Shown here: positions 1 through 64,000 of the stretch, piece by piece
Numbering within the stretch: position 1 is the stretch's first letter
Layout: each line of letters begins with the position of its first letter
Origin: a virus
Taxonomy: Duplodnaviria > Caudoviricetes
Direction: 5' to 3' (one strand)
IMG/VR virus record: IMGVR_UViG_3300014205_009256
Span: 14,330-78,329 of that record
DNA length: 64,000 bases
Position numbers and translations under genes: made by a program
The notes under the pieces: generated by a model
What the model saw: the letters and a program-made list of their open reading frames with translations, nothing else
The model's database searches: none
Told to the model about the DNA's origin: nothing

Positions 1-289
1 CGCGCGGCTGCATGACGCCCACGGCATGGCAGATCGCCGACAGTTCGCTCCTGGCGATCTTCACCGCCGTGGCGTTGGCGTTGTTGAGGTTGAGCCGCGC
101 CCAGACGACCCGGTTCTTGTACTCGCCGTCCAGGATCGTGAAGGTGAACTGCAGGTAACTGCCGCCGCCGTTCTTGGTCGGCTTCATCTCCGACTCGGTG
201 ATGGCGGCCAGGTACTTGCCCGCGGGCAGGGGCTCGAAGCTGCTGGTCGGTTCGACTTCGTTCGCGTTGAATGTGCCGAGATTGGCCAT
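1..289 (-). CDS. DUF669-family phage protein (runs off window)
   Basis: My translation: MANLGTFNANEVEPTSSFEPLPAGKYLAAITESEMKPTKNGGGSYLQFTFTILDGEYKNRVVWARLNL; adjacent to AAA_24 gene. Confidence 0.85.
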   Translation of the reverse strand, partial: MANLGTFNANEVEPTSSFEPLPAGKYLAAITESEMKPTKNGGGSYLQFTFTILDGEYKNRVVWARLNLNNANATAVKIARSELSAICHAVGVMQPR

Positions 290-292
290 GGG

Positions 293-1132
293 TCAGTTCT
301 CCTTGCTGGGGTTGGTGTTCTGCTCAGCGCCCACCAGGCGCATGGTCGGCCTGGCGGCGTTTCCGATGGGTTCCGGGTTCTGGATGAGGGCCTGCATCAG
401 CGCCGGCCACGAGAGCGGCAGTTCCGCCGGCAGGCTGTAGCGGTTCTTGGCCACGCAGGCCGGGCTGCCGACGGTGCGCAAGATGCGCTCGCCGCCGTCC
501 TTGCCCAGACCGGCGGCGATGGTGCGGTCGCGGCCGAAGCCGCCGTCCTCGGTCTTGGTGATGATCTTCCGCGTGGCAAACAGCACCGCGTCGGACCATT
601 CGGTCAGCAGCGCCGTCACATGCTTGTGCAGGCGCGGCGAGTACCGGTCGTAAGCGGCGTGCTCGGGGTCCTCGAACTTCTCGACCTTCGCGTGGGCCAG
701 GAGGATCACGCACATGCCGCGCTGGGTGCGGAGCGTGTTCAGGTCCGTCAGCAGGCGACGCCAGTGGGTGAGGGCGTGGGTGTAGCCCCGGGCGTAGCCG
801 CCATCGACCTTCTCGATGCTGGTGACGCCGTACTGTTCGCACAGCACGTCCCACACCAGGCGCTCGAGCCAGTCGGCCGAGTCGATCACCACGGTCTCGA
901 AGTCGTGTTGCTCCTGGATGAGCGTGCGGAGCGCCGTGTCGACATCGCCCAGGTTCTTGGCCAGCGGGAAACTGGCGCAGTCGATCTGGTCGAGGCCGTC
1001 TTCGGTGGGGATGAAGATCGGCGTGGGGGCAGCGGCGGCGGTGGTCGACTTGCCGATGCCCTCAGTCCCGTAAATGAGCAGGCGCGGCGGGGAATGCTTG
1101 CGCCCGCGATGGATGTTCTGGATCATGGTCAT
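293..1132 (-). CDS. AAA_24 family ATPase (Sak4-like phage recombination protein)
   Basis: Walker A GTEGIGKST, TEDG motif, Walker B VVIDSAD, C-terminal AKNRY; start reset to MTMIQ after AGGAGA. Confidence 0.85.
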   Translation of the reverse strand: MTMIQNIHRGRKHSPPRLLIYGTEGIGKSTTAAAAPTPIFIPTEDGLDQIDCASFPLAKNLGDVDTALRTLIQEQHDFETVVIDSADWLERLVWDVLCEQYGVTSIEKVDGGYARGYTHALTHWRRLLTDLNTLRTQRGMCVILLAHAKVEKFEDPEHAAYDRYSPRLHKHVTALLTEWSDAVLFATRKIITKTEDGGFGRDRTIAAGLGKDGGERILRTVGSPACVAKNRYSLPAELPLSWPALMQALIQNPEPIGNAARPTMRLVGAEQNTNPSKEN

Positions 1133-1149
1133 CAGAAGGTCTCCTGTGG

Positions 1150-1452
1150 TTAGTTGAGGTACTCGGGCATCAGCCAGGTCATGGCCATGCGGCCGCTGAC
1201 GCTGCACGGACGCGCCGGGCCGTTGCGCACCTGCCCGTCGGCGCGGATTTCGGGCAGGCGCTTGTGCGCCTTGATCCCGATCCGCGCCTCGATCTCGCGG
1301 GCCGTCAGGCCGGGGTGGTGCCGGACGACCGCCAGGCACATCTCACGCTGGTGGTGCGCCAGGCCGCAGGCCCGCAGGTGCCGCCCGGCCAGCGCCGAGG
1401 TCGGCGGATCGCAGTTGCGATGGTTGCAGTGATGCTTGCAGTGCATGTTCAT
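1150..1452 (-). CDS. Small winged-HTH-like protein
   Basis: HPGLTAREIEARIGIKAHKRLPEI; RBS-like GGAG upstream. Confidence 0.6.
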   Translation of the reverse strand: MNMHCKHHCNHRNCDPPTSALAGRHLRACGLAHHQREMCLAVVRHHPGLTAREIEARIGIKAHKRLPEIRADGQVRNGPARPCSVSGRMAMTWLMPEYLN

Positions 1453-1514
1453 TGCTCCGTAAAGCTGGTGGATCTGTCGTTGACACATCCCGTCGCGCTG
1501 GCCAGCGGGGGAAA

Positions 1515-1591
1515 GGCAGGTGCGGGAGTCGAACCCGCCGTTCCGAGGCGAAAGGCTTATGAGGCCCCGCGCCGGAATGCCCGGCCCTGCC
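1515..1591 (-). tRNA. Degenerate tRNA-like element, CAT anticodon loop
   Basis: GGCAGG/CCTGCC acceptor; T arm GCGGG-TTCGACT-CCCGC; anticodon arm GGGGC-CTCATAA-GCCTT; non-canonical D arm; no encoded CCA. Confidence 0.5.
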
Positions 1592-1659
1592 AGATGCGCC
1601 CGGGGTGGCCGTCGCTGAAGGACTCGCCACAAACCAAGCGGGCGCGGAGAGATGCTTGG

Positions 1660-2469
1660 TTACGCCACGTCCAGCATGCGGATGCCCTCGTAGCCGGTGG
1701 GCCACTCGTCATGCTGACGGCAGGCCAGGAGCCGCCGGATCGCCGCCTCGTTCTCCTGCCTGGCGATGGCCAGGGTGTCGTCGGTGACGCGCCACACGCC
1801 GCAGCGGTACGGCTCCTTCTTCTCCACCGCGATGAGGTGGACCGGCACCATCAGGCCGTCGAGGACCTGGGCGAGCACCGCCTGGTAGAAGGCCATCTGC
1901 TTGTGGTAGCCGTAGCGCTTCGAGTCGGCCTCGAACCAGGTCAAATCATCGGTGGTCTTGAGGTCGACGATGCCGCGATGGGGATGGAGCCAGTCGATGC
2001 GAATCTGGCATGGCGTGCCGCAGTACTCAGCGCGGACGACGCCTTCGGAGCGCCCGTAGAGCAGCAGGTCCACAGCCTCGTTGTTCATGGCCACGCCGCT
2101 GGCCATCTGTTCGATCAGGTCCACCTGGTCGTGGGAGAGCACTGGCTTGCCCTGCGATTCGGCCCAGGCGCGGAATGCCTGCGTGGTCGCGCCGTAAGGC
2201 TTGCCGGTCTGCGGGTTGATCGGTCCGCCCAGGGCGAAGGCGGCCGCGTAGGCATCTCGGCCTTCGAGGATGCGCACGTGCGCCGCCCGGCCGATCAGGT
2301 AGCTGGCCGAATCGCTGTCGGCCAGCAGCCCGATAGCCTTCTTGCGATGCAGCCAGGGGCACTTGATGAAGTCCAGCAACTGGTGGCTGCTGAGGAAGCG
2401 GTCCGCCTTGGCGTGGTAATCCGCGGCGGATTCGACTTCCAGAATGCTCAGGTCGATGTTGACTTCCAT
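1660..2469 (-). CDS. PD-(D/E)XK exonuclease-like protein (RecE/DUF3799-like)
   Basis: LSSHQL, IGRAAHVRILEG, QIRIDW...IVDLKTT, YHKQMAFYQ; ORF could start as far up as 2532. Confidence 0.85.
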   Translation of the reverse strand: MEVNIDLSILEVESAADYHAKADRFLSSHQLLDFIKCPWLHRKKAIGLLADSDSASYLIGRAAHVRILEGRDAYAAAFALGGPINPQTGKPYGATTQAFRAWAESQGKPVLSHDQVDLIEQMASGVAMNNEAVDLLLYGRSEGVVRAEYCGTPCQIRIDWLHPHRGIVDLKTTDDLTWFEADSKRYGYHKQMAFYQAVLAQVLDGLMVPVHLIAVEKKEPYRCGVWRVTDDTLAIARQENEAAIRRLLACRQHDEWPTGYEGIRMLDVA

Positions 2470-2532
2470 GTTCTCGCTCACGTTGCTGTTCTCCGTGTCA
2501 AGTGCCCCTGGCTCTCTGGCCATATGAGTCAA

Positions 2533-3162
2533 TTACCCGGCGCTGGCGGGTTTTGTCGGAGAAGGTTGGCCGACGTACAGACCCAGCCCCTTCTCCGCGA
2601 AGAACGCCCGCAACCGCACCAGGTGGTTCTCGTAGAAAGTGGCCTGCGCCACGCCCATCGCGCGGGCGACGTGCGAGATAGGAAGGGTCTGCAGCAACTC
2701 CGCCGCCCGTCGCAGGTCCGGCGGGAGCTCTTCGAGCACGGCCTGCACGTCAAGGCGCAGGTGAGTGCGCTCCTCGGCGTTCCGCCGGTACTTGCCCGAC
2801 CGGATGTCCTGATCGTCCTGGTCGACGGTGTCGAGTCGCTGGACAGGCGTCTCGCCGTCGCCGGCGGCGATGTCCTCGTTGAGCGAGCAGTCCTCACGCC
2901 GATAGTCCCGCACGTCCGACTCGCGGTAGCGGACCAGGTTCTGGCCCTTGCGGTCGATGACGCAGGTGACGAACAGCTTGAAGCTGGACCTGCTGGAGTC
3001 GTACTTCTTCAGGCGTTCCAGCAGGTCCACGAGCATCGCCTGCCGGATGTCCTCGAAGTCGTCGGCGGTGAAGCCAGCCTTGCCGACCAGTTCCGCCGCC
3101 TTGATGTTGACCATGTCCAATGCGAAATCCTCGAAATCATGAAGAAGCTTGTTGGTGTCCAC
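2533..3162 (-). CDS. ECF-like sigma-70 family factor
   Basis: Region 2-like EDIRQAMLVDLLERLKKYDSSRSSFKLFV and C-terminal HTH; GTG start 6 nt after GGAGG. Confidence 0.8.
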   Translation of the reverse strand: MDTNKLLHDFEDFALDMVNIKAAELVGKAGFTADDFEDIRQAMLVDLLERLKKYDSSRSSFKLFVTCVIDRKGQNLVRYRESDVRDYRREDCSLNEDIAAGDGETPVQRLDTVDQDDQDIRSGKYRRNAEERTHLRLDVQAVLEELPPDLRRAAELLQTLPISHVARAMGVAQATFYENHLVRLRAFFAEKGLGLYVGQPSPTKPASAG

Positions 3163-3168
3163 TGGGGA

Positions 3169-3273
3169 CCTCCCGTTGGCCGGGAGGCGTCGCGTGGATG
3201 CCGACAGAGGCTGCGATCACTTGCGCTGGAGGCGTTGCAGGATTGCCGCTTCTGCGGCACCCACAACGCCTCC
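3169..3273 (-). promoter_or_regulatory. Structured 5' leader of sigma gene 1 (long hairpin plus RBS-sequestering hairpin)
   Basis: Stem GGAGGCGTTG/CAACGCCTCC (3228-3273) with inner TGCCGC-AGAA-GCGGCA; CCTCCCG-GCCAA-CGGGAGG (3169-3187) pairs the GGAGG. Confidence 0.55.
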
Positions 3274-3342
3274 ACTAAGTGGCCGGTTAGTTGTCAGGTA
3301 CTCGGATACGTTTCGATCACATGGATGGGCCGCCAGCCCCGA

Positions 3343-3672
3343 TCAGGCGCACACCTCCTCCAGGGTCATCCGGAACGGAAGACCGCGCTGAATCTCGATG
3401 CACGGGACCACGCCGTCGCCCAGCGCCTCCAACTGGGCCAGCAGGTCGCGGACTTGGGCCTTGAGCGCGAAGTCGGCCTTCGCCGACTCCGCACGCGGCC
3501 CGTTCTCCCCGCCGAACTTGATCTCACGGATGATGCGCGGGCGCGGATCGAGCACCGGCTGGCCGGCGCGGACGACCAGGCCTTCGATGCGGCCGTAGTT
3601 CACCCACTGCATCAGTTCGATAAGCTTCCGCTGAGGGGGAGTCGCGCCGTCTTTCCAACCAGGAGCAACCAT
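3343..3672 (-). CDS. Conserved hypothetical protein upstream of sigma (paralog of 39257-39700)
   Basis: GGENGPRAE and GLP motifs shared with the paralog; same position before sigma. Confidence 0.7.
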   Translation of the reverse strand: MVAPGWKDGATPPQRKLIELMQWVNYGRIEGLVVRAGQPVLDPRPRIIREIKFGGENGPRAESAKADFALKAQVRDLLAQLEALGDGVVPCIEIQRGLPFRMTLEEVCA

Positions 3673-3780
3673 CGTTACTGTCCTTTCCGCGGGTTGGCAG
3701 GGGTGAGCACCACGCCCGCCCGTGCAACCGCGATGGGGGCAGTAAAAGGGATGGATTTCCGGCGCAACGATCGCGCAACG

Positions 3781-3815
3781 AAAAAAGCGGCTCAGAAATG
3801 CTCGTTCTGAGCCGC
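3781..3815 (-). terminator. Rho-independent terminator
   Basis: GCGGCTCAGAA/TTCTGAGCCGC 11-bp stem followed by six T on minus strand, downstream of the 729-aa gene. Confidence 0.75.
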
Positions 3816-3866
3816 TGTCGCGGGGAAACACGCTGAAAATTCTTCAGAAACCCGTGTGGCGCAACT

Positions 3867-6056
3867 TCAAACTTTCACGTTGCGCTGCTTTGGGGTGCGG
3901 ATTTCGGTCGTGATCGCATCCATGATCTGGAGCACCTCGTCGTTGGCCAGCCCCTTGGCCTTGGTGATCCACGCCTTGTAGCTGTCCACCTTCACGCGAC
4001 ACGCCCGTCCAGACTCGCCGTTAGACTCGATTTCACCGGCCTGCACAGCTCTGGAAATCGTGCCCTTGTCTGGTGATTCCTCTTTGCCCAGGACACGCTG
4101 TGTGGCACGCAGGACTTGCGCCTGCGTGGCCCAGGCAAATGCATCGCCAACTGGCCGCTCGACTACGGTGACCGGCACGCGTACCTGTCGTTCCATCCCG
4201 TACTTGACGAACCGCACATCCAGCGTGGCGGGAGCCCCGGGCACGGAGAAGGGAGCGCTCGTGCCGGGGCACAGATCGACTTGGCCCGAGGCCTCCGATG
4301 CGTCAAACAGGGTTCCCGAGGGGGCAGCGCACAGGCCGCGCGCGATCCCAATGCCCTCGTTGCGGATCGTCACCGTACCATTCTCACGAGTCGCCACCAG
4401 GTACGGCCACAGAGGCAGCCCGAACTGCTTGAGCATCGCATCGTCCAACGCGGCAGCGTCGGCCACGGTTGATTTGAGCACCTTGCCTCCATCCCCGACC
4501 GAGGAGGGCACTCGTCCCTCGGTTAGGAGCCGCAACGCCGCAGGCATGCCGGTAAGATTCGACGGCAAGGTCTTCGCGGCCGCCATGCACCAGTTGAGTT
4601 TGCCAAGAAGTTCATCGCACGAACCCTTTGTGGCCTTCAAGCGTTCGTGTAGGACGCCCACTAATTTCCACAGGATGGCGGCGAAGCAGTCCGGCGACAA
4701 ATCCTTCGGCTTCCAGCGGAGGCTATAGACCCTCACCTCATCACCGCCGGGATCGACGTCCCATGACTCAAGTTCATGGTCGATGGCCCAGGCAAGAATC
4801 GCCGTTTCAGCGCACGGCCGGCTCGGGGCATCGATGAGCTGCACCCGCTCCACCAGCGCCTCTGCCACAACGCCCCCGAGTTGCAGTGTCTGCGCGTCGG
4901 CCCGACAAGCGTCAAGGAGCGCCGCCGATTCCCTGGGGCTGCGGGCGATCAGTTCGCCAACCCGCATCTTGACATCGTCGGTAATGCCCACTGTGGGAAG
5001 AAGCTGGTTCAGGGCGCGCAGGTGCGGCTGCCACTTGTTCCACGGCTCGCCCAGGTTAAGCGCGTCGAAGAATTGCTGGCGCGCCGCAGTGCTGAGCATC
5101 ACGTCGCGGAACGGCGTCAAATCAACGTTGTCGGGGAACAAACCCAAATCGACATCCAGTTCATCCAGAGAGCGCGGCGTATGGGTGTAGTAGTCCGCGT
5201 CCAGAATCGCGCCCTCGGCCGTGTCCACCAACCGGTAGAACACGCGGGCTTGTTCCTCCGCCGTTTTGGGCTCGGTTTTGTAACTGATCTTGGGAAACCG
5301 CAGCCGCAGCGATCCGCTCAACCCGCGGATGAAGAACCGCACCTGGATGGGGTAGTTCAGGCAGCCGTCCCGCACCTCGATGTCCGAGTCAAAGGACTCG
5401 ATCCGCGCCTCCGGATCAACCTGAATCTCGCGTAGGCGATCCGCCTGCGGGTCGATGTACTGGCGGCTCTGGAAAAGCGCGTGGTCGATGCTCCGGTATT
5501 CCTGCCCCGAGGGATCGGCGAAACGCAGCATGTACAGCCGATCGACGAAGCGGTCGAAGCACAGCTTGCGGAGCTTGGCCAGATCGAACTCGCGCTTGGT
5601 CACGGCGTCTTTGGGAACATGCAGAAACGCTGCGTTGAAGTCGTTGAGCCGCTCATCCGTGATCCGCCGCCCGCCTCCGGTCGCCTTGAACCGCAGCAGT
5701 CCGTTCTCATCCCGCGCATAATGAACGCTGACCGTATCAACGATCACGTCCTGCCAGGCGAACCACAAGGGCCGGCGATTGTCGTAGTCATATGCCCGAA
5801 CCGACAACTCATCCTGTAGCCCCAGCACCACGTGCAAGGCATCGGTCGCGGTCGACTTTGTCCAGGCGAAGACGCCGAAGCGTATCTGCGGCGTCAGCCA
5901 CGCAGATTCCAGGCCCGCGCGAAGCGCGGGGTAATCGAATGGGACGTTCGTCTGGTACGACTGGATGGTGATTTCACGCTGGTCGAGGATGCCGTCGGCG
6001 CGCGGCGGAGTTGCCAGGTGCTGAATGTGGTCCCGAGGTTCGTATGAAGCCGCCAT
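3867..6056 (-). CDS. 729-aa hypothetical protein with C-terminal HTH-like module
   Basis: Long ORF; last ~85 aa align by eye with last ~85 aa of 6170-7138. Confidence 0.7.
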   Translation of the reverse strand: MAASYEPRDHIQHLATPPRADGILDQREITIQSYQTNVPFDYPALRAGLESAWLTPQIRFGVFAWTKSTATDALHVVLGLQDELSVRAYDYDNRRPLWFAWQDVIVDTVSVHYARDENGLLRFKATGGGRRITDERLNDFNAAFLHVPKDAVTKREFDLAKLRKLCFDRFVDRLYMLRFADPSGQEYRSIDHALFQSRQYIDPQADRLREIQVDPEARIESFDSDIEVRDGCLNYPIQVRFFIRGLSGSLRLRFPKISYKTEPKTAEEQARVFYRLVDTAEGAILDADYYTHTPRSLDELDVDLGLFPDNVDLTPFRDVMLSTAARQQFFDALNLGEPWNKWQPHLRALNQLLPTVGITDDVKMRVGELIARSPRESAALLDACRADAQTLQLGGVVAEALVERVQLIDAPSRPCAETAILAWAIDHELESWDVDPGGDEVRVYSLRWKPKDLSPDCFAAILWKLVGVLHERLKATKGSCDELLGKLNWCMAAAKTLPSNLTGMPAALRLLTEGRVPSSVGDGGKVLKSTVADAAALDDAMLKQFGLPLWPYLVATRENGTVTIRNEGIGIARGLCAAPSGTLFDASEASGQVDLCPGTSAPFSVPGAPATLDVRFVKYGMERQVRVPVTVVERPVGDAFAWATQAQVLRATQRVLGKEESPDKGTISRAVQAGEIESNGESGRACRVKVDSYKAWITKAKGLANDEVLQIMDAITTEIRTPKQRNVKV

Positions 6057-6169
6057 CCGCGTTCCTCACTCAAGGTATTCGATCCGGTCGCCACGCCGTC
6101 GGCAACAGCTCGCCGCTCCCGGCACCCGACAATGGCCCGGCTCGAACCTTGCGTCTGGGGTACGCAGGA

Positions 6170-7138
6170 TCAGCAGCGGTTCGATATTTCGCCGATGACA
6201 GCGTTGCGTACCTGGTCGAGTTCGTCCTTGGCCAGTTCACGGCTCTTACCGAGCCAGGCAATAAAGCTCTTAGTATCCACCATGCTCGCCCGGCCGGATT
6301 TCTGGTTCGTGGCAATCTCTCCGTTGCGGCACGCCCGCGAAAGGACACCGGCGTTCAGGCCGGAGTCCTGGCCGAGCACCTGGTTCGTGGCCCTGACCAA
6401 CTCAATCTGCCGCGCCCAAGCGTAACGATCCTCACTCGGCGCGCGAGTGGGGGTGCCTACGGGTTGAGCCTGCAGCATTACAGCCGTTTGGCACTGCGAC
6501 GGTGGTGAATGGAGTAGCGCGACATTTGATCCGGTCTCAACCAGGGCCGACATGGGCGTGGGAGCGGGCACTTCGACGCTGGTTGCTGGCGCGCTCGCCT
6601 GCGTTGATCCCTCGTTCTTCCGCCAAGGGTAGGTTGGTGCCTGCGGCGGCGTGGCGGCAGCTTGCCGCGCGCGGACCAGGCCGTAGGGTGTGGCCGAGAC
6701 GGCCGTCCGCATTCCCGATCCGCTCGGCATCCCCGGCGTCCAGCCGTCATAATCCTTTTTCTCGATGAGCCCGAGTGAGGCGGCTTCGGAGACGGCCGCC
6801 ATCGCTTCGAAGTTCACCCGCTGCACGTCCCACGTGGTGTGGCACAAACCGATCATCTGGGTCATCAGCAGTTCGATACGATCCACATCCACCCATCGTC
6901 GGGATTGAAGGCGCGGTCCGCCGAATCCGAAGGGAAGATGCGTGGGATTAAAGCGCGATATCTGCCCCAGCGCCGCGGTCAGCATGGTCACCGCGTGCGG
7001 CATCTCACCCCCGTGTCGGCCGGCCTTCCCACGTCGGGTCAGCTCGTACGCGCACGCCAGATCGTTCAGAATCTCCGGCGTGACCTGCGGGTCATCCGTG
7101 TCGATGCGGCAAGCCTCCAAGAAGAGTTCAACGGACAT
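6170..7138 (-). CDS. 322-aa hypothetical modular protein (N module shared with 34000-36843; C module shared with 3867-6056)
   Basis: MPHAVTMLTAALGQISRFNPTHLPFGFGGP vs LPHAVSLMIAAVAKLPQFNPKHLPFGYDGP. Confidence 0.7.
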   Translation of the reverse strand: MSVELFLEACRIDTDDPQVTPEILNDLACAYELTRRGKAGRHGGEMPHAVTMLTAALGQISRFNPTHLPFGFGGPRLQSRRWVDVDRIELLMTQMIGLCHTTWDVQRVNFEAMAAVSEAASLGLIEKKDYDGWTPGMPSGSGMRTAVSATPYGLVRARQAAATPPQAPTYPWRKNEGSTQASAPATSVEVPAPTPMSALVETGSNVALLHSPPSQCQTAVMLQAQPVGTPTRAPSEDRYAWARQIELVRATNQVLGQDSGLNAGVLSRACRNGEIATNQKSGRASMVDTKSFIAWLGKSRELAKDELDQVRNAVIGEISNRC

Positions 7139-7239
7139 TCACAGCACCTCGTTCCCAACTCACCACTGCAAATCTTCCAGATCGGTGCCTTCGCTCAACG
7201 CAGGCACCGTGGGCCGATGCGCGCGCGGATCGGCCCAGG

Positions 7240-8001
7240 TCAAAACAGCATTTGGGACCGTTGCCGCAGCAGTAGCCCGGTCTCCTCAAGACGGATGCGC
7301 ATCGCCTCCGCCGACACCTCAAATGTGGCGGCCAGCGGCCGCACGAACATCTCCATCAGGGCGCTGGCGGCGGTGAACTGGTCGGCCCGGCCTGCATCGC
7401 TCCGCTGGTTAATCTCGCTGCGCACGGTTTCCTCGCCGTATTCCTCCCACAGATCCTCCAGGCACACCGGCTCCAGGCTGCCGCGCCAGGCCTGCCAGCC
7501 GGCGCGAAGCAGGTCGGCGGGCATGAGCAGGTGCGCGGCGAAGTAGTCGGCCTGCCATTCCACGGGCTTCTTGGCCTCCGTGGACCGGCACACATACACC
7601 GGCTTGCCATCGGCACCAAACAGCTTCGACTGGTCGGGATTCTCTAGGAAGTATGCCCGGTGCAGCCGCCAGTGCCCCGTCTCGTGGGCCAGCGTGTACC
7701 GATAGCGCCCCAGCATCCGGGGGTGGGCGGTGGGATCGAGACTCGAATCCACGCGAACGGTCTTGTCGTTAATCCAGAGCGCGCCCAGCACATCGCCGAT
7801 CCCGAAGCGTTTCTTGAGGTCGTCGATCTCGAAGATGAGCTTGAGATGACACTCGAGAATGTCATCGACGGGCACCGGGGGGGCCGTCACCGCCTTGAAG
7901 CGCTCGCCGTACTCCGCCAACAGCAGCGCCGCCTCGTCCTGGAGCTGCTCCTTGGTGCGGTAAGGCACATCGCTTCGCGGGATTGCCGATCGCCGGGCCA
8001 T
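7240..8001 (-). CDS. ImmA/IrrE family zinc metallopeptidase
   Basis: RYRYTLAHETGHW (HExxH), EWQADYFAAHLLMP, ATFEVSAEAMRIRL; follows XRE gene. Confidence 0.9.
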   Translation of the reverse strand: MARRSAIPRSDVPYRTKEQLQDEAALLLAEYGERFKAVTAPPVPVDDILECHLKLIFEIDDLKKRFGIGDVLGALWINDKTVRVDSSLDPTAHPRMLGRYRYTLAHETGHWRLHRAYFLENPDQSKLFGADGKPVYVCRSTEAKKPVEWQADYFAAHLLMPADLLRAGWQAWRGSLEPVCLEDLWEEYGEETVRSEINQRSDAGRADQFTAASALMEMFVRPLAATFEVSAEAMRIRLEETGLLLRQRSQMLF

Positions 8002-8005
8002 CGCT

Positions 8006-8365
8006 TCAACCTTCCTTCTCCTTGAGCTTCCTGGCCTTGTCCACCAGTTGCCGCAACTGCTCGGCCGTGAGACCGCTGGCCTCACGCAGCAGCTCTGGCA
8101 TCTGCGTGGGCTGTTTCTGGATGATCTTCGGCAGGTCCTCGGGCACGCGGCCCGCCAGCGCGATCAGTTCATCCGCATTCTCGCCGAGAATCTCGGCCAT
8201 CTTCTTGACCCGCTCTGCGGTCGGCGGGTCGATGTTGCCTTGCTCGACCTGCGAAAGGTAGGTCGGGCTCACGCCCACCTGGTCCGCGAACTTCCGCAGG
8301 CTGATCCCCTTGGCCATGCGCTTTTCCCGCAGCACGTCGCCGAAGGGTTTCTGTTTGCCGCTCAT
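8006..8365 (-). CDS. XRE family HTH transcriptional regulator
   Basis: FGDVLREKRMAKGISLRKFADQVGVSPTYLSQVEQG. Confidence 0.92.
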   Translation of the reverse strand: MSGKQKPFGDVLREKRMAKGISLRKFADQVGVSPTYLSQVEQGNIDPPTAERVKKMAEILGENADELIALAGRVPEDLPKIIQKQPTQMPELLREASGLTAEQLRQLVDKARKLKEKEG

Positions 8366-8405
8366 GATCCGTGCCTCTTCTTCTTTCCGTGACGGCCAAT
8401 GAGTG

Positions 8406-8445
8406 TACGCTGTTTACTTTACACGCACACTGCTGAGCTTGTCAA
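8406..8445 (-). promoter_or_regulatory. Sigma70-like promoter of XRE with 13-bp box
   Basis: TTGACA-18 nt-TAAAGT on minus strand; box AGTAAACAGCGTA (8406-8418) overlaps the -10. Confidence 0.6.
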
Positions 8446-8474
8446 CATCGCATCGCTGTTCCGCCGCACCGGCC

Positions 8475-11363
8475 TCAGTAGTACTCCCGGATGTAGGCAT
8501 ACGCCCGGTCGAACAACTCCTGATCCTGGTGGAGCTTGTACTTGAGGAGCGTTTTTCGCAGCGCCTGCTTCACTTCACGCTCCCCGGCACTCGTGGCCTG
8601 CCAACCGTCAAACCGCACCACGCGAACGATCTCGTCGATGTCGGCGACGATCCGCTCGACCATCACTGGCGTGTTGGCGTTCTTCGCCTCGCTGAACAGG
8701 TCGGTCAGTGCCGCCTTCGCGCGATCCTGGTCTTCCTCGGGGGTAACCGTCTTCTCGGCCGCGATCACATCCTTGGCCAGTTCGAGCAACTGCTTTAGGA
8801 ACTCCTTGCTGTTGAGCAGGCCCTGTTCGTGGCGCTCACGCAGTCGCTCCAGCCGCTCGCCCAGGGCCACGAATTTCGGGTCACCTTTGTGCTTGCGGAG
8901 CCGCGCCACGATCTTGATCTCGACCTCCTTGGTCTTGGTGGGGTCCTTTGACGCGACCAATCCCTCGAGCACCTCCGCATCCATCACCAGCGTTTCCAGA
9001 TCGTCGCGCACGGACTCCATGTGGACGTTCTCGTGGATCAACTCGATGGTCTTGGCCCCGAGAGCATGCCACAGCAGCTTGCCATTGCCGCTGGGCGGCT
9101 TGACCGACTCGTACACCTGCGTCAGCCAGCGGAAGTCGGTCGTATACGGCTTGAGGCACACATCGGGCGACAGCGCCTCCCACAGCCGCGCCACGACCGA
9201 GTAGTCCGCGGCAAAGGCGTCGCGTGTCTCGTTGTTGGGCAAGCAATCCTGCGCCGCGATCAGGCCCTCGTATCCCCCCAGCGCCCGATCCACGCCGGGG
9301 AAATACGCCAGGCACTTGGCCACGGCGTCGGGCAACTGCTTCTTCAGTTCGTCCAGGTTCGTGATGACCTGGAGCACGGCCTTCTCATCGAAGTCCAGCG
9401 CCTTGGCGACATCATCGAAGATGCCCAGGTAGTCCACGATCAAGCCATGCGTCTTGTTCGGGAACGGACGGTTCGTCCGGCAGATCGCCTGGAGCAGATT
9501 GTGGTCCCGCATGGGCTTGTCCAGGTACATCACCTGGAGGATCGGCGCATCGAAGCCGGTCAGCAGACGCGACGTGACGATCAGGAACTTCAGCGGATCG
9601 GCCGGGTCGCGGAAACGGTCCAGCAGCTTCTCCTCCGCATCCCTGCTCAACTCCGGCAGACCGAAGTCGCCAGGCTGGTTCATCACGACGGCGCTGGCCT
9701 CCGGGCCGATCAACTCATCCATCACCTTCTTGTAGAGCACGCAGCATTCACGGTCGAACGTCACCACCTGGGCCTTGAACCCGTTGGGCTCCACCTTCTC
9801 CTTGTAGTGCCGCACGACATGCTCGACGATGGCCCGCACCCGCTCCGGGGCCTTTACCAGCACAGCCATCTTCGCGGCGCGCTTGGCCAGATCATCACGG
9901 TCCTGTTCGCTCAAATTGCCGGTGATCTTGCTGTACGCCTCGTCGATGGCGGCCTGGTCGATCTTGAGCTTGGGCTCCACCGCTTCAAAATGCAGCGGCA
10001 ACGTCGCCTTGTCCCGGATGGAGTCCTGGAACGAGTACCGGCTAAGGTAGCCCTTGGCATCTTCGGGCGCTCCGAACGCCCAGAACGTGTTGCGGTCCCG
10101 CGTGTTGATCGGCGTGCCCGTCAGCCCGAACAGGAACGCCCGGGGCAGCGCATCGCGCATTCGCCGCCCCAGGTCGCCTTCCTGGGTGCGGTGCGCCTCG
10201 TCCACCAGCGCGATGATGTTGGGGCGGTCGTTGAGTACACCGTCGGCCTCGCCGAACTTGTGGATCGTCGTGATGATGACCTTGCGCACGTCCTGCTGGA
10301 GCAGTTGCTGGAGTTCGCCGCGCGTCGAAGCGCCCACCAGGTTGGCGATGTCGGCGGCGTTGAACGTGGCGGTGATCTGCGTGTCCAGGTCAATCCGGTC
10401 CACGACGATGACCACTGTCGGGTTGCCCAACTGCGGGTGCATCCGCAGCTTCTGCGCTGCAAAGACCATCAGCAACGACTTGCCGCTGCCTTGGAAGTGC
10501 CAGATCAGCCCTTTGCGCGTCGTGCCCTTCACCACGCGTTCCACGATCAGGTTCGCGCCTTCGTACTGCTGATACCGGCAGATCACCTTGTTCCGCCGCT
10601 GCTTCTTGTCCGTGGCGAACACCGTGAAATTCTGCAGGAGGTCGAGCACCACGGCCGGCCGCAGCATGGACTCAACCGACTTACGGACATCGGCCAGCGC
10701 GCCCTCGCCGTCGCCGCTCTGCTGACGCCACGGCCCCCACATCTCGATCGGCATGCGGATGGAGCCGTAGCGATAGACCTTGCCCTCCGTGGCAAAGGAG
10801 AAGACATTCGGCACGAACATCGCCGGTACGGACTGCTCGTAGTTGTCATGCACGTCGGCGGCACCATCTACCCACGTCACAGCCGGGCGCACCGGCGTCT
10901 TGGCCTCGCCGATGACCAGCGGGAACCCGTTCACAATCAAGACCACATCGAACCGTTTCTCAACCTGGCCGACCTGGTAGGTCCACTGGTTGGTGACGAT
11001 GAACCGGTTGTTGGCGGGGTTGTCGAAATCGATCAGGCGAATCGGCGTGTGCTCATTGTTCGCCCCGAACGGCATCGTCTTCTCGTTCCGCAGCCACGCG
11101 GCAAGAGTCTCATTGGCCCGCACCAGGCCGTCCGTCTGCACGGCCAGGGGCATGGCGCGGAGCCGGTAGAGGACTTCATCGGCGCGGTCGGGCTGCTGCG
11201 CGATCTCCGGATTGAGGCGGATCAGCGCATCACGCACCATCGACTCAACAAACACCTCTCCCGGCTGCCGGGGTAGCGAGGCCGAAACGGCATACTGCCA
11301 ACCGTGGCCTTTGCAGGCATCAATCACCATCTGCTCTACGGCGTTAGATTCATTGAAACTCAT
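8475..11363 (-). CDS. hsdR: Type I restriction endonuclease subunit R
   Basis: N-terminal FDVVLIVNGFPLVIGEAK nuclease, HFQGSGKS, DEAHR, LLTGFDAP, QAICRTNR helicase motifs. Confidence 0.95.
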   Translation of the reverse strand: MSFNESNAVEQMVIDACKGHGWQYAVSASLPRQPGEVFVESMVRDALIRLNPEIAQQPDRADEVLYRLRAMPLAVQTDGLVRANETLAAWLRNEKTMPFGANNEHTPIRLIDFDNPANNRFIVTNQWTYQVGQVEKRFDVVLIVNGFPLVIGEAKTPVRPAVTWVDGAADVHDNYEQSVPAMFVPNVFSFATEGKVYRYGSIRMPIEMWGPWRQQSGDGEGALADVRKSVESMLRPAVVLDLLQNFTVFATDKKQRRNKVICRYQQYEGANLIVERVVKGTTRKGLIWHFQGSGKSLLMVFAAQKLRMHPQLGNPTVVIVVDRIDLDTQITATFNAADIANLVGASTRGELQQLLQQDVRKVIITTIHKFGEADGVLNDRPNIIALVDEAHRTQEGDLGRRMRDALPRAFLFGLTGTPINTRDRNTFWAFGAPEDAKGYLSRYSFQDSIRDKATLPLHFEAVEPKLKIDQAAIDEAYSKITGNLSEQDRDDLAKRAAKMAVLVKAPERVRAIVEHVVRHYKEKVEPNGFKAQVVTFDRECCVLYKKVMDELIGPEASAVVMNQPGDFGLPELSRDAEEKLLDRFRDPADPLKFLIVTSRLLTGFDAPILQVMYLDKPMRDHNLLQAICRTNRPFPNKTHGLIVDYLGIFDDVAKALDFDEKAVLQVITNLDELKKQLPDAVAKCLAYFPGVDRALGGYEGLIAAQDCLPNNETRDAFAADYSVVARLWEALSPDVCLKPYTTDFRWLTQVYESVKPPSGNGKLLWHALGAKTIELIHENVHMESVRDDLETLVMDAEVLEGLVASKDPTKTKEVEIKIVARLRKHKGDPKFVALGERLERLRERHEQGLLNSKEFLKQLLELAKDVIAAEKTVTPEEDQDRAKAALTDLFSEAKNANTPVMVERIVADIDEIVRVVRFDGWQATSAGEREVKQALRKTLLKYKLHQDQELFDRAYAYIREYY

Positions 11364-11366
11364 GGA

Positions 11367-12629
11367 TCAGCTCCTACGCATCGATGTACCCGCCAGACAC
11401 TGTTCCCGAAGCGTCCGCCGCATCCGGTCGGCACATTCTCTATGCGCCATGGTTCGGTTCTGACCTGCCGTGATGTCGTTGACCATGCGCACGAATCTGG
11501 TTTGCTCGTCTTTTGGGGGAATTGGCATGTACAGGCGAGCGAAACGGTCTGCCCCAAGATGGGCAATTGAGGTGGTCTGACTCGCGACGGCCGCGAACAC
11601 CCCCGCGTAGAACGCGTGTCGCAGGTAAGCAAACGCGAAGTCTTCGAGCAACCGAGGACCTGCTCGGAACCTAACCAGCGTGTTCTGAAAGCAGCAATCC
11701 CTTATCTCTCCGTTGAACACCGCGCAGCGTCCGACGAGTTCCCGACTTTGGCCTTCATTCAGAAGGATGTCACCCGGCTTCAGCGCGAACGTCTTAAAAT
11801 CGCCGTCATCAAAATCCATCTCGAGCACATCAGTCAGGTCGAGATACCCGTCGAACACATTCGCTACCCGAAGGTATGGCTTGGTGTGCGATCCCGACTG
11901 GTACTTTGGTGCGCGTTGTCGCCCCAATTGGACCTCACCAGCGTCACCGATCCGAACGACATCCCATTCAACAGGCACCGGCCCCAGCGGCGAGGTCTTG
12001 GTACGCCCTGGAGCAGCCGCGTGAACAAAGCAAGAACGGAGGATTGTTCGTCGCGCTGTATCCGCCTGTGCGACGGCGGCATCGATACGCTCTGCCACCT
12101 CTGTCGCGGCCCATAGAATTTCAGCAATGCGGCACTGCTGATCCTTTGGCGGCAGTGGAAACTCCTGTCGGCGCAGCACGCTCCAGTTGATGGTCGGAGA
12201 CAGTGAACCGACCGAGATCGACAACGCCCGGTCCATGAACATGCTGCTTTGCATCAGGAACGGCAGGAAGTCCTTGTCGATAACGTCTTCGCGCGCACGG
12301 ATGACCATCGCGTGCGCCGAGCAGATGCCGTCGAATTCGGCGACAGCGACCTTTCGCTGATAGACGCGACGGCGTCCAAAGATGATGTCGCCGGTCCTGA
12401 ACCGGAGCTTCGTGGCCTCGACATCGTCTGGCGTGCCCCAGCGCCGTATTTTCAGAGACTCGGTGTCGAGATGTTCCAAGCCGACGTAGTACTCAGTGTC
12501 CGCATCGCCTGGTTCGACGCGCTCGCCGATCGACTCAGCGATCTCGTCGAACCTCGCCATGCGCCAGCCGGCAGGAAGCGCGGCGGTCACGGGTGCGTTC
12601 GTCGGGGATGTTGGTTTCGCGGTCTTCAC
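11367..12629 (-). CDS. hsdS: Type I specificity subunit S
   Basis: Two TRDs separated by PLPPKDQQCRIAEIL and PIPPKDEQTRFV conserved regions; 420 aa. Confidence 0.92.
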   Translation of the reverse strand: MKTAKPTSPTNAPVTAALPAGWRMARFDEIAESIGERVEPGDADTEYYVGLEHLDTESLKIRRWGTPDDVEATKLRFRTGDIIFGRRRVYQRKVAVAEFDGICSAHAMVIRAREDVIDKDFLPFLMQSSMFMDRALSISVGSLSPTINWSVLRRQEFPLPPKDQQCRIAEILWAATEVAERIDAAVAQADTARRTILRSCFVHAAAPGRTKTSPLGPVPVEWDVVRIGDAGEVQLGRQRAPKYQSGSHTKPYLRVANVFDGYLDLTDVLEMDFDDGDFKTFALKPGDILLNEGQSRELVGRCAVFNGEIRDCCFQNTLVRFRAGPRLLEDFAFAYLRHAFYAGVFAAVASQTTSIAHLGADRFARLYMPIPPKDEQTRFVRMVNDITAGQNRTMAHRECADRMRRTLREQCLAGTSMRRS

Positions 12630-12674
12630 AATGCGGTTCCTGCTTTTGCGTGGATCACGACGGTCTGTTGCGTG

Positions 12675-14441
12675 TCACTTCAGCCGTTTGTCGACCCACT
12701 TCCACTTCTTGTAGGCGATCTCCATGCAGCGGTTGTAGGCGGTGTTTGTCCTGAGGAATGCGAACGAGCCCTCGGCAACCTTGTCGGCGTAGGCCGAGTC
12801 CCGGATCAGGTCGGACAGCATCATGCGGACGCGAGTCGTCGCGATCTGCGACAGCAGCGCTGTGTAATCGGCGGGAACGGCCATGCCCTGGCCGAAGGCG
12901 TCGGCGTGGTCCGGCAGCTCCGGATCGTTGAGGATGCCCTGGCACAGGAGCGCCCAGACCAGGTTGCGTGCCCGCAACACGAACTCGTATTTGTTCCGGC
13001 CCTTGTCGACGATCTCATTCACGAGCTTCCGGAGGCGGAAGTGAATCTTGTAGCACAGGATGATGTGTCGCGAGTCGGCCTTTAGGCGGGATGGGTTGAA
13101 TACCTGGGCGTAGATTCGGTCGTCCTCAAACACCTCCCTGATCCGCGAGAGCTTGTCGATGGCCCCGTCGGAGACGAGGAAGGTATGGGCAAGGCGGACC
13201 AGCTCGACGGCCTTGCCTTCAGTGATGCCCTGTTCCTCCATCTCCTCGTAGCTGAGATTGGCAAAGGCCTCCTCCTGGCGCTCATAGTAGATGCCCAGGT
13301 CCGAGCGGAACTTGTCCTGCAGCTCGAGCTGGATCAGGTCGTTAGCGTGCAGGTTCCAGGGCTCGACGGGGTTCTGGCGGTTGTTGTTGATGGTCACCGG
13401 GGTGACAAACTCCGGCGTGGCGTTGGTGATCACGCGGCACATCACCCGCAGGTCTTCAAGTCGGGGCCGCTGTTCCGCCAGGCGGGGGTTGTCCTTGTTC
13501 GCGTTCATGAACTCGTTGAAGGTTGTAACAGTCTGGGCACCGTTCAGGAGGCGTGGCGCGGTGACGCGATACTGCCCATCCACCCGCTCCACCTTCTCGG
13601 CAAACATCGTGATGCCGTTGTGGTTGAACGCGAAGACGGCGGGTTTCTCAGTGCCATCAAGAACGATCTGCTTGAGCGCGCGGGACAGCGCACGGTTGAC
13701 GGCCTCAGAGCTGCCCAGGCCGTAGCGGATGTTCCGTTCGAAGAATCGCTGCCCCATGTCACGGTGGATCGTGTTCAGATCGATCAGCCGAATGAAGCCG
13801 ATGTGCATCACTTGACCATCGGGGCCGGGCTGCGTGATGAGATCGGTCAGCGGCAGATCGTAGACCCTTGTCTGGCGCATGTCGGCCACTGGCCCGACCT
13901 TGCCATCGACCGACCGGAACTCCACGACCAACGTCACCTGTCGGTTGGCGAAGAACTGGTCGACCAGGTACTTCTTGTTCTCCAGATCTTCGCGCAGCTT
14001 GTCGAGCACCTGACTGCGCTCGGCCTCCGCCGGGTCTCCAGTGAAAACGAAGCGGAAGCACACCTGATCGATCAAGGCGCGGTTGTCGATCATGCAGCTG
14101 CGGAGCTGCAGGAGAAGCTGATTCTTGTTGTCGTCCTGGTTGGGCGTCAGGAAGATTCGCTCCATGCCCACGTCAATCAGCCGCTGGAGCGTTGGCTTGA
14201 ACTGGGCATGCGATGGCGAGTACTTGAACTGGTACAGATAGAGATTACGCCTGTCGGGATCGAAGTGGAACCCATCCAGGCCATAGTCGTTGCCGCCGAA
14301 CGCGACCTGGTTCACCGCTTTCTCGCGGGACAACCCGCACTCCCGCTGGAGGTAGAGCAGGCCGAAGTAGTCGTTGCGCACCCCGCCACAGGTTGCCTTG
14401 AGGTCGGAGCAGGCTTGGTCGATCATCCGGTCGGTGATCAT
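12675..14441 (-). CDS. AIPR family protein
   Basis: FFERNIRYGLG, FAFNHNGITM, LLNGAQTVTT, NNRQNPV; start MITDRM overlaps hsdM stop. Confidence 0.85.
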   Translation of the reverse strand: MITDRMIDQACSDLKATCGGVRNDYFGLLYLQRECGLSREKAVNQVAFGGNDYGLDGFHFDPDRRNLYLYQFKYSPSHAQFKPTLQRLIDVGMERIFLTPNQDDNKNQLLLQLRSCMIDNRALIDQVCFRFVFTGDPAEAERSQVLDKLREDLENKKYLVDQFFANRQVTLVVEFRSVDGKVGPVADMRQTRVYDLPLTDLITQPGPDGQVMHIGFIRLIDLNTIHRDMGQRFFERNIRYGLGSSEAVNRALSRALKQIVLDGTEKPAVFAFNHNGITMFAEKVERVDGQYRVTAPRLLNGAQTVTTFNEFMNANKDNPRLAEQRPRLEDLRVMCRVITNATPEFVTPVTINNNRQNPVEPWNLHANDLIQLELQDKFRSDLGIYYERQEEAFANLSYEEMEEQGITEGKAVELVRLAHTFLVSDGAIDKLSRIREVFEDDRIYAQVFNPSRLKADSRHIILCYKIHFRLRKLVNEIVDKGRNKYEFVLRARNLVWALLCQGILNDPELPDHADAFGQGMAVPADYTALLSQIATTRVRMMLSDLIRDSAYADKVAEGSFAFLRTNTAYNRCMEIAYKKWKWVDKRLK

Positions 14442-15979
14442 GGTCTCGTTCCTTTCCTTCCTGGACCTGCGCCAACCGCAACGTTCTCGCCGAGCGTGTT
14501 GAGGAGGTCGTTCATCGAACTGCGCAGCGCCAATGAGCTTTCGCGCCATGCCCGGACGGCCGTGGCCAATGCGTCAGCACCTTGGTTAGCGCCGCCCGTG
14601 TCGGTTGTCTTGCCGTTCGCGGGCCGAATGTACAGGGGGATACTGAGGTTGCAGTCCTGCTGGCGGATCTCGTCAATGCCAACGAGGCGGGAGAACCCGT
14701 CAACGGCCGTCTCCGGGCGCTGGTAGGCATCCACGATCTGCTGAATGTGCTCGTCGGTGAGGAAGCTCTGGCTGCGCTGGCGGGTAACCTCATCGACCGC
14801 ATTAATAAACAGCACCTTGCCGCGCAGCGCCTTGGGCTTGGCGGTGCGGCAGATGACCACGCACGCCTCCATCGGTGAGTTGTAGAACAGGTTCGGCCCC
14901 AAGCCGAGGACGCACTCGATCACGTCGTGCTCGACCAGCTTGACCCGCATGTCGTGCTCTTCGTTGCGGAAGAGGACGCCATGAGGGAAGAGGATGGCGC
15001 AGCGGCCAGTCTTAGGCTTGAGGCTGACGATGATGTGCTGCCAGAAGGCGTAGTCGGCTCGGCCCTGTGGGGGCGTGCCATAGATATTTCGCCGCCAAGG
15101 GTCGGCGGACCACTTGTCGCGGTCCCATTGCTTGATGGAGTACGGGGGATTGGCGAGGACCATGTCGAACTGCCGGAGGCGGTCGCCTTCCACAAGTTTC
15201 GGATCGGCAAGGGTGTCGCCGCGCACGATCTCGAAGTCTTCGATGCCGTGCAGAAACATGTTCATCCGCGCGATGGCGGACGTCATGAGGTTCCGCTCCT
15301 GGCCGTACAACCTGACGGTGCGCCATTCCTTCTTCCGGCGGCGGAGGTGTGTCACGCTGGACAACAGCATGCCGCCAGAGCCACAGGTGGGGTCGTAGAT
15401 CGACTCGCCTGGACGGGGCTGCAGCATCTCGGTCATCAGGTGGACGACCGTGCGGTTGGTGTAGAACTCAGCGGCAGTGTGGCCGGAGTCATCGGCGAAC
15501 TTCTTGATTAGGTACTCGTAGCCGTTCCCCAGCTCATCCTCGGGCAGGTTGGCGATGGACAGGGTCAGCGTCGAGAAGTGTTCAACCAAGTCCTTCAGTG
15601 TGTCGTCGGAGAGCCGGTCCTTGTTGGTCCACTGAGCGTCGCCGAAGATGCCGTAGAGCTTCTCGGGGTTGGCCTTTTCGATTGACCGCATCGCCGACTG
15701 AATCGACGCGCCGACATTGCTGCCGGCGGCTCTCACGGCCTTCCAGTGCGCCTTGGGCGGCACCTGGAAGCGGTGGTTCTCGGCGAACTGCGCGAAGGCA
15801 ACGTCGCCGCCGGACTGGTCGAGCGCCTTCTGGTACTCCTCGTCGTAAACGTCGCACAACCGCTTGAAGAACAACAGCGGGAAGATGTACTGCTTGTAGT
15901 CGCCGGCGTCGATGTAGCCGCGCAGGAGCGTGGCCGCGCCCCAAAGGTAGGACTCGAGTTGCCCTTGGTTGATTCTCAT
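14438..15979 (-). CDS. hsdM: Type I methyltransferase subunit, NPPY motif (predicted m4C type)
   Basis: HsdM N-domain, YDPTCGSGGML, motif IV ANPPYS. Confidence 0.93.
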   Translation of the reverse strand: MRINQGQLESYLWGAATLLRGYIDAGDYKQYIFPLLFFKRLCDVYDEEYQKALDQSGGDVAFAQFAENHRFQVPPKAHWKAVRAAGSNVGASIQSAMRSIEKANPEKLYGIFGDAQWTNKDRLSDDTLKDLVEHFSTLTLSIANLPEDELGNGYEYLIKKFADDSGHTAAEFYTNRTVVHLMTEMLQPRPGESIYDPTCGSGGMLLSSVTHLRRRKKEWRTVRLYGQERNLMTSAIARMNMFLHGIEDFEIVRGDTLADPKLVEGDRLRQFDMVLANPPYSIKQWDRDKWSADPWRRNIYGTPPQGRADYAFWQHIIVSLKPKTGRCAILFPHGVLFRNEEHDMRVKLVEHDVIECVLGLGPNLFYNSPMEACVVICRTAKPKALRGKVLFINAVDEVTRQRSQSFLTDEHIQQIVDAYQRPETAVDGFSRLVGIDEIRQQDCNLSIPLYIRPANGKTTDTGGANQGADALATAVRAWRESSLALRSSMNDLLNTLGENVAVGAGPGRKGTRP

Positions 15980-16584
15980 TCTGCCGCCTTGAACATTTCA
16001 GCGTAAACGGCAACGCGTGCCTTGCTCTCCCGCATCCGCTTGGCTAGCGCGAATACACGATTTGTGAGGTCCGATGGCCGAAGATGGTTGACCAACCACC
16101 GAGAGTCGAAATCAGCATTGCCCTTCGCGGAGAGATCGATCTGTAGTCGGACATCATCGTCGTCTTTCAGCGTCTCGTAAGCGGGCTTGGGGCGGCCCGG
16201 CTTGCCCTTCCGAGAGGCGGCCTGCGCCGTGTAAGCGGCCTTGATGTTGTCGCTGCCGTCGATGAACCAGATACGGTCCCAACGCGGGCTCCAGATTGCC
16301 AGGCACAATGCGGGCTGCCGATCGACGTACATCCGGCGCAGTCCCTGGACGGTCGCGATGTGATCGGCTCCATCGTCTTGCACGGCCTTGGCCTGAACGG
16401 GGATGGGCAACAAGTCGGTGTTTGCTCCCTCCAGAATCAAGAGGTCGATTTCGTCGTCATTCCAATATGGCTTTGCCACGTACAGACCAAAGGCCACAAG
16501 CTGGGCGGCAACACGTGCCTCGCCGGCAAGACCAGACCATGTGTTCTTGAGCGCCGGGATACGGCTGATTGGTTTAGCCATCAC
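15976..16584 (-). CDS. PD-(D/E)XK nuclease-like protein (DUF4365-like)
   Basis: GLAGEARV...DDEIDL...PVQAKA; overlaps both hsdM genes. Confidence 0.6.
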   Translation of the reverse strand: MMAKPISRIPALKNTWSGLAGEARVAAQLVAFGLYVAKPYWNDDEIDLLILEGANTDLLPIPVQAKAVQDDGADHIATVQGLRRMYVDRQPALCLAIWSPRWDRIWFIDGSDNIKAAYTAQAASRKGKPGRPKPAYETLKDDDDVRLQIDLSAKGNADFDSRWLVNHLRPSDLTNRVFALAKRMRESKARVAVYAEMFKAAE

Positions 16585-18148
16585 TCAGCCCTGCCTTTCG
16601 TAACAGCCCCGCGAGCTTGTCCTCGGCCGAGTAGGCAGCGTCTAGAGCAGTCTTCAAATCGGTGATGGCCTGGCCAACTGTCACCGTGTCGCTGGCGACT
16701 ACTGGCTCGACGTAGCGGGGGATATTGAGATTGAAATCGTTGGCGCGGATGTCATCGAGCGTGACCACTTTGGCAGCGCCGGCGCTGTCGGCGTACCCCT
16801 CGTACCAGTGATAGATGCGTTCGACGTGTTCGGGCAGAAGTTCGTTCTGCTGGCGGCCCTTCTTGAACTCCCGCGATGCATCGATGAACAGGACGCGTTG
16901 GCGGCGATCTTTCGGCCGCCGCGCACGGAATACCATGATGCACGCGGCCAAGCCCGCGCCGTAGAACAGGTTTGGAGCGAGGCCGATCACGGCATCAAGG
17001 ATGTCCAACTCGATGATCTTCTGGCGAATTCTTCCCTCCGCGCCCATGCGGAACAGCGCCCCGTGCGGCAGCACTACGGCCATCCGCCCCGTCTTCGGAG
17101 CCATCGACTTGATCATGTGCTGGACCCATGCGAAGTCTCCGCTTTTGCTGGGCGGCATGCCCGCGAAGTTGCGGCCATAGGGGTCGCTGGCCCAGACCTC
17201 TTCACCCCACTTCTCCAGGGAGAACGGCGGATTGGCGATCACGCAGTCGAACGTCATCAGACGGTCGCCGGCATAGAACGCCGGCTCGCGGAGCGTGTCG
17301 CCACGCACGATCTTGAAGTCCTCCACGCCGTGGAGCAGCAGGTTCATCCGAGCGATGGCCGACGTCGTGAGATTCTTTTCCTGCCCGTACAGCTTGCCGT
17401 AGAGGGTCTTGACGTTGCCGCCCGCGGCGCGGACGTGGTGGATGGCCTCCAGCAGCATCCCGCCAGTACCGCACGCGGGGTCGTAGATCAGGTCGCGCTC
17501 CTTGGGGTCCAGGATGTTGATGAGGAGCCGGACGACCGAGCGCGGGGTGTAGAACTCCCCGGCCTTCTTGTTCGTGGCATCCGCGAACTTCTTGATCAAA
17601 TACTCATAGGCCTGGCCGAGGATGTCGGCCTGTGCTTGGCGGTTGCCCAGAGAGAGACGGGAGAAGTGCTCGATCAGATCCCGGAGCAATGCATCCGACA
17701 GGCGGTCCTTGTTGGTCCAGTTGGCGTCACCGAAAATGCCGTAGAGGGTGTCGGGGTTGGCCTTCTCGATCTCGCGCAGCGCCCGCTGCAGGGCTTGGCC
17801 GATGTTGGCGGTCTTCGCCCGGACGTCACTCCAGTGGCAGCCCTCGGGAATCTGGAAGCGGTGGTTCTCCGGGAACAAGGCGAACTGCTGGTCGCCGCCC
17901 GACAGGTCCATCGCCTCGGCCAGTTCGTCGTCGTAGACGTCGGAAATGCGCTTGAAGAACAGCAGCGGGAAGATGTAGGTCTTGAAATCGGCAGCATCCA
18001 CCGGACCACGAAGGATGTTGGCGGCCTCCCACAGATGGCTGGAGAGCGCCGAGAGCGTCACCTCGGCCGGAACAGAAGCCGGTGCCGCCGGGGTCCTGCC
18101 ATTGCCGTTTGTGCCCTTGGCCAAGTTGCCTGCTCCTCTCTGATTCAC
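16574..18148 (-). CDS. hsdM: Type I methyltransferase subunit, NPPF motif (predicted m6A type)
   Basis: LWEAANILRG, GEFYTPRSVV, YDPACGTGGML, motif IV ANPPFS. Confidence 0.93.
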   Translation of the reverse strand: MNQRGAGNLAKGTNGNGRTPAAPASVPAEVTLSALSSHLWEAANILRGPVDAADFKTYIFPLLFFKRISDVYDDELAEAMDLSGGDQQFALFPENHRFQIPEGCHWSDVRAKTANIGQALQRALREIEKANPDTLYGIFGDANWTNKDRLSDALLRDLIEHFSRLSLGNRQAQADILGQAYEYLIKKFADATNKKAGEFYTPRSVVRLLINILDPKERDLIYDPACGTGGMLLEAIHHVRAAGGNVKTLYGKLYGQEKNLTTSAIARMNLLLHGVEDFKIVRGDTLREPAFYAGDRLMTFDCVIANPPFSLEKWGEEVWASDPYGRNFAGMPPSKSGDFAWVQHMIKSMAPKTGRMAVVLPHGALFRMGAEGRIRQKIIELDILDAVIGLAPNLFYGAGLAACIMVFRARRPKDRRQRVLFIDASREFKKGRQQNELLPEHVERIYHWYEGYADSAGAAKVVTLDDIRANDFNLNIPRYVEPVVASDTVTVGQAITDLKTALDAAYSAEDKLAGLLRKAGLSDG

Positions 18149-18181
18149 ATCGTGACCGGCGCTCCGTTCGAGCGAGCAGCG

Positions 18182-18210
18182 ACCATACGCTGTTTACTAA
18201 ACGATGACAA
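18182..18210 (-). promoter_or_regulatory. Sigma70-like promoter of the R-M operon with 13-bp box
   Basis: TTGTCA-17 nt-TATGGT on minus strand; AGTAAACAGCGTA (18186-18198) identical to the box at 8406-8418. Confidence 0.6.
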
Positions 18211-18363
18211 GTGTACCGCGCCCGGTTATCATCCGCTAGTGCTGGGGGCGATACCCGGCCAGAATTGTGCCCGCGGGCCGGTGCGAGGCAGCGCCCCAGA
18301 ATAGCGTCGGGGCGTTCAGTAGGACGGCGGGCGCGCGCGACGACATCGCGAGGAGACGAACGA

Positions 18364-19778
18364 ATGAAACTTGACCAGCTTCTCAATTTCAAGCCATTGG
18401 GCTTCATCGATTCACCCATCGGCAAACTGGCTGTTTTCGCCATCTCCGTCAAGGACATGGAGTCGGTGCGCGCCAAGTCTGTCCGGGACACTGACCCTCA
18501 GGAAGTGGTTCGTCGTCTTCTCCCCTGCATCCTGCACAAAGCGGACGCGTTGAAGGACGACGGGAGCAAGCCTGACGCGCCAGGATTGACCGATGAACAG
18601 ATTCGCGGCTTGCCGGCCGACGTCGTCGAGGCGGCGTTGGGGCTCTTCATCGAACACTCGGAACACCTCTATCGGGCATTCGTCTCGAAGACGACCACCG
18701 GCGAGAAAGGTGAGCACATCACCTCCCTGGATTACGGTGACGTGCAACACCCCAAGAAGGACGGGGAGTCGAATGTCGCGTACCTCCACCGTCTCCTTGT
18801 GCTCGAGGAAGAGGAGCTGAAACGACAGTATGAGAAACTAGCGGGACCGCTGATGGGAGTGGCGCGTTTTCCGATGGCCTGGCACAGAATATAAAAAACA
18901 CGCTGCTTCTCGGCGACACGATGGCCAAGGCCTATGAGGCAATGCGCGCACCCGTGATGCCTGATCTGTCTAAGCTCATTGCGAAGCCTCTGGATATCCC
19001 GCACATCTCCACGGCTCCCAGCCTGCCCTCGATAGATTACGCGGCAATGGCCAAGAGCGCCGAGGAGGCGCGCTGGGCTCCGTTTCGAGCCGTAAACCAG
19101 CGCCTCGACCAACTCATCGAATTCGCCCGAGGTTCCGGCGAGTTCGCTGTGCAGATGAATCAGACGCAGACGCAGATTGCCGCCGAGATCAAGGCGTCAA
19201 GCGACGAATCCACGAAGATTGGCGAGGAGTCGCTGAAGGTCGCGACTGCATCCTTGAAGGTGGGGGAGGAGTCGCTGAAGGTCGGGACCGCGTCCCTGAA
19301 GATCAGCGAGGATTCGGTGAAAGCTGCCAAAGACTCGCTGAAAGTTGCACGTCTTGGATTTTGGACGACGATAGTCGTGGTCCTCCTCACCGTGATGGGC
19401 CTTGGGATAACCGCGGCAAGCTGGTGGGGCTCAGATGGGACTGCACGCAAAGCGGACGAGCATGCTGCGGGCATCATCGGCGGACTCTCGGACCTGAAGA
19501 CGGTCGTGGTGGACGAGGGGAAGGCATCCTCGCGTGGAATGACCGCGCTTCTGGATGAGCTGAAGGCGGGCCGTTTGGAGCAAAGCAAGAGGCTGGACGC
19601 AGTGCTAGCCCAACAGACGAAACTCTTCGAGTACCAGACCACCCAGCGCGCTACCGACCAGGCGATGATCGAGACCATGAGCAAACGCATCACCCAACTC
19701 GAAGAGGAGATTCGGAAACTACAGCTTCAGAGCACGTCGAGACCAGCGCAGACCGCCCCGTCGAACGCGGGAAAGTAA
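18364..19778 (+). pseudogene. Probable single gene split by a 1-nt frameshift; membrane-anchored coiled-coil protein with heptad repeats
   Basis: ORF 18364-18894 joins ORF 18921-19778 if one T is added in CGTTTTCC (~18865-18872), giving GVARFSDGLAQNIKNTLLLGDTMAK; repeats ESLKV/ASLKV; hydrophobic helix FWTTIVVVLLTVMGLGI. Confidence 0.55.
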
Positions 19779-19884
19779 CACCGCAGATGGCGCGGCCGTG
19801 CTCATGCTGAGAGTGGTTCGGCTAGGGTTGCTCCAAGGGAGTTCTCCCCAATGGTACGGATCAAACGTACCGACCAGTTAACGC

Positions 19885-19923
19885 AGAACCCCGCACCAGA
19901 GAGGTCGCGGGGTTCTTGCTTTT
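19885..19923 (+). terminator. Probable terminator
   Basis: AGAACCCCGC/GCGGGGTTCT stem followed by TGCTTTT. Confidence 0.55.
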
Positions 19924-20152
19924 GGGCCAGTATTCGCAAGGGTTTACGCGCGGAGTTCGTCGCCCCGCCTATCGTGAGATAGCGCCGAGTGCGACCGCGC
20001 GAGCGCCGATCTGCACGATCTTTTAGGGTGTGGCCCGACAACTATCAAACTATCGCCGGGGGCACCACTGCCAGTTAACAACCCGGTTGCCATCGCTCAT
20101 CCGTAGCAACCCCGCAAAACCAAGCACTACCAGCGAAGTCCTCGGCAGTTTT

Positions 20153-23100
20153 CTATATCCGTTCGACTGTCGGCCCCTCGGAGCCAATGGCTGAGAACCG
20201 ATAAAAAATAGCGCGGTCTCCAAAGTGGCGGAATTTCTGGCGGGCCAATTGAAATAGTTTGGCATCGCAAGTCGAGATTATAAATTGTCGCTTCTCTCGC
20301 TCGTCCTGAAGGAGTCCAAGAAGGAGATCCAAAAATGCGTATGTGTTAAGATCATCAAAGTGCGTTACAGGATCATCCAAGAATACGGGGGCCAAACTGG
20401 ACCAATTCTGAGAGATACACGCGGTCAGGAATAGACCAAGTAATAGTGTTTGCTGCTGTGACTGACTAAAGTAGTCGGTTGGGCGGTACTTCTTATTGTT
20501 GCGATTGACTTGCACCTTTATTGTGCCTTGCACACTTTCGATGTCGATATCGTCGAAACCGTACACCGCCCGAAGTCGTTGTTGGATGACTGATGCACGC
20601 GGCCCATACTCCTGTGTAAACCGAGCAATGGCTTTGTGTTGCTGCTGAGAAAGCACCTGGTGTATGGAACCGAAGTGTTGCAGCCACGGCTCTATTTTCG
20701 TCTTTTCTTTACGCAACCTCTCCACTTCAGTTTGCCGCGTTCTTATTGTATCTCGCACATTCCCCAATGCGGCAGCGGTCATGGCGGCATCTACTGCCAT
20801 TTCCAAATCGCGTGTCGTGTCCCGTAGCGATTCCAGTTCTGCCTGTGTACGAGTTCGGGCACGTACAATCTCCAATATGGACTCTTCCGTCACAGGTTCC
20901 GTAAGATTGAGATCCGCAAGTCGGCCAACAAGCCGGCTCCATTTCTCTCGCAAGGTCGCATGTTGCAGACGCAACGTCGCCAATTCCTGGTCCATCGTCT
21001 TACGTTCGTCAACGCATTGACGTATCGAGCCATCTACAACCGACAAGCGGGCTTGGAGGTTCTTCACTGCCGTTCGGTGATTTGAAACGTCACTATGGGC
21101 CTGCCGTCCCTGCTCCACCAAAACAGCGTCGCCCGAATCCAATGGCGCTCGACTGAATCTCGCATCATCAGTAAGCAGCTTGATCTCATCTCGTAAAAGT
21201 ATCATCCTGGCATCGTAGTCTCTGAGCGTGCGTTCCAGAGCAACGACCACATTGGCCGCGCTCTCGCACGCGGCGGCTGACTGTGCAGACTTCATTTTCG
21301 CGGTCTCGGATGATTCTCTCAGGCCAAGAAGCGTCGCCTCGTCTACAGCAATTTGGTGATGTAGCTGCGCTATTGCTGACTGCGCTTCCCCATCAACAAC
21401 AATCCCAACGGATCTGGCCGACGCCAAAATTGCGTTCGTATCAGTCTTAACTTCCATGAGGTCCGATCGCACCGTCTCAAGTCTTTCCTCCGTCATTCTT
21501 TGCTCGTCCTTGATGCCCGTAATCTGAGCATGCATCCGCTTCACCGCCTCCGCAACCACAAGTAATTCTTCCCTAGCCGAACTCGCCTCGTCCGATTGAA
21601 GTCGCTGCGAAATACGGCTCAACAGATGATCCTTCGACTCATGCTCTTCGCCGCATAGTGGACATATCCCATCAACTATGTGGGATTGCAGAGCCAAGAG
21701 TAAGCTTTTGAACTCGGATTGATTCTGCTCCGTTTGGGCGACCGTACGCGCTAGTATTTGCTCTTCTGATTGGGCCTTGGCAAGAAGATGGTGCAATTGA
21801 TCCGCTTTCGTCGCAGCCAAATCGCGTGTAGTAATGAGAGTCTGAACAAGAGTTTCCAAACGCTTCTGTCTGTCGAGATTGGCCTGCAACCTAAGCAAAT
21901 CAGTGGCAATTCTGCCTAACTGCGATAGTGCCCCCTCTTGCTTGGTGACGCGTTCTCCCATTTGCGTAACTTCACCTTGCACTCTTTGCTGATCAATCTG
22001 TGCGCGAGCCACTTCCTGTCGAGCGTTGTAAAGCTCGGCTTGAGCGCGCCCAATTGTATCTGTCAATAATTTGCGGTCCTGAAGGAATCGTGCATAATCA
22101 GATCGCTTCTCTTGGCACCAATCCCATGCTTCGGCAAGCTGCAACGCGGAAGCTAATTGCGATTGCTCATTTGACAATTGTTTTGCACACTCATCACGTT
22201 CTGTAGCCCGTTGCCGCGCATTGGCGTCGAGCGTGGAACGCCGGTGTCCGCCGTCCTTGAGATGTTCGTCAACCCTCTTTAATTCGGCGTGAGTGTCTTT
22301 GTTCTCGGCCAGTTCATGCGAAAGTGACGAGAGACGGTCGCGATAGCTCTGCGTCTGGGCGATACGAGACTCAAGTGCTGCACGCCAACCGCGAAGCACG
22401 GTGGCATCCGGTTTCTCGTCGGGTTTTGCTATGCCTTGCTCTTGGAGTCGCCCTTGAAGTTGAGCAAGTTCATCATCCAATGTAGCGACATTACCTGCGG
22501 CCTCTGCAGAGCGTTGCAGTTTCGCTATATTATTTTTGTCTTGTGCAATTAAGTCCTCCAGAGCCTCCAGAGCATTGCTTTTGCTGACTAGCTCGCTATT
22601 GATAACTTCTTGAACTCCGAGTGACTTGCTTAACGCATTCGTGTAATCGTCAAACGCCAGCATACGCGAAACAATTTCCGCTGGAAGACGGCAGTCATTT
22701 TGAAACTCCCGCATAAGTTCCTGTTGCTCTTGGCTAAACAGATGTGTTGCCCGGAACAAACTAACCATGTGTTCGATTCGGCTCGAAGACTGGAGGCCGG
22801 TCACCGCTGAAAGCACCGCTTTACGATCCGCCATATTATTGTCAAGTAGGGCATTCTTTCTTTCCGCAAGTTTGCGTGACAACTTTAAAGTGTGATCCCC
22901 TTGGACAACCTGCAAATCAACAGCACCATCTTCACCAGAGGCGTCGAGATGCTGTGTTAGGCGAAGAAACCTTGCATCGTCGGCAGGTTCAAATCTCCCG
23001 ATTCCGCCCGTTACCGCAAAATCAATGGCATCAAAGAAGGAAGTCTTGCCAAAACCGTTAGGGCCATACAGGACTGTCACAGCACTTCCAATATCAAATT

Positions 23101-23758
23101 CCTGTGTCTCACGGTAAGCGCGGAAGTTGCGAATGGCCACGCTCTTCAACTGAATTGGCGATGCCGTTTCACCAACAATTTGCGGTTGTAACTCGGGAGT
23201 TGGTCCCAATGAATGCGGTTCGCCAAATTGCCCAATGAGACAGTCCTGCACGATTCGCCCTGCACTTCTAGTGTGTGGGGCAACAAGATACCTCGCCAAA
23301 TCAGTGGGCATCCCATATTGATGAAGCAGTGCCAATGCGGACGGAGGACGCAACGAAACATCGTGAAGTGGTGTCAACGGCAGGAATGGCAAGCGTGACA
23401 CTGATGGTGGTACGTGAGATGATAATCGCAGAACGAACTTTCGACAGAAAAATACGTCCGTCTCAATCTGCGACCACAACCGCTCAATGCCTTTGAGTTC
23501 CGGGTTTATGCAGAGCACAAAGGCCAAGTCGAATCTGTCCCACTCACCTTTGGATTCCCTGTATTTACGTTTGAATGCTCCAATCAGTGATTCGTAGCTC
23601 GCCATCAGGTCGGAGCCAGCAAATCCGAAGGCGGTCCTCAAGTACTGGGTGCTTAACAACAAGAGTGGTTGTTGCGCATCGTCCACGGCGAGCTTCTCGG
23701 TCTTTGCGCCGGGAAGAACGCTTTTCAAATGCTCCGTTAGGGCGTCTTGGGTTGCCAT
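20153..23758 (-). CDS. Rad50/SMC-like ABC ATPase with extra N-terminal ~200-aa domain (LmuB-like, possible middle-component fusion)
   Basis: Walker A GPNGFGKT, long coiled coils, CPLC zinc hook, FSQSQQQ signature, Walker B FLDDP; N-terminal IETDVFFCRKFVL...SRLPFLPL. Confidence 0.8.
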   Translation of the reverse strand: MATQDALTEHLKSVLPGAKTEKLAVDDAQQPLLLLSTQYLRTAFGFAGSDLMASYESLIGAFKRKYRESKGEWDRFDLAFVLCINPELKGIERLWSQIETDVFFCRKFVLRLSSHVPPSVSRLPFLPLTPLHDVSLRPPSALALLHQYGMPTDLARYLVAPHTRSAGRIVQDCLIGQFGEPHSLGPTPELQPQIVGETASPIQLKSVAIRNFRAYRETQEFDIGSAVTVLYGPNGFGKTSFFDAIDFAVTGGIGRFEPADDARFLRLTQHLDASGEDGAVDLQVVQGDHTLKLSRKLAERKNALLDNNMADRKAVLSAVTGLQSSSRIEHMVSLFRATHLFSQEQQELMREFQNDCRLPAEIVSRMLAFDDYTNALSKSLGVQEVINSELVSKSNALEALEDLIAQDKNNIAKLQRSAEAAGNVATLDDELAQLQGRLQEQGIAKPDEKPDATVLRGWRAALESRIAQTQSYRDRLSSLSHELAENKDTHAELKRVDEHLKDGGHRRSTLDANARQRATERDECAKQLSNEQSQLASALQLAEAWDWCQEKRSDYARFLQDRKLLTDTIGRAQAELYNARQEVARAQIDQQRVQGEVTQMGERVTKQEGALSQLGRIATDLLRLQANLDRQKRLETLVQTLITTRDLAATKADQLHHLLAKAQSEEQILARTVAQTEQNQSEFKSLLLALQSHIVDGICPLCGEEHESKDHLLSRISQRLQSDEASSAREELLVVAEAVKRMHAQITGIKDEQRMTEERLETVRSDLMEVKTDTNAILASARSVGIVVDGEAQSAIAQLHHQIAVDEATLLGLRESSETAKMKSAQSAAACESAANVVVALERTLRDYDARMILLRDEIKLLTDDARFSRAPLDSGDAVLVEQGRQAHSDVSNHRTAVKNLQARLSVVDGSIRQCVDERKTMDQELATLRLQHATLREKWSRLVGRLADLNLTEPVTEESILEIVRARTRTQAELESLRDTTRDLEMAVDAAMTAAALGNVRDTIRTRQTEVERLRKEKTKIEPWLQHFGSIHQVLSQQQHKAIARFTQEYGPRASVIQQRLRAVYGFDDIDIESVQGTIKVQVNRNNKKYRPTDYFSQSQQQTLLLGLFLTACISQNWSSLAPVFLDDPVTHFDDLNTYAFLDLLLGLLQDEREKRQFIISTCDAKLFQLARQKFRHFGDRAIFYRFSAIGSEGPTVERI

Positions 23759-23762
23759 CGTA

Positions 23763-25553
23763 TCACGAGGAAAGGGCGTCATTGAACCCTCCTGATATAT
23801 CGTTTGCAGTATTTGCGGTCCGAAACAGCGTCAACAGATTCTGGTAGCCAAAATGAAACATTCCGCTCCACGGATCAGTAATGTCGCGGTCAGTTTGCAC
23901 CTGCTGCGCCAGCCGCGTGAGGAAGTTGCCGTAGACTTGAAGCCATTCCGTGTTGTCAGGATCACGGGTTACGAGAAGCATAGGTCGGTTTGGTGATAGC
24001 GCGAGTTGTTGCGCGTGCGTAATGCATTTCTCATGAGTCTGCCCGGTAACTGCGAGAACATCTACTACAACGCCTCGAATTTCGATGGACGCGTGTACGC
24101 TACCAACACCCACCGACAACACCTCGAAGCCGACACGCAGAATATCGACTGAGTTGAGAACGTGTTGCAAAGCGCTGGATTCCGCGTCCCGCCATTCGTC
24201 TGCCGTTGCCGCTGTCGCTCCTTGGGTCGCCATCTTTATTACGTGATTTACGTCCATGGCGCTGATAGATCTCAACGACAGAACATTGCTCCCATGAGCG
24301 TCAGCGACTTGGGCCACAAGAGGCGCGTTCCCATATTGGTCCGAGAGCTTGGGAATCTCGTCAAGCTCGTCATTAAACCATTTCACGCAGGCTGGCACCT
24401 CGGCTCCGGGCGCTCGAACATCCCGTTGACCACCCACTGGATAAACCCGTGCATACTCCAATGGCAGTGCGCGTCCTCCTGCGCCAGGAACTAGTGAGCC
24501 AGGGTTGACTAACGCGAAGGAGTGGATGCATGCACCTCCTTCACGAAAGTAATTGTCACATAACGTATTCAGTATCTCGCTGCCACCTCGATACCGCGTG
24601 CCGGCGGCGGCATAGGTTGGAACGCACGTCGGATCACAAAACCCCGAACGATTTGAGAAAACCACACTGCAACCACCGTAGGTCGTCACACGCGATGGTT
24701 TTGGAGCGCCCGCGTTGTTTGCAAAAACGATCCCGGCTCGATCTCGCAGGGCGTTAGGAAATTGTGTCTGATCGAAGAAACGTGTCACTTCGGTCAGGAA
24801 TGCTGTATGGGATGGCTTCTTGTTGCGTTGAATGACAAAAAGCCAAGACAGAGGCAACTGGCAGCCGATCGCCTCGTCATGGATCGCCCGCAGTAACCAG
24901 TCGGGAGCTCTGAGCATATCAATAGTAGATACCCAGTCAAAGCAGATGAGCGTACCGAAGCGAAATGGTGTTTCGTTGTCCAATAGTCCCTTGAACAAGA
25001 AAATGGAATGCCCCTTAAACATGTACTGGTAGTTGGTGTCCATTTCCGGCCAAGCAGGATGCAGCTTAGGTTGAACCCATCGTTCAACAACACCTTCAGC
25101 GGATTTGATCCACGTGACTGCGCAGTTAACCCATTCATCCGTTTGAACATGAACAGGACCGTTACGACCTTCGTCAACGTGCGTATTTTCCTCATTCAGT
25201 ATCTGTGTATATTCTTCGCGGGTTAGAGCGTCGACACCTCCCACCACGACAGTAGCACAGGGCCACTCTGCCTCGGAAATGGCGTCTTCAATTAATTGGA
25301 TACCATCAATGCCGGGGATTGAGTATTCAGGAAATAGCGTAAAGTGTGTTTTTTCGCAATGGTGAGATGGATTCTTGGAAATGGCCAGCACCTCTCTGAT
25401 CATAGCCATCTGTTGTGGTTTTGATTCTACTGTGCAACGAAAAGGCTCCGCCGCTGTTAGTGTGACATATGGCTGCGCTACCACAACGCCAACGCGATCC
25501 GCTGGCAGTATCACGCCACGCAGGGAAAGATCGATTGTCTCGATGTGGATCAT
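23763..25553 (-). CDS. Nitrilase/carbon-nitrogen hydrolase fold protein with unknown C-terminal domain (candidate Lamassu effector)
   Basis: E-K-C triad motifs LFPEYS, QPKLHP, LICFDW; stop 4 nt before the ATPase ATG; ORF may begin at 25643. Confidence 0.7.
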   Translation of the reverse strand: MIHIETIDLSLRGVILPADRVGVVVAQPYVTLTAAEPFRCTVESKPQQMAMIREVLAISKNPSHHCEKTHFTLFPEYSIPGIDGIQLIEDAISEAEWPCATVVVGGVDALTREEYTQILNEENTHVDEGRNGPVHVQTDEWVNCAVTWIKSAEGVVERWVQPKLHPAWPEMDTNYQYMFKGHSIFLFKGLLDNETPFRFGTLICFDWVSTIDMLRAPDWLLRAIHDEAIGCQLPLSWLFVIQRNKKPSHTAFLTEVTRFFDQTQFPNALRDRAGIVFANNAGAPKPSRVTTYGGCSVVFSNRSGFCDPTCVPTYAAAGTRYRGGSEILNTLCDNYFREGGACIHSFALVNPGSLVPGAGGRALPLEYARVYPVGGQRDVRAPGAEVPACVKWFNDELDEIPKLSDQYGNAPLVAQVADAHGSNVLSLRSISAMDVNHVIKMATQGATAATADEWRDAESSALQHVLNSVDILRVGFEVLSVGVGSVHASIEIRGVVVDVLAVTGQTHEKCITHAQQLALSPNRPMLLVTRDPDNTEWLQVYGNFLTRLAQQVQTDRDITDPWSGMFHFGYQNLLTLFRTANTANDISGGFNDALSS

Positions 25554-25658
25554 TGCCAGCTGTTTCCCATGGGAAGGCGGTATCTTCAGAAAGGGAACGC
25601 CTGCCCACCTTGTTAAGTCAACACCCCCAGCTAAGTACCGCATCGCTGGTTGACAGGC

Positions 25659-25687
25659 ATTGTAATAGGAAAACCGGTCTTTGACAG
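25659..25687 (-). promoter_or_regulatory. Candidate promoter for the nitrilase-ATPase operon
   Basis: CTGTCA-17 nt-TACAAT on minus strand; TTGACAGG repeated at 25650 and 25681. Confidence 0.4.
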
Positions 25688-25710
25688 GTAGAGGGAGCGG
25701 CCCATGCTGA

Positions 25711-25738
25711 CCAAGGGCAGGTCGTTGCGGGCGTCGCC
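25711..25738 (+). repeat. 28-bp imperfect direct repeat, copy 1
   Basis: CCAAGGGCAGGTCGTTGCGGGCGTCGCC; 26/28 identical to 31057-31084. Confidence 0.8.
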
Positions 25739-25757
25739 ATGCAACGGCAGCCGCTGC

Positions 25758-25991
25758 TTAGACAGACGGTTTCACGTCAACGTATTCCGCTAGGCGAAGG
25801 GCCTTTCTGATCTCGGTCCCGTATGACTCGTTGATGCCGGCCGCGATAGCGATGGTTTTGCATGCAACCCCCGCAGCTGCAATTTCCCGAGCATACTTGA
25901 TGCCGAAGAGGTGGATCATGACGACATGGTCTCCATCCGGAGCATTGTGGTACATGGCGTGCAACTGAGATGCTAATTCTTGTAAGGTCAT
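25758..25991 (-). CDS. Small HTH-like protein
   Basis: 77 aa, HLFGIKYA motif, start overlaps stop of the type ISP gene. Confidence 0.65.
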   Translation of the reverse strand: MTLQELASQLHAMYHNAPDGDHVVMIHLFGIKYAREIAAAGVACKTIAIAAGINESYGTEIRKALRLAEYVDVKPSV

Positions 25992-28900
25992 GCGGGTCTC
26001 TCATTCAGCGCCGGTAATGCGTTGACGATCTTCATGGTTTCGATGCTGACGCGTGTGACACGGGCGATCAGATCGACGATGTAGCGCGGGTTGTCGTGTT
26101 CCCTGCACCAGTCGTTGGGATCGTTGACGATGCCGCTGTCCTTGTCGCGGGTGACTTGATACCGCTCCATGATCCATTCGAGGGCGGGCTTGCCGTTGAC
26201 CACATACTCATATGCCTCCAGCGGTATGTGCGAAATGGTGAGATGGCTGTTGTAGATGATCCGCGTCTTGTCGTATTTGTCACCCGCCTCTTTCTGCTCG
26301 GCACTGGGGCGGGCGAAGGTCATCTTCTTCACTTTGAAAAGCTCGTCGGGGTCGAGAGCCAGTTTGTCCACGTTCTCCACCAGCGGCCACGGCTCGACGG
26401 TTTCGTAATTCAAATGCCACTCGGCCAGTGACCGGCCCGCCTTGCTGAATGCCCAGAAATCTTCCGTCTCTTTCGTCAGCGGAATGCGCGGCAGCATCTT
26501 CTTCAGGTCAGCCGCGAAACGCTCCCGATATTCAGGACTGTGCAGAATGCCATAGACGTAATAGAAGATGTCCTCTTTGCTCACCTTTTTGCCGTAAGCA
26601 TTGCGGAACGTTTTCAGTATCCCATCCGTGATCGCATCCCGACGACGATAGCCGTCAATGATCTCGCCGTCATCGAAGCCCAGCTTGCCGATGTCTTCGA
26701 CCTTCTCGTAGAGGTAGAGGGGGAAGCATTGACCTTTTGAAATCAGTTCGTAGTCCGGCAGTGTGTCCACCATCAACGTCGAGAACTCTTTTGTAGACCC
26801 ACGGCTGTCAACGCTTATAGCAAGGTTCGGATGTCGTCCTTGAGGAAACAGCGAAGGGATGCGCGCCGGATATTCATTTAATGTTCTGTCATAATAAAGC
26901 CATTGCTTGGCATAAGGCCGATAGATGCTTTGAAGTGCCGCGTCAGACCGAAACTCGATTGTGTTGCCGGATACAAGGTCGTTCTTAAGCCCGCGTGACC
27001 AAGAGATGCGTTTGGGGTCGGTACATATCGCCGAATTGATCGCATCGGCTCGCTTCGATTTATCCATGCCTACGATAATCTCGGAAACGACTATCAAGTC
27101 GGCGGAGTATGTATCGAGCATGCGCCGTACATTGGCATTGAGCGCTTCCCTGCCGAAGTTGTAACACCACTTGTCTCTGGCCGTTAGCAGCCCTTGTGTG
27201 TAGTCAGCAAAATACGGTGTACCTGTCTCGTCGCGCTTGTTGCCCAAAGGAGTGAACAACTCGAACGCCGGATCGCGTTGGTTGATCCAGTCGTGTTCGG
27301 GATTGGGTTTGATCTTCGTCCACTTGGCTTGCTTGGCGAGGCCGTCGATGCTGGCGAAGCGACGGATGATTTTGAGTTTTTCATCGCGGCTGAGGTAGTC
27401 GCCGATGTCGTGGTAGTGAAGTTTGCACTTGCTCTTGTGGGCGGGGTTTTTGATAAGGAGTGTGATGGCGATGGGAGCGCGGGAGCCGGAGCCAAAGATT
27501 TTGCCGCCTTCCTGTCGGGAGGTTTCGCCGGAAGTGCGCTGATTGCCGCGCAAGTTGAAAATATAGACGCTGGTGAATTCGTCGGCGAGGCAGGCGCGGA
27601 GGCCATCCATGTTATTGGCGTCGATGAATGAGCCGTTCGTGACGAAGCCGACGACGCCCTTGTCATTGATACGGTCGCTGGCCCAGCGGATGGCGCGGAT
27701 ATAGCTGTCGTATAGGTTTTTGACGTTTGGGGCGTTCGATTTGTCAGCGTAGGTTCCGCGGATCCGGGAGTCGAGGGCCGGGTAATCAAGATTGGCGTTG
27801 TCGTCGTTCGCGCTCTGCTGCTGAGCCGAGTACGGCGGATTGGCGATGACAACCCGGATGGGGCTTTGTTGCTGGCGCTTCGCGCGTTTGGAGTTTTCGG
27901 GGAAAGTGCCGGCGATCTGGCCTTGTTTGGCTTCGTAAAGTTGGAAGGTATCTGTGAGCACAATCCCCTCAAAGGGTTCGTATTGCGTCTTTTTCTCGTC
28001 CGTGGTCATCAGGCCGTGGAAGGTTTCTTCGATGTTGATGGCGGCGATGTAGTAGGCGAGGAGGACGATTTCGTTGGCGTGGAGTTCGTTCTTGTATTTG
28101 TGGAGGAGTTTGTCGGGGGGGATGAGGCCGGATTGCAGGAGGCGGACAAGGAACGTGCCGGTTCCGGTGAAGGGGTCGATGATGTGGACATCTTTTTCAC
28201 CAAGCCCGGAGTTGAACTCGTCGCGGAGAATGTCCTGTACGGAATGGATGATGAAATCGACGACCTCAACGGGGGTATAGACGATGCCCAGCCGTTCGGC
28301 CATGCGGGGGAAGGCGTTCTTGAAAAACTCTTCGTACAGTTCGATGACGACTTTCTGGCGGGCTTCGGCGTTGTCCAGACCCTTGGCGCGGTCGCGGACG
28401 GATTCGTAAAACTTTTCGAGGGTGGAAGCTTCCTTCTCGATGGACTTTTCATGCAGAAGGTCCAGCATTTTCTGCATCGACTGGCTGACGGGGTTGTGGG
28501 CTGTGAAAGTGTAGTGGGCGAACAGCGCATCGAAGACGGGTTTGGTGATCGAATGCTGCGCGAGCATTTCGATGGCATCTTCACGCGAGACGGCGGGGTT
28601 GAGGTTTTGTTGCAGACCTTGGAGAAACTCGGCGAAGGCCTGTTTATGCGGCGAATGCTTGTCGTCGATGAGTGCTTTGATGCGGGTGATATGTTGTTCG
28701 GCGATGCGGGCAATGTCACGGGCCCAGGTTTCCCAATAGGCACGGTCGCCGCACTTCTTGACCATCTTGGCGTAGATGGCGTCTTTCCATTCGTCGAGGT
28801 GGGGGAAGGCGAATGCGCCCTGAATCTCGCGGAGCTTGGGTTTGGAATCACCTGATGATTTCGGCGTGTCAGATGCCTCACGCGGGTCGCCCACGCCGAT

Positions 28901-30937
28901 GACTTGGATGTTGTCGGGGCGGTTTCTGTTCAGTTCGATCTGGTTGATGGTGGCATTGAAGCGGTCGTCATGGGCGCGAAGGGCTTGGAGGACTTGCCAG
29001 ACGACTTTGTATTTCTCGTTGTTTTTGAGGGCATCTTCGGGCTTCATGTCGGCGGGGATGCCGATGGGCAGGATGATGTAGCCGAAGCGTTTGCCTTCGG
29101 CGCGACGCATGACCCGGCCGACGGATTGGACAACGTCGATGACGGAATTTCGGGGATTGAGGAACATGACCGCGTCGAGTGCGGGGACATCGACGCCTTC
29201 CGAAAGACAGCGGGCATTGGAAAGGATGCGGCAGGTGTTGGCGGGCGATTCGGCTTTGAGCCAGTCCAGTAAAGCGCCGCGTTCAAGGGCGTTGTAGGTG
29301 CCATCCACATGGTCGGCTTCGACGACAAGTAGATTGTCGGCGTCGGGGTGTTCTTCTTTGTAGGCGTCGATGATCTGGCCAAACTTGGCGACAAAGGCCT
29401 CGGAGTCTTTGATGGAGCGTGAAAAGGCGACGGCGCGGCGCATGGGTTGGACATCGCCTTGGAAGTCAACATCGGCGCTGGCGGCTTCAAATCGCTTTTC
29501 GAGGCCGTTCCAGCAGCCGGTGATACGGGTCGCATCGTCGAGATTGAGTTCGCTGTTTTTGTCGGCGATTTGTTTCTGGAAAGTTTCCGCAACGTATTTT
29601 TCATCTACGGCAAGGACGAGGACTTTGTAGTCGGACAGGAGGGATTTGCCGACTGCTTGACCGAATCCGAGGCGGTGGAGTTCCAGACCGAACAGGGCCG
29701 GGTCATCCATCGAGGCGAGTTCGGCGGCGGCGTCTTTGGCTTTTGATTTGGCATCGTCGCCGTAGATGCGAGGGGTGGCGGTCATGTAGAGGCGCTTGGC
29801 CGATTTGATGAAGTTCGCATCGTGGACTTTAACGAAATGGGATTCGTCTTCGCCGGTGAGAGTGACGCCGGTGGTGCGGTGGGCTTCGTCGCAGATGATG
29901 AGGTCGAAGTCGGGCAGGCCTGATTTCTGGGCTTGGGAGACGGCATCAATGGATTGGTAGGTTGAAAACACGACGGTCATTTGTGAGTCGGCCTTGGGCT
30001 TGGCGGACTTGCTGGTGAGGATTTTGTATTGGGTGACAAGTTGCCGGGCGTTGGTGGTAGCGGGGAAGGCGAGGTCGTGGACGGTGATATCTTCGTTGTC
30101 GTCCTTGGACTTTTCACGGCGCTTGCCGATGTTGATGTCCGAGCAGACAGCGAGGGCGTGAATCGGATGCTCGGCTTCGGCGGTCCACTCGCGGAGAGAT
30201 TGTGAAAGCAGAGATAGCGAGGGGACAAGGAACAGGATTCGCCCGCTGGGTGCGAGGGTTTCGGCGATCTTGAGCGACGTGAAGGTTTTGCCGGTGCCGC
30301 AGGCCATGATGAGTTTGCCTCGGTCGGCAGTGGCCAGGCCTTGGATCACATCGTCAAGCGCATGTTTCTGATGTTCGCGGAGCTTCTTTTTGGGCAGGAG
30401 TTCGAGGTCTTGCGGGCGTTTGGCATCAAAGCGGGACCAGTTGATGGGACTTGCTTCAAGGTCGTGGATGCTCAGGCGGGTAACGGGTTTGGTCTGATGG
30501 TTGAGTGCATCTTCGGCGTTCGTTCCCCATTTGTCGGTGGTTGAGACGATGATGCCGGATGTGAACTGTTCCCGGCCCATGGCTGTGAAGAATGAGTCAA
30601 TGTCGCCCTTGGCGAGGGTGTGTTCGGGGAGGTAGAACTTGCATTGGATGGCGATGTATTCACCGGTGGCGCGATCGCGTGCGACAAGGTCGATGCCAAC
30701 ATCGCCGACGTTGCCTTTGTCGGGCCATTCGTTCCACATCCAGACTTTGGAGAAGCGATCAGCGTAGATGGGATCGAGTTCAAAGAACCGGACCATCAGG
30801 CGTTCAAAGCGGTCGCCAAGATCGCGGTTGGTTCGTGCTTCGGTGCGGAGTTGGTCGAGGATTCTGTTGAGATTTGTGCTCAAAGTTGCCTGCCATCCAT
30901 GGTCGGGTCCATCGGTGTCACTTTCATTCATGACCAC
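25988..30937 (-). CDS. Type ISP restriction-modification enzyme (LlaGI/LlaBIII-like)
   Basis: Single polypeptide: Mrr-like nuclease (GIDLVA...AIQCKFY), SF2 helicase (MACGTGKT, DEAHR, LSEGVDVP), MTase (DPFTGTG, NPPY), C-terminal TRD. Confidence 0.93.
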   Translation of the reverse strand: MVMNESDTDGPDHGWQATLSTNLNRILDQLRTEARTNRDLGDRFERLMVRFFELDPIYADRFSKVWMWNEWPDKGNVGDVGIDLVARDRATGEYIAIQCKFYLPEHTLAKGDIDSFFTAMGREQFTSGIIVSTTDKWGTNAEDALNHQTKPVTRLSIHDLEASPINWSRFDAKRPQDLELLPKKKLREHQKHALDDVIQGLATADRGKLIMACGTGKTFTSLKIAETLAPSGRILFLVPSLSLLSQSLREWTAEAEHPIHALAVCSDINIGKRREKSKDDNEDITVHDLAFPATTNARQLVTQYKILTSKSAKPKADSQMTVVFSTYQSIDAVSQAQKSGLPDFDLIICDEAHRTTGVTLTGEDESHFVKVHDANFIKSAKRLYMTATPRIYGDDAKSKAKDAAAELASMDDPALFGLELHRLGFGQAVGKSLLSDYKVLVLAVDEKYVAETFQKQIADKNSELNLDDATRITGCWNGLEKRFEAASADVDFQGDVQPMRRAVAFSRSIKDSEAFVAKFGQIIDAYKEEHPDADNLLVVEADHVDGTYNALERGALLDWLKAESPANTCRILSNARCLSEGVDVPALDAVMFLNPRNSVIDVVQSVGRVMRRAEGKRFGYIILPIGIPADMKPEDALKNNEKYKVVWQVLQALRAHDDRFNATINQIELNRNRPDNIQVIGVGDPREASDTPKSSGDSKPKLREIQGAFAFPHLDEWKDAIYAKMVKKCGDRAYWETWARDIARIAEQHITRIKALIDDKHSPHKQAFAEFLQGLQQNLNPAVSREDAIEMLAQHSITKPVFDALFAHYTFTAHNPVSQSMQKMLDLLHEKSIEKEASTLEKFYESVRDRAKGLDNAEARQKVVIELYEEFFKNAFPRMAERLGIVYTPVEVVDFIIHSVQDILRDEFNSGLGEKDVHIIDPFTGTGTFLVRLLQSGLIPPDKLLHKYKNELHANEIVLLAYYIAAINIEETFHGLMTTDEKKTQYEPFEGIVLTDTFQLYEAKQGQIAGTFPENSKRAKRQQQSPIRVVIANPPYSAQQQSANDDNANLDYPALDSRIRGTYADKSNAPNVKNLYDSYIRAIRWASDRINDKGVVGFVTNGSFIDANNMDGLRACLADEFTSVYIFNLRGNQRTSGETSRQEGGKIFGSGSRAPIAITLLIKNPAHKSKCKLHYHDIGDYLSRDEKLKIIRRFASIDGLAKQAKWTKIKPNPEHDWINQRDPAFELFTPLGNKRDETGTPYFADYTQGLLTARDKWCYNFGREALNANVRRMLDTYSADLIVVSEIIVGMDKSKRADAINSAICTDPKRISWSRGLKNDLVSGNTIEFRSDAALQSIYRPYAKQWLYYDRTLNEYPARIPSLFPQGRHPNLAISVDSRGSTKEFSTLMVDTLPDYELISKGQCFPLYLYEKVEDIGKLGFDDGEIIDGYRRRDAITDGILKTFRNAYGKKVSKEDIFYYVYGILHSPEYRERFAADLKKMLPRIPLTKETEDFWAFSKAGRSLAEWHLNYETVEPWPLVENVDKLALDPDELFKVKKMTFARPSAEQKEAGDKYDKTRIIYNSHLTISHIPLEAYEYVVNGKPALEWIMERYQVTRDKDSGIVNDPNDWCREHDNPRYIVDLIARVTRVSIETMKIVNALPALNERPA

Positions 30938-31056
30938 GTTCTATCCAATAAAAGAGATTAGTCAACCATTCTACCCACGAACCCGGTAGTTAACAGATAG
31001 AGGAATCTGCATCGTGCCGATTCCCGACATTCTGTTGCCAGGCAGCGCCCCGGTCC

Positions 31057-31084
31057 CCAAGGGAAGGTCGTTGCGGGCATCGCC
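31057..31084 (+). repeat. 28-bp imperfect direct repeat, copy 2; 5' arm of a long hairpin covering RBS and ATG at 31102
   Basis: CCAAGGGAAGGTCGTTGCGGGCATCGCC; pairings GCGGG/CCCGC, CATCG/CGATG, CTCTC/GAGAG. Confidence 0.75.
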
Positions 31085-31101
31085 TCTCATGGAGAGCGCC
31101 G

Positions 31102-31314
31102 ATGGCTACCCGCACTGATCCGACCGACCCCGCCAATCTCACCTCCAGCGAACGCCTCACGGAAGTCGCCGCAATTCTCGCGGCGGGCATCATCCGCCTG
31201 CGCCGGCGCGCTGCGCTATCTGCCGCTCAAGGCGATTCACAGATTCCTCCGGAATCCGGCCAGAATGGCCTTGATGTCTGTCCCGAATTCCGGCTTCATG
31301 GACAACGTGGTTAA
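31102..31314 (+). CDS. Small hypothetical protein preceding DUF2924
   Basis: 70 aa, ERLTEVAAILAAGIIRL; RBS GGAGAG. Confidence 0.6.
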   Translation: MATRTDPTDPANLTSSERLTEVAAILAAGIIRLRRRAALSAAQGDSQIPPESGQNGLDVCPEFRLHGQRG

Positions 31315-31335
31315 CGCCACAGATAGGAGTTTCCA

Positions 31336-31839
31336 ATGACGATGACTATGAAAAGCGAACTGGCGGCCCTGGTGCAGATGACGCCGCGTCAGCTCCGCGA
31401 CAAATACATGGAACTGTTCGGCGAACCCAGCCGGTCGGGCAACAAAGATTTCCTGCGCAAACGACTGGCCTGGCGGCTGCAATCGCTGGCCGAGGGCACG
31501 CTATCTGAGCGGGCACGGCAGCGGGCGGTGGAATTGGCCCATCATGCCGACATTCGTATGACGATGCCACGTCCGCCGCAGACCACCGCCGGTGCGGCCA
31601 CAACGACCAAAACCGCCCCGACGCGCCGTGACGAACGTGTGCCCATTCCCGGCACCGAATTGACTCGCGAATACAAGGGGCGTTTGATCACCGTCATGGT
31701 GCTGGCCAAGGGGTTTGAGTGGGATGGCAAGGTGTACCGGTCCCTCAGCGCCGTGGCCAAGGCGGTGACCGGGTCGCATTGGAGCGGCCACCTGTTCTTC
31801 AACCTGAGCAATGGAGTGTGCGATGTCGAAAAAGCGTAA
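31336..31839 (+). CDS. DUF2924 family protein
   Basis: LRKRLAWRLQ, PGTELTREYKG, YRSLSAVAKAVTGSHWSG. Confidence 0.9.
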   Translation: MTMTMKSELAALVQMTPRQLRDKYMELFGEPSRSGNKDFLRKRLAWRLQSLAEGTLSERARQRAVELAHHADIRMTMPRPPQTTAGAATTTKTAPTRRDERVPIPGTELTREYKGRLITVMVLAKGFEWDGKVYRSLSAVAKAVTGSHWSGHLFFNLSNGVCDVEKA

Positions 31840-33397
31840 CAGTGCGTCCGAGACAGCAACCAAGGCGCAGGTCCGATGCGCGATTTACACCCGCAAGTCG
31901 TCGGAAGAAGGCCTGGAGCAGGATTTCAACTCGCTGGATGCCCAACGCGACAGTGGCGAAGCGTACATCGCGGCGCAGAAACACGAGGGGTGGGTCTGCC
32001 TGCCCGATCGATACGACGATGGCGGTTTCACCGGCGGCAACATGGATCGCCCCGCCGCTCAGCGACTGGTGAAGGACATTGAAGCCGGCAAGGTGGATTG
32101 TGTGATTGTCTATAAGGTAGATCGCCTGTCACGCTCGCTGGCGGACTTCGCCCGGTTGATGGATGTCTTCGAAAAGCACCATGTCACCTTCGTATCCGTC
32201 ACCCAGGCCTTCAATACCACCCACAGCATGGGAAGGTTGACCCTTAATATCCTACTCTCGTTCGCGCAGTTCGAGCGTGAAATCATCTCTGAGCGCACAC
32301 GCGACAAGATCGCGGGCGCACGGCGTAAGGGGAAATTCGCCGGCGGCAGGCCCATCCTCGGCTACGACATCGTCCGCACCCCCAGCGGGTCTAAGTTGGT
32401 GGTGAACAACGCGGAAGCCAAATGCGTCCGTGAAATCTTCGGGTTGTACCTGCAACATCAGTCACTCATCCCCACCGTGAAAGAGATGGCCAACCGGGGG
32501 TGGACCACCAAGCTGTGGCAGACGAAGAAAGGCCGGTCGGTCGGCGGCCGGGCATTCGACAAGAACCTGCTGTACCACCTGCTGACCAACGTGGTGTACG
32601 TCGGCAAGATACGCCACCACGACCAAGTTTACGCGGGCGAGCATGACGCCATCGTTGATGAGCAGACATGGCAGCGCGTCCAGTCCATGTTGCAACACAA
32701 CGGTCGGACAGGTGGGAGCGAACCGAGGAACAAGCATGGTGCGTTGCTGCGGGGCATCCTGCGCTGCGTCCCCTGCAACTGCTCGATGGTTCATACGTTC
32801 ACATGCCGCCAGACCAAACGGTATCGGTATTACGTCTGCCTCAAGGCGCAGAAACGCGGCTGGCACACCTGCCCGACCAAGTCTGTCCCCGCCGGGGAGA
32901 TTGAAAAGTTCGTCATCGACCAGATCAGGTCGGTCGGACGCGACCCCACCGTGTTGGCAGAGACACTTCGCCAGGCGAAGGGCCAGAACAGCCGGAATCT
33001 GGCCGATCTGCAGGCGCAGGAGCAGGCCCTTCAGCGGGAATTGGGCCAGTGCAACACCTCGCTGAAGAAACTCGCCGCTGGCAGCGATGAGCCGACCACA
33101 GTGGCGGCGCTGGCGGATGTGCAGGATCGCATGCGCCGCGCCGAACAGCGCCTCACCGAGATTCGCCAGCAGATCGGGACGCTGAGCGGCGAAGTGGTCG
33201 ACGAACGTGAGGTCGCCACCGCGTTATCAGTCTTCGACCCGGTGTGGGATACGCTCAGCCCGCGCGAGCAGGCCCGCATCGTCAACCTGCTGGTCGAGCG
33301 GGTCGACTACGACGGCGAAAATGAAACGGTCGCGGTGACCTTCCGCCCCAATGGCATCAAAACGCTTGCGCAGGAAATTAACGAGGTAGCAGCATGA
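31823..33397 (+). CDS. Large serine recombinase
   Basis: CAIYTRKSS catalytic Ser, YKVDRLSRS, recombinase domain, zinc ribbon (RCVPCN...YYVC...C), coiled coil. Confidence 0.95.
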   Translation: MSKKRNSASETATKAQVRCAIYTRKSSEEGLEQDFNSLDAQRDSGEAYIAAQKHEGWVCLPDRYDDGGFTGGNMDRPAAQRLVKDIEAGKVDCVIVYKVDRLSRSLADFARLMDVFEKHHVTFVSVTQAFNTTHSMGRLTLNILLSFAQFEREIISERTRDKIAGARRKGKFAGGRPILGYDIVRTPSGSKLVVNNAEAKCVREIFGLYLQHQSLIPTVKEMANRGWTTKLWQTKKGRSVGGRAFDKNLLYHLLTNVVYVGKIRHHDQVYAGEHDAIVDEQTWQRVQSMLQHNGRTGGSEPRNKHGALLRGILRCVPCNCSMVHTFTCRQTKRYRYYVCLKAQKRGWHTCPTKSVPAGEIEKFVIDQIRSVGRDPTVLAETLRQAKGQNSRNLADLQAQEQALQRELGQCNTSLKKLAAGSDEPTTVAALADVQDRMRRAEQRLTEIRQQIGTLSGEVVDEREVATALSVFDPVWDTLSPREQARIVNLLVERVDYDGENETVAVTFRPNGIKTLAQEINEVAA

Positions 33398-33822
33398 CCA
33401 CAACACAAACGAGTCTGACCGTCGAAACCAAGGTTCATTTCACGCAGGCGCGGCGCGGGCGCAAACAAATCGGCGTTTGCCAAACATCCGACCCGGCACC
33501 GGTCGTCGCTGGCCGGGTTCCACGCCTATCCCGGCTCATGGCGCTGGCGATTCGCTTCGACGGCCTGCTGGCGCGTGGCGAAGTCCGCGATTATGCCGAC
33601 CTGGCCCGCCTCGGCCACGTCACCCGCGCCCGCGTGACTCAGATCATGAACCTGCTGAATCTTGCGCCGGATATCCAGGAGGCGATTCTGTTTCTCCCGC
33701 CCATGGGAGCCGGAAAAGACCCAATCAAGGAATGGGAAGTACGGCCGATCGCGGCCACGCCGGTTTGGCGCAACCAACGAAGGTTCTGGGCAACCCTCCG
33801 TGCCCAGTCGCGTCTCGACTGA
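33394..33822 (+). CDS. Recombinase-associated HTH-like protein
   Basis: ADLARLGHVTRARVTQIMNLLNLAPDIQE; ATGA coupling to recombinase. Confidence 0.8.
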   Translation: MTTTQTSLTVETKVHFTQARRGRKQIGVCQTSDPAPVVAGRVPRLSRLMALAIRFDGLLARGEVRDYADLARLGHVTRARVTQIMNLLNLAPDIQEAILFLPPMGAGKDPIKEWEVRPIAATPVWRNQRRFWATLRAQSRLD

Positions 33823-33999
33823 TCAACCCGACCCCCTTCAATTTTGCGGTAGTCACAGCTGTTGCTCGTGTTTTCCACATCTCCGATAATGCCGAGTTGG
33901 GCCAAGGCGCTCTCAAGTCCAGTGGAGTTGGGAGTTTGGATGCCCAGCGTGAGTGTTCCGCCATAGCGCATGGCTGGTACTGGGATACGAGGAACGTGA

Positions 34000-36843
34000 A
34001 TGTCCAACGAGGATCATGAGCTGCCAGATGACGTGCTGCTGGAAATATGCCGCGTGTCGAGGGACCACACGGAATTCAGTGACGAATTGCTCGCCGACCT
34101 CCGTGCGGTGTCGCGTCTGGTCGGCAAAGGCCCCTCTCCTCAAGGAACTCAACTACCGCATGCGGTGTCGTTAATGATCGCAGCTGTGGCGAAACTGCCA
34201 CAGTTCAACCCAAAACACCTGCCCTTCGGTTACGACGGGCCGACCATTCAGTCGCACGGATGGATCGAACGGGAATCGCTGGAACGATTGGCAAAGCAGA
34301 TCGCCGGTCTCCGATGGGCCGACACCGAACCTGCTGCCGTGGCCAACGAGGTCGCCAATGCCGTCAGTGAGGCTGTCAAACTGGGCTTCCTGGATGAGAA
34401 GGACTACGACGCGTGGCAGCCCGGCATGGCATCGGGATCGGGTTGGCGGTCGGCCCTTTCCGTTACGGCGTACGGCGTGACCAAGGCGCGATCCGCATCC
34501 AATGGCAATGGTTCCAAGCAGCAGAAGTCTCCCGCCACCAACAAACCCCAGGTTTTCTACTTGATCTGTTCTTCGTCCAAGCCACCAACGCTCGGTCAAG
34601 GCACGGTGTTCTACAAGACCACCGACGGCACGGTTGCACAATCGCTGTGTCGCCTCTTCGCCAAGGAATATGGAGGCAACGGGGCGCAGCATCACTTTGC
34701 GGCCGCGCCAGGCGCGGAGGTGTCGTTAGACGATCAGATACTGCTCGATGAAGTCTTGGACGAGCTTGAGATATACGAAGATCCAGACCGTGGCGTTTAC
34801 GATCCGCCGCCGACCCAGGAGACGATGGACCGCGTGCAGTTTGCTCATCGCGCCACCACATGGGAGGCGATGATCCAATCGCGGCCGTCGGCCCTCGCCC
34901 CCGCCGAGAACGTTAGACCCGGTCCGAGGGTAAGCCCGGAGCCTACAGTCAGTATCACGCCTCCGTTCTCGGATTCCGAGGAACTGAATGCCGTGTTCGC
35001 GGACACCAATCAGTGTCTTCAGGCATTGCGGGCGATTGGCGGTCACTACAACTATCTGACCTCGCTCGAACGAGCCGGCAAAGTGCGCGGCTTGAGAGGG
35101 CCGGTGGACGGGATGCAGTTCGCGAGCGAGGATGATCGTCGCGCCTGCGACGATGTCGAAAAACAAATCAGCGCCGCTGTAAAGGTCTTGTGGAAGCCTC
35201 TGGCCCGAGTCTTGGCGTGGGGGCGCGACCAGCGGCTGGAGCTCCCTTTCGATGCGGGCGACTTGACCTCGCAGATACCATGTTCGTGGTGGGATGAGGG
35301 TGAGGATCGCGGCTATTACGAATATTACGCATGTACATGTGAGCATTACCAAGGGGCGCTGGATCAGGTATCCAAGGCCGTCACCGTCGTGGCGCGAAAA
35401 GACTCGGTGGCACACATCGTCATCGAGTCATTTCCACCTGCCCCGCCTGACGCAATAGCCGACGTAACCATGTTGACATTGCGTGAACGGCAGATCGTGC
35501 TCGATACCCTGAGGAAGGCAACGCCCGACTTCACGGTGGTGTTCAGTGTTCTCTATGAAGCTCACCTCCCGCCCTCCGACCTGATCCTGTTCCAGCGACA
35601 ACGTGATTCGCTCCAGGCGCAGTTTCCGGGATGGAGGGTGAGCGGCTGCCAAAGTGAAGACCTCGCCACGTTCAAGGCGATGTCGAACTCAGAAGACATC
35701 ATCCAGCGAGTAATCGCCATGCGGGAACCAAACAAAGATGAGCGACAACCCCCTAAGACAACAACCGACGACCAGACAACACTGGAATCCGCTCACAGCC
35801 ATGTCGTCTCATTGCACGCGCATACGAAAATGCCGGATAGACATGCGGCGCAAAATGCTACTTGTGACCAAGGAATATCTATGGGGATCGGCACATCGCC
35901 GTCGCTTGCAAATGAGTACCTCACAGGTGTAGCACGCTGGGCGAATCAGATTGACTCCTCACAATTGCGATTAGCATTGCGCGATCGCCTCACAAAAGCC
36001 TTGGCCCACGTTTGCCTCGCTATGAGTCTGGTGGATGACCTCGACGCGTTCGAAGAGAGCAGGCCGGAAACCGGTTCCCTGATGTGCGAGGACACGACCA
36101 CTGGCGTTACGGTCTTCTCTGACGATGACTTGCAGAGCCGATACACTGGCTTGGAGAAGGACCTTGTGGCCAGCGTCTCCAAAGCAAACGCCACCTATCA
36201 GATCGTTGCTGCTTCCCGGGATATTCCTGCTACAGCGAAGGATAGCACGGAGTACCTACTGAAGTGGCTTTTTCATATGAAGCTGGAACGAACTGCTCAT
36301 CCTGCATCGCCGCGCGATGAATACTGGCACGATGGTGCTGTGACTCCGCCCTGGGGACAATTCTGGGTACTCGAAATCCGGCTGTTGCTTCGTCTCAGGT
36401 TGATCCAGGTTTCCGAGCATCTGATGCACGAGCGTGAGCAACTGAGTAAGCATGAACCGGCGAGTGATCCAGCCAAAGGGGCCGAGGCGCCCGGTTCCAG
36501 CGCCACGCACGTCGATGCGCGTAACGGCGATGGTTTGAAGGATGGCCCGGATCACGCTGAAACGGATTCGCATTCTGATACCGAGATCGAACAGCTAGAA
36601 ACCACGACCCCGCCGCTAAACATGGGGACCGGACAGTGGGTGACCAACAAAGTGGCCGCTACCCTTGAAGGAATAAAAGCCTCCAGCCTGGCCGACTACC
36701 GTAAAACCAGCAAGAAAGGAATCAAGAATCAATCCGGGAGGCTGGGCCGGGATTGCCACGGCAGAATATGGCGTCGTCCGGGCACGCCGCATGCTCACGT
36801 ATGGTATTGGAAACAATCCCTTATCGGCTCTAACACGACATAG
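34000..36843 (+). CDS. 947-aa mosaic hypothetical protein
   Basis: N module like 6170-7138; internal GVYDPPPT module and C-terminal DCHGRIWRR module like 36922-39159. Confidence 0.75.
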   Translation: MSNEDHELPDDVLLEICRVSRDHTEFSDELLADLRAVSRLVGKGPSPQGTQLPHAVSLMIAAVAKLPQFNPKHLPFGYDGPTIQSHGWIERESLERLAKQIAGLRWADTEPAAVANEVANAVSEAVKLGFLDEKDYDAWQPGMASGSGWRSALSVTAYGVTKARSASNGNGSKQQKSPATNKPQVFYLICSSSKPPTLGQGTVFYKTTDGTVAQSLCRLFAKEYGGNGAQHHFAAAPGAEVSLDDQILLDEVLDELEIYEDPDRGVYDPPPTQETMDRVQFAHRATTWEAMIQSRPSALAPAENVRPGPRVSPEPTVSITPPFSDSEELNAVFADTNQCLQALRAIGGHYNYLTSLERAGKVRGLRGPVDGMQFASEDDRRACDDVEKQISAAVKVLWKPLARVLAWGRDQRLELPFDAGDLTSQIPCSWWDEGEDRGYYEYYACTCEHYQGALDQVSKAVTVVARKDSVAHIVIESFPPAPPDAIADVTMLTLRERQIVLDTLRKATPDFTVVFSVLYEAHLPPSDLILFQRQRDSLQAQFPGWRVSGCQSEDLATFKAMSNSEDIIQRVIAMREPNKDERQPPKTTTDDQTTLESAHSHVVSLHAHTKMPDRHAAQNATCDQGISMGIGTSPSLANEYLTGVARWANQIDSSQLRLALRDRLTKALAHVCLAMSLVDDLDAFEESRPETGSLMCEDTTTGVTVFSDDDLQSRYTGLEKDLVASVSKANATYQIVAASRDIPATAKDSTEYLLKWLFHMKLERTAHPASPRDEYWHDGAVTPPWGQFWVLEIRLLLRLRLIQVSEHLMHEREQLSKHEPASDPAKGAEAPGSSATHVDARNGDGLKDGPDHAETDSHSDTEIEQLETTTPPLNMGTGQWVTNKVAATLEGIKASSLADYRKTSKKGIKNQSGRLGRDCHGRIWRRPGTPHAHVWYWKQSLIGSNTT

Positions 36844-36921
36844 AAAATCATCGACTCAATACTGGTGATCTAACACCGCAACGCTCCTTCACATACCGAC
36901 CTCCAGAACTGGCAGACAAAT

Positions 36922-39159
36922 ATGAGCGGTGAACAAATAGAGACTGTTGATGAGAGACACATGATGGCATTTCGGGCCGCATGCCGATCGTTGATGGATG
37001 GTCTGAAACAACGTGCTGACGCATATTGCATGTTCGGCACGCCTTGCGATTGGTTTCGTACTCAAAGGAACTATCGCGTATTTGAAATCCGGGCGCACGT
37101 CGGCGGGGACAATCACTTGGTCGAATGTGTGAAGCCTCTCATGACGGAGCTTGAGGAACTGGAGAAACAACTAGAGTCTTGGCGCGACTATGAGGCTCAA
37201 TTGCGCCGCGCAGCAACGGTAACGGTGACCAGAGAAAAGGGATGTTACATCGGGGGCTCCGATCTTCCTCCCGATGTTTGGAATGCTTTCACATATCAAC
37301 TTGAGGGCGAGCCAGCCATCACAAACTATTCCACTTGGGTCGAACATGAATCGCATTCCCTCCGAAGTTGTATCATCGAGAAGGACTGCAGAAGCCATGT
37401 ACTCCACGACGATTTTATTGAGTATCTTTCGACATGGCTTGGCGACGCAGATTCTTCGGCCACAGACAATAGCAAATCAGAAGGTTCAGGCATGTATCTT
37501 CATGCGTGCCTGGGCCACAACACAGACTTGTCGACATCCTCGGTATTCTACTTCGTTGATAATCCGTTGATTGGTCAATCACTCCAGGAACTATTCCAAA
37601 AGGAATACGGAAGCGATGGCAGCAATACCAAATTCTACACAAGCCATGCAAGTAAGCTGAGTGACGCAGATCGAATTTTGTTGGATGAAGCCTGCGATAT
37701 AGTGAGCGTTTACTCTGAGCCGGATCCGGGCGTATATGATCCACCACCTACTCGTTCAATGCATCGTCGGTCCCAATATGCCGTCCGCGCACGAACTTGG
37801 GAAGCGATGTTGAACGCCAAGAAAGCAACGTCTGGGCATAAGGACGTGGGGCATTCAACGCGGAACGGCGTGGAGAGCGAGGGCCGCGACAATACCACAA
37901 CACCACACCATGAATCCCAGCAGCCCTCAACCGATGCCAACGCCACAAACAACGAGGCTGGCGTCAGAGATGCTATTCAGCAGATGGCGGGCATCTGGGA
38001 GAAGTTGAGATTGGCCGCCACAGCACTCATAGGTGCTTCGGAAACGACCTCAGCCGCACCAACGCTGGAAATCCAGAAATATCAGGATGCACTAAGTCAA
38101 GGAAATGTGTCTTTGGATGGTAGTGGCGAATTTTCGCTTGTTGGACAACACCTTCCACCACATCTTAAAGAGCATTGTCAGAGTTCGCTCTTGGATCTGC
38201 AGCACAAGATGGAGCCATTGACCACACGGCACAACGCGTATCCATTGTGCAAGGACATCACGAAAACAGCTCGTGAGGCATTGGCCGGATGCATGGCATT
38301 AGAAATAGCTTTGGCACTCATCGTGACGAAACCCGGCGAATCGCAGATACCGAAAGAGGAGTGGCGAATAGCAGGCCACACCGCTTTGATGATTCTTGCG
38401 CAAGCATATTACAAGATTCTGGAAAGCGCCATCTCTGGAGCGATGTGTACCTCGCTCGATTTGGAGTTGAATCAATCGTATCTATGGACGACGAACAACA
38501 TCTCGGCACTTCTGCAAGACCATGAAGATCTAAAGGACTTTCCAACCACATTTACACCTATATTCCGCGACTTGTATCCATCAACGATTCGAGATTGCGA
38601 CTGGGAAGACATGGTCGCCCCTGAGGCCGAAGCATTTCTCAGCACAGTGCAGCAATATGTTCTCGGCAAAGGTGTATATGAACTAACCGAAGGTTCAGCA
38701 GGTGGGACTTTCGTCCGCATTTTTCAGTCTTCAGCACAAACCGCAATGGAGCATGCAGAGGCATATCGCAAGCGAATGCAAACCACATTTCAACGCGTGC
38801 TTGATCGTGCCGCTCAACAGCAGCTTGCGGTGCCGGCGTCGGGTCATGATGAACGTCGGTCAGATTCACAGCATGAGATCGAGACATTGGCAAGTACGAC
38901 TCCGGCCCTTAACACAAGCAACGGCCAGTGGATTAGCAATAAAGTGGCTGCAAAGCTAGATGGGGTTACTCCCGCAAGTCTTACGGACTATCGCAAACCA
39001 AGCAAGAATGGCATTAGGGATGCCAACAAAATGCTAGGCTGTGATTGTCACGGGAGAATCTGGCGACGAGCGGGTACGCCACAAGCTCATGTCTGGTATC
39101 TGAGATCCACACTCGTGACAAATCGACAGATAAATCGGGGAAAAACCGGGGATTCCTAG
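36922..39159 (+). CDS. 745-aa mosaic hypothetical protein
   Basis: Shares internal and C-terminal modules with 34000-36843; remainder unrelated by eye. Confidence 0.75.
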   Translation: MSGEQIETVDERHMMAFRAACRSLMDGLKQRADAYCMFGTPCDWFRTQRNYRVFEIRAHVGGDNHLVECVKPLMTELEELEKQLESWRDYEAQLRRAATVTVTREKGCYIGGSDLPPDVWNAFTYQLEGEPAITNYSTWVEHESHSLRSCIIEKDCRSHVLHDDFIEYLSTWLGDADSSATDNSKSEGSGMYLHACLGHNTDLSTSSVFYFVDNPLIGQSLQELFQKEYGSDGSNTKFYTSHASKLSDADRILLDEACDIVSVYSEPDPGVYDPPPTRSMHRRSQYAVRARTWEAMLNAKKATSGHKDVGHSTRNGVESEGRDNTTTPHHESQQPSTDANATNNEAGVRDAIQQMAGIWEKLRLAATALIGASETTSAAPTLEIQKYQDALSQGNVSLDGSGEFSLVGQHLPPHLKEHCQSSLLDLQHKMEPLTTRHNAYPLCKDITKTAREALAGCMALEIALALIVTKPGESQIPKEEWRIAGHTALMILAQAYYKILESAISGAMCTSLDLELNQSYLWTTNNISALLQDHEDLKDFPTTFTPIFRDLYPSTIRDCDWEDMVAPEAEAFLSTVQQYVLGKGVYELTEGSAGGTFVRIFQSSAQTAMEHAEAYRKRMQTTFQRVLDRAAQQQLAVPASGHDERRSDSQHEIETLASTTPALNTSNGQWISNKVAAKLDGVTPASLTDYRKPSKNGIRDANKMLGCDCHGRIWRRAGTPQAHVWYLRSTLVTNRQINRGKTGDS

Positions 39160-39166
39160 GAATCCC
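39149..39166. promoter_or_regulatory. 18-bp perfect palindrome, candidate operator
   Basis: GGGATTCCTAGGAATCCC over the stop of the 745-aa gene, about 90 bp before the next start. Confidence 0.45.
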
Positions 39167-39256
39167 TGCTTCGATTTCGTCAACCATTCGCCGGAGACTG
39201 CATGCGGAAGGTAAGCAATGGGCTTGCCTGGACACAACCGCATGGGAGTCTTATCC

Positions 39257-39700
39257 ATGACAACGCAACGATTCGAGACCGGCAGGAAAGTCGGGTCTGA
39301 AAGAGCACAGACCAAGTTGCTCCCCATATCTTCGGGTTCCGATTCCGTACCACCTGTTCGGATCGGCGGTGCTGTAAGCATGCATGAACTGCCAGAGCCG
39401 GCGCGTTGGCTGATCGAGCGTGGTCAGCACATCGGTTTCGGCAGTGTCACCTTCGTCACGCGCTGCGGTCAGCCGGACCTTAGCCGGCCCCATCATGTCA
39501 CGCGCACAGTAAGAGTGGACGGCGGAGAGAACGGTCCTCGTGCGGAGGCCTGCCTCTCCAACTTCGTGCTATGCCGGCAGCATGTCGCTGTGGCCAATCA
39601 GATCGCCATGCTTCCGGACAACACATGCGTGCGGGTGAAGTTCGCCCACGGACTGCCGGCCAACTCCATCGACATCGAAGAGGACCATCAAGCAGCGTAA
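39257..39700 (+). CDS. Conserved hypothetical protein (paralog of 3343-3672)
   Basis: GGENGPRAE and AHGLP motifs. Confidence 0.65.
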   Translation: MTTQRFETGRKVGSERAQTKLLPISSGSDSVPPVRIGGAVSMHELPEPARWLIERGQHIGFGSVTFVTRCGQPDLSRPHHVTRTVRVDGGENGPRAEACLSNFVLCRQHVAVANQIAMLPDNTCVRVKFAHGLPANSIDIEEDHQAA

Positions 39701-39751
39701 CTCGGCGTAGCCAAACCACACAGACACAGCGTAACGACCGGTCGTGAAACG

Positions 39752-39865
39752 AAGGCGTTGCGGGTGTCGCGGGCAACCGCGAACTCGCAGCGCCTTTTCC
39801 ATTGCGCGAATTCCCGGCAATCACCGACGACACCCACCAGCGCTTCTCCCCCACGGCCGGGGGAG
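39752..39865 (+). promoter_or_regulatory. Structured 5' leader of sigma gene 2
   Basis: 14-bp stem AAGGCGTTGCGGGT/ACTCGCAGCGCCTT with G-U pairs, inner TCGCGG-GCAA-CCGCGA; CTCCCC/GGGGAG hairpin pairs the RBS. Confidence 0.55.
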
Positions 39866-39872
39866 CAGCAAC

Positions 39873-40622
39873 ATGAATCAAGAACGAGATGACCGCTTTA
39901 CACCAGCGGATGCAGAAATCGTCAAACGCAAAGCACGAAACATGTTCGGCCAGCACGGATGGAACAGGCAGGACGTGGAAGACATCGAGGCGGAACTGAT
40001 CTTCCACATCTGGAAGCAAAGCCCTCGCCACGATCCGGCACAGGGCCCACGCGAACGGTTCATCAAAAAAATCACCAAGAACAAAATGCTCAACCTGATC
40101 GAGGCCCGAAAAGCGAAGAAGCGTGACGGTCGGCGCAACGTGCTTCTTGACGACGCCATTGAAGGAGCCGTCCTCGATGGCCGCAACGATCCAGCCAAGA
40201 TCGACACGCAGATCGCTGTGCGCGCGGTGATCGCGCAACTGACACCAGAACTGCGTCAGGTGGCTTTGCTCCGGCAGGAGCACAGCGAACGCGACTTGGA
40301 AAAGCTGCTCAACCTCACGCGAGCCCAGGTGCGCACCCGCATCCACCAGTTAGCCAACATTTTCAGAAATTCTGGCCTCGCGCCAGATTCCGACAACCAT
40401 TCTCCAACCGAACCCGGTAGTGATTTACAGAGCCCAATACATGATTCAGGAGACCGCTCATGCAAACCACAATCACCCGTTTCACATTCGGCAACGCCGT
40501 TCCCATGGCCGAAGTCGAGGCGACGTTGCGTTTGTCGTTGCTGGCCATCACCAGCATGTTCGGTGACGACCGAGTGCGAAGTGAAGTCAGCATCACCGTC
40601 GATAGCGAAGAGCGATTTTTGA
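39873..40622 (+). CDS. ECF-like sigma-70 family factor
   Basis: DVEDIEAELIFHIWKQSPRHDP region 2-like and C-terminal HTH; frame runs 163 nt into the next gene. Confidence 0.75.
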   Translation: MNQERDDRFTPADAEIVKRKARNMFGQHGWNRQDVEDIEAELIFHIWKQSPRHDPAQGPRERFIKKITKNKMLNLIEARKAKKRDGRRNVLLDDAIEGAVLDGRNDPAKIDTQIAVRAVIAQLTPELRQVALLRQEHSERDLEKLLNLTRAQVRTRIHQLANIFRNSGLAPDSDNHSPTEPGSDLQSPIHDSGDRSCKPQSPVSHSATPFPWPKSRRRCVCRCWPSPACSVTTECEVKSASPSIAKSDF

Positions 40623-40765
40623 TCATCGAAGCCACGCCGGGCATCAGCCAGGCGCTGACGCAGGTGTTCGGCGCGTACATCCGTCAGGAATTTGGGGCCG
40701 ACGCCATCAACCCGGTTAGGTCATCTGCCGTGAATGCACCGGCACTTATAGGAGCGTGCCGATGA
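40460..40765 (+). CDS. Hypothetical protein
   Basis: 101 aa; AGGAGA RBS; stop overlaps primase start. Confidence 0.7.
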   Translation: MQTTITRFTFGNAVPMAEVEATLRLSLLAITSMFGDDRVRSEVSITVDSEERFLIIEATPGISQALTQVFGAYIRQEFGADAINPVRSSAVNAPALIGACR

Positions 40766-43239
40766 CCACACTGGATACAGCGATTGAATATTGTCGACGG
40801 GGGTGGTCGGTCGTTCCGATCCCCTATCGCAGCAAAAACCCCGGCTACACTGCCTGGCAGCAATCCCGCTTCAAGGAAGATGAACTTGCCGATCAATTTG
40901 GCGGTCAGCCAAAGAACATCGGCGTACTGCTGGGCGAGCCATCCGGTTGGCTGATCGACACCGACCTGGACCACCCGCGCGCGGTGGAACTGGCAGACCA
41001 GCTTCTGCCGCCCACCAACGCCATCTTCGGCAGGCCGGGAAATCCGCGTTCCCACCGGTTGTATGTGGCGAAGTCGCCCGTGGCGACGAAGAAGCATCGC
41101 AGCAAATCCGCCGGCATGATCGTGGAACTGCGGTCGACCGGCCTTCAAACGGTGTTTCCACCCAGCGTTCATGAATCGGGCGAACCGATCACGTGGGAAC
41201 AGGATGACCCGCAACCTGCCGAGGTCGATCCGCAAATCTTGCTCGACGCCATACAGAAGTTGGCGGATACGGTGAAGATCGAACTGGGCGAACGCGCGAC
41301 ACCCAAGGCCCCCAAGCCTTCACCGGCGAAGCCCAGGGCCACCAACCATCCCCCTCGGTCAAAGGACGCCATCGCCTCGTGCGTCGACGCGATGCTCCGC
41401 ATGACCATGACCGATCACAACGATGGTTCGGGGCGGTTGTTCGCGGCGGCGTGTCGCGTCGTGGAACACAATCTGTCTGATTTGGATGGTGTTGCCGCCA
41501 TCCGCGACTATGCCCGGCAGCGTCCCTTCCCAACCGACTGGACCGATTCCCAAATCGTCGACCGCATCCGTGACGCCGAAGCCAAGACCCAACGCGGTGT
41601 CATTCGCCGCGTCCATGATGACGATGACAAGCCCACCATCCTGATCACCACCGACGAGTACCACGTCGTCTGCGAAACCATCGCCGCCATGACGGACGAT
41701 CCGGACATCTACCAGCGCGGCGGCATGCTCGTCCGCGTGCTACGCGATAAACAGCCTCAGGACGGCATCGTGCGCAGCAGTGGGTCGGCGACCATTGCGG
41801 CGTTACCGACGGCCTGCCTGCGTGAACGAATGACCAAGTTCGTCCGCTTCACCAAACTCGTCCGCCAGGGCGATACCATCACCGAGGTCGCCGCGCATCC
41901 CACAACCTGGCTTGTCGCCGCGATGGATGCCCGCAACGACTGGCCGGGCATACGGCATCTGATGGCGGTTTCGGACTCGCCCATCATCCGGCCCGATGGA
42001 TCGATCTGGCAGACCCCGGGTTATGACCCAGCGACCGGCGTTCTGTACGAACCATCCGAACAGTTTCCGCCGATCCCGGACATGCTGACCGCCGAAGACG
42101 CCCAGCGCGCGATGCAAAACCTGCTGGAGGTCGTCGGCGATTTTCGCTTTGAAAGCCCCGATCACCGGGCTGCCTGGCTGGCCGCATTGCTCACGCCCCT
42201 GGCCCGATTCGCATTCCTCGGCCCGTCGCCCCTCTTCCTCATCGACGCCAATGTGCGCGGAGCCGGTAAAGGTCTGCTGGTTCAGGTGATCTCATGGATC
42301 GTGCTGGGGCGCGAGATGCCGGTGTTCAGCTACGCCCATGACTCCGAGGAGATGCGTAAGAAGATCACGTCCATCGCCATCGCCGGCGATCGGCTGGTGT
42401 TACTCGATAACCTCGAAGGCAACTTCGGCAACGATGCGCTGGATCGGGCGCTGACCAGCACGCGATGGAAGGATCGCATCCTCGGCAAGAGCGAACTGGT
42501 GGACCTGCCGCTTATGCCCGCGTGGTACGGCACCGGCAACAACGTCGCGGTCGCGGCCGACACCACGCGGCGCATCATCCACATTCGATTGGATGTGCTG
42601 GAAGAACACCCCGAGGATCGTCAGGATTTTCAGCACCCCAACCTCCTGCAATGGGTACGCCAGAATCGCGGCGCGCTGCTGTGCAATGCGATCACCATTC
42701 TGGCCGCGTATTGCCGCGCCGGCAGGCCTGCTCAGAACCTATCCCCATTCGGCAGCTTCGAGGGTTGGTCGAGCATCGTCCGCGAGGCGGTCGTGTGGGC
42801 CGGCCTGCCCGACCCGTGCCGCACACGCACACGTCTGGTGGAGTTCTCGGATACAACCTCCGACGCCATCGGCCAGCTTGTTCGCGCCTGGCAGGTGTAT
42901 GACCCCGGTGATCAGGGCCTGGTCGCATCCGACCTGCTGGCGGCGCTCTACCGGCGGGACTTCCAGCCCAGCGACGACGCCAGTGTCGCCATGCGTGCGG
43001 CCATCGAGAACTTCGTCGGCTGTCCGCCGGGCAAAGTCCCCAACGCACGGCAACTCGGCAACAAACTTCGCGGAGCGCGCCGGCGCGTGATCGCCGGGTT
43101 CATGCTGGATACCAACCCCGATGAGCAGCACCGTAACGGCGCTGTGTGGCATGTTCATGCCGCCGAAGGGCAGAGTGATTTGCGACTCTGCGACTCTGGC
43201 GAGTCTTTTTCCACCCCCTTCGCGCGAGAGAGGGAATGA
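40762..43239 (+). CDS. Bifunctional primase/polymerase fused to helicase-like domain
   Basis: N-terminal Prim-Pol (GWSVVP, NIGV, DTDLD, SHRLY, TVFPPSVH); C-terminal P-loop GAGKGLL and LLDN. Confidence 0.85.
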   Translation: MTTLDTAIEYCRRGWSVVPIPYRSKNPGYTAWQQSRFKEDELADQFGGQPKNIGVLLGEPSGWLIDTDLDHPRAVELADQLLPPTNAIFGRPGNPRSHRLYVAKSPVATKKHRSKSAGMIVELRSTGLQTVFPPSVHESGEPITWEQDDPQPAEVDPQILLDAIQKLADTVKIELGERATPKAPKPSPAKPRATNHPPRSKDAIASCVDAMLRMTMTDHNDGSGRLFAAACRVVEHNLSDLDGVAAIRDYARQRPFPTDWTDSQIVDRIRDAEAKTQRGVIRRVHDDDDKPTILITTDEYHVVCETIAAMTDDPDIYQRGGMLVRVLRDKQPQDGIVRSSGSATIAALPTACLRERMTKFVRFTKLVRQGDTITEVAAHPTTWLVAAMDARNDWPGIRHLMAVSDSPIIRPDGSIWQTPGYDPATGVLYEPSEQFPPIPDMLTAEDAQRAMQNLLEVVGDFRFESPDHRAAWLAALLTPLARFAFLGPSPLFLIDANVRGAGKGLLVQVISWIVLGREMPVFSYAHDSEEMRKKITSIAIAGDRLVLLDNLEGNFGNDALDRALTSTRWKDRILGKSELVDLPLMPAWYGTGNNVAVAADTTRRIIHIRLDVLEEHPEDRQDFQHPNLLQWVRQNRGALLCNAITILAAYCRAGRPAQNLSPFGSFEGWSSIVREAVVWAGLPDPCRTRTRLVEFSDTTSDAIGQLVRAWQVYDPGDQGLVASDLLAALYRRDFQPSDDASVAMRAAIENFVGCPPGKVPNARQLGNKLRGARRRVIAGFMLDTNPDEQHRNGAVWHVHAAEGQSDLRLCDSGESFSTPFARERE

Positions 43240-43303
43240 ATATGAAAGTAATAGTAAATATGGAGACGGGCGGAAACACACTCGCCAGACTCGCAGAGTC
43301 GCA
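43181..43303. repeat. 24-bp inverted repeat around an AT-rich spacer; candidate replication origin
   Basis: TGCGACTCTGCGACTCTGGCGAGT (43181-43204) and ACTCGCCAGACTCGCAGAGTCGCA (43280-43303), one mismatch; more AT-rich DNA at ~43430-43610. Confidence 0.6.
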
Positions 43304-43607
43304 GAACCCATCGTTAGCGCCCCCGTCGCGGCACGTTGGCGCACGGGGCGCAAGGGCGCGCAGGTCGGCCTGCGCGGCCATCCGGGGCCCACCACAGACA
43401 GGGGCCAACGTGGGCCAAAAATGCCGTAAATACGGCTACATATCGAGATATTACGATATATTTCTGATTAAATGACAAAATGATAAGTCTATATGTAATA
43501 GGTACTTGGAAACACTTTTTGCCTCCTGACGCCAGCGGGAACGCCAACCGCGTTAGACAGACTTTCTTGAGGCAATAAAAAAATATCTCTTTCTTTCTGG
43601 CAAACTT

Positions 43608-44180
43608 ATGAATCATCGAATGTTACAACCGATTTCCGACCCGCCCGCGCTGTTGACATTTGCGCTAAAACGCCAGTTTTCGTTGATGTTTTGTTGGTGG
43701 GAGGGCTGGTCGCTGGCGCGGATGGCGTTTGAGCACGGCATCAGCCGCGCCCGCGTCGCGGCGATCCTGGCGCAGGTCGGCTGTCGCGCGAGCCAACGAC
43801 CGAATCGCTTGTTCCGGGGGCGGGGGCGTTGTCCCGATTCCCGGCGTGGTGTTCCCGCCGCGCGTATCGCACAAGCCCGCGCCATGCTCCTGCACCCCAA
43901 GGCACCGCGTCTGACCGTGCGGCAGCGCGCCGCGACCGCATGGACGGCGATGGGCGTTTCGTCGCGCGACATCGCCAAGCGCATGGGCGTGACGGGCCAG
44001 CGTGTCAGAAGCATTCTCACAGTGGCGGAGATGCGTTTGCATCGGCACGCAAGCGCCCCCGCCGGTCCAGACACCCTTCTCACCGACAACACTCCCATGC
44101 CGACGTTGCGCTGGGACGGTCTACTCAAATCCCTTACCGGGCAGCACGCTGCCCACCTGGAGCATGAACATGCAGATTGA
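43608..44180 (+). CDS. Protein with two HTH-like segments (LuxR/sigma region 4-like)
   Basis: GWSLARMAFEHGISRARVAAIL and LTVRQR...GVSSRDIAKRMGVT; start uncertain. Confidence 0.5.
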   Translation: MNHRMLQPISDPPALLTFALKRQFSLMFCWWEGWSLARMAFEHGISRARVAAILAQVGCRASQRPNRLFRGRGRCPDSRRGVPAARIAQARAMLLHPKAPRLTVRQRAATAWTAMGVSSRDIAKRMGVTGQRVRSILTVAEMRLHRHASAPAGPDTLLTDNTPMPTLRWDGLLKSLTGQHAAHLEHEHAD

Positions 44181-45543
44181 ACTTCGTCCCATCGATTCCA
44201 TTCGACCCTATCCCGGCAACCCGCGTGACAACGACGGCGCGGTGGATGCCGTGGCCAACTCGCTGAAAGAGTTTGGCTTTCGCCAACCGATTGTGGTCGA
44301 TGCCGACGGCGTCATCATCGTCGGGCACACCCGTTACAAGGCGGCGCTCAAACTCAATCTCAAACAGGTGCCGGTTCACGTCGCCACTGATCTCACGCCC
44401 GCACAGGTGAAGGCGTACCGTATCGCGGACAACGCAACGGGCGAGATCGCCAAGTGGAATTACGAACTGTTGCCGATTGAGTTGTCGGGTTTGTCGGAGA
44501 TGAACTTCGACCTCAACTTGCTCGGCTTCGACCCCGAGGAACTGGCACGCCTCACTTCCGGCGATGTGCAACAAGGCCTGACCGATCCCGACGATGTTCC
44601 GTTGCCGCCCGACGCGGCGACCACGCAACCGGGCGATCTTTGGATACTCGGCAACCATCGTCTGCTCTGCGGCGACAGTAGCAAGCCCGAAGACCTCGAC
44701 CGGTTGCTCGACGGCACGGACATTCATCTTGTGAACACCGATCCGCCCTATAACGTCAAGGTCGAACCGCGCTCCAACAACGCCATCGCCGCCGGTCTGT
44801 CCTCGTTCCAGGCGACCAACACGCAGCCCAACTTCCGGGACAACTTCCGGGGGCACCATCAGAGTTTCGACGTGGCGCGGCAGGGACCGAAGAAGGCGAC
44901 GGGCAAAAAGCTGCGAGCCAAGGACCGACCGCTGGCGAACGACTTTGTCAGCGACGCCGACTTCGACCAGATGCTCGACGACTGGTTCGGCAACATGGCG
45001 CGCGTGCTTCTGCCCGGCCACGGGTTCTACATCTGGGGCGGCTACGCGAATCTCGGCAATTACCCGCCGTACCTGAAGAAGCATGAACTGTATTTCAGCC
45101 AGGGCATCGTGTGGGATAAACAACACCCCGTGTTGACAAGGAAGGATTTCATGGGGGCGTTTGAGATTTGCTTCTACGGCTGGCGGGAAGGGGCTGCCCA
45201 TCGTTACTACGGCCCGAACAACGCGACGGACCTGTGGCATGTGAAGAAAATTCCTCCTCAGCAGATGGAACATTTGACGGCCAAGCCGGCGGAACTGGCG
45301 GTGCGTGCGATGCAGTATTCATCCCTGGCTGGCGAGAACGTCCTCGACCTGTTCGGCGGCAGCGGTTCCACGCTGATCGCGGCGGAACAGACCGGGCGCC
45401 ACGCCTACGTCATGGAATTGGACACGCTGTATTGCGATGTCATCGTCGACCGCTTTCAGCGATTCACCGGTCAAGCCGGCGTGCTGCAGCGCACCGGCGA
45501 TTCCCCCATTGCCATGAAGGCCCGCGAGGAGGCGATGCGATGA
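44170..45543 (+). CDS. ParB/Srx-like N-terminal domain fused to N6/N4 DNA methyltransferase
   Basis: FGFRQPIVVD...IVGHTRY...AYRIADN; TDPPYN; HLTAKP; LDLFGGSGST. Confidence 0.92.
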   Translation: MQIELRPIDSIRPYPGNPRDNDGAVDAVANSLKEFGFRQPIVVDADGVIIVGHTRYKAALKLNLKQVPVHVATDLTPAQVKAYRIADNATGEIAKWNYELLPIELSGLSEMNFDLNLLGFDPEELARLTSGDVQQGLTDPDDVPLPPDAATTQPGDLWILGNHRLLCGDSSKPEDLDRLLDGTDIHLVNTDPPYNVKVEPRSNNAIAAGLSSFQATNTQPNFRDNFRGHHQSFDVARQGPKKATGKKLRAKDRPLANDFVSDADFDQMLDDWFGNMARVLLPGHGFYIWGGYANLGNYPPYLKKHELYFSQGIVWDKQHPVLTRKDFMGAFEICFYGWREGAAHRYYGPNNATDLWHVKKIPPQQMEHLTAKPAELAVRAMQYSSLAGENVLDLFGGSGSTLIAAEQTGRHAYVMELDTLYCDVIVDRFQRFTGQAGVLQRTGDSPIAMKAREEAMR

Positions 45544-46031
45544 GGACCTATCCGACGCCCCGGGGGTCTATTTCACCATTCGGTTATCGCCGGATCACTT
45601 GCAAGGATCGCAAAAAGCGATTTGAGCATGTCATCGTGTGGGAACGGCACCACGGACCCGTGCCATCGGGCATGGAACTGCACCACATCAACGGCGACAA
45701 ACTCGACAACCGCATCGAAAATCTGATGTTGGTCAATCGCCTGGAACACAAGCGAATTGAAAGCGGGTGCTACCGAGTCGATGGGCGATGGTGGAAACGC
45801 TGCCGCCGGTGTCGCTGGTATCGCTCGGTCGACACGGAATTCTATACCTATCCCGGCAGCAATGGTGTCATGGGATTGTGCAAGCGGTGTGCCGTTGAAG
45901 TGGCGATGCAAAACAAACGACGCCGAACGCAACGACGCCAACGCCATCAGATCGAAACGGGTTCAATGCCGGCCCCGGAGAAAACCTCAACCCCCGCAAG
46001 GGTTGAGGTGGATATGGCAGGTGCAAAATGA
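45540..46031 (+). CDS. HNH endonuclease with C-terminal zinc finger
   Basis: FEHVIVWE...ELHHINGDKLDNRIENL; CRRC...CKRC; ATGA coupling to methylase. Confidence 0.85.
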   Translation: MRTYPTPRGSISPFGYRRITCKDRKKRFEHVIVWERHHGPVPSGMELHHINGDKLDNRIENLMLVNRLEHKRIESGCYRVDGRWWKRCRRCRWYRSVDTEFYTYPGSNGVMGLCKRCAVEVAMQNKRRRTQRRQRHQIETGSMPAPEKTSTPARVEVDMAGAK

Positions 46032-46033
46032 TG

Positions 46034-46381
46034 TCAGTACGGCAATTCAGCCAGGAAGCAAAATTCGATCATGGCGTCTTCAAACAGCGCCTTGGACGCG
46101 GGGTAACTGCGCCGGCCCCGCGTCACCACACAGGTTCGCTCCTTCATGAATTCCAGCGCCACGTTGACCTGTGTGAAAGGCGCGTCGATGGCCTGGACGA
46201 GCGGGTCGAGCGCCACGCCTTCGTCCGCATGTTCTTCAATGGCATGTGCGACGGCTTCGTAGATCGCCCGCGTGCAGCGGTGGCTGTACGAACGACCGGT
46301 GCTGGGGAACACGACCGTGCGGATCAGGTGGTCGTCTTTCACGTCGAAACTGACCTGTCGATCTCGTTGACGTGTAGGCAT
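46034..46381 (-). CDS. Hypothetical protein
   Basis: 115 aa in the counter-oriented small-gene cluster; RBS GGAG. Confidence 0.7.
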   Translation of the reverse strand: MPTRQRDRQVSFDVKDDHLIRTVVFPSTGRSYSHRCTRAIYEAVAHAIEEHADEGVALDPLVQAIDAPFTQVNVALEFMKERTCVVTRGRRSYPASKALFEDAMIEFCFLAELPY

Positions 46382-46390
46382 GATGATCTC

Positions 46391-46642
46391 CTATCTGGTC
46401 TGAACGATGCCGATGTTGAACTCACGACCGTCCTTCATGCGCACCACAACACCGAAGTCGCTGACTTCCGGGGGCACCCCCGGAAGTTTGCCTGTCTCGG
46501 CGAAGGTGCTCACGCAGTCGATGCCGGTTTGGTAGTCCAGCAGCGGGTACGGCACGGGTATCTGCTGATCGTCGGTGAAGTCGGCGATGGTGATCGCCGC
46601 CAGCAGGTCGTACAAAAGTTGTTGCATGTCTTGGGGTGTCAT
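46391..46642 (-). CDS. Hypothetical protein
   Basis: 83 aa, GVVVRMKDGREFNI; contains the inverted motif pair. Confidence 0.7.
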   Translation of the reverse strand: MTPQDMQQLLYDLLAAITIADFTDDQQIPVPYPLLDYQTGIDCVSTFAETGKLPGVPPEVSDFGVVVRMKDGREFNIGIVQTR

Positions 46643-46651
46643 GGCGAGACC

Positions 46652-47107
46652 TCACTTGGCATTGATGGTGAACAGGCCGCGATCCGTTTTGGTGAACCGG
46701 CTGCCCCCGGAAGGGCCCTTGGTCGTGATCTCGCGGAGGATCGCGCTGTAGAGCGTGGCGGCCGGCGTTTTGCCCTTGGTCTGCCACATGCCCTTGTCGA
46801 GCATGGTCTGGACGATGTCTTTGCAGTGCATGGGTTCGCCCTTGTCTTTGAGGACCTGGGCGGCGGCGTCGAGGCCGCTGACCTTTTTCACCTTGGGCGG
46901 CTTGGGTGTTTTGCTTCCGGGGGCCTTGGGCTGCTTGCTCGCCTTCATCGCCTGGTCGATCGGCACACGGTCGGCAGCGACGGCGTGGGCGTTGGCGGCG
47001 GCGTCCTTCGCACGCACCGCTTCGACTGCCGCCTTGGTGTCGACGGGCTTGGCCTTGGGCTTCTTGCTCGTGGCGGGTTTCTTCGTGGTGGTTTTCTTGG
47101 ACTTCAT
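46652..47107 (-). CDS. Lys-rich tail plus HARE-HTH-like winged helix protein
   Basis: SGLDAAAQVLKDKGEPMHCKDIV...KGKTPAATLYSAILREI...GLF; basic N-terminus. Confidence 0.8.
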   Translation of the reverse strand: MKSKKTTTKKPATSKKPKAKPVDTKAAVEAVRAKDAAANAHAVAADRVPIDQAMKASKQPKAPGSKTPKPPKVKKVSGLDAAAQVLKDKGEPMHCKDIVQTMLDKGMWQTKGKTPAATLYSAILREITTKGPSGGSRFTKTDRGLFTINAK

Positions 47108-47167
47108 GATGGAATCTCCTATGGCCGTGTTGGGGCTGGCCGGGCCCGTGGTTTCCGGGGGCGGGGG

Positions 47168-47449
47168 TTACAGGCCGACTTCGTCGGCCAGACGGTTGAA
47201 CTGTTCAGGCCCGCCGAGGGTCTGAATCAGCAGTTCGCTGAACCATTGAACCTGTCGCTGCACGTTGGCGTCGTTGACGTGGGCCGGCTGGAGGTACGCG
47301 ATGATCGTGGCGATGGCCTGCGGCGAGAGGTTGTCGCGCAGCGCGTCGGTCAGCAGGTCTTGCGGTTGGGGATCGTCGGGAACGCTGACGCGGACGGTGG
47401 TGCCGTCGGGTCGCGTGTGCGGGTACGTTTTGGTCTTCGACTTGGTCAT
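47168..47449 (-). CDS. Hypothetical protein
   Basis: 93 aa; AGGAGA RBS. Confidence 0.65.
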   Translation of the reverse strand: MTKSKTKTYPHTRPDGTTVRVSVPDDPQPQDLLTDALRDNLSPQAIATIIAYLQPAHVNDANVQRQVQWFSELLIQTLGGPEQFNRLADEVGL

Positions 47450-47479
47450 GACAATCTCCTGCGTATGTGGTTCGGGGGT

Positions 47480-47683
47480 TCAGACATGGTTGCGGCGGGC
47501 TTCAGTGCGCTTGATGCGCCGGTCCAGTTCGCTGGTGACCTGTCCCAATTCGCTTCGGGTCTGTTCGAGCTTGCGCGTCCAACGGCGCTGGCGGCAGGTC
47601 CAGACCTGGCTGACCAACTCGTCGCAGCGTCGGCACAGGTCATGGTCGTTGAGGTCTCGAAGGTTGGTGGTGTCTCTGGTCAT
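47480..47683 (-). CDS. Small coiled-coil hypothetical protein
   Basis: 67 aa; GGAG RBS. Confidence 0.5.
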   Translation of the reverse strand: MTRDTTNLRDLNDHDLCRRCDELVSQVWTCRQRRWTRKLEQTRSELGQVTSELDRRIKRTEARRNHV

Positions 47684-47707
47684 GGCGTGCTCCGGTGGTG
47701 GGTGGCT

Positions 47708-47977
47708 TCAGTCCTGAAAGCGTTGCATGTCCCGGAAGTAGTCGTGGACCATGCTGTTGGTGCCGTTACATCCGTCGGTGCGTTGCTGGACCTCGACGGC
47801 GACCTTGAACAAATCTTCGTCGCCGACGGCGGCGGGCAGTTCCCACGTTTTCCAGACCTGCTGGTGCCGGTCAGGGTTGCGCAAAACGCTGTCGATGCGG
47901 ATGGTGGGGCCGCCCGGCGCTTTCTCGATGGTGAGGTGGCCGGCGGCTCCTTCAAATTCGATTCGCGTGATCAACAT
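47708..47977 (-). CDS. Hypothetical protein
   Basis: MLITRIEFEG; AGGAGA RBS. Confidence 0.65.
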   Translation of the reverse strand: MLITRIEFEGAAGHLTIEKAPGGPTIRIDSVLRNPDRHQQVWKTWELPAAVGDEDLFKVAVEVQQRTDGCNGTNSMVHDYFRDMQRFQD

Positions 47978-48132
47978 GGTGGTCTCCTGCATGGGTGGGT
48001 TCGCGTTCTTACAGGACACATTCAGCCATCGGGGTGGCGGAACATCAAGGCCTAAATCCAGTAATTCCAGCTATTTAATATGTACGCGGACGGGCGGGCC
48101 GGTCATGCAAAACTCGGTCCAAACGCCGCAGA

Positions 48133-48327
48133 ATGGAGCCGAAAATCGACCCGAATTCTCTCACCCTTACGGACATGGCCAAGCTGCTGGCGGCGGCGGG
48201 CGGCAAACGCATCACCGTCGAGCAGGTCCAGGCGGATGTGGACGCCGGCGCGCCGGTCGGCGCTGACGGCCGCATGAACCTCGTGCATTACACCGCGTGG
48301 CTGCTTCAGAAAGTCCAAGGCCAATGA
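48133..48327 (+). CDS. Small HTH protein, terminase small subunit-like
   Basis: IDPNSLTLTDMAKLL...DGRMNLVHYTAWL; directly before terminase. Confidence 0.65.
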   Translation: MEPKIDPNSLTLTDMAKLLAAAGGKRITVEQVQADVDAGAPVGADGRMNLVHYTAWLLQKVQGQ

Positions 48328-50639
48328 CCCCCGGAAGTCACCAACTCGATCCCCGGAATCTGCGCGTGGCCGAAGCCGTGCGATTGCTCAACGCCACGCC
48401 GCTGGGCGAGGTGGTGCAACCGCATGTGGTCTATCGCCATCTGAACCGGGCGGCGTACAAGATCGGCGACGGCAAACGCATCGACCTGGTGCGCTATGCC
48501 GCATGGCTGTTCCATGCAAGACATGAACCTTCCGTGGGTGAACCCGGTTGGACCGAGAGTAATTACGAATCCCACAAAGATGCGGTCAACGCGCGCAGCC
48601 GCGCCAGTTCCGAATCGTCGCGCGACATCGCAAGTGAGGGCTGGGTCCATCCCCCGATGAACCCGGATCGCAAGGCAGTGTGCTGCTCCAGCTTCCGGGG
48701 GTTCTGCGAACAGTATTTTCCGCAGACCTTTCATCTGGCGTGGTCGCAGGACCATCTGAAGGTGATCGCCAAGATCGAGAATGCGGTTCTGGGCGGCGGG
48801 CTGTTTGCGATGGCGATGCCGCGCGGGTCGGGCAAAACGACGTTGTGCGAGACGGCGTGTCTGTGGGCGATGGTATATGGCCATCAGGAGTTCGTAGCGC
48901 TGATCGGGTCGGATGAAGATCACGCAGCGGACATGCTGGATGCGATCAAGAGTGAACTGGAGAACAACGATCTGCTGGAGGAGGATTTTAGTGAAGTGTG
49001 CGGGCCGATTCGCGCTTTGGAGGGGATTCATCAGCGGGCGGCCGGTCAGTTGTATCAAGGCGCGCGGACGCATGTGGGCTGGACGGCGAAGGAGATTATT
49101 CTGCCGACGGTGCCGGGCAGCCCCGGATCGGGTGCCATCATTCGTGTGGCAGGCATCACCGGTCGCATCCGTGGTATGAAGTTCAAGCGGCCCGACGGCA
49201 AGAGCGTGCGGCCGTCTCTGGTGTTGTTGGATGATCCGCAGACCGACGAATCGGCACGCAGCCCCAGTCAGTGCGCGACGCGCGAGCAGATTCTGGCCGG
49301 CGCGATCCTCGGCCTGGCCGGACCCGGGCACAAGATCGCGGGACTGATGACGCTGACGGTGGTGCGACCCGATGATATGGCCGACCGGATTCTGGACCGA
49401 GATAAGCATCCGCAGTGGCAGGGAGAGCGGACGAAGATGGTCTATGCCTTCCCCGCCCCCGGAAGTAAGGGCGAAAAACTCTGGCAGCAATATGCGCAAG
49501 TCCGCGCCGAGGGCCTGCGGAATGATCGCGGCGTCGAGGATGCGACGGAGTTCTATCGCAAACATCAGGACCAGATGGACGAGGGCGTCGAGGTCGCCTG
49601 GCCGGAACGTCACAACCCCGACGAGTTGAGCGCGATCCAGCACGCGATGAATCTCAAACTCGATCAGGGCGACGCGGCGTTCTGGGCTGAATATCAGAAC
49701 GAACCCCCGGAAGTGGATCAGGGCGATGATCTTCTCGATCCGGGGGCCATCGCGGGGAAAACCAACGGCATGAAACGCGCCGACGTGGCCGTTGGTGTGA
49801 ACCACGTCACCATGTTCATCGACGTGCAGGGGGCGCTGCTGTTCTGGATGGTGTGCGGTTGGGAGGACGATTTCACCGGCTACGTCCTGGACTACGGCGC
49901 GTATCCCGACCCCCGGAAGGCGTACTTCACGCTTCGGGAAACCAAACGCACTTTGATGACCGTCCATTCCGGGGGTGGCCAAGAGGCCGCGATCTATGCC
50001 GGGCTGGAAGCGCTGACCAACGACCGGCTCGGGAGAAAATTCCGCCGCGATGACGGTGCGGAGATGGCGATTGAGCGGTGTCTGATCGACGCGAACTGGG
50101 GTAACAGCACCGATGTGGTTTACCAGTTCTGCCGGCAGTCTTCGCACGCGGCCATCGTGATGCCCAGCCACGGGCGCTACGTCGGTGCTGCCAGCACACC
50201 GTTCGGTGATTACAAACCCAAACGCGGTGATCGTGTGGGATTGCATTGGCGTATTCCGAGCGTGCAAGGCCGCAGGAACGTGCGATATACGTTGATCGAC
50301 ACGAATTACTGGAAGAGTTTTGTGCAGACCCGCCTGGCGGTGTCGATGGGTGCCCCGGGTTGTTTGTCGCTATTCGCGCCGGACGTTGCGGCCGGGGGGC
50401 ACCAGCTTCTGTCCGAACATCTGACCGCCGAATACCGCGTGAAGACAAGTGGCCGGGGCCGGGAACTCGATGAATGGAAGCTCCGTCTTCCGGGGTCGGA
50501 CAACCACTGGCTCGACTGCCTGGTGGGTTGCGCGGTGGGTGCTTCCATGCAGGGCGCGGTGTTGTTCGGCACCGATGTGCGGCAGGAGCGGAACCGGCCT
50601 CGGATCAAATTGTCATCTCTTCAAGGAAAGCGCCGATGA
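48324..50639 (+). CDS. Terminase large subunit (lambda gpA-like) with N-terminal HTH extension
   Basis: MPRGSGKT Walker A, LVLLDDPQ Walker B, MFIDVQ nuclease, NHWLDCLVG. Confidence 0.9.
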   Translation: MTPGSHQLDPRNLRVAEAVRLLNATPLGEVVQPHVVYRHLNRAAYKIGDGKRIDLVRYAAWLFHARHEPSVGEPGWTESNYESHKDAVNARSRASSESSRDIASEGWVHPPMNPDRKAVCCSSFRGFCEQYFPQTFHLAWSQDHLKVIAKIENAVLGGGLFAMAMPRGSGKTTLCETACLWAMVYGHQEFVALIGSDEDHAADMLDAIKSELENNDLLEEDFSEVCGPIRALEGIHQRAAGQLYQGARTHVGWTAKEIILPTVPGSPGSGAIIRVAGITGRIRGMKFKRPDGKSVRPSLVLLDDPQTDESARSPSQCATREQILAGAILGLAGPGHKIAGLMTLTVVRPDDMADRILDRDKHPQWQGERTKMVYAFPAPGSKGEKLWQQYAQVRAEGLRNDRGVEDATEFYRKHQDQMDEGVEVAWPERHNPDELSAIQHAMNLKLDQGDAAFWAEYQNEPPEVDQGDDLLDPGAIAGKTNGMKRADVAVGVNHVTMFIDVQGALLFWMVCGWEDDFTGYVLDYGAYPDPRKAYFTLRETKRTLMTVHSGGGQEAAIYAGLEALTNDRLGRKFRRDDGAEMAIERCLIDANWGNSTDVVYQFCRQSSHAAIVMPSHGRYVGAASTPFGDYKPKRGDRVGLHWRIPSVQGRRNVRYTLIDTNYWKSFVQTRLAVSMGAPGCLSLFAPDVAAGGHQLLSEHLTAEYRVKTSGRGRELDEWKLRLPGSDNHWLDCLVGCAVGASMQGAVLFGTDVRQERNRPRIKLSSLQGKRR

Positions 50640-50842
50640 ACGAGACCTTCGACCTCATATCGCAACCGCCGCGTGGTCTGGAATGTCCCCGATGCGGATG
50701 CGGGCATTTTGAAGTGGTGAAGGTCTGCCAGGGACCGGGCTATGTGCGCCGCCGGCGTGAATGTCGTCACTGCGGTCGGCGCGTCACCACGACCGAACGC
50801 ATCGTCGGCGCGGGTGCCAACACTGTCCGGGGGCACCGGTAG
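50636..50842 (+). CDS. Zinc-ribbon protein (NrdR N-terminal-like)
   Basis: CPRCGC...VRRRRECRHCGRRVTT. Confidence 0.7.
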   Translation: MNETFDLISQPPRGLECPRCGCGHFEVVKVCQGPGYVRRRRECRHCGRRVTTTERIVGAGANTVRGHR

Positions 50843-51160
50843 ACCCTATCTGCAATCCAGCATGCTGCGAACAACCATTGGCACTCCATGTCCTGTCCTA
50901 TTGGTTTATGCGAATGTGCGCTTACACCACCGTCCAATGGCCGCCGGGCCTGACACCTTCGGCGATCCGTCATTGTCCGCTTGCCTTTCGTGATGACGCG
51001 ATTCAGGCCGCATGGCTGGCTCACGCCCAGGGCCGCAAGCCCGACTCGGCGGTGCGGGCACTGGTGCGCCACGAACAAAGACACCGGGCCAGCAAACCCA
51101 ACTTTGATATCTGCCCGGCCCATTCGGTGGCCGTGCGTTTTTGACCCGTGAAAGACACCC

Positions 51161-51358
51161 ATGGCCGACAACCTGACTCAAACCATCGAGACCAACGCCA
51201 ATGGCCCCAAGCGTGCCAAGGGCGATAGCGCCGAGATGGAGCAGCACGGTCTGCCCGACCAGATCGCCGCCGACCGTTACCTGGCCAGCAAGAACGCCAC
51301 GCGCCGCAAGGGACTGGGCATCACCATGAAGAAACTCAGCCCTCCCGGTGTTGATTAG
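51161..51358 (+). CDS. Head completion protein (gpW-like position)
   Basis: 65 aa between terminase and portal. Confidence 0.6.
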   Translation: MADNLTQTIETNANGPKRAKGDSAEMEQHGLPDQIAADRYLASKNATRRKGLGITMKKLSPPGVD

Positions 51359-51366
51359 GAGCCATC

Positions 51367-52887
51367 GTGTTCAGCATGCTGCGCAACATCTTCGGTTCAC
51401 GCACCACGGCAGCGCGCCCCGCGCTACGTCCGCCGGTGCGCGTACCGATCGTGCGCGGGCGCTACGACGCGGCGGCGACCACCGATGAGAATCGCAGGCA
51501 CTGGGCCAATGCCGATCTGCTGTCGCCCAACGCCGCCAATAGTGCATCGGTGCGGCGCGTTCTCCGATCCCGCGCCAGATACGAGGTGGCGAACAATTCC
51601 TATGCGCGCGGCATCGTGCTGACACTGGCGAACGACACCGTGGGCACCGGCCCGCGGCTTCAGTTGCTGACGGAAGATGAACAGGCCAACCGCTTTGTCG
51701 AACTGGCATTCGCCCAGTGGGCCGACGCGATCTGCCTGGCCGAAAAGCTCCGCACCATGCGCATCGGCCGCGCCGAATCCGGCGAATGCTTCGGCATGCT
51801 GGTGGCCAACCCCCGCATAAATTCACCGGTCCAACTCGACCTGCGCCTGATCGAAGCCGATCAAGTGGCTACGCCCCTGGCCATCGGTGCTGAACGGCGA
51901 ATGGTCAGCAATGTCGATGGCATCGTGCTCGACGCCTACGGCAACCCCATCGAATACCACGTCCTGTCCACCCATCCCGGTGACGGCATGGCGTTTGGTT
52001 CATCGCTCACCAAGGCCAACGTTCTGCACGTGCCCGCCGATGCGATGGTGCATTACTTCCGCGTGGATCGGCCCGGCCAGACACGGGGCATCCCGGAGAT
52101 TACCCCGGCGCTACCCCTGTTCGCTCAGTTGCGGCGCTACACGCTGGCGGTGATCGCGGCGGCGGAAACAGCCGCCGACTTCGCGGCGGTGCTCTACACC
52201 GACGCCCCCGCCAACGGCGAAGCCGATGCCGTCGAGCCGATGGACATCGTCGAACTGGAACGCCGCATGGCGACGGTACTTCCCGGTGGTTGGAAGCTGG
52301 GGCAGGTGACGGCGGAGCAGCCCGCCACCACCTACGCCGAGTTCAAACAGCAGATTCTCAACGAGATCGCGCGTTGCCTGAACATGCCGTTCAACATCGC
52401 GGCGGGCAATTCGTCGGGCTACAACTACGCATCGGGCCGTCTCGACCATCAGACCTATTACAAATCCATCCGCGTGGACCAGGCGCACATGGCGCGCATG
52501 GTCCTCGACCCGATCTTCCGCGCGTGGCTGAACGAAGCCGTGCTCATCGAAGGGTTCCTCCCCCAATCCATGCGCCGCACCGATTCGTTGCTCACCGTCC
52601 AGCGAAGGGGTTGGTTCTGGGATGGGGTCGAGCATGTGGACCCGGCGAAGGAAGCGAACGCCCAGGCGACGCGGCTGCAAAGCAACACCACCACGCTGGC
52701 GTATGAGTACGCGCGCCAGGGCCGCGACTGGGAAACCGAACTGCGTCAACGCGCCAAAGAAGTGGCGCTCATGAAGGAATTGGGATTACCGCTCTCGCAG
52801 GCGATGCCCGCCCCCACCATCGATCCGAATCAGGAGTCCGACAATGCCTCAGGCGATACAGCCACAGCAATGCGCCAAGCCGCTTGA
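51367..52887 (+). CDS. Portal protein, lambda family
   Basis: RSRARYEVANNSYARG, RPGQTRGIPE, GYNYASGR, HVDPAKEA. Confidence 0.93.
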   Translation: MFSMLRNIFGSRTTAARPALRPPVRVPIVRGRYDAAATTDENRRHWANADLLSPNAANSASVRRVLRSRARYEVANNSYARGIVLTLANDTVGTGPRLQLLTEDEQANRFVELAFAQWADAICLAEKLRTMRIGRAESGECFGMLVANPRINSPVQLDLRLIEADQVATPLAIGAERRMVSNVDGIVLDAYGNPIEYHVLSTHPGDGMAFGSSLTKANVLHVPADAMVHYFRVDRPGQTRGIPEITPALPLFAQLRRYTLAVIAAAETAADFAAVLYTDAPANGEADAVEPMDIVELERRMATVLPGGWKLGQVTAEQPATTYAEFKQQILNEIARCLNMPFNIAAGNSSGYNYASGRLDHQTYYKSIRVDQAHMARMVLDPIFRAWLNEAVLIEGFLPQSMRRTDSLLTVQRRGWFWDGVEHVDPAKEANAQATRLQSNTTTLAYEYARQGRDWETELRQRAKEVALMKELGLPLSQAMPAPTIDPNQESDNASGDTATAMRQAA

Positions 52888-54925
52888 ACTGACGGCGGTG
52901 TGCGAGTTCCAGATCACAGCCAGCGCTCAAGCTGGCGACGGTGGTGCGCCGGCGTTGCCTCGCTTCCGCATGGTGGCTTACACCGGCGGGCCGATGCGTG
53001 TGGCCGGTTGGAAATTCCCCGTGATCGTCGATCTGGCCGGGCTGGACATCCCCTCGCAGAACCGACCGATTCGTTTCAGCCACGATCCGTCCGCCGGGAG
53101 TGGCATTGGGCACAGCGACGCCGTCCGCGTCGAGGCCGGCCAGTTGATCGCCACGGGCGTGGTCTCGCGCGACACACCGGCGGCGAAGGAAGTCGTCGTC
53201 TCCTCGAAGAACGGATTCCCCTGGCAGGCGTCGATCAACGCATCCGTCGATCAGTTCGAGTTCGTCGCCGAGAACAAACAGGTCATCGTCAACGGTCGCA
53301 CGTTCGACGGGCCTGTAAACGTAGTGCGTAAAGCCACGCTCGGCGAAATCAGCTTCGTGGACCTGGGCGCGGACGGCAAAACGTCGGCCCAGATCGCCGC
53401 CCGTCAAACCCTCTCTCAATTGGAGAACCCCACTATGACTCTCAACGCATCCGACACGACCGCTGCGGGCGCCCCCAGCCCCGTCACCGAACCCCCGGCC
53501 ACGCCGCCCGCTGTGGCGGCGGCGGCCGCGCCCGTGATTGCCGCCGCGTCCCCCGCTGGTGAGCAACACACCGCCGATCAGATTCGCGCCGCGGCGCTGG
53601 CCGAAACGACCCGCATCACCAGCATCCGTCGCATCTGCGCCGGCAAGTACGGCGATGTGGAAGCCAAGGCGATCGGCGAAGGGTGGGATGCGACGAAGAC
53701 CGAACTGGAAGTGCTGCGCGCCTCGCGGCCGCAGGCCCCCGGCATCTTTGTTCCGAACCTCACCGCCGACCAGACCGCCAACGGTTCGATGCTCGAAGCG
53801 GCCTGCCTGCTCACCGCCAAACTCGATCACGTCGAGAAACTCTATGACGAGCAGACGCTGGACGCCGCCAGCAAACGCTTTCGGGGGGGCATCGGCCTCC
53901 AGGAATTGCTCATGGAAGCGGCCTGGGCCAACGGTTACAACGGCCGCAACTTCCGCGACCCCCGGAATGTGTTGCGGTGCGCGTTCGGACTCGACAGTCC
54001 GATGAATGTCGCCGCTTCCGGGGGCGGGGTGAGCACGATTGATATCGGCGGCATCCTGTCCAACGTGGCCAACAAGTTCCTGCTCGATGGGTTTTTCAGC
54101 GTCGAACGTGTGTGGCGAAACATCTGCGCCGTCCGCAACGTCAGCGACTTCAAAACCGTCACCAGTTACCGGCTGATCGGCAATGATCAGTATGAGAAGG
54201 TCGCGCCCAGCGGTGAACTGAAACACGGCACGCTCGGCAACGAGACCTACACCAACAAAGCCGACACCTACGGCCTGATGCTGGGCATCGACCGGCGCGA
54301 CATGATCAACGACGACCTCGGTGCGATCACCACGGTTCCCCGGAAGTTGGGGCGCGGGTCGGGTCTGAAAATCAACGATGTGTTCTGGACGATGTTCATC
54401 GCCAATTCCGGGGGCGCGTTCTTCGCCGCCGGGAACAAGAATTACCTGACCGGCACGGACACGGTGCTGAGCATCGACGGTCTGACCAAGGCCGAGGTCG
54501 CCTTCCTCGAACAGGTCGACGGCGACGGCAAGCCCATCGGCATCATGCCCGCCATCGTGCTGGTGCCCACCGCTCTGTCCGCCATCGGCACGCAACTCTA
54601 CAAGTCGGTCGAACTGCGCGACACGACCGCCAGTACGAAGTATCCGATCGCCAACCCCCACCAGGGCAAATTCCGCGTCGAAGTCAGCCGGTATCTGGCC
54701 AACTCCCAATACACCGGCAACAGCAGTAAGGCGTGGTATCTGCTGGCCGATCCCAACGATCTGCCGGTGATCGAGGTCGCGTTCCTGAACGGTCAGGAAT
54801 CACCCACCATCGAAACCGCCGAAGCAAACTTCAACATGCTGGGCATTCAGATGCGCGGCTACCACGACTTCGGCGTGAATCTCCAGGACCCGCGCGGCGG
54901 CGTGAAGAGCAAGGGCGAGGCCTAA
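52844..54925 (+). CDS. Prohead protease-major capsid fusion (Mu-like capsid)
   Basis: N-terminal FRMVAYTGG...PIRFSHD...WQASI...LGEISFV protease; Ala/Pro linker; capsid with DDLGA and EVAFLNG. Confidence 0.88.
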   Translation: MPQAIQPQQCAKPLELTAVCEFQITASAQAGDGGAPALPRFRMVAYTGGPMRVAGWKFPVIVDLAGLDIPSQNRPIRFSHDPSAGSGIGHSDAVRVEAGQLIATGVVSRDTPAAKEVVVSSKNGFPWQASINASVDQFEFVAENKQVIVNGRTFDGPVNVVRKATLGEISFVDLGADGKTSAQIAARQTLSQLENPTMTLNASDTTAAGAPSPVTEPPATPPAVAAAAAPVIAAASPAGEQHTADQIRAAALAETTRITSIRRICAGKYGDVEAKAIGEGWDATKTELEVLRASRPQAPGIFVPNLTADQTANGSMLEAACLLTAKLDHVEKLYDEQTLDAASKRFRGGIGLQELLMEAAWANGYNGRNFRDPRNVLRCAFGLDSPMNVAASGGGVSTIDIGGILSNVANKFLLDGFFSVERVWRNICAVRNVSDFKTVTSYRLIGNDQYEKVAPSGELKHGTLGNETYTNKADTYGLMLGIDRRDMINDDLGAITTVPRKLGRGSGLKINDVFWTMFIANSGGAFFAAGNKNYLTGTDTVLSIDGLTKAEVAFLEQVDGDGKPIGIMPAIVLVPTALSAIGTQLYKSVELRDTTASTKYPIANPHQGKFRVEVSRYLANSQYTGNSSKAWYLLADPNDLPVIEVAFLNGQESPTIETAEANFNMLGIQMRGYHDFGVNLQDPRGGVKSKGEA

Positions 54926-55003
54926 CCCTCCCCGGAAGTAAGAGCAGCGCGCAGGGCGTAGTCAACAACAGTGATCAGACTCTCAACATAAAGGATCGAT
55001 TCG

Positions 55004-55345
55004 ATGAGTACAGCAAACTTCGTTCAAGACGGCAACAGCATCGACTACACCCCTTCGGCAGATGTGTCCGGCGGCAGTGTGGTGGTCCAGGGTGACTTGA
55101 TCGGCGTGGTGAAGCGCGACATCGCCGCCAACACGCTGGGCGCGCTGGCAGTCACCGGCGTGTTCGATTTGCCCAAAGCCGCCGGCACCAGCACCGCCAT
55201 CGCCGCAGGCGTGAAAACGTACTGGGACGTGGCCGACCAGCAGGCCAAGGCCGACTCGGAAACCGGTGCCAACAAGTATCTCGGCAAGACCGTCCGCGCC
55301 GCCGCCGATGCCGACACCACCGCTCGCATTCGTTTGGAGCAATAA
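55004..55345 (+). CDS. DUF2190 family capsid-associated protein
   Basis: FVQDGNSIDYTP...GVFDLPKA. Confidence 0.88.
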   Translation: MSTANFVQDGNSIDYTPSADVSGGSVVVQGDLIGVVKRDIAANTLGALAVTGVFDLPKAAGTSTAIAAGVKTYWDVADQQAKADSETGANKYLGKTVRAAADADTTARIRLEQ

Positions 55346-55361
55346 CCCCCGGAAGCAAACC

Positions 55362-55730
55362 ATGCCCGACCTGCTGCGACAAGGTGCTGTATGGCTGGAA
55401 CAGATGCGCACGACGCACTGCACCAGTGTCGTCACGTACAGCGCGCCCAACAGCACGCCCGACACCTACTCGGTCAACGCGACCTACGGCAAGACCGAGT
55501 TCCAGATCGTGGATGAATCCGGCCTGACCGTCGGGGCCCATGTGTGGGATTTCCTCATTCTGGCGGCGGAACTGCCGGGCGTCGAACCGTCACCGGGCGA
55601 TGTGATCACGGCCGACGGCCGCAAGTTTGAAGTGCTGCCTTTGGGCGCAGACTTCCGGGGGTGGCGCTGGAGTGATCCGTACCGACAGACCTACCGCATT
55701 CACACCAAGGACATCGGCCCGTCGACATGA
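55362..55730 (+). CDS. Head-tail joining protein
   Basis: DFLILAA...PSPGDVI...YRIHTK; position. Confidence 0.7.
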   Translation: MPDLLRQGAVWLEQMRTTHCTSVVTYSAPNSTPDTYSVNATYGKTEFQIVDESGLTVGAHVWDFLILAAELPGVEPSPGDVITADGRKFEVLPLGADFRGWRWSDPYRQTYRIHTKDIGPST

Positions 55731-55751
55731 CGAGCGGCCAGGAGCAACACC

Positions 55752-56138
55752 ATGATTCGTCGCTGGCTTCATTCGGTGGACATCGCCTACGACCCGGCCA
55801 CGGGTTCGATTCTGACGGCCCCGGCGTCTGCGGGTGCGATCCACTGCGGCACCAAGATCGTCGCCGCCGCCGCGACGCCCGAAGCGTTGGTCAGTGAGTT
55901 GCCGCCCGGTGTGGATGCGGATCAGGCCGCTGTCTGCTCGGTCTGGATCGGCGCGCGGGTGGATGCCAACGGCAACGCGCAGAACACGATGCCCTGTTTC
56001 ATCGGCGACGCCGCCGTGCAGACCCTTCCGCTGCTGCCCAGCAACTACGAGGGATTCTTCCTCCGTATCGACCCCCGGAAGTTGTTCATCAAAGTCGGGG
56101 TCAACGGGCAGGGTGTGAACTACGCCATCTTCAGTTGA
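55752..56138 (+). CDS. Hypothetical protein
   Basis: 128 aa; AGGAG RBS. Confidence 0.65.
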   Translation: MIRRWLHSVDIAYDPATGSILTAPASAGAIHCGTKIVAAAATPEALVSELPPGVDADQAAVCSVWIGARVDANGNAQNTMPCFIGDAAVQTLPLLPSNYEGFFLRIDPRKLFIKVGVNGQGVNYAIFS

Positions 56139-56149
56139 GGAACGATCTC

Positions 56150-56446
56150 ATGCTGACCTCGGATCAAAAGATGCGAATGTTGCAAGTGCTGCTGAGCGAT
56201 CCGCCCGACGCGGCGGACCTGGCGGCGCTGCCGACGGCGCTGAGTAAACCTCTGAACGATCTGTTCCAGACGTTCGGCAAACTCCAACGCCAGGACAAGG
56301 CGGCGTTCGGTCGGCAGGTCCATCAGATCACCCACCAGCAACTTCAGCTGCGCCGACACCAGCAGATGCAGGCCAACGCTGGTAACTCGGCCTCGCCCAG
56401 CAAAGAAATACTTCCGGGGGCGGGGGAGGGGGTGACGCATGGCTGA
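56150..56446 (+). CDS. Hypothetical protein
   Basis: About 98 aa; overlaps next start. Confidence 0.55.
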   Translation: MLTSDQKMRMLQVLLSDPPDAADLAALPTALSKPLNDLFQTFGKLQRQDKAAFGRQVHQITHQQLQLRRHQQMQANAGNSASPSKEILPGAGEGVTHG

Positions 56447-57320
56447 AAAACTTTGGCTTGGAACCGTGGATGCCGCTTGGGACACGCCCGGCAATTGGTC
56501 GCCTGCGGGATTGCCGCAGGACGGCGACGCCGTGCGATTCGTCGGCGCGTCGCAGGGTATGGTGAGATTGTGCGCCACCGGCCCGGCGAATCCAGTGCAT
56601 CTGGTGTCGATTTTTGCTGAGGCCGGATACAACGGCATCAGCACGCAATACTGGACGTTGGCCGATTACGCGATCTGCTGCTTCGACCGCATCACCGTCG
56701 ATCAGATGGAACTGGCCGGCCATATGCAAAGCACCCAGGGAACCCTTTCCGGGGGCGGAAGTAGTGGCGGAAGCGGGGGTGGTACTTCCGGGGGTGTCAT
56801 TCTCAGCGGCGACTACTGCAAACCCTACATGTTGACGGTGGCCGGCGATCTGATTGTGCGGGGGCAATACAACGGCACGTTCATGGATTGGTCCCTCGAT
56901 CCCTACTGCGGCGTGTGGGTGCAGGGGCGATTGCTCGTCGAAGGCAACAGCGCCGAGATTAACGGCTATCGCTTCGACGGTGAAGTGATCGTCACTGGTA
57001 GCAACGCTGGGTTCTGGGGCGGTAATGGGCCGGATTGGACCGATTGCCGGTTCAACTCGGCGATCCACCTGTTCGGACCCGGCGCGTTTCTGGGGATCAA
57101 CGGTATGACCAGTCACGGCGGCAATATCTATGTCTATCGCCCCGAATCGTTCGGTTTCGATTTCTGGGGCTGGCGGGGTTTCGACGCGAACTGCGGCGTG
57201 AAGATCATGCGGCGAACGCATCAGCCGCTCTACTGGAACATGCCCATCTATCTGGATCAGGCCTACGGCGGCCCCGCCCCCGGCCCCGCCCCCGGCATGG
57301 CCGGAATGGGAAGTATGTGA
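56439..57320 (+). CDS. Trp/Gly-rich beta-rich hypothetical protein, adhesin-like N-terminus
   Basis: WLGTVDAAWDTPGNWSPAGLP; Gly/Ser linker. Confidence 0.6.
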   Translation: MAEKLWLGTVDAAWDTPGNWSPAGLPQDGDAVRFVGASQGMVRLCATGPANPVHLVSIFAEAGYNGISTQYWTLADYAICCFDRITVDQMELAGHMQSTQGTLSGGGSSGGSGGGTSGGVILSGDYCKPYMLTVAGDLIVRGQYNGTFMDWSLDPYCGVWVQGRLLVEGNSAEINGYRFDGEVIVTGSNAGFWGGNGPDWTDCRFNSAIHLFGPGAFLGINGMTSHGGNIYVYRPESFGFDFWGWRGFDANCGVKIMRRTHQPLYWNMPIYLDQAYGGPAPGPAPGMAGMGSM

Positions 57321-57745
57321 TGAGCCGAATCGTGGATATCGCGGACGCGGTGGTGACGGCGTTGAACGCCGGGCCGTTCGACCCGGCGCTCCAGGCGGTG
57401 CGGTCGTACCAGCCGGGTTACGAACTGGAACAGTTGAAGGAACTGCGCATCACGGTGGTGCCGCGCGGGATGGAACAGACCGGTGCGACGCGTGCCATGA
57501 CCCAGCGGGATGTGCAGATCGACATCGGCATCCAGAAGAAACTGGCCCAGACCAACGCGGCCGAAGTGGATGCGTTGCTCGACCTGGTGCAGCAGATGGC
57601 GGATCACATTCGCACGGTGCGCCAGTTCGGCCCGGCGATCTGGGTGAAGACGGAAAACACACCGATCTATTCGGTCGAACACATGGAACAACTGCGGGTC
57701 TTTACCAGCGTCCTGACGCTGACCTTGCGGATGGTGACGACATGA
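57320..57745 (+). CDS. Tail terminator-like protein
   Basis: MSRIVDIADAVV...IDIGIQKKL; position. Confidence 0.65.
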   Translation: MSRIVDIADAVVTALNAGPFDPALQAVRSYQPGYELEQLKELRITVVPRGMEQTGATRAMTQRDVQIDIGIQKKLAQTNAAEVDALLDLVQQMADHIRTVRQFGPAIWVKTENTPIYSVEHMEQLRVFTSVLTLTLRMVTT

Positions 57746-58167
57746 TCGGTTTCGACATCAAGCAACTGTTCTTCGACAAACCGGCGGTGATCAACGCTGT
57801 CGATCGCGCCACGCGGAAAGTGCTGAGCAAATTCGGCGCGTTCGTGCGAACCACCGCGCGACACTCGATCCGCAAGAGAAAACAACCCGCGCCGCCCGGC
57901 AAACCGCCGTCGAGTCACACAGGCCTGCTGAAGAAGTTCATCTACTTCGGCTATGACCCGTCAAAACGTAGCGTGGTGATCGGGCCTGTGCGTTTGAGCG
58001 AACGCGGGCGGGGCGAACTTCCGGGGGCGCCGCCGCTGTTGGAATACGGCGGCACCCGGAAGGTGGGAAAGAAAGTGGCGTTTTACAAAGCCAGACCTTT
58101 CATGGGCCCGGCGTTCGAGAACGAAAAACCCCAACTGCCCGCGATGTGGGCGAGCAGCGTGAAATAG
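57742..58167 (+). CDS. Tail completion protein (HK97 gp10-like)
   Basis: SKFGAFVR...PGKPPSSHTG...ARPFMGPA. Confidence 0.7.
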   Translation: MIGFDIKQLFFDKPAVINAVDRATRKVLSKFGAFVRTTARHSIRKRKQPAPPGKPPSSHTGLLKKFIYFGYDPSKRSVVIGPVRLSERGRGELPGAPPLLEYGGTRKVGKKVAFYKARPFMGPAFENEKPQLPAMWASSVK

Positions 58168-58178
58168 GAGCAACAACC

Positions 58179-58622
58179 ATGTCTCAAGAATTCCTGCTCG
58201 GCATGAACGCCAAAATCTACCAGGGCCCTTCCGGGGGTGCGTTGGCCACACTCACCGAGATGGCCAACGTCAGGGACGTGACACTCACGCTCAACGCCGG
58301 TGAAGCCGATGTCACCACGCGCGCCAACCAGGGCTGGCGCGCCACCGCGCCGACATTGCGCGAATGCACCGCCGAGTTCGAGATGCTCTGGAAGCCCGGC
58401 GATGCCGGGTTCGACGCCATCAAAACGGCCTACCTCTCCAGCGACACGGTGCGTTTGGCCGTACTTACCGGTGCGCAGGACGCCGCCGGAACGGAGGGGC
58501 CGGTGGGGGATTTCTCCATCACCAACTTCAGTCGCAGCGAGCCGCTGGAGGAAGGTGTCACCGTTTCCGTCACCGCCAAACTCGCCGTCTTCGACCAGTG
58601 GCTGAAAGTCACCGCCCCCTAA
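58179..58622 (+). CDS. Major tail tube protein
   Basis: NVRDVTLTL..GEADVTTR...GDFSITNFSRSEPLEEG. Confidence 0.8.
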   Translation: MSQEFLLGMNAKIYQGPSGGALATLTEMANVRDVTLTLNAGEADVTTRANQGWRATAPTLRECTAEFEMLWKPGDAGFDAIKTAYLSSDTVRLAVLTGAQDAAGTEGPVGDFSITNFSRSEPLEEGVTVSVTAKLAVFDQWLKVTAP

Positions 58623-58696
58623 CCCCCCCCGGAAGTAAGCCCGCCCCCGGCCCCCGGAAGTAGTAACGATTCCGTATCTACATATAGGAGCGCCTC

Positions 58697-59176
58697 GTGA
58701 AAACCTTCACTGACGCCGCCAGCCGTACCTGGACCCTCACGCTCAATCTCGGCACCGCGATGGCGGTCAAAGACAAACTGCACATCGACCTGCTCCAGCC
58801 CGAGCAGGGCGACCCCCCGCTGCTCACACGCCTCGGCACCGACGAGATGTTGCTGGGCGAAGTGTTGCTCGCCTTGCTCGAAAAACAGTTCGAGATTCAC
58901 AAAGTCACCGCCGACGATGTCCGCGCCGCGTTCGACGGGCGCACGCTGCTGGCGGCGCAGACCGCGTTCTATGAGGAACTCGTCGATTTTTTCCAGTCAC
59001 GCGGTCGCAGCGACAGGGCGAAAGCGGCCGCGAAGCAGAAGCAGATGATCGACGCCGCCGTCGCCGCCATCGAGACGAAGATCGAAGCGATCAACGTGGA
59101 CCAGACGATTGCTGGCGCGATGTCTGGCGCATCGCAGGATGTCTCTGTCTCAGCCCCGATGGGCTCCGCCGTTTAA
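58697..59176 (+). CDS. Tail assembly chaperone (gpG-like)
   Basis: Between tube and tape measure; contains T TTT TTC at 58987-58993. Confidence 0.75.
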   Translation: MKTFTDAASRTWTLTLNLGTAMAVKDKLHIDLLQPEQGDPPLLTRLGTDEMLLGEVLLALLEKQFEIHKVTADDVRAAFDGRTLLAAQTAFYEELVDFFQSRGRSDRAKAAAKQKQMIDAAVAAIETKIEAINVDQTIAGAMSGASQDVSVSAPMGSAV

Positions 59177-59403
59177 CCCTTCGGCAATTGTTGTGGATGG
59201 CCGAGGGTTACGGGCAGGATCGCTGGGCGCATACGTCGTTGCTGTGTGCCCTGATCGCCAACGGCAACCGCGACCCCCGGAAGGGGCGACCGTTTAAGCC
59301 GGAGGATTTCAACCCCTATATGAGCAAGCCCCAGCGCGATGACGTGGTGATCGTGGATCAGAACAACATCGATCTGTTGCGAAAAGCATTCACTGGAAGG
59401 TAA
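58987..59403 (+). CDS. -1 frame extension of the chaperone (gpT-like)
   Basis: -1 frame open 58975-59403 encoding DVWRIAGCLCLSPDGLRRLTLRQLLWMAEG...PEDFNPY, with no clear own start. Confidence 0.65.
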   Translation, partial: FFPVTRSQRQGESGREAEADDRRRRRRHRDEDRSDQRGPDDCWRDVWRIAGCLCLSPDGLRRLTLRQLLWMAEGYGQDRWAHTSLLCALIANGNRDPRKGRPFKPEDFNPYMSKPQRDDVVIVDQNNIDLLRKAFTGR

Positions 59404-59441
59404 CCCCCGCCCCCGGAAGGTAACCCCGGAAAGTAAACACC

Positions 59442-59636
59442 ATGCTGAAAAACATCCTCATCATTGTTTTGGTCGTCTTCCTCGTAGTTGGCTGTCTGGA
59501 TCAGGGACGTGCGGGCCATGACGATTGGCTGCCGATGTTCGGGCCGGATGTGCCCGTGCTTTCCCCGCACGTGATGCCGGATGCGGCCGCTGATCGTCTC
59601 GATGTCTATCGGTTCCAGACCGCCAGGGAGAGCTAA
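59442..59636 (+). CDS. Small putative lipoprotein
   Basis: MLKNILIIVLVVFLVVGC signal peptide with lipobox-like VVGC. Confidence 0.55.
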   Translation: MLKNILIIVLVVFLVVGCLDQGRAGHDDWLPMFGPDVPVLSPHVMPDAAADRLDVYRFQTARES

Positions 59637-59638
59637 AC

Positions 59639-61615
59639 ATGCCGTCCGCACAGGGCATCCGAGCAGGCCGCGCCTTCGTCGAGCTGTTCGCTGACGACAG
59701 CAAGCTCGTGCGCGGCCTGCGCGCCGCTGAGAAGAAGCTCAAGGCCTTCGGTGCGGGCATCCGCAATCTGGGCTTGAAGATGATGGCGGTGGGTGCGGCG
59801 GTCGTCGCGCCCCTGGCGGCGGCAGGAAAATACTTCAGCGACTACGGCGACGGCATCGCCAAGATGGCCAAGCGGACGGGCTTGAGCGTGGAGGCGCTGA
59901 GCGAACTGGACTTCGCCGCCGGTCAGTCGGGCGCGTCGCTGGCATCGGTGGAAAAGGGCGTCCGTAAAATGCAAAAGACCCTCGTCGATGCGGTTGCCGG
60001 ATCGAAAGAGGCGGTGGATTCCCTGGCGCTCCTGGGTCTGACCGTTCAGGATTTGGCGGACCTGTCCCCTGAACAACAGTTCAAACTGCTGGCCGATCGC
60101 ATCAGCAAGGTCGAAGACCCGACTCGAAGAGCCGCCATCGCCATGTCGATCTTCGGCAAGTCGGGAACCGAGTTGATTCCCCTCATGGCCCAAGGCGCGG
60201 CCGGCATCGAGGAACTGCAGGCGCAGGCGCGACGCCTGGGCCTGACGATGAGCGGTGAAGATGCGGCGGCGGCGGAAGAACTGAATGATGCACTGGACCA
60301 ACTCTGGCGTGTGGTCAAGATGACCGCCTTCCAGATCGGCGCGGCGCTCGCACCGGCTTTGAAGCAGGTGGCGCAAACCATCACACGCGTGGTGGTCAGC
60401 GTCAATGCGTGGCTCAAACAGAACCGGCAGATCGTGGTCACTGTGGCGAAAGTGGCGCTGGCGGTGGTTGCCGCCGGCGCGGCGCTGGTCGTACTGGGCA
60501 CGATTATCAGCGGCCTGGGTTCGGTCATCAGCGCTTTGATCACCATCATTACTTCCGGGGGCGCGGTGTTCAGCGCTGTCGGTTCCGTGATCGCCTTCCT
60601 CGTCACCCCCATCGGTGCTGTGATCGGGGCGCTGACGGCGCTGGGGGCTTACCTGGTCTGGGCCAGCGGCGCAGGTGGGAAGGCGCTGGCGTGGTTGGGG
60701 GATCGTTTTGCCCAACTGAAAGACGACGCCCTCAAGTCATACCAGGGCATCGGCGATGCGTTGGCGGCGGGCGACATTGCTCTGGCGGCGAAGGTGCTCT
60801 GGCTGACACTCAAGCTCGAATGGACGCGCGGGGTGAATTTCGTCGAGGGATTGTGGTTGAGCTTCCGGGGGTTTCTGATGGACGTGCTGGTCGGCGCGTT
60901 CACCGGCGCGCTGGCCGCGTTGGAGATCGTCTGGCATGGATTGGAAGTGGCGTGGATCGAGACCACCGCCTTTCTCGCCACCGCATGGCAGGGCTTCGTC
61001 AACATCTTCATGCACAGTTGGGAACGGATGAAAGCACTGGCGACCAAGGTCTGGAACTGGATCAAGGGATTGTTCGACAGTTCCCTCGATGTCCAAGCGG
61101 TCAATGCCCAGGTCGATAAGGCGTTGGAACAGCGTCTGGCCGAGATCGACCAGAACACGGCCAACGCCGCCACGGGCATCGAACTGCGCCGGCAGACCCG
61201 CCGTGAGGATGCCGCCGCCATCAATGAGCAAACCTTGGGCGTGATCGGCGACAAATACAACGCCGAACAGGAGCGGCAGGCGAAAGAGCGGGCGCAGTCG
61301 GACAAGGACGCGGAGGAGGCGCTAATCAAAGCCCGTCAGGAATGGGAAGCGGCCATCGCCGAGGCGAAGCAGAAACGTGCGTCCGCTGAATCCAATGTAC
61401 CCGGTATGCCGACTCTGCCACAGCTCCCCGACATTAGTGACATGTTGGACAAGGCGGCGAAGATCAGTGTGACCGGCACGTTCAACGCGTCGGCGCTGTT
61501 CGGATTGGGCACAGGCAACGCGGCGGATCGCACGGCCAAGGCGACGGAAGAGACGGCGAAGAACACGAAGACCCTCATCAACAAGCTCGATTACGGCGGA
61601 TCGGCGTTTGCCTAG
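59639..61615 (+). CDS. Tail tape measure protein
   Basis: 658 aa, Ala-rich helical, IRAGRAFVEL start, hydrophobic middle; follows chaperones. Confidence 0.9.
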   Translation: MPSAQGIRAGRAFVELFADDSKLVRGLRAAEKKLKAFGAGIRNLGLKMMAVGAAVVAPLAAAGKYFSDYGDGIAKMAKRTGLSVEALSELDFAAGQSGASLASVEKGVRKMQKTLVDAVAGSKEAVDSLALLGLTVQDLADLSPEQQFKLLADRISKVEDPTRRAAIAMSIFGKSGTELIPLMAQGAAGIEELQAQARRLGLTMSGEDAAAAEELNDALDQLWRVVKMTAFQIGAALAPALKQVAQTITRVVVSVNAWLKQNRQIVVTVAKVALAVVAAGAALVVLGTIISGLGSVISALITIITSGGAVFSAVGSVIAFLVTPIGAVIGALTALGAYLVWASGAGGKALAWLGDRFAQLKDDALKSYQGIGDALAAGDIALAAKVLWLTLKLEWTRGVNFVEGLWLSFRGFLMDVLVGAFTGALAALEIVWHGLEVAWIETTAFLATAWQGFVNIFMHSWERMKALATKVWNWIKGLFDSSLDVQAVNAQVDKALEQRLAEIDQNTANAATGIELRRQTRREDAAAINEQTLGVIGDKYNAEQERQAKERAQSDKDAEEALIKARQEWEAAIAEAKQKRASAESNVPGMPTLPQLPDISDMLDKAAKISVTGTFNASALFGLGTGNAADRTAKATEETAKNTKTLINKLDYGGSAFA

Positions 61616-61639
61616 CCCCCGGCCCCCCGGAAGTAAGAC

Positions 61640-62467
61640 ATGGCATTGACCTGCACGGAAAATCCCGACTCGCGCAAATACACCGACGGCCAGTCGGCGG
61701 AGTTGTCCTACACGGTGCGCGGCACCGCCGACGAAGCAGCCGCCATCGCCAAATTGAGCGAGACCGCCCCCGGAAGTTTTAACGGGCTGGTAAGACAACC
61801 CGGCACCGTCGAACCGGTGTTCGTCGATGAGGCCAATCCCGACCGCTGTATCTGGACGGGAACGGTTCAATACAGCCCGTATCCGTTCGAGGTATTCCCG
61901 CAGACGGGTGATTCGTCGTTCAGCTTCGATACCTCCGGCGGATCGCAGCACATCACGCAATCCCTGGCGAACGTTCACAAGTATGCGGCGGCTGGTCAGA
62001 CCGCGCCCGACTTCAAAGGGGCCATCGGTGTCACCAAGGATAGCGTCGAGGGCGTGGACATCACCGTGCCGGTCTACACCTTCAACGAGACGCATTACCT
62101 GGCCGACGATGTCGTCACCGATGCGTACAAGGGCATTCTGTTCAATCTCACGGGGAAAACCAACGCCGCCGCATTCCGTGGCCTCGCGGCGGGCGAGTGT
62201 CTGTTCCTGGGTGCGTCGGGTTCCAAACGTAAATCGGCTGGTGGGGTCGATTGGGAGATCAACTTTCGTTTCGCCGGCAGTCCCAACAAAACCAATCTCA
62301 CCATCGGCCCCATCACCGGCATTGCGAAGAAAGGATGGGAGTACCTGTGGGTGCGCTACGCCGACGTGGAAGACACCGCCAGTAAGAATCTGGTCAAACA
62401 ACCGATCGCCGCCTACATCGAACAGGTGTATGAGGAAGGCGATTACACCGGACTGGGGATTGATTGA
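61640..62467 (+). CDS. Tail protein (post-tape-measure)
   Basis: 275 aa, FSFDTSGG...GECLFLGASG...GWEYLWVRY. Confidence 0.7.
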   Translation: MALTCTENPDSRKYTDGQSAELSYTVRGTADEAAAIAKLSETAPGSFNGLVRQPGTVEPVFVDEANPDRCIWTGTVQYSPYPFEVFPQTGDSSFSFDTSGGSQHITQSLANVHKYAAAGQTAPDFKGAIGVTKDSVEGVDITVPVYTFNETHYLADDVVTDAYKGILFNLTGKTNAAAFRGLAAGECLFLGASGSKRKSAGGVDWEINFRFAGSPNKTNLTIGPITGIAKKGWEYLWVRYADVEDTASKNLVKQPIAAYIEQVYEEGDYTGLGID

Positions 62468-63366
62468 TGAACGGCGACCCCTTTCATAAGGTGCAGACCG
62501 GCGACAAGCTGATCATTCCCGCGCAGGCGTACAACGCATTCATCGATGCGGCGAAAGCGGTGCGCGGGATAGGCGCTGTTGGCGCTGGCGGCCTGGGCGA
62601 AGTCGGATCGCAGCCCGGTCTCATCAAGATCAAAAACACGTCGGGTGTGGCTGTCCCTCAATTCGGCATCCTCGGCATCGACGACATTCTGTTTTCTCCG
62701 ACCGACAACCTGCTCGGATTCAAGCGTCAGCCCGTTCTCAAAGGCGTCACCCCCGGAAGTGGAGGTAGCGGTGTCAACCACCGGGGGAAATTCGTCGTCA
62801 TGCTCGAACCGGTGGACGTGAATGCCATCGGGCTGGCCTGCGTCAGCGGCGTCACCATCGTCAAGGTGGACGTGACACGCGAATCATACAATTACGCCGA
62901 TATTCGTCCCAACAACACGTCTTACCTCCGCGCCGCCCATGTCAGATCGGCCCGAATCATCTGGAAGGAAGCGGGCACCGGTTACAAATGGGCGCTGGTG
63001 TGTTTGCAATCCCCCGCGCCGTACGGCTTCGCCAAGATCACGGCCATGAAAACGTCTTCCGGGGGCGACTGGACGGATTACCCGACCAACAGCGAATATC
63101 CCTTGTACGTCGAAGCCAACCCCTGCTCTGATCTGGCTGGCGGCGACACCGACACCACCATCACGCTGAAACTGGGCATCAACCCTTCCTACCAAACCGG
63201 CTACGCCGCAACCGCGCCCACCGGCATGATTACCCAGGTCGGCGCTGTGGTGGGCTACCTGTCCTTCACCTGCTACAAGCTCGCTTCGCCGACCCCCTAC
63301 ACCTTCGACGGCTGGATCGTTCCCTACATGGGTGGCTGCTGGCCCGACTGGGTGAGGGCGCATTGA
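62464..63366 (+). CDS. Tail-associated protein
   Basis: 300 aa; coupled to upstream gene. Confidence 0.65.
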   Translation: MMNGDPFHKVQTGDKLIIPAQAYNAFIDAAKAVRGIGAVGAGGLGEVGSQPGLIKIKNTSGVAVPQFGILGIDDILFSPTDNLLGFKRQPVLKGVTPGSGGSGVNHRGKFVVMLEPVDVNAIGLACVSGVTIVKVDVTRESYNYADIRPNNTSYLRAAHVRSARIIWKEAGTGYKWALVCLQSPAPYGFAKITAMKTSSGGDWTDYPTNSEYPLYVEANPCSDLAGGDTDTTITLKLGINPSYQTGYAATAPTGMITQVGAVVGYLSFTCYKLASPTPYTFDGWIVPYMGGCWPDWVRAH

Positions 63367-63367
63367 G

Positions 63368-64000
63368 ATGGGATGGACCGATCTTCCAACGTGGGACGGC
63401 AATTACCAGAGTTTGGATTTTCTCGGTGAATATACCGGCGCGCTCAACGAGCGGATTCACGCCATCGACCGTCAGCAATGGCGATTTGCCTATCTGCCCG
63501 GTTCCATTGGTTTTCAGGCGGGGGACGTACTGGCGGGGCCCGGCTGGTCCTACGGCATCACGACATTGCAGTCCATCGTGACCAAGCTGCTGACCTACGG
63601 CTGGTTCGTCAAACATCTGGACATCAACGGCCAACCCATCAGCGATCTGGACGGCAGCGCCAACGGGCTGATGTATCTGAACCACTGGAACATGGCCAAC
63701 GCCGCGCCCGTATTCACCGGCCTTCCGGGTGCGACGAGTTTTCGGCGATACCGTGTTCATCCCGGCGAGGGCGGGCAACCCCTGTTCGGCGGGATGACCT
63801 CCGGCGATATCGTCGGGCGGTGGATATTCGAGGACCTCCAACGCGCCATCAATCTGCTGGTCTGGACGGCGCATTGGGGATACTGGCCGACGGACAATCG
63901 CCCCAAAGCCAAGTCCGCCAGCGGTTCCACGCCCACCGAGGCACTGACCAACTTTGCATCAGCCGAGGAATACGAGCCGGGTTACGGTCAAACCAGTCAG
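63368..64000 (+). CDS. Tail-region hypothetical protein (partial)
   Basis: Open frame MGWTDLPTWDGNYQSLDFLGEY... to the window end, my translation. Confidence 0.6.
   Translation, partial: MGWTDLPTWDGNYQSLDFLGEYTGALNERIHAIDRQQWRFAYLPGSIGFQAGDVLAGPGWSYGITTLQSIVTKLLTYGWFVKHLDINGQPISDLDGSANGLMYLNHWNMANAAPVFTGLPGATSFRRYRVHPGEGGQPLFGGMTSGDIVGRWIFEDLQRAINLLVWTAHWGYWPTDNRPKAKSASGSTPTEALTNFASAEEYEPGYGQTSQ

Follow-up and report, generated by a model that had tools for sequence, protein, structure and literature searches.

The XRE-family repressor and ImmA/IrrE-type metallopeptidase analysed here probably make up a temperate-phage immunity switch, and the repressor probably also acts on the promoter of a type I restriction-modification (R-M)/AIPR operon carried as cargo. 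A probability of about 0.58 was assigned to this explanation as a whole. The box shared by the two promoters has the appearance of a genuine repressor binding site, suggesting that a family of planctomycete prophages wires defence cargo into its lysogeny switch. To our knowledge, apart from restriction alleviation by proteolysis and a handful of small repressors, little is understood of how type I R-M systems are controlled. If the explanation is true, a protease-removable prophage master repressor would join the lysogeny decision, DNA damage and defence (R-M and abortive infection) in one circuit, and the exchange of phage-borne R-M cassettes with their regulation retained would be explained. 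In addition, a conserved cargo hotspot and an operator motif are defined for this phage family. The relevant features of the window (the whole stretch of DNA that was analysed, 64 kb of a 78-kb viral contig) are the following, with relatives' loci given L numbers.

293..7138, minus strand: phage early genes downstream of ImmA (PHROGs; synteny with L003, L004, L005 and about 30 more viral contigs)
7240..8001, minus strand: ImmA/IrrE-type M78 metallopeptidase, 253 aa (Pfam Peptidase_M78, 6e-09; PADLOC capP, 2.3e-17, a match spanning only profile positions 60-124 of 242)
8006..8365, minus strand: XRE-family HTH repressor, 119 aa (Pfam HTH_3, 1e-15; PADLOC capH, 1.1e-12)
8403..8425, minus strand: predicted XRE autoregulatory operator, containing the box at 8406-8418 and overlapping the -10 of the XRE promoter
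8416..8445, minus strand: predicted XRE promoter TTGACA-18-TAAAGT (promoter scan, 10/12)
8475..11363, minus strand: hsdR (Pfam HSDR_N, SWI2_SNF2 and T1R_D3; PADLOC REase_I, 2.9e-130)
11367..12629, minus strand: hsdS (Pfam Methylase_S; PADLOC Specificity_I, 2.9e-114)
12675..14549, minus strand: AIPR/AbiU-like abortive-infection gene inside the operon (Pfam AIPR, 1.5e-21; PADLOC AbiU, 1e-26)
14438..15979, minus strand: hsdM2 (Pfam N6_Mtase, 3e-88)
15976..16584, minus strand: 202-aa ORF, no family match
16574..18148, minus strand: hsdM1, ORF from the GTG at 18148 (Pfam N6_Mtase, 5e-101)
18182..18210, minus strand: predicted hsdM promoter TTGTCA-17-TATGGT (promoter scan, 9/12)
18183..18205, minus strand: operator-like site in the hsdM promoter, containing the box at 18186-18198
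18190..18253, no strand assigned: conserved promoter block common to the window and L004, with different cargo on both flanks
18204..18232, plus strand: predicted divergent promoter ATGACA-17-TATCAT (promoter scan, 10/12)
18364..19778, plus strand: two divergent genes, 176 and 285 aa, no family match at the thresholds used

The hsdM, hsdS and hsdR genes together make up a complete type I R-M set (Pfam, PADLOC), in which HsdM1 and HsdM2 are paralogues with 51% identity. The AIPR ORF overlaps hsdM2 at its start, so translation may in fact begin at a more internal position, and the 202-aa ORF had no match in Pfam, PHROGs or PADLOC. The likelier start of hsdM1 is an in-frame TTG at 18124, which lies behind GAGAGGAG and 61 nt from the box; the HsdM_N domain begins at residue 35 of the long ORF (Pfam). 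The XRE gene is directly followed by the ImmA gene (XRE stop at 8006, ImmA start, as set by homology to L004, at 8001), in whose product Peptidase_M78 was the only Pfam domain found. Kinship of the pair with repressor-metallopeptidase switches such as CapH/CapP, proposed in an earlier note on this DNA, was supported by the capH and capP matches and by the HExxH motif, which is kept as HETGH in the ImmA translation. No terminator-like site was reported on the minus strand of the hsdR-XRE interval, no known RNA family was found between 7000 and 19000, and the hairpins after ImmA (7139-7245) were not distinctive, with a folding z-score of -1.78. The early genes comprise orf322, orf729, a sigma factor, an exonuclease VIII-like gene and a Sak4-like gene.

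The 13-mer TACGCTGTTTACT, to which the earlier note had drawn attention, was found in exact copies at 8406-8418 and 18186-18198 on the plus strand; the genes at both boxes lie on the minus strand, where the box reads AGTAAACAGCGTA. The distances given for it were also right: the XRE ATG (8365) is 40 nt from its box, and the first GTG of the hsdM ORF is 37 nt from the other. According to the promoter scan, for which shuffled sequences gave 0.2 sites per region, both boxes lie within predicted sigma-70-type promoters on the minus strand, the XRE box overlapping the -10 and the hsdM box filling the spacer, as had been described. When one mismatch was allowed, the two copies were the only ones in the 78-kb record; with up to two mismatches there were four matches in the 64-kb window versus 0.30 expected, and none of 100 shuffles reached four. 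Among 28 crudely defined intergenic regions (4336 nt), four pairs had a common 13-mer or longer, versus 0.32 expected. Repeated 13-mers are common in the window (225 direct and 199 inverted pairs), and it is the placement of the box, not 13-mer repetition alone, that matters.

The dyad AGT-N2-AC-N3-GT-N2-ACT, also pointed out earlier, is present at the XRE copy but not conserved in the closest relatives, L004 and L005. It was rejected as the operator, the conserved frame being a different site of about 23 nt. Another candidate, TGTA-N12-TACA as operator arms, was rejected since it is partly the -10 hexamer of the promoters, and models learned from relatives were used instead.

The main operator model was derived from 14 XRE promoters of relatives, with the window sequence and the hsdM block excluded, and the second from 26 sites following ImmA. 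Only two places in the 78-kb contig reached at least 15 bits by the main model, namely the XRE promoter (8403) and the hsdM box, while the null rate was 0.32 such matches per 100 kb. The XRE-promoter operator was the top match in the contig with 25.6 bits, and scored 22.0 bits by the second model. The hsdM site was well under this value, with 16.6 bits on the minus strand and 15.2 bits on the plus strand (18183/18189), and 10.6 bits by the second model; it was the second-best place in the contig by each of the two models. The palindrome GTTTACTAAAC, at 18192-18202 within the operator-like site, has its sole copy in the window there. An early model from 10 sites, which gave the hsdM box 12.5 bits (about the best random level in 78 kb), was superseded once more loci were added. 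The earlier proposal of one switch for the R-M operon was upheld to the extent that the hsdM box fits the XRE-family operator model. The position of the box in the promoter spacer makes a common repressor for both promoters plausible, and binding of XRE at the hsdM promoter is judged somewhat more likely than not.

As a check on sites that had not been used for training, a post-ImmA match of at least 15 bits was found in 27 of 41 relatives' loci, and the promoter after ImmA is the chief conserved target predicted for the operator among these loci. The switch of the window may be an atypical or degraded one, since the post-ImmA operator that most relatives carry is missing there. A site of at least 13 bits was present within 150 nt upstream of the same-strand type I R-M cargo head in five of the ten loci where that head could be seen, against a background of 1.2% of random windows, but the other five cargo heads had no operator match. 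In the window the XRE recognition helix is SPTYLSQVEQ (alignment with relatives). Relatives with this helix have TAAAC/GTTTA-type sites, and those with SSTYISQLEQ have GCTTA-type palindromes at the XRE and post-ImmA promoters. Operator specificity, as read from helix and site type, appears to covary with the XRE protein.

The promoter block common to the window and L004 is 86% identical over 64 nt, and the HsdM pieces flanking it are only 36-49% identical between the two. Since the block is common by descent, about two or three independent lineages remain. Within the block the box was conserved no better than its surroundings (11/13 vs 86%). Three sites of at least 15 bits were found in the L004 contig, at the XRE promoter (28.5), after ImmA (20.8) and in the hsdM block (15.1); by the second model the L004 block scored below 9 bits. 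A DNA search of 401 genomes of the L004 phylum gave nothing below E 1e-3 beyond the genome of L004 itself, and matches between the window and metagenome contigs end at 18241. Viral contigs contain 34 matches to a 15-mer from the block, none of which comes with the remainder of the block, and a gapped pattern of the block gave 0 matches. AGTAAACAG has four copies in the 5-Mb genome of L004, two of them within the L004 locus. The block was also considered as an attachment site, and this was rejected because in the L004 contig it is internal to the element, where it lies between a serine recombinase and XRE and has defence genes to either side; no tRNA gene was found in the window. The -35 hexamer of the divergent promoter overlaps that of the hsdM promoter.

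Synteny across about 35 viral contigs places XRE/ImmA between a serine integrase with a cargo slot and the early genes. The recurring order over 70 locus lines is DUF2924, serine integrase, cargo slot, XRE, ImmA, a 398-aa gene, a 325-aa gene, sigma, exonuclease, Sak4, helicase and primase, and the early genes of the window match those of L004 and L005 at 50-94%. From this gene order, XRE/ImmA appears to be the core immunity module of a temperate-phage family, and the type I R-M/AIPR operon appears to be cargo in the integrase-repressor slot. In the window the cargo stands where the adjacent integrase would be, and the closest serine integrase is found on the opposite strand, at 31811-33397. 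R-M is one of several cargos, and several relatives are without any. Of the 70 locus lines, 19 (including some redundant ones) have an HsdM, HsdR or HsdS match upstream of XRE, and the cargo was confirmed as type I in L086, L087, L092 and L093. In L087, L105, L086, L088, L092, L093, L089 and L113, XRE is separated from the last R-M gene by -4 to +55 nt; since XRE abuts the last R-M gene in several relatives, R-M, XRE and ImmA would form one operon there. In L068, hsdM (80% identical to HsdM1) is divergent from XRE, and a TGTTTA-N8-TAAACA site lies between them.

The L068 layout, which is of the CapH/CapP type, the capH and capP matches and the recurrence of Hsd matches upstream of XRE would all be expected if XRE/ImmA were a dedicated regulator of R-M/AIPR, that is, a defence-island switch and not a phage immunity module. 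Pieces of the window from 7334 to 18241 are also covered by near-identical metagenome contigs, and individual contigs lose their match to the window at 18241 and near 7215, as though ImmA, XRE, R-M and the block were one travelling unit. However, many relatives (e.g. L003, L005, L078, L084 and L085) have XRE/ImmA without R-M, the same phage early genes always follow the pair, a serine integrase usually precedes it, and the best-conserved operator target is the predicted one after ImmA. Moreover, CapH/CapP pairs are described in the available text of Lau et al. (2022 preprint) as lying upstream of the operon they regulate and on the opposite strand, whereas here the pair is downstream on the same strand. 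Exclusive service to the defence operon is quite unlikely on this evidence, and this part of the earlier proposal was not supported, the constant partners being the serine integrase and the phage early/replication genes.

It is also unlikely, to a similar degree, that the hsdM box is a relic. In that case the block would be a mosaic fragment from another immunity region that recombination at operator sequences had joined on, and the box would either not be bound usefully by the resident XRE or be used by another regulator. The plus-strand half of the block does resemble the -35/spacer part of relatives' XRE promoters, with the motif CCGGTTAT[GC]ATC in L008, L068, L087 and L093, and the likeness to L004 and the metagenome contigs breaks off at 18241-18254, where the -10 and operator would be expected next; in its outer arms, the site also departs from what is kept in the closest XRE promoters. 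Nevertheless, the recognition helix in the window is identical to that of L008, L009 and L085, which have TGTTTAG or CGTTTAG units in their own promoters, so a relic of the XRE family would still fit the resident repressor, and the block was kept at 86% despite exchange of both flanks. Chance resemblance of two A+T-rich promoter cores is in keeping with the many repeated 13-mers in the window and with the 26% of 300 intergenic-region shuffles that yielded at least one common 13-mer. It is very improbable, given that an independent model predicted this promoter pair, that a match above the 15-bit threshold with its low null rate lies within 40 nt of a gene start beside the XRE module, and that the site is kept in L004.

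Returning to the phage immunity switch that also acts on its cargo, we infer binding, regulation and triggered cleavage from the gene identities, synteny, motif statistics and operon layouts described above. XRE and ImmA would be the repressor and cognate M78 protease of a temperate phage, of the ImmR/ImmA, DdrO/IrrE and CapH/CapP kind, with a host that is probably a planctomycete. XRE would bind the ~23-nt operator overlapping the -10 of its own promoter and, in relatives, a second operator at the early promoter just after ImmA. The R-M/AIPR operon would be defence cargo in the integrase-repressor interval, co-directional with XRE and immediately upstream of it. The putative promoter of the operon lies in the conserved block of ~65 nt, with a near-palindromic candidate operator of the XRE family in the -35/-10 spacer, abutting the -35 of the predicted divergent promoter. 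With an operator of the same family in the cargo promoter, XRE most likely represses or tunes it. Expression of R-M/AIPR in lysogens would then be set by the level of the autoregulated repressor and would rise upon XRE cleavage by ImmA, and transcription of the R-M operon probably reads through into XRE-ImmA. We speculate that only partial tuning makes sense, since a lysogen with R-M fully repressed would forfeit protection and methylation.

A wider reading is offered only tentatively, and is itself rather doubtful. In this planctomycete temperate-phage family, which would be widespread, the ImmR/ImmA-type lysogeny switch might be a plug-in expression platform for defence cargo, with type I R-M, Abi and DISARM-like operons placed between integrase and repressor, either under operator-bearing promoters or within the repressor operon. 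The repressor would determine how strongly lysogens express their defences, DNA damage would raise that level, and cargo would be swapped by recombination at operator/promoter junctions. A literature search found no prophage study for the planctomycete phylum, and no paper on planctomycete prophages with R-M.

The proposed XRE/ImmA and R-M wiring would be a new variant of known repressor-protease switches, and none of the papers listed in a literature search describes an XRE/ImmA pair that controls type I R-M. In ICEBs1 (ImmR/ImmA) and Bacillus phage phi105 (repressor/ImmA), the repressor is thought to silence the early genes of the element and to be removed by the protease, according to the portions available of Lau et al. 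(2022 preprint) and Makarova et al. (2009, PMC2701414). As in those pairs, an XRE-family repressor and an adjacent COG2856/M78 metallopeptidase are found in a mobile element, next to an integrase (here in the relatives). Unlike them, the present family has a different host phylum and phage family, co-directional repressor, protease and early genes, a predicted second operator-bearing promoter after the protease gene (in the relatives), and defence cargo between integrase and repressor. With CapH/CapP, which are associated with CBASS, DISARM and other defence operons, the pair shares HMM-level similarity and the tie to a defence operon, but here it is part of the phage backbone. Type I R-M is not among the systems named in the available text of the 2022 preprint.

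Other known regulators of R-M differ in another way. RptR is a repressor of a type I R-M/DarTG island (PMC12255303), and a C-family gene represses the hsd operon of Mycoplasma (PMC12707154). The predicted arrangement is similar in that a small HTH repressor would act at the promoter of an entire type I R-M operon into which a second defence system is embedded, but those regulators, as far as the accessible text of these papers goes, have no partner protease and no phage-immunity role. In line with the earlier view, the usual C-protein control, in which a small C protein with C-boxes in its own promoter is co-transcribed ahead of the restriction gene, was not found: XRE comes after hsdR and is paired with a protease, and the only Control_protein match was weak (E 2.2e-05). 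In lambda, the defence genes of cI-rexA-rexB use the autoregulated maintenance promoter of the repressor, PRM (available text of PMC11077077), and L087, L093 and L105 are similar in that R-M, XRE and ImmA make up a single operon. The lambda defence genes come after the repressor gene, whereas here the cargo precedes it, and the window has two predicted promoters, each with an operator-like site.

The 13-bp sequence reported in the earlier note (the box) is present as an exact copy upstream of both the XRE repressor gene and the first hsdM gene. On the minus strand, on which all genes concerned are read, it is AGTAAACAGCGTA. The features concerned are listed here by position in the window.

7240..8001, minus strand: ImmA, M78 metallopeptidase gene
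8006..8365, minus strand: XRE, HTH repressor gene
8406-8418: box upstream of XRE
14438-18148, minus strand: two hsdM paralogues in one operon
18186-18198: box upstream of the first hsdM
~18190..18253: conserved piece around the hsdM promoter (the block)

Measured from the XRE ATG at 8365 and the hsdM GTG at 18148, the boxes do lie 40 and 37 nt upstream, as given earlier. Translation of hsdM more likely begins at an in-frame TTG (18124) preceded by GAGAGGAG; the HsdM_N domain (Pfam) starts at residue 35 of the long ORF. Both promoters previously named were recovered by a promoter scan, together with an extra divergent promoter on the plus strand; the -35 hexamers of this promoter and the hsdM promoter overlap. 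With 225 direct and 199 inverted 13-mer pairs in the window, a bare repeat of this length has little meaning. 13-mers common to intergenic regions were rarer (4 pairs observed, 0.32 expected). With up to two mismatches the box matched four times in the window (0.30 expected), and with up to one mismatch only two copies were present in the whole 78-kb record.

The minus-strand gene order is hsdM1, a 202-aa ORF, hsdM2, AIPR/AbiU, hsdS, hsdR, XRE and the M78 peptidase with its HETGH motif. HsdM1 and HsdM2 share 51% identity, and the ORF between their genes has no family match. HsdM1 is also 80% identical to the hsdM product of L068 (L-numbers denote loci or contigs of XRE relatives), where hsdM stands divergent from XRE. 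The XRE and peptidase matched the PADLOC capH and capP profiles. Downstream of ImmA, on the same strand, lie two unknown genes followed by sigma factor, exonuclease VIII-like, Sak4-like, RusA, helicase and primase genes, and the record is classed as a provirus in IMG/VR.

Relatives of XRE came from three sources: genome and metagenome collections, 6 of 401 genomes of the phylum of L004 (a close relative with its own R-M), and 37 viral contigs; the named MAGs were mostly Planctomycetota, with one Nitrospira. A tblastn map of 70 locus lines revealed a recurring backbone of DUF2924, serine integrase, a variable slot, XRE and ImmA, followed by a 398-aa gene, a 325-aa gene, sigma, exonuclease, Sak4, helicase and primase. 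By this order XRE/ImmA belongs to the core genes of a family of temperate phages, at the position of the immunity module. The slot held type I R-M genes, in either orientation relative to XRE, in 19 lines out of 70 (some redundant), and no cargo in L003, L078, L084 and L085. PADLOC confirmed type I cargo in L086, L087, L092 and L093, and identified DrmD-like and type III methylase genes in L090.

The XRE-upstream site overlapping the -10 is kept in the closest relatives, and the site upstream of each locus's own XRE has a look-alike about 1.1 kb downstream, between ImmA and the next gene (the post-ImmA site). The site varies with the protein: the recognition helix SSTYISQLEQ goes with GCTTA-type palindromes at both places, and SPTYLSQVEQ (window included) with TAAAC/GTTTA-type units. 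In the SSTYISQLEQ sub-family (L003, L010, L021-L023, L084, L096-L098) GCTTA-type palindromes replace the TAAAC-type sites, L096-L098 having a related GCTTAG stretch instead. In L003 and L021-L023 such palindromes occupy the XRE-upstream and the post-ImmA positions alike, a case in which repressor and operator change together.

A 23-nt operator model was refined on the XRE-upstream regions of relatives (14 sites, none from the window or from any hsdM block) and scanned over 42 loci (641,629 bases). The post-ImmA site, on which the model was not trained, scored at least 15 bits in 27 of 41 loci, reaching 30.1 bits in L005, the nearest relative of the window for the gene after ImmA. Ten further places reached this score against about two in the null, six intergenic and four intragenic. 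Of the six intergenic ones, five (L004, L086 twice, L087, L090) precede the opening gene of a cargo operon by 13-71 nt, and the remaining one, in L083, is about 230 nt upstream of XRE. The window itself has neither the operator nor the promoter after ImmA (7139-7239), and G+C-rich hairpins (folding z-score only -1.78) take the operator's place.

In the window's contig this model gave 25.6 bits for the XRE promoter and 16.6 and 15.2 bits for the two strands of the hsdM box; the next-best score (12.8 bits) was the opposite strand of the XRE site, and the null gave 0.32 matches of at least 15 bits per 100 kb. With a second model, built from 26 post-ImmA sites, the XRE promoter and the hsdM box ranked first and second, the latter with only 10.6 bits. 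In a first, smaller model the hsdM box scored 12.5 bits, no better than random. Within the hsdM box is the palindrome GTTTACTAAAC, which occurs once in the window, and its units TAAACAG and CGTTTAG/TGTTTAG are also present in the XRE promoters of L008, L009 and L085, relatives whose recognition helix is identical.

In ten loci the start of a type I R-M operon on the XRE strand is in view. A site of at least 13 bits lies within 150 nt upstream of it in five (window, L004, L086, L087, L092), and no such site lies in that interval in the other five (L093, L113, L088, L105, L082). This score was reached by only 1.2% of random windows drawn from these loci. The last R-M gene ends -4 to +55 nt from the XRE start in L087, L105, L086, L088, L092, L093, L089 and L113, and most simply R-M, XRE and ImmA would form one operon in these eight phages. 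In L086 and L087 the operon-head promoter resembles the XRE promoters of other family members.

The L004 XRE is 90% identical to that of the window, and there too a type I R-M lies upstream. Over a stretch of about 64 nt at the hsdM promoter, L004 and the window are 86% identical. The HsdM proteins match in pieces only, at 36-49%, and the genes flanking the other side of this stretch are unrelated. Because the L004 copy sits between a serine recombinase and XRE, heading an R-M/dGTPase operon on one side and PLD and PDC-S18 genes on the other, the block is predicted to be an internal bidirectional promoter piece. The same internal position rules out an element end. The 5-Mb L004 genome holds four copies of AGTAAACAG, two of them in this locus. 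Conservation of the box does not exceed that of the surrounding block, so the window and L004 count as one lineage. Near-identical contigs from other metagenomes span the XRE-hsdR junction and the 5' end of hsdM; two stop matching the window at 18241, the block edge, one ending there itself and the other continuing with unlike sequence. The motif CCGGTTAT[GC]ATC, found in the -35/-10 spacer of XRE promoters in L008, L068, L087, L093 and L003, also occurs at 18222-18241 (+), in the plus-strand half of the block, and may serve as another regulatory site or as part of a promoter.

The earlier interpretation, a repressor-metallopeptidase switch controlling the R-M/AIPR operon, is partly supported: the hsdM box fits the XRE operator model, but XRE/ImmA is a phage core pair whose neighbouring slot sometimes lacks cargo. 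In the proposed scheme XRE would be the prophage repressor, keeping its own promoter in check and, in relatives, also the early promoter that follows ImmA. A further probable target in the window is the spacer of the hsdM promoter, next to the -35 region that the divergent promoters share. Lysogens would then express R-M/AIPR at a level set by the repressor, and expression would rise once ImmA removed XRE; we infer XRE binding, the direction of control and XRE cleavage. Against this stand the modest, model-dependent score of the hsdM box, the few independent lineages in support, the half of R-M heads that have no match, and the window's lack of a post-ImmA operator; biologically, it would also make little sense for a lysogen to repress R-M strongly. 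The system departs from the known repressor-protease switches in that a phage immunity module also appears to control its defence cargo. Its closest analogues are ImmR/ImmA, CapH/CapP, the lambda rex genes on PRM and RptR.

Upstream of the hsdM promoter are two unknown plus-strand genes, a Lamassu LmuB-like gene (20153-23782; 1209 aa, PADLOC score 1013 bits, N-terminal stretch ABC-3C MComp1-like) and a type IIG enzyme. As the LmuB-like gene is also present, the island holds at least three defence systems. Beyond the type IIG enzyme, a DUF2924/serine-integrase module heads a second phage-like set with terminase, portal and tail genes. The whole contig (L076 1-14400 plus window 1-64000) carries two phage-like sets head to head, each with a primase and a ParB-methyltransferase; the left set alone has XRE/ImmA, and the right set alone has integrase and structural genes in view. 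A direct repeat, AGGTCGTTGCGGGC, with similar flanks at 25719-25732 and 31065-31078, brackets the type IIG/ISP restriction gene (25988-30937), with about 270 nt between its second copy and the DUF2924/serine-integrase module downstream; it may be an insertion footprint or a recombination site. Another direct repeat, CCCCGGAAGTAAG, follows two structural genes (54930-54942 and 58627-58639), each copy directly behind a TAA stop codon and a short run of C.

Follow-up and report, generated by a model that had tools for sequence, protein, structure and literature searches.

The packaging, head and tail genes of this prophage are saturated with CCCCCGGAAG, an asymmetric 10-base word of which the window (the whole stretch of 64,000 nucleotides analysed here) holds 28 exact copies, 15 on the plus and 13 on the minus strand. 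The word is not private to the phage but is a lineage-restricted iterated word of Phycisphaerales and some mobile elements. The reading we favour, with a probability of roughly 45%, is that the word is kept by a putative short-patch drive that favours copy number.

All 28 exact copies lie where a preliminary description of the sequence had placed them, and their enrichment survives Markov correction (28 observed vs. about 0.1-0.35 expected). Markov models of order 1-4 predict 0.06-0.35 copies in the right-hand 20 kb, and dinucleotide shuffles yielded 0.25 copies on average and never more than 2. The reported absence of the word from the left part was likewise borne out, with zero exact copies in positions 1-44800 of the window or in the preceding 14.3 kb of the record (~59 kb), and the mobile elements adjoining in the same record are word-free. 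In this window's module, the density amounts to 1.4 copies/kb. The consensus can be extended to R-CCCCCGGAAG-T, with A or G at position -1 in 26 and T at position +1 in 17 of the 28 copies. Enrichment extends to one-mismatch copies, of which the right 20 kb has 13 (0.65/kb) and the left 58 kb 7 (0.12/kb), and which are exceeded by perfect ones by ~2:1; the near matches listed earlier overlap with our re-count only in part because some of those sites have two mismatches. Nothing in Rfam matched across 43-64 kb. The enrichment recurs in many independent assemblies, so it cannot be an assembly artefact. A chimeric assembly behind the sharp left boundary was ruled out by the order of Prim-Pol, methylase, HARE-HTH and large terminase (TerL) genes, which recurs in independent contigs, and mosaic history alone is insufficient to explain this boundary given that 13 other prophages share this late-over-early bias.

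The word-rich zone begins within a ParB-N/N6_N4 DNA methylase gene, the first gene of the module common to related prophages (78% identity to the gene of the G001 prophage, counted from Met57 of the longer ORF), and a HARE-HTH gene adjoins the methylase gene in this prophage family. A single 675-aa plus-strand gene at 46-48 kb (ORF 46028-48055) is spurious, as codon-position GC fits the minus strand; the genes there are thus on the minus strand and the four copies they contain are read on that strand. Genes and copies are as follows, in window coordinates:

40756-43239, plus: Prim-Pol replication gene of the early module, word-free, unrelated to the Prim-Pol of the G001 prophage
44170-45543, plus: ParB-N/N6_N4 DNA methylase gene (Pfam and PHROG matches)
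44844-44853, minus: copy in the methylase gene, antisense, FRG
46034-46381, 46391-46642, 46652-47107, 47168-47449, 47480-47683 and 47708-47992, minus: six small genes in one common frame (codon-position GC pattern, translation)
46465-46474, minus: copy in gene 46391-46642, sense, PPE; inverted pair with the copy at 46477
46477-46486, plus: copy in gene 46391-46642, antisense, LPG
46652-47107, minus: HARE-HTH protein with a Lys-rich, H1-like N-terminal tail (PF05066, E = 5e-14)
46704-46713, plus: copy in the HARE-HTH gene, antisense, SGG
46914-46923, minus: copy in the HARE-HTH gene, sense, PGS
48297-50639, plus: TerL, gpA type (Pfam and PHROG matches)
48328-48337, plus: copy in TerL, PGS
48692-48701, minus: copy in TerL, antisense, FRG; common to L092 and L084
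49456-49465, plus: copy in TerL, PGS; within a 4-codon insertion relative to most relatives
49704-49713, plus: copy in TerL, PPE
49910-49919, plus: copy in TerL, PRK in place of a conserved QKR; common to L092
51367-52887, plus: portal gene
52844-54925, plus: head protease-major capsid fusion
54015-54024, minus: copy in the capsid gene, antisense, SGG
55346-55355, plus: intergenic copy abutting the stop at 55345, with an ATG (55362) 6 nt downstream
55652-55661, minus: copy in gene 55362-55730, antisense, FRG
56072-56081, plus: copy in gene 55752-56138, PRK
56411-56420, minus: copy in gene 56135-56446, antisense, LPG
56785-56794, minus: copy in gene 56439-57320, antisense, SGG
58018-58027, minus: copy in gene 57742-58167, antisense, LPG
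58228-58237, minus: copy in gene 58146-58622, antisense, SGG
58626-58660, plus: intergenic copies at 58626 and 58651, separated by partial reiterations; stop at 58622 just upstream
59274-59283, plus: copy in gene 59188-59403, PRK
59395-59437, plus: intergenic stutter of a partial copy, an exact copy (59410) and a one-off copy 8 nt upstream of the ATG at 59442
59639-61615, plus: tape-measure gene with antisense copies at 60552 (SGG) and 60862 (FRG)
61624-61633, plus: intergenic copy, with an ATG (61640) 6 nt downstream
61767-61776, plus: copy in gene 61640-62467, PGS
62750-62759, plus: copy in gene 62464-63366, PGS
63056-63065, minus: copy in gene 62464-63366, antisense, SGG

Twenty-three copies are genic and cover all six phases (PGS, PPE, PRK, LPG, FRG, SGG) and five are intergenic, and the portal gene falls in a 4.1-kb gap without exact copies. 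Genic copies are divided into 10 sense and 13 antisense ones, showing no correlation with the direction of transcription. Disfavoured codons are used within the copies (outside them, GGA and GGG account for 9% and 15% of Gly, CTT for 5% of Leu, and CGG for 19% of Arg codons). The use of all six frames and the forced rare codons bear out the earlier view of a DNA-level feature that protein coding does not explain. Copies at gene junctions, which serve as examples only since the GC3-based gene caller is weak on the lower-GC G148 prophages, may also act as purine-rich spacers that precede start codons.

The word also occurs throughout host genomes of the same family, in metabolic genes, which overturns the initial notion of phage specificity. 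About 80 of 144 host-family genomes contain at least 50 copies, as opposed to ~2-25 for reversed-word controls. Word carriers, a few of them elsewhere in the order, have 50-1445 copies per genome (up to 0.43/kb); among 401 genomes of the order its occurrence is patchy, the highest count being 1445 in 3.4 Mb, and many hosts lack the word altogether. The 396 copies of G001 (14 for the reversed control) sit in ordinary genes, e.g. for GH9, GH42, sulfatase, acetyl-CoA synthetase, and similar proteins. No alternative iterated word emerged from 400 kb sampled from G136, a word-free genome, and candidate "dialects", i.e. other odd 10-mers at related loci, were local iteron or operator clusters and not scattered words. 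Our literature search found nothing relevant on the word or on iterated words in Planctomycetes.

Forward and reverse copies are about equally frequent in hosts, and the two occur mixed together throughout the closed 4.1-Mb G008 chromosome, whose full copy list rules out replichore polarity. This already contradicts a polar chromosome signal of the Chi or KOPS type, to which we assign next to no probability. Chi and KOPS/SRS are likewise over-represented words that are tolerated in genes and have a G-rich strand (here the reverse one), and the host density of one copy per 3-50 kb is within the range of such signals; however, those octamers are strongly replication-skewed, a skew that CCCCCGGAAG does not have in G008, the ratio in the phage is 15:13, and many hosts have no copies.

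Prophages of the family contain 0.1-1.5 copies/kb, 10-100 times the level of their own host, and even those in control-level hosts still reach 0.1-0.9 copies/kb. Their late module, from the methylase gene onward, exceeds the adjoining early regions 5-6-fold (82 vs. 13 sites in 13 prophages), and the module in this window surpasses the richest host genome in density by a factor of >3. A host repeat of similar density on the chromosome, considered in the preliminary description, holds only by half: hosts do carry the word, but their density is 3-300 times below that of the module. The favoured drive would consist of biased conversion or, in the manner of uptake sequences, of a better chance for DNA with the word to be transferred or to survive, and would be strongest where related DNAs meet and recombine most, namely in the late module common to the phage family. 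The richness of this module could instead signal a phage-linked function.

One such function, proposed at the outset, is a phage-encoded binding-site array in which the HARE-HTH protein with its H1-like tail or the ParB-methylase coats, silences or marks the late operon. In this prophage family, the word-rich module opens with both genes, the 5-6-fold bias towards the late module would fit, and an asymmetric 10-mer is a target that a monomeric winged helix could recognise. However, neither gene tracks word abundance: many word-poor genomes have a homologue of the ParB-methylase, while none was found in seven of the eight word-richest ones; HARE-HTH turned up in just one of the five richest and in one of five word-free genomes; and the close relatives L001, L008 and L011 encode this methylase (79-81% identity) as well as a HARE-HTH protein, yet have zero copies. 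Together with the mixed orientation inside a one-directional operon and the lack of conserved site positions, this makes a binding-site array highly unlikely. The TerL of this prophage was not found in the five richest family genomes, which also speaks against a gene-transfer agent from this phage family that seeds host copies. By co-variation with word abundance, no recognising factor emerged among ParB-methylase, HARE-HTH and TerL. Stoperators of Cluster A mycobacteriophages similarly comprise dozens of asymmetric 10-13-base sites across phage genes and intergenic DNA, but they are phage-specific, bound by the phage repressor and oriented with transcription, whereas CCCCCGGAAG is host-wide, independent of phage DNA-binding genes and of mixed orientation, a contrast already drawn correctly in the preliminary description. 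Likewise, parS sites are palindromic and clustered near a parB-family gene, while CCCCCGGAAG is asymmetric, spread over 18 kb and without co-variation with the ParB-methylase.

The mode of gain of the copies bears on the favoured drive. Of the 31 close pairs in G064 (within 60 bases), 30 have direct orientation and a locally uniform spacer, which indicates local duplication, and 23% of the sites in this genome are found in intergenic DNA that makes up 9% of the sequence. Across 11 paralogous prophages of G148, sites were conserved no better than random 10-mers (0.16 vs. 0.24, 0.31 vs. 0.31, and 0.53 vs. 0.68 by identity band, in comparisons that rest on non-independent pairs). Since single copies are not conserved, it is copy number and not position that is maintained. 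Presence/absence differences in G148 involved at least three changed positions in 74% of cases (24% for control 10-mers) and gaps in 24 of 47. New copies appear as clustered substitutions or 9-18-base insertions, mostly in frame, as well as local direct duplications, and alleles seemingly inverted in place were also seen. The codon alignment of TerL revealed lineage-specific gains at variable loops, and patch-like differences may partly stem from the location of sites in hypervariable loops. Such patch-like gains, stutters and seemingly inverted alleles, conservation at or below the neutral level, and sites in variable loops and insertions are also consistent with a non-functional mutational by-product, where slippage or template switching at the C5/CCGG core or templated patch insertion would create copies and fast-evolving, tolerant phage structural genes would gather most of them. 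We consider this unlikely, as perfect 10-12-mers at unlinked sites, 30-300 times more frequent than expected, are beyond what local slippage can seed, no enzyme is known that would do so, and word-free co-resident elements and close relatives need extra assumptions.

Given its host-wide occurrence, the word is closer to DNA uptake sequences than to a system of phage control. Its nearest known counterparts are DUS/USS and HIP1, but it fits none of them. Like DUS/USS, it is a 9-12-base asymmetric, lineage-bound word with hundreds to thousands of copies in both orientations, located in genes in all frames at tolerant positions, enriched in intergenic DNA, and with perfect copies exceeding one-mismatch copies by ~2:1. 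On the other hand, the host density of CCCCCGGAAG is lower (0.43/kb at most), its abundance is patchy inside a single family, its close pairs are direct (30 of 31 in G064) and not inverted and terminator-forming, and prophages and recently acquired DNA are poorer in DUS/USS than the core genome while prophage late modules are 10-100 times richer here. HIP1 of cyanobacteria (GCGATCGC) is likewise a short word iterated genome-wide, in coding DNA and unevenly among relatives; its mechanism is unsettled, and repair or methylation may take part. However, HIP1 is a palindromic octamer and CCCCCGGAAG an asymmetric decamer with tandem stutters. A HIP1-like methylase-linked motif was nevertheless the nearest in kind among the options first suggested, although the phage ParB-methylase, the sole methylase compared, does not co-vary with the word.

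The word might also be a selected recognition tag for a host DNA-handling machine, either similar to an uptake signal or a "self" label by which DNA escapes a nuclease. Such a machine would read double-stranded DNA in either orientation, and elements that often enter new cells would be most strongly selected for a high copy number. This agrees with an orientation-independent, genome-wide word whose count is kept rather than its position, with the ~2:1 excess of perfect copies, and with prophages 10-100 times richer than hosts. With DUS/USS, a specific receptor lets competent cells favour word-bearing DNA in uptake. ComEC was present in four of the five richest genomes searched, but this is uninformative because ComEC is near-universal among bacteria. 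We nonetheless regard a selected tag as doubtful: neighbouring mobile elements lack the word and the early module is poor or word-free, control-level hosts would have no usable tag, yet their prophages carry the word, close pairs are direct stutters, unlike the inverted, terminator-forming pairs usual in DUS/USS, and our literature search found no receptor or competence for the group.

To our knowledge, few short words are iterated across whole bacterial genomes, with DUS, USS and HIP1 being the main ones. Each of these has revealed a force acting on DNA itself, uptake bias or repair, by which genome evolution and gene flow are shaped. A third kind, found in uncultured Planctomycetota, would stand out through in-frame insertions that place it in protein loops and through its peak density in the late module common to one prophage family. 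It is possible, though we propose it only tentatively, that the word marks an undescribed sequence-biased DNA process in Phycisphaerae (short-patch biased conversion, or an uptake or transfer signal) that temperate phages exploit, or by which they are driven, more than their hosts. An uptake or transfer signal, if true, would be the first of its kind outside Proteobacteria. A third kind of iterated word would also provide access to DNA transfer or repair in a phylum in which both have yet to be understood. Moreover, the word would be a practical metagenomic marker linking phages to hosts, and it carries a warning for annotation, namely that a motif dense in a phage need not be a phage device.

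The window contains 28 copies of the 10-mer CCCCCGGAAG (also written TTCCGGGGG), 15 on the + strand and 13 on the - strand, at exactly the coordinates listed in the preliminary description, and all of them are confined to 44844-63065. Dinucleotide shuffles of the window yielded a mean of 0.25 copies and a maximum of 2. The enrichment also withstood comparison with Markov backgrounds: for the right-hand 20 kb, which holds all 28 copies, orders 1-4 predict 0.06-0.35. The source record is a 78-kb virus contig, 14 kb of which lie left of the window; its remaining 59 kb, including this left part, contain no exact copy, and one-mismatch copies are there at background level. Aligned copy flanks lengthen the word to R-CCCCCGGAAG-T. 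Window positions 1-3600 share 76-80% DNA identity with multi-copy elements of many host-family genomes (G063, G040, G001, and two copies each in G036 and G148), and thus the word-free left part is also mobile DNA of the same host group.

The word-rich zone makes up the late region of a tailed prophage and contains these genes:

True start near 44170, late region: ParB-N/N6_N4 methylase
46652-47107, - strand: HARE-HTH protein with a Lys-rich, histone-H1-like tail
Late region: gpA-type large terminase (TerL)
Late region: lambda-type portal
Late region: protease-capsid fusion
Late region: tape measure

The HARE-HTH gene is one of six small - strand genes in the region 46028-48055, which share one common reading frame with single stop codons and short spacers between them. 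A + strand ORF at 46028-48055 (675 aa) was rejected as a spurious product of high GC, given that the codon-position GC pattern and translation favour the - strand. Five copies of the word are intergenic, two of them with an ATG exactly 6 nt downstream, while 23 of the 28 are genic (10 sense, 13 antisense) and are read in all six phases. These copies impose codons that the genes otherwise avoid (GGA, 9% of Gly; GGG, 15%; CTT, 5% of Leu), so that coding does not explain CCCCCGGAAG, as had been argued before.

The phage specificity implied in the preliminary description is not supported, since the word is genome-wide in part of the host family and lies in ordinary genes. The Phycisphaerae MAG G001 (5.6 Mb) contains 396 copies versus 14 for the reversed control, and those on its largest contig lie within glycoside hydrolase, sulfatase, acetyl-CoA synthetase and similar genes. 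In a housekeeping-type oxidoreductase of G001, four tandem 12-base units give rise to APGS repeats, and dense word spots in genome G006 likewise fall in host genes (UvrC-like, VWA/YfbK, SRAP). Counts across the 144 family genomes form a continuum from control level to 1182, with approximately 80 genomes holding at least 50 copies. Among 401 genomes sampled from the order, enrichment beyond the family is rare; the richest of them, G194, lies outside the family (1445 copies in 3.4 Mb, 0.43/kb), and the unpublished genome G229 is not enriched and supports no claim.

The closed chromosome of G008 (4.1 Mb) has both orientations of the word mixed from one end to the other, which excludes a Chi- or KOPS-like signal; the polarity suggested by a listing of several genomes arose from the listing itself. 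A 356-kb sample of the word-rich genome G064 (L181-L200) holds 113 word sites, 23% of them in the intergenic DNA that makes up about 9%. Pairs at most 60 bases apart are direct in 30 of 31 cases, with spacings that are predominantly multiples of three (17/31). Spacers are uniform within an array and differ from array to array, as expected from local duplication. The same sample contains a further repeat family, GGGTGCCACACAG (about 22 copies, sometimes adjoining the word), the family GGTACGGGGTAC, and arrays of the 6-base unit CTAACT. Gene junctions frequently show a stop codon, the word in either orientation, 4-10 nt and an ATG (e.g. window 58626-58660 and 59395-59437, and G148 prophage junctions). 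Whichever the orientation, a purine-rich run (GGAAG or GGGGG) is then found 4-10 nt upstream of the start codon, suggesting a putative secondary role of junction copies as ribosome-binding spacers.

Prophages exceed their hosts in word density. Among 20 late regions adjoining methylase homologues in family genomes, 17 carry the word at 0.1-1.0/kb, i.e. 10-100 times the host average, and such regions occur even in control-level hosts:

Word copies per kb in control-level hosts and their prophage late regions
G036: host average 0.004, prophage late region 0.32
G060: host average 0.008, prophage late region 0.91
G109: host average 0.008, prophage late region 0.65

Summed over 13 prophages, 82 copies fall in the 20 kb that start at the methylase and 13 in the 20 kb upstream. 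The word zone of the window starts exactly at the onset of homology to the G001 prophage, where the methylases are 78% identical and the Prim-Pol genes unrelated. This Prim-Pol/methylase junction is natural, because identical gene order recurs in independent contigs; together with the 82 versus 13 copies, this means that the late-module bias belongs to the phage family and not only to the mosaic history of one contig.

One rival explanation regards the word as an array for a phage protein. The HARE-HTH gene travels with the methylase in the word-carrying prophage family, but neither tracks the word. Methylase homologues occur in 43 of the 144 family genomes, many of them word-poor, and were not found in seven of the eight richest; HARE-HTH was found in only one of the five richest and one of five word-free genomes, and the window-type TerL in none of the five richest family genomes. 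TerL relatives (65-81% identity) are present in hundreds of MAGs and viral contigs of Phycisphaerae and other Planctomycetota. Among 160 such loci, the word is strongly represented only in L092, a locus of MAG G001 (15 copies in 22 kb); 2-4 copies each occur in several close ones, and the close relatives L001, L008 and L011 possess methylase (79-81% identity) and HARE-HTH, yet no copy. The word is hence independent of the DNA-binding genes of the phage. A second dense spot in the otherwise word-poor G008 (L225:9559-17082; G008:C1:1049559-1057082) has 8 copies in 6.7 kb. It is a compact cassette with a serine integrase gene, a gene of unknown function, a TerL of another type and a ParB-methylase; the 15 kb beyond it showed no head genes. 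Related prophages also have 10-mers of their own (e.g. CACAAAACGA, CACCACACAG), tightly clustered in groups of 5-7 in both orientations about 4-6 kb upstream of TerL (L086:5216-5586, L082:6717-6850, L039:6235-6423, L003:6243-6381, L145:3760-4037); these resemble operator, origin or pac arrays specific to each lineage.

Copies turn over fast through short patches and local duplication. In a TerL codon alignment they are placed at variable loops, in part as substitutions that alter three residues (QKR to PRK) and in part within 4-codon insertions; of the five window sites, two also occur in L092 and the remainder are lineage-specific. The 7.4-Mb chromosome G148:C1 harbours at least 11 paralogous prophages of the family with 78-94% mutual identity, and the 11 late regions compared (L243, L245, L253, L269-L276) have 4-19 copies per 20 kb. 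L243 (19 copies) and L245 (6 copies) are 94% identical across 11 kb. Polarised by L253, one gain in L243 is an 18-base stuttered insert in place of 9 bases and a second consists of three clustered transitions; in L253 itself, an insertion and a tandem duplication of 12 bases each are seen. At L243:2603 and 2935, compared with L245 and L271, some paralogues have the forward word and others a CTTCCG-like sequence that resembles its core inverted in place, which suggests possible template-switch events around the CCGG centre. Across all G148 pairs, which are non-independent and in which word sites favour variable segments, conservation was no better than for random 10-mers in the same alignment blocks:

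Conserved fraction by block identity
80-85%: word sites 0.16, random 10-mers 0.24
85-90%: word sites 0.31, random 10-mers 0.31
90-95%: word sites 0.53, random 10-mers 0.68

At least three positions were changed in 74% of presence/absence differences at the word versus 24% at control 10-mers, and half of those at the word contain gaps.

Full-text literature searches returned no account of CCCCCGGAAG or of iterated words in Planctomycetes, and Rfam gave no match. What this analysis adds is a census at family and order level, evidence that the word lacks polarity, that prophages surpass their hosts and late regions the early ones, and that turnover is patch-like, and negative co-occurrence results for the candidate partner genes. 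CCCCCGGAAG is a DNA-level word without fixed orientation that pervades the host genomes in part of the lineage and is densest in the shared late module of one prophage family. Positions are not conserved, yet density is 30-300 times chance, from which it is inferred that some directional force must favour gains. Most likely, this force would be a short-patch drive raising copy number, either by biased conversion or by preferential transfer of word-bearing DNA. Less probable readings are a selected recognition tag, a pure mutational by-product and the phage-protein array described above. The drive would be strongest where homologous partners abound, which would account for the higher density in the conserved late module than in the host chromosome or the heterogeneous early modules.
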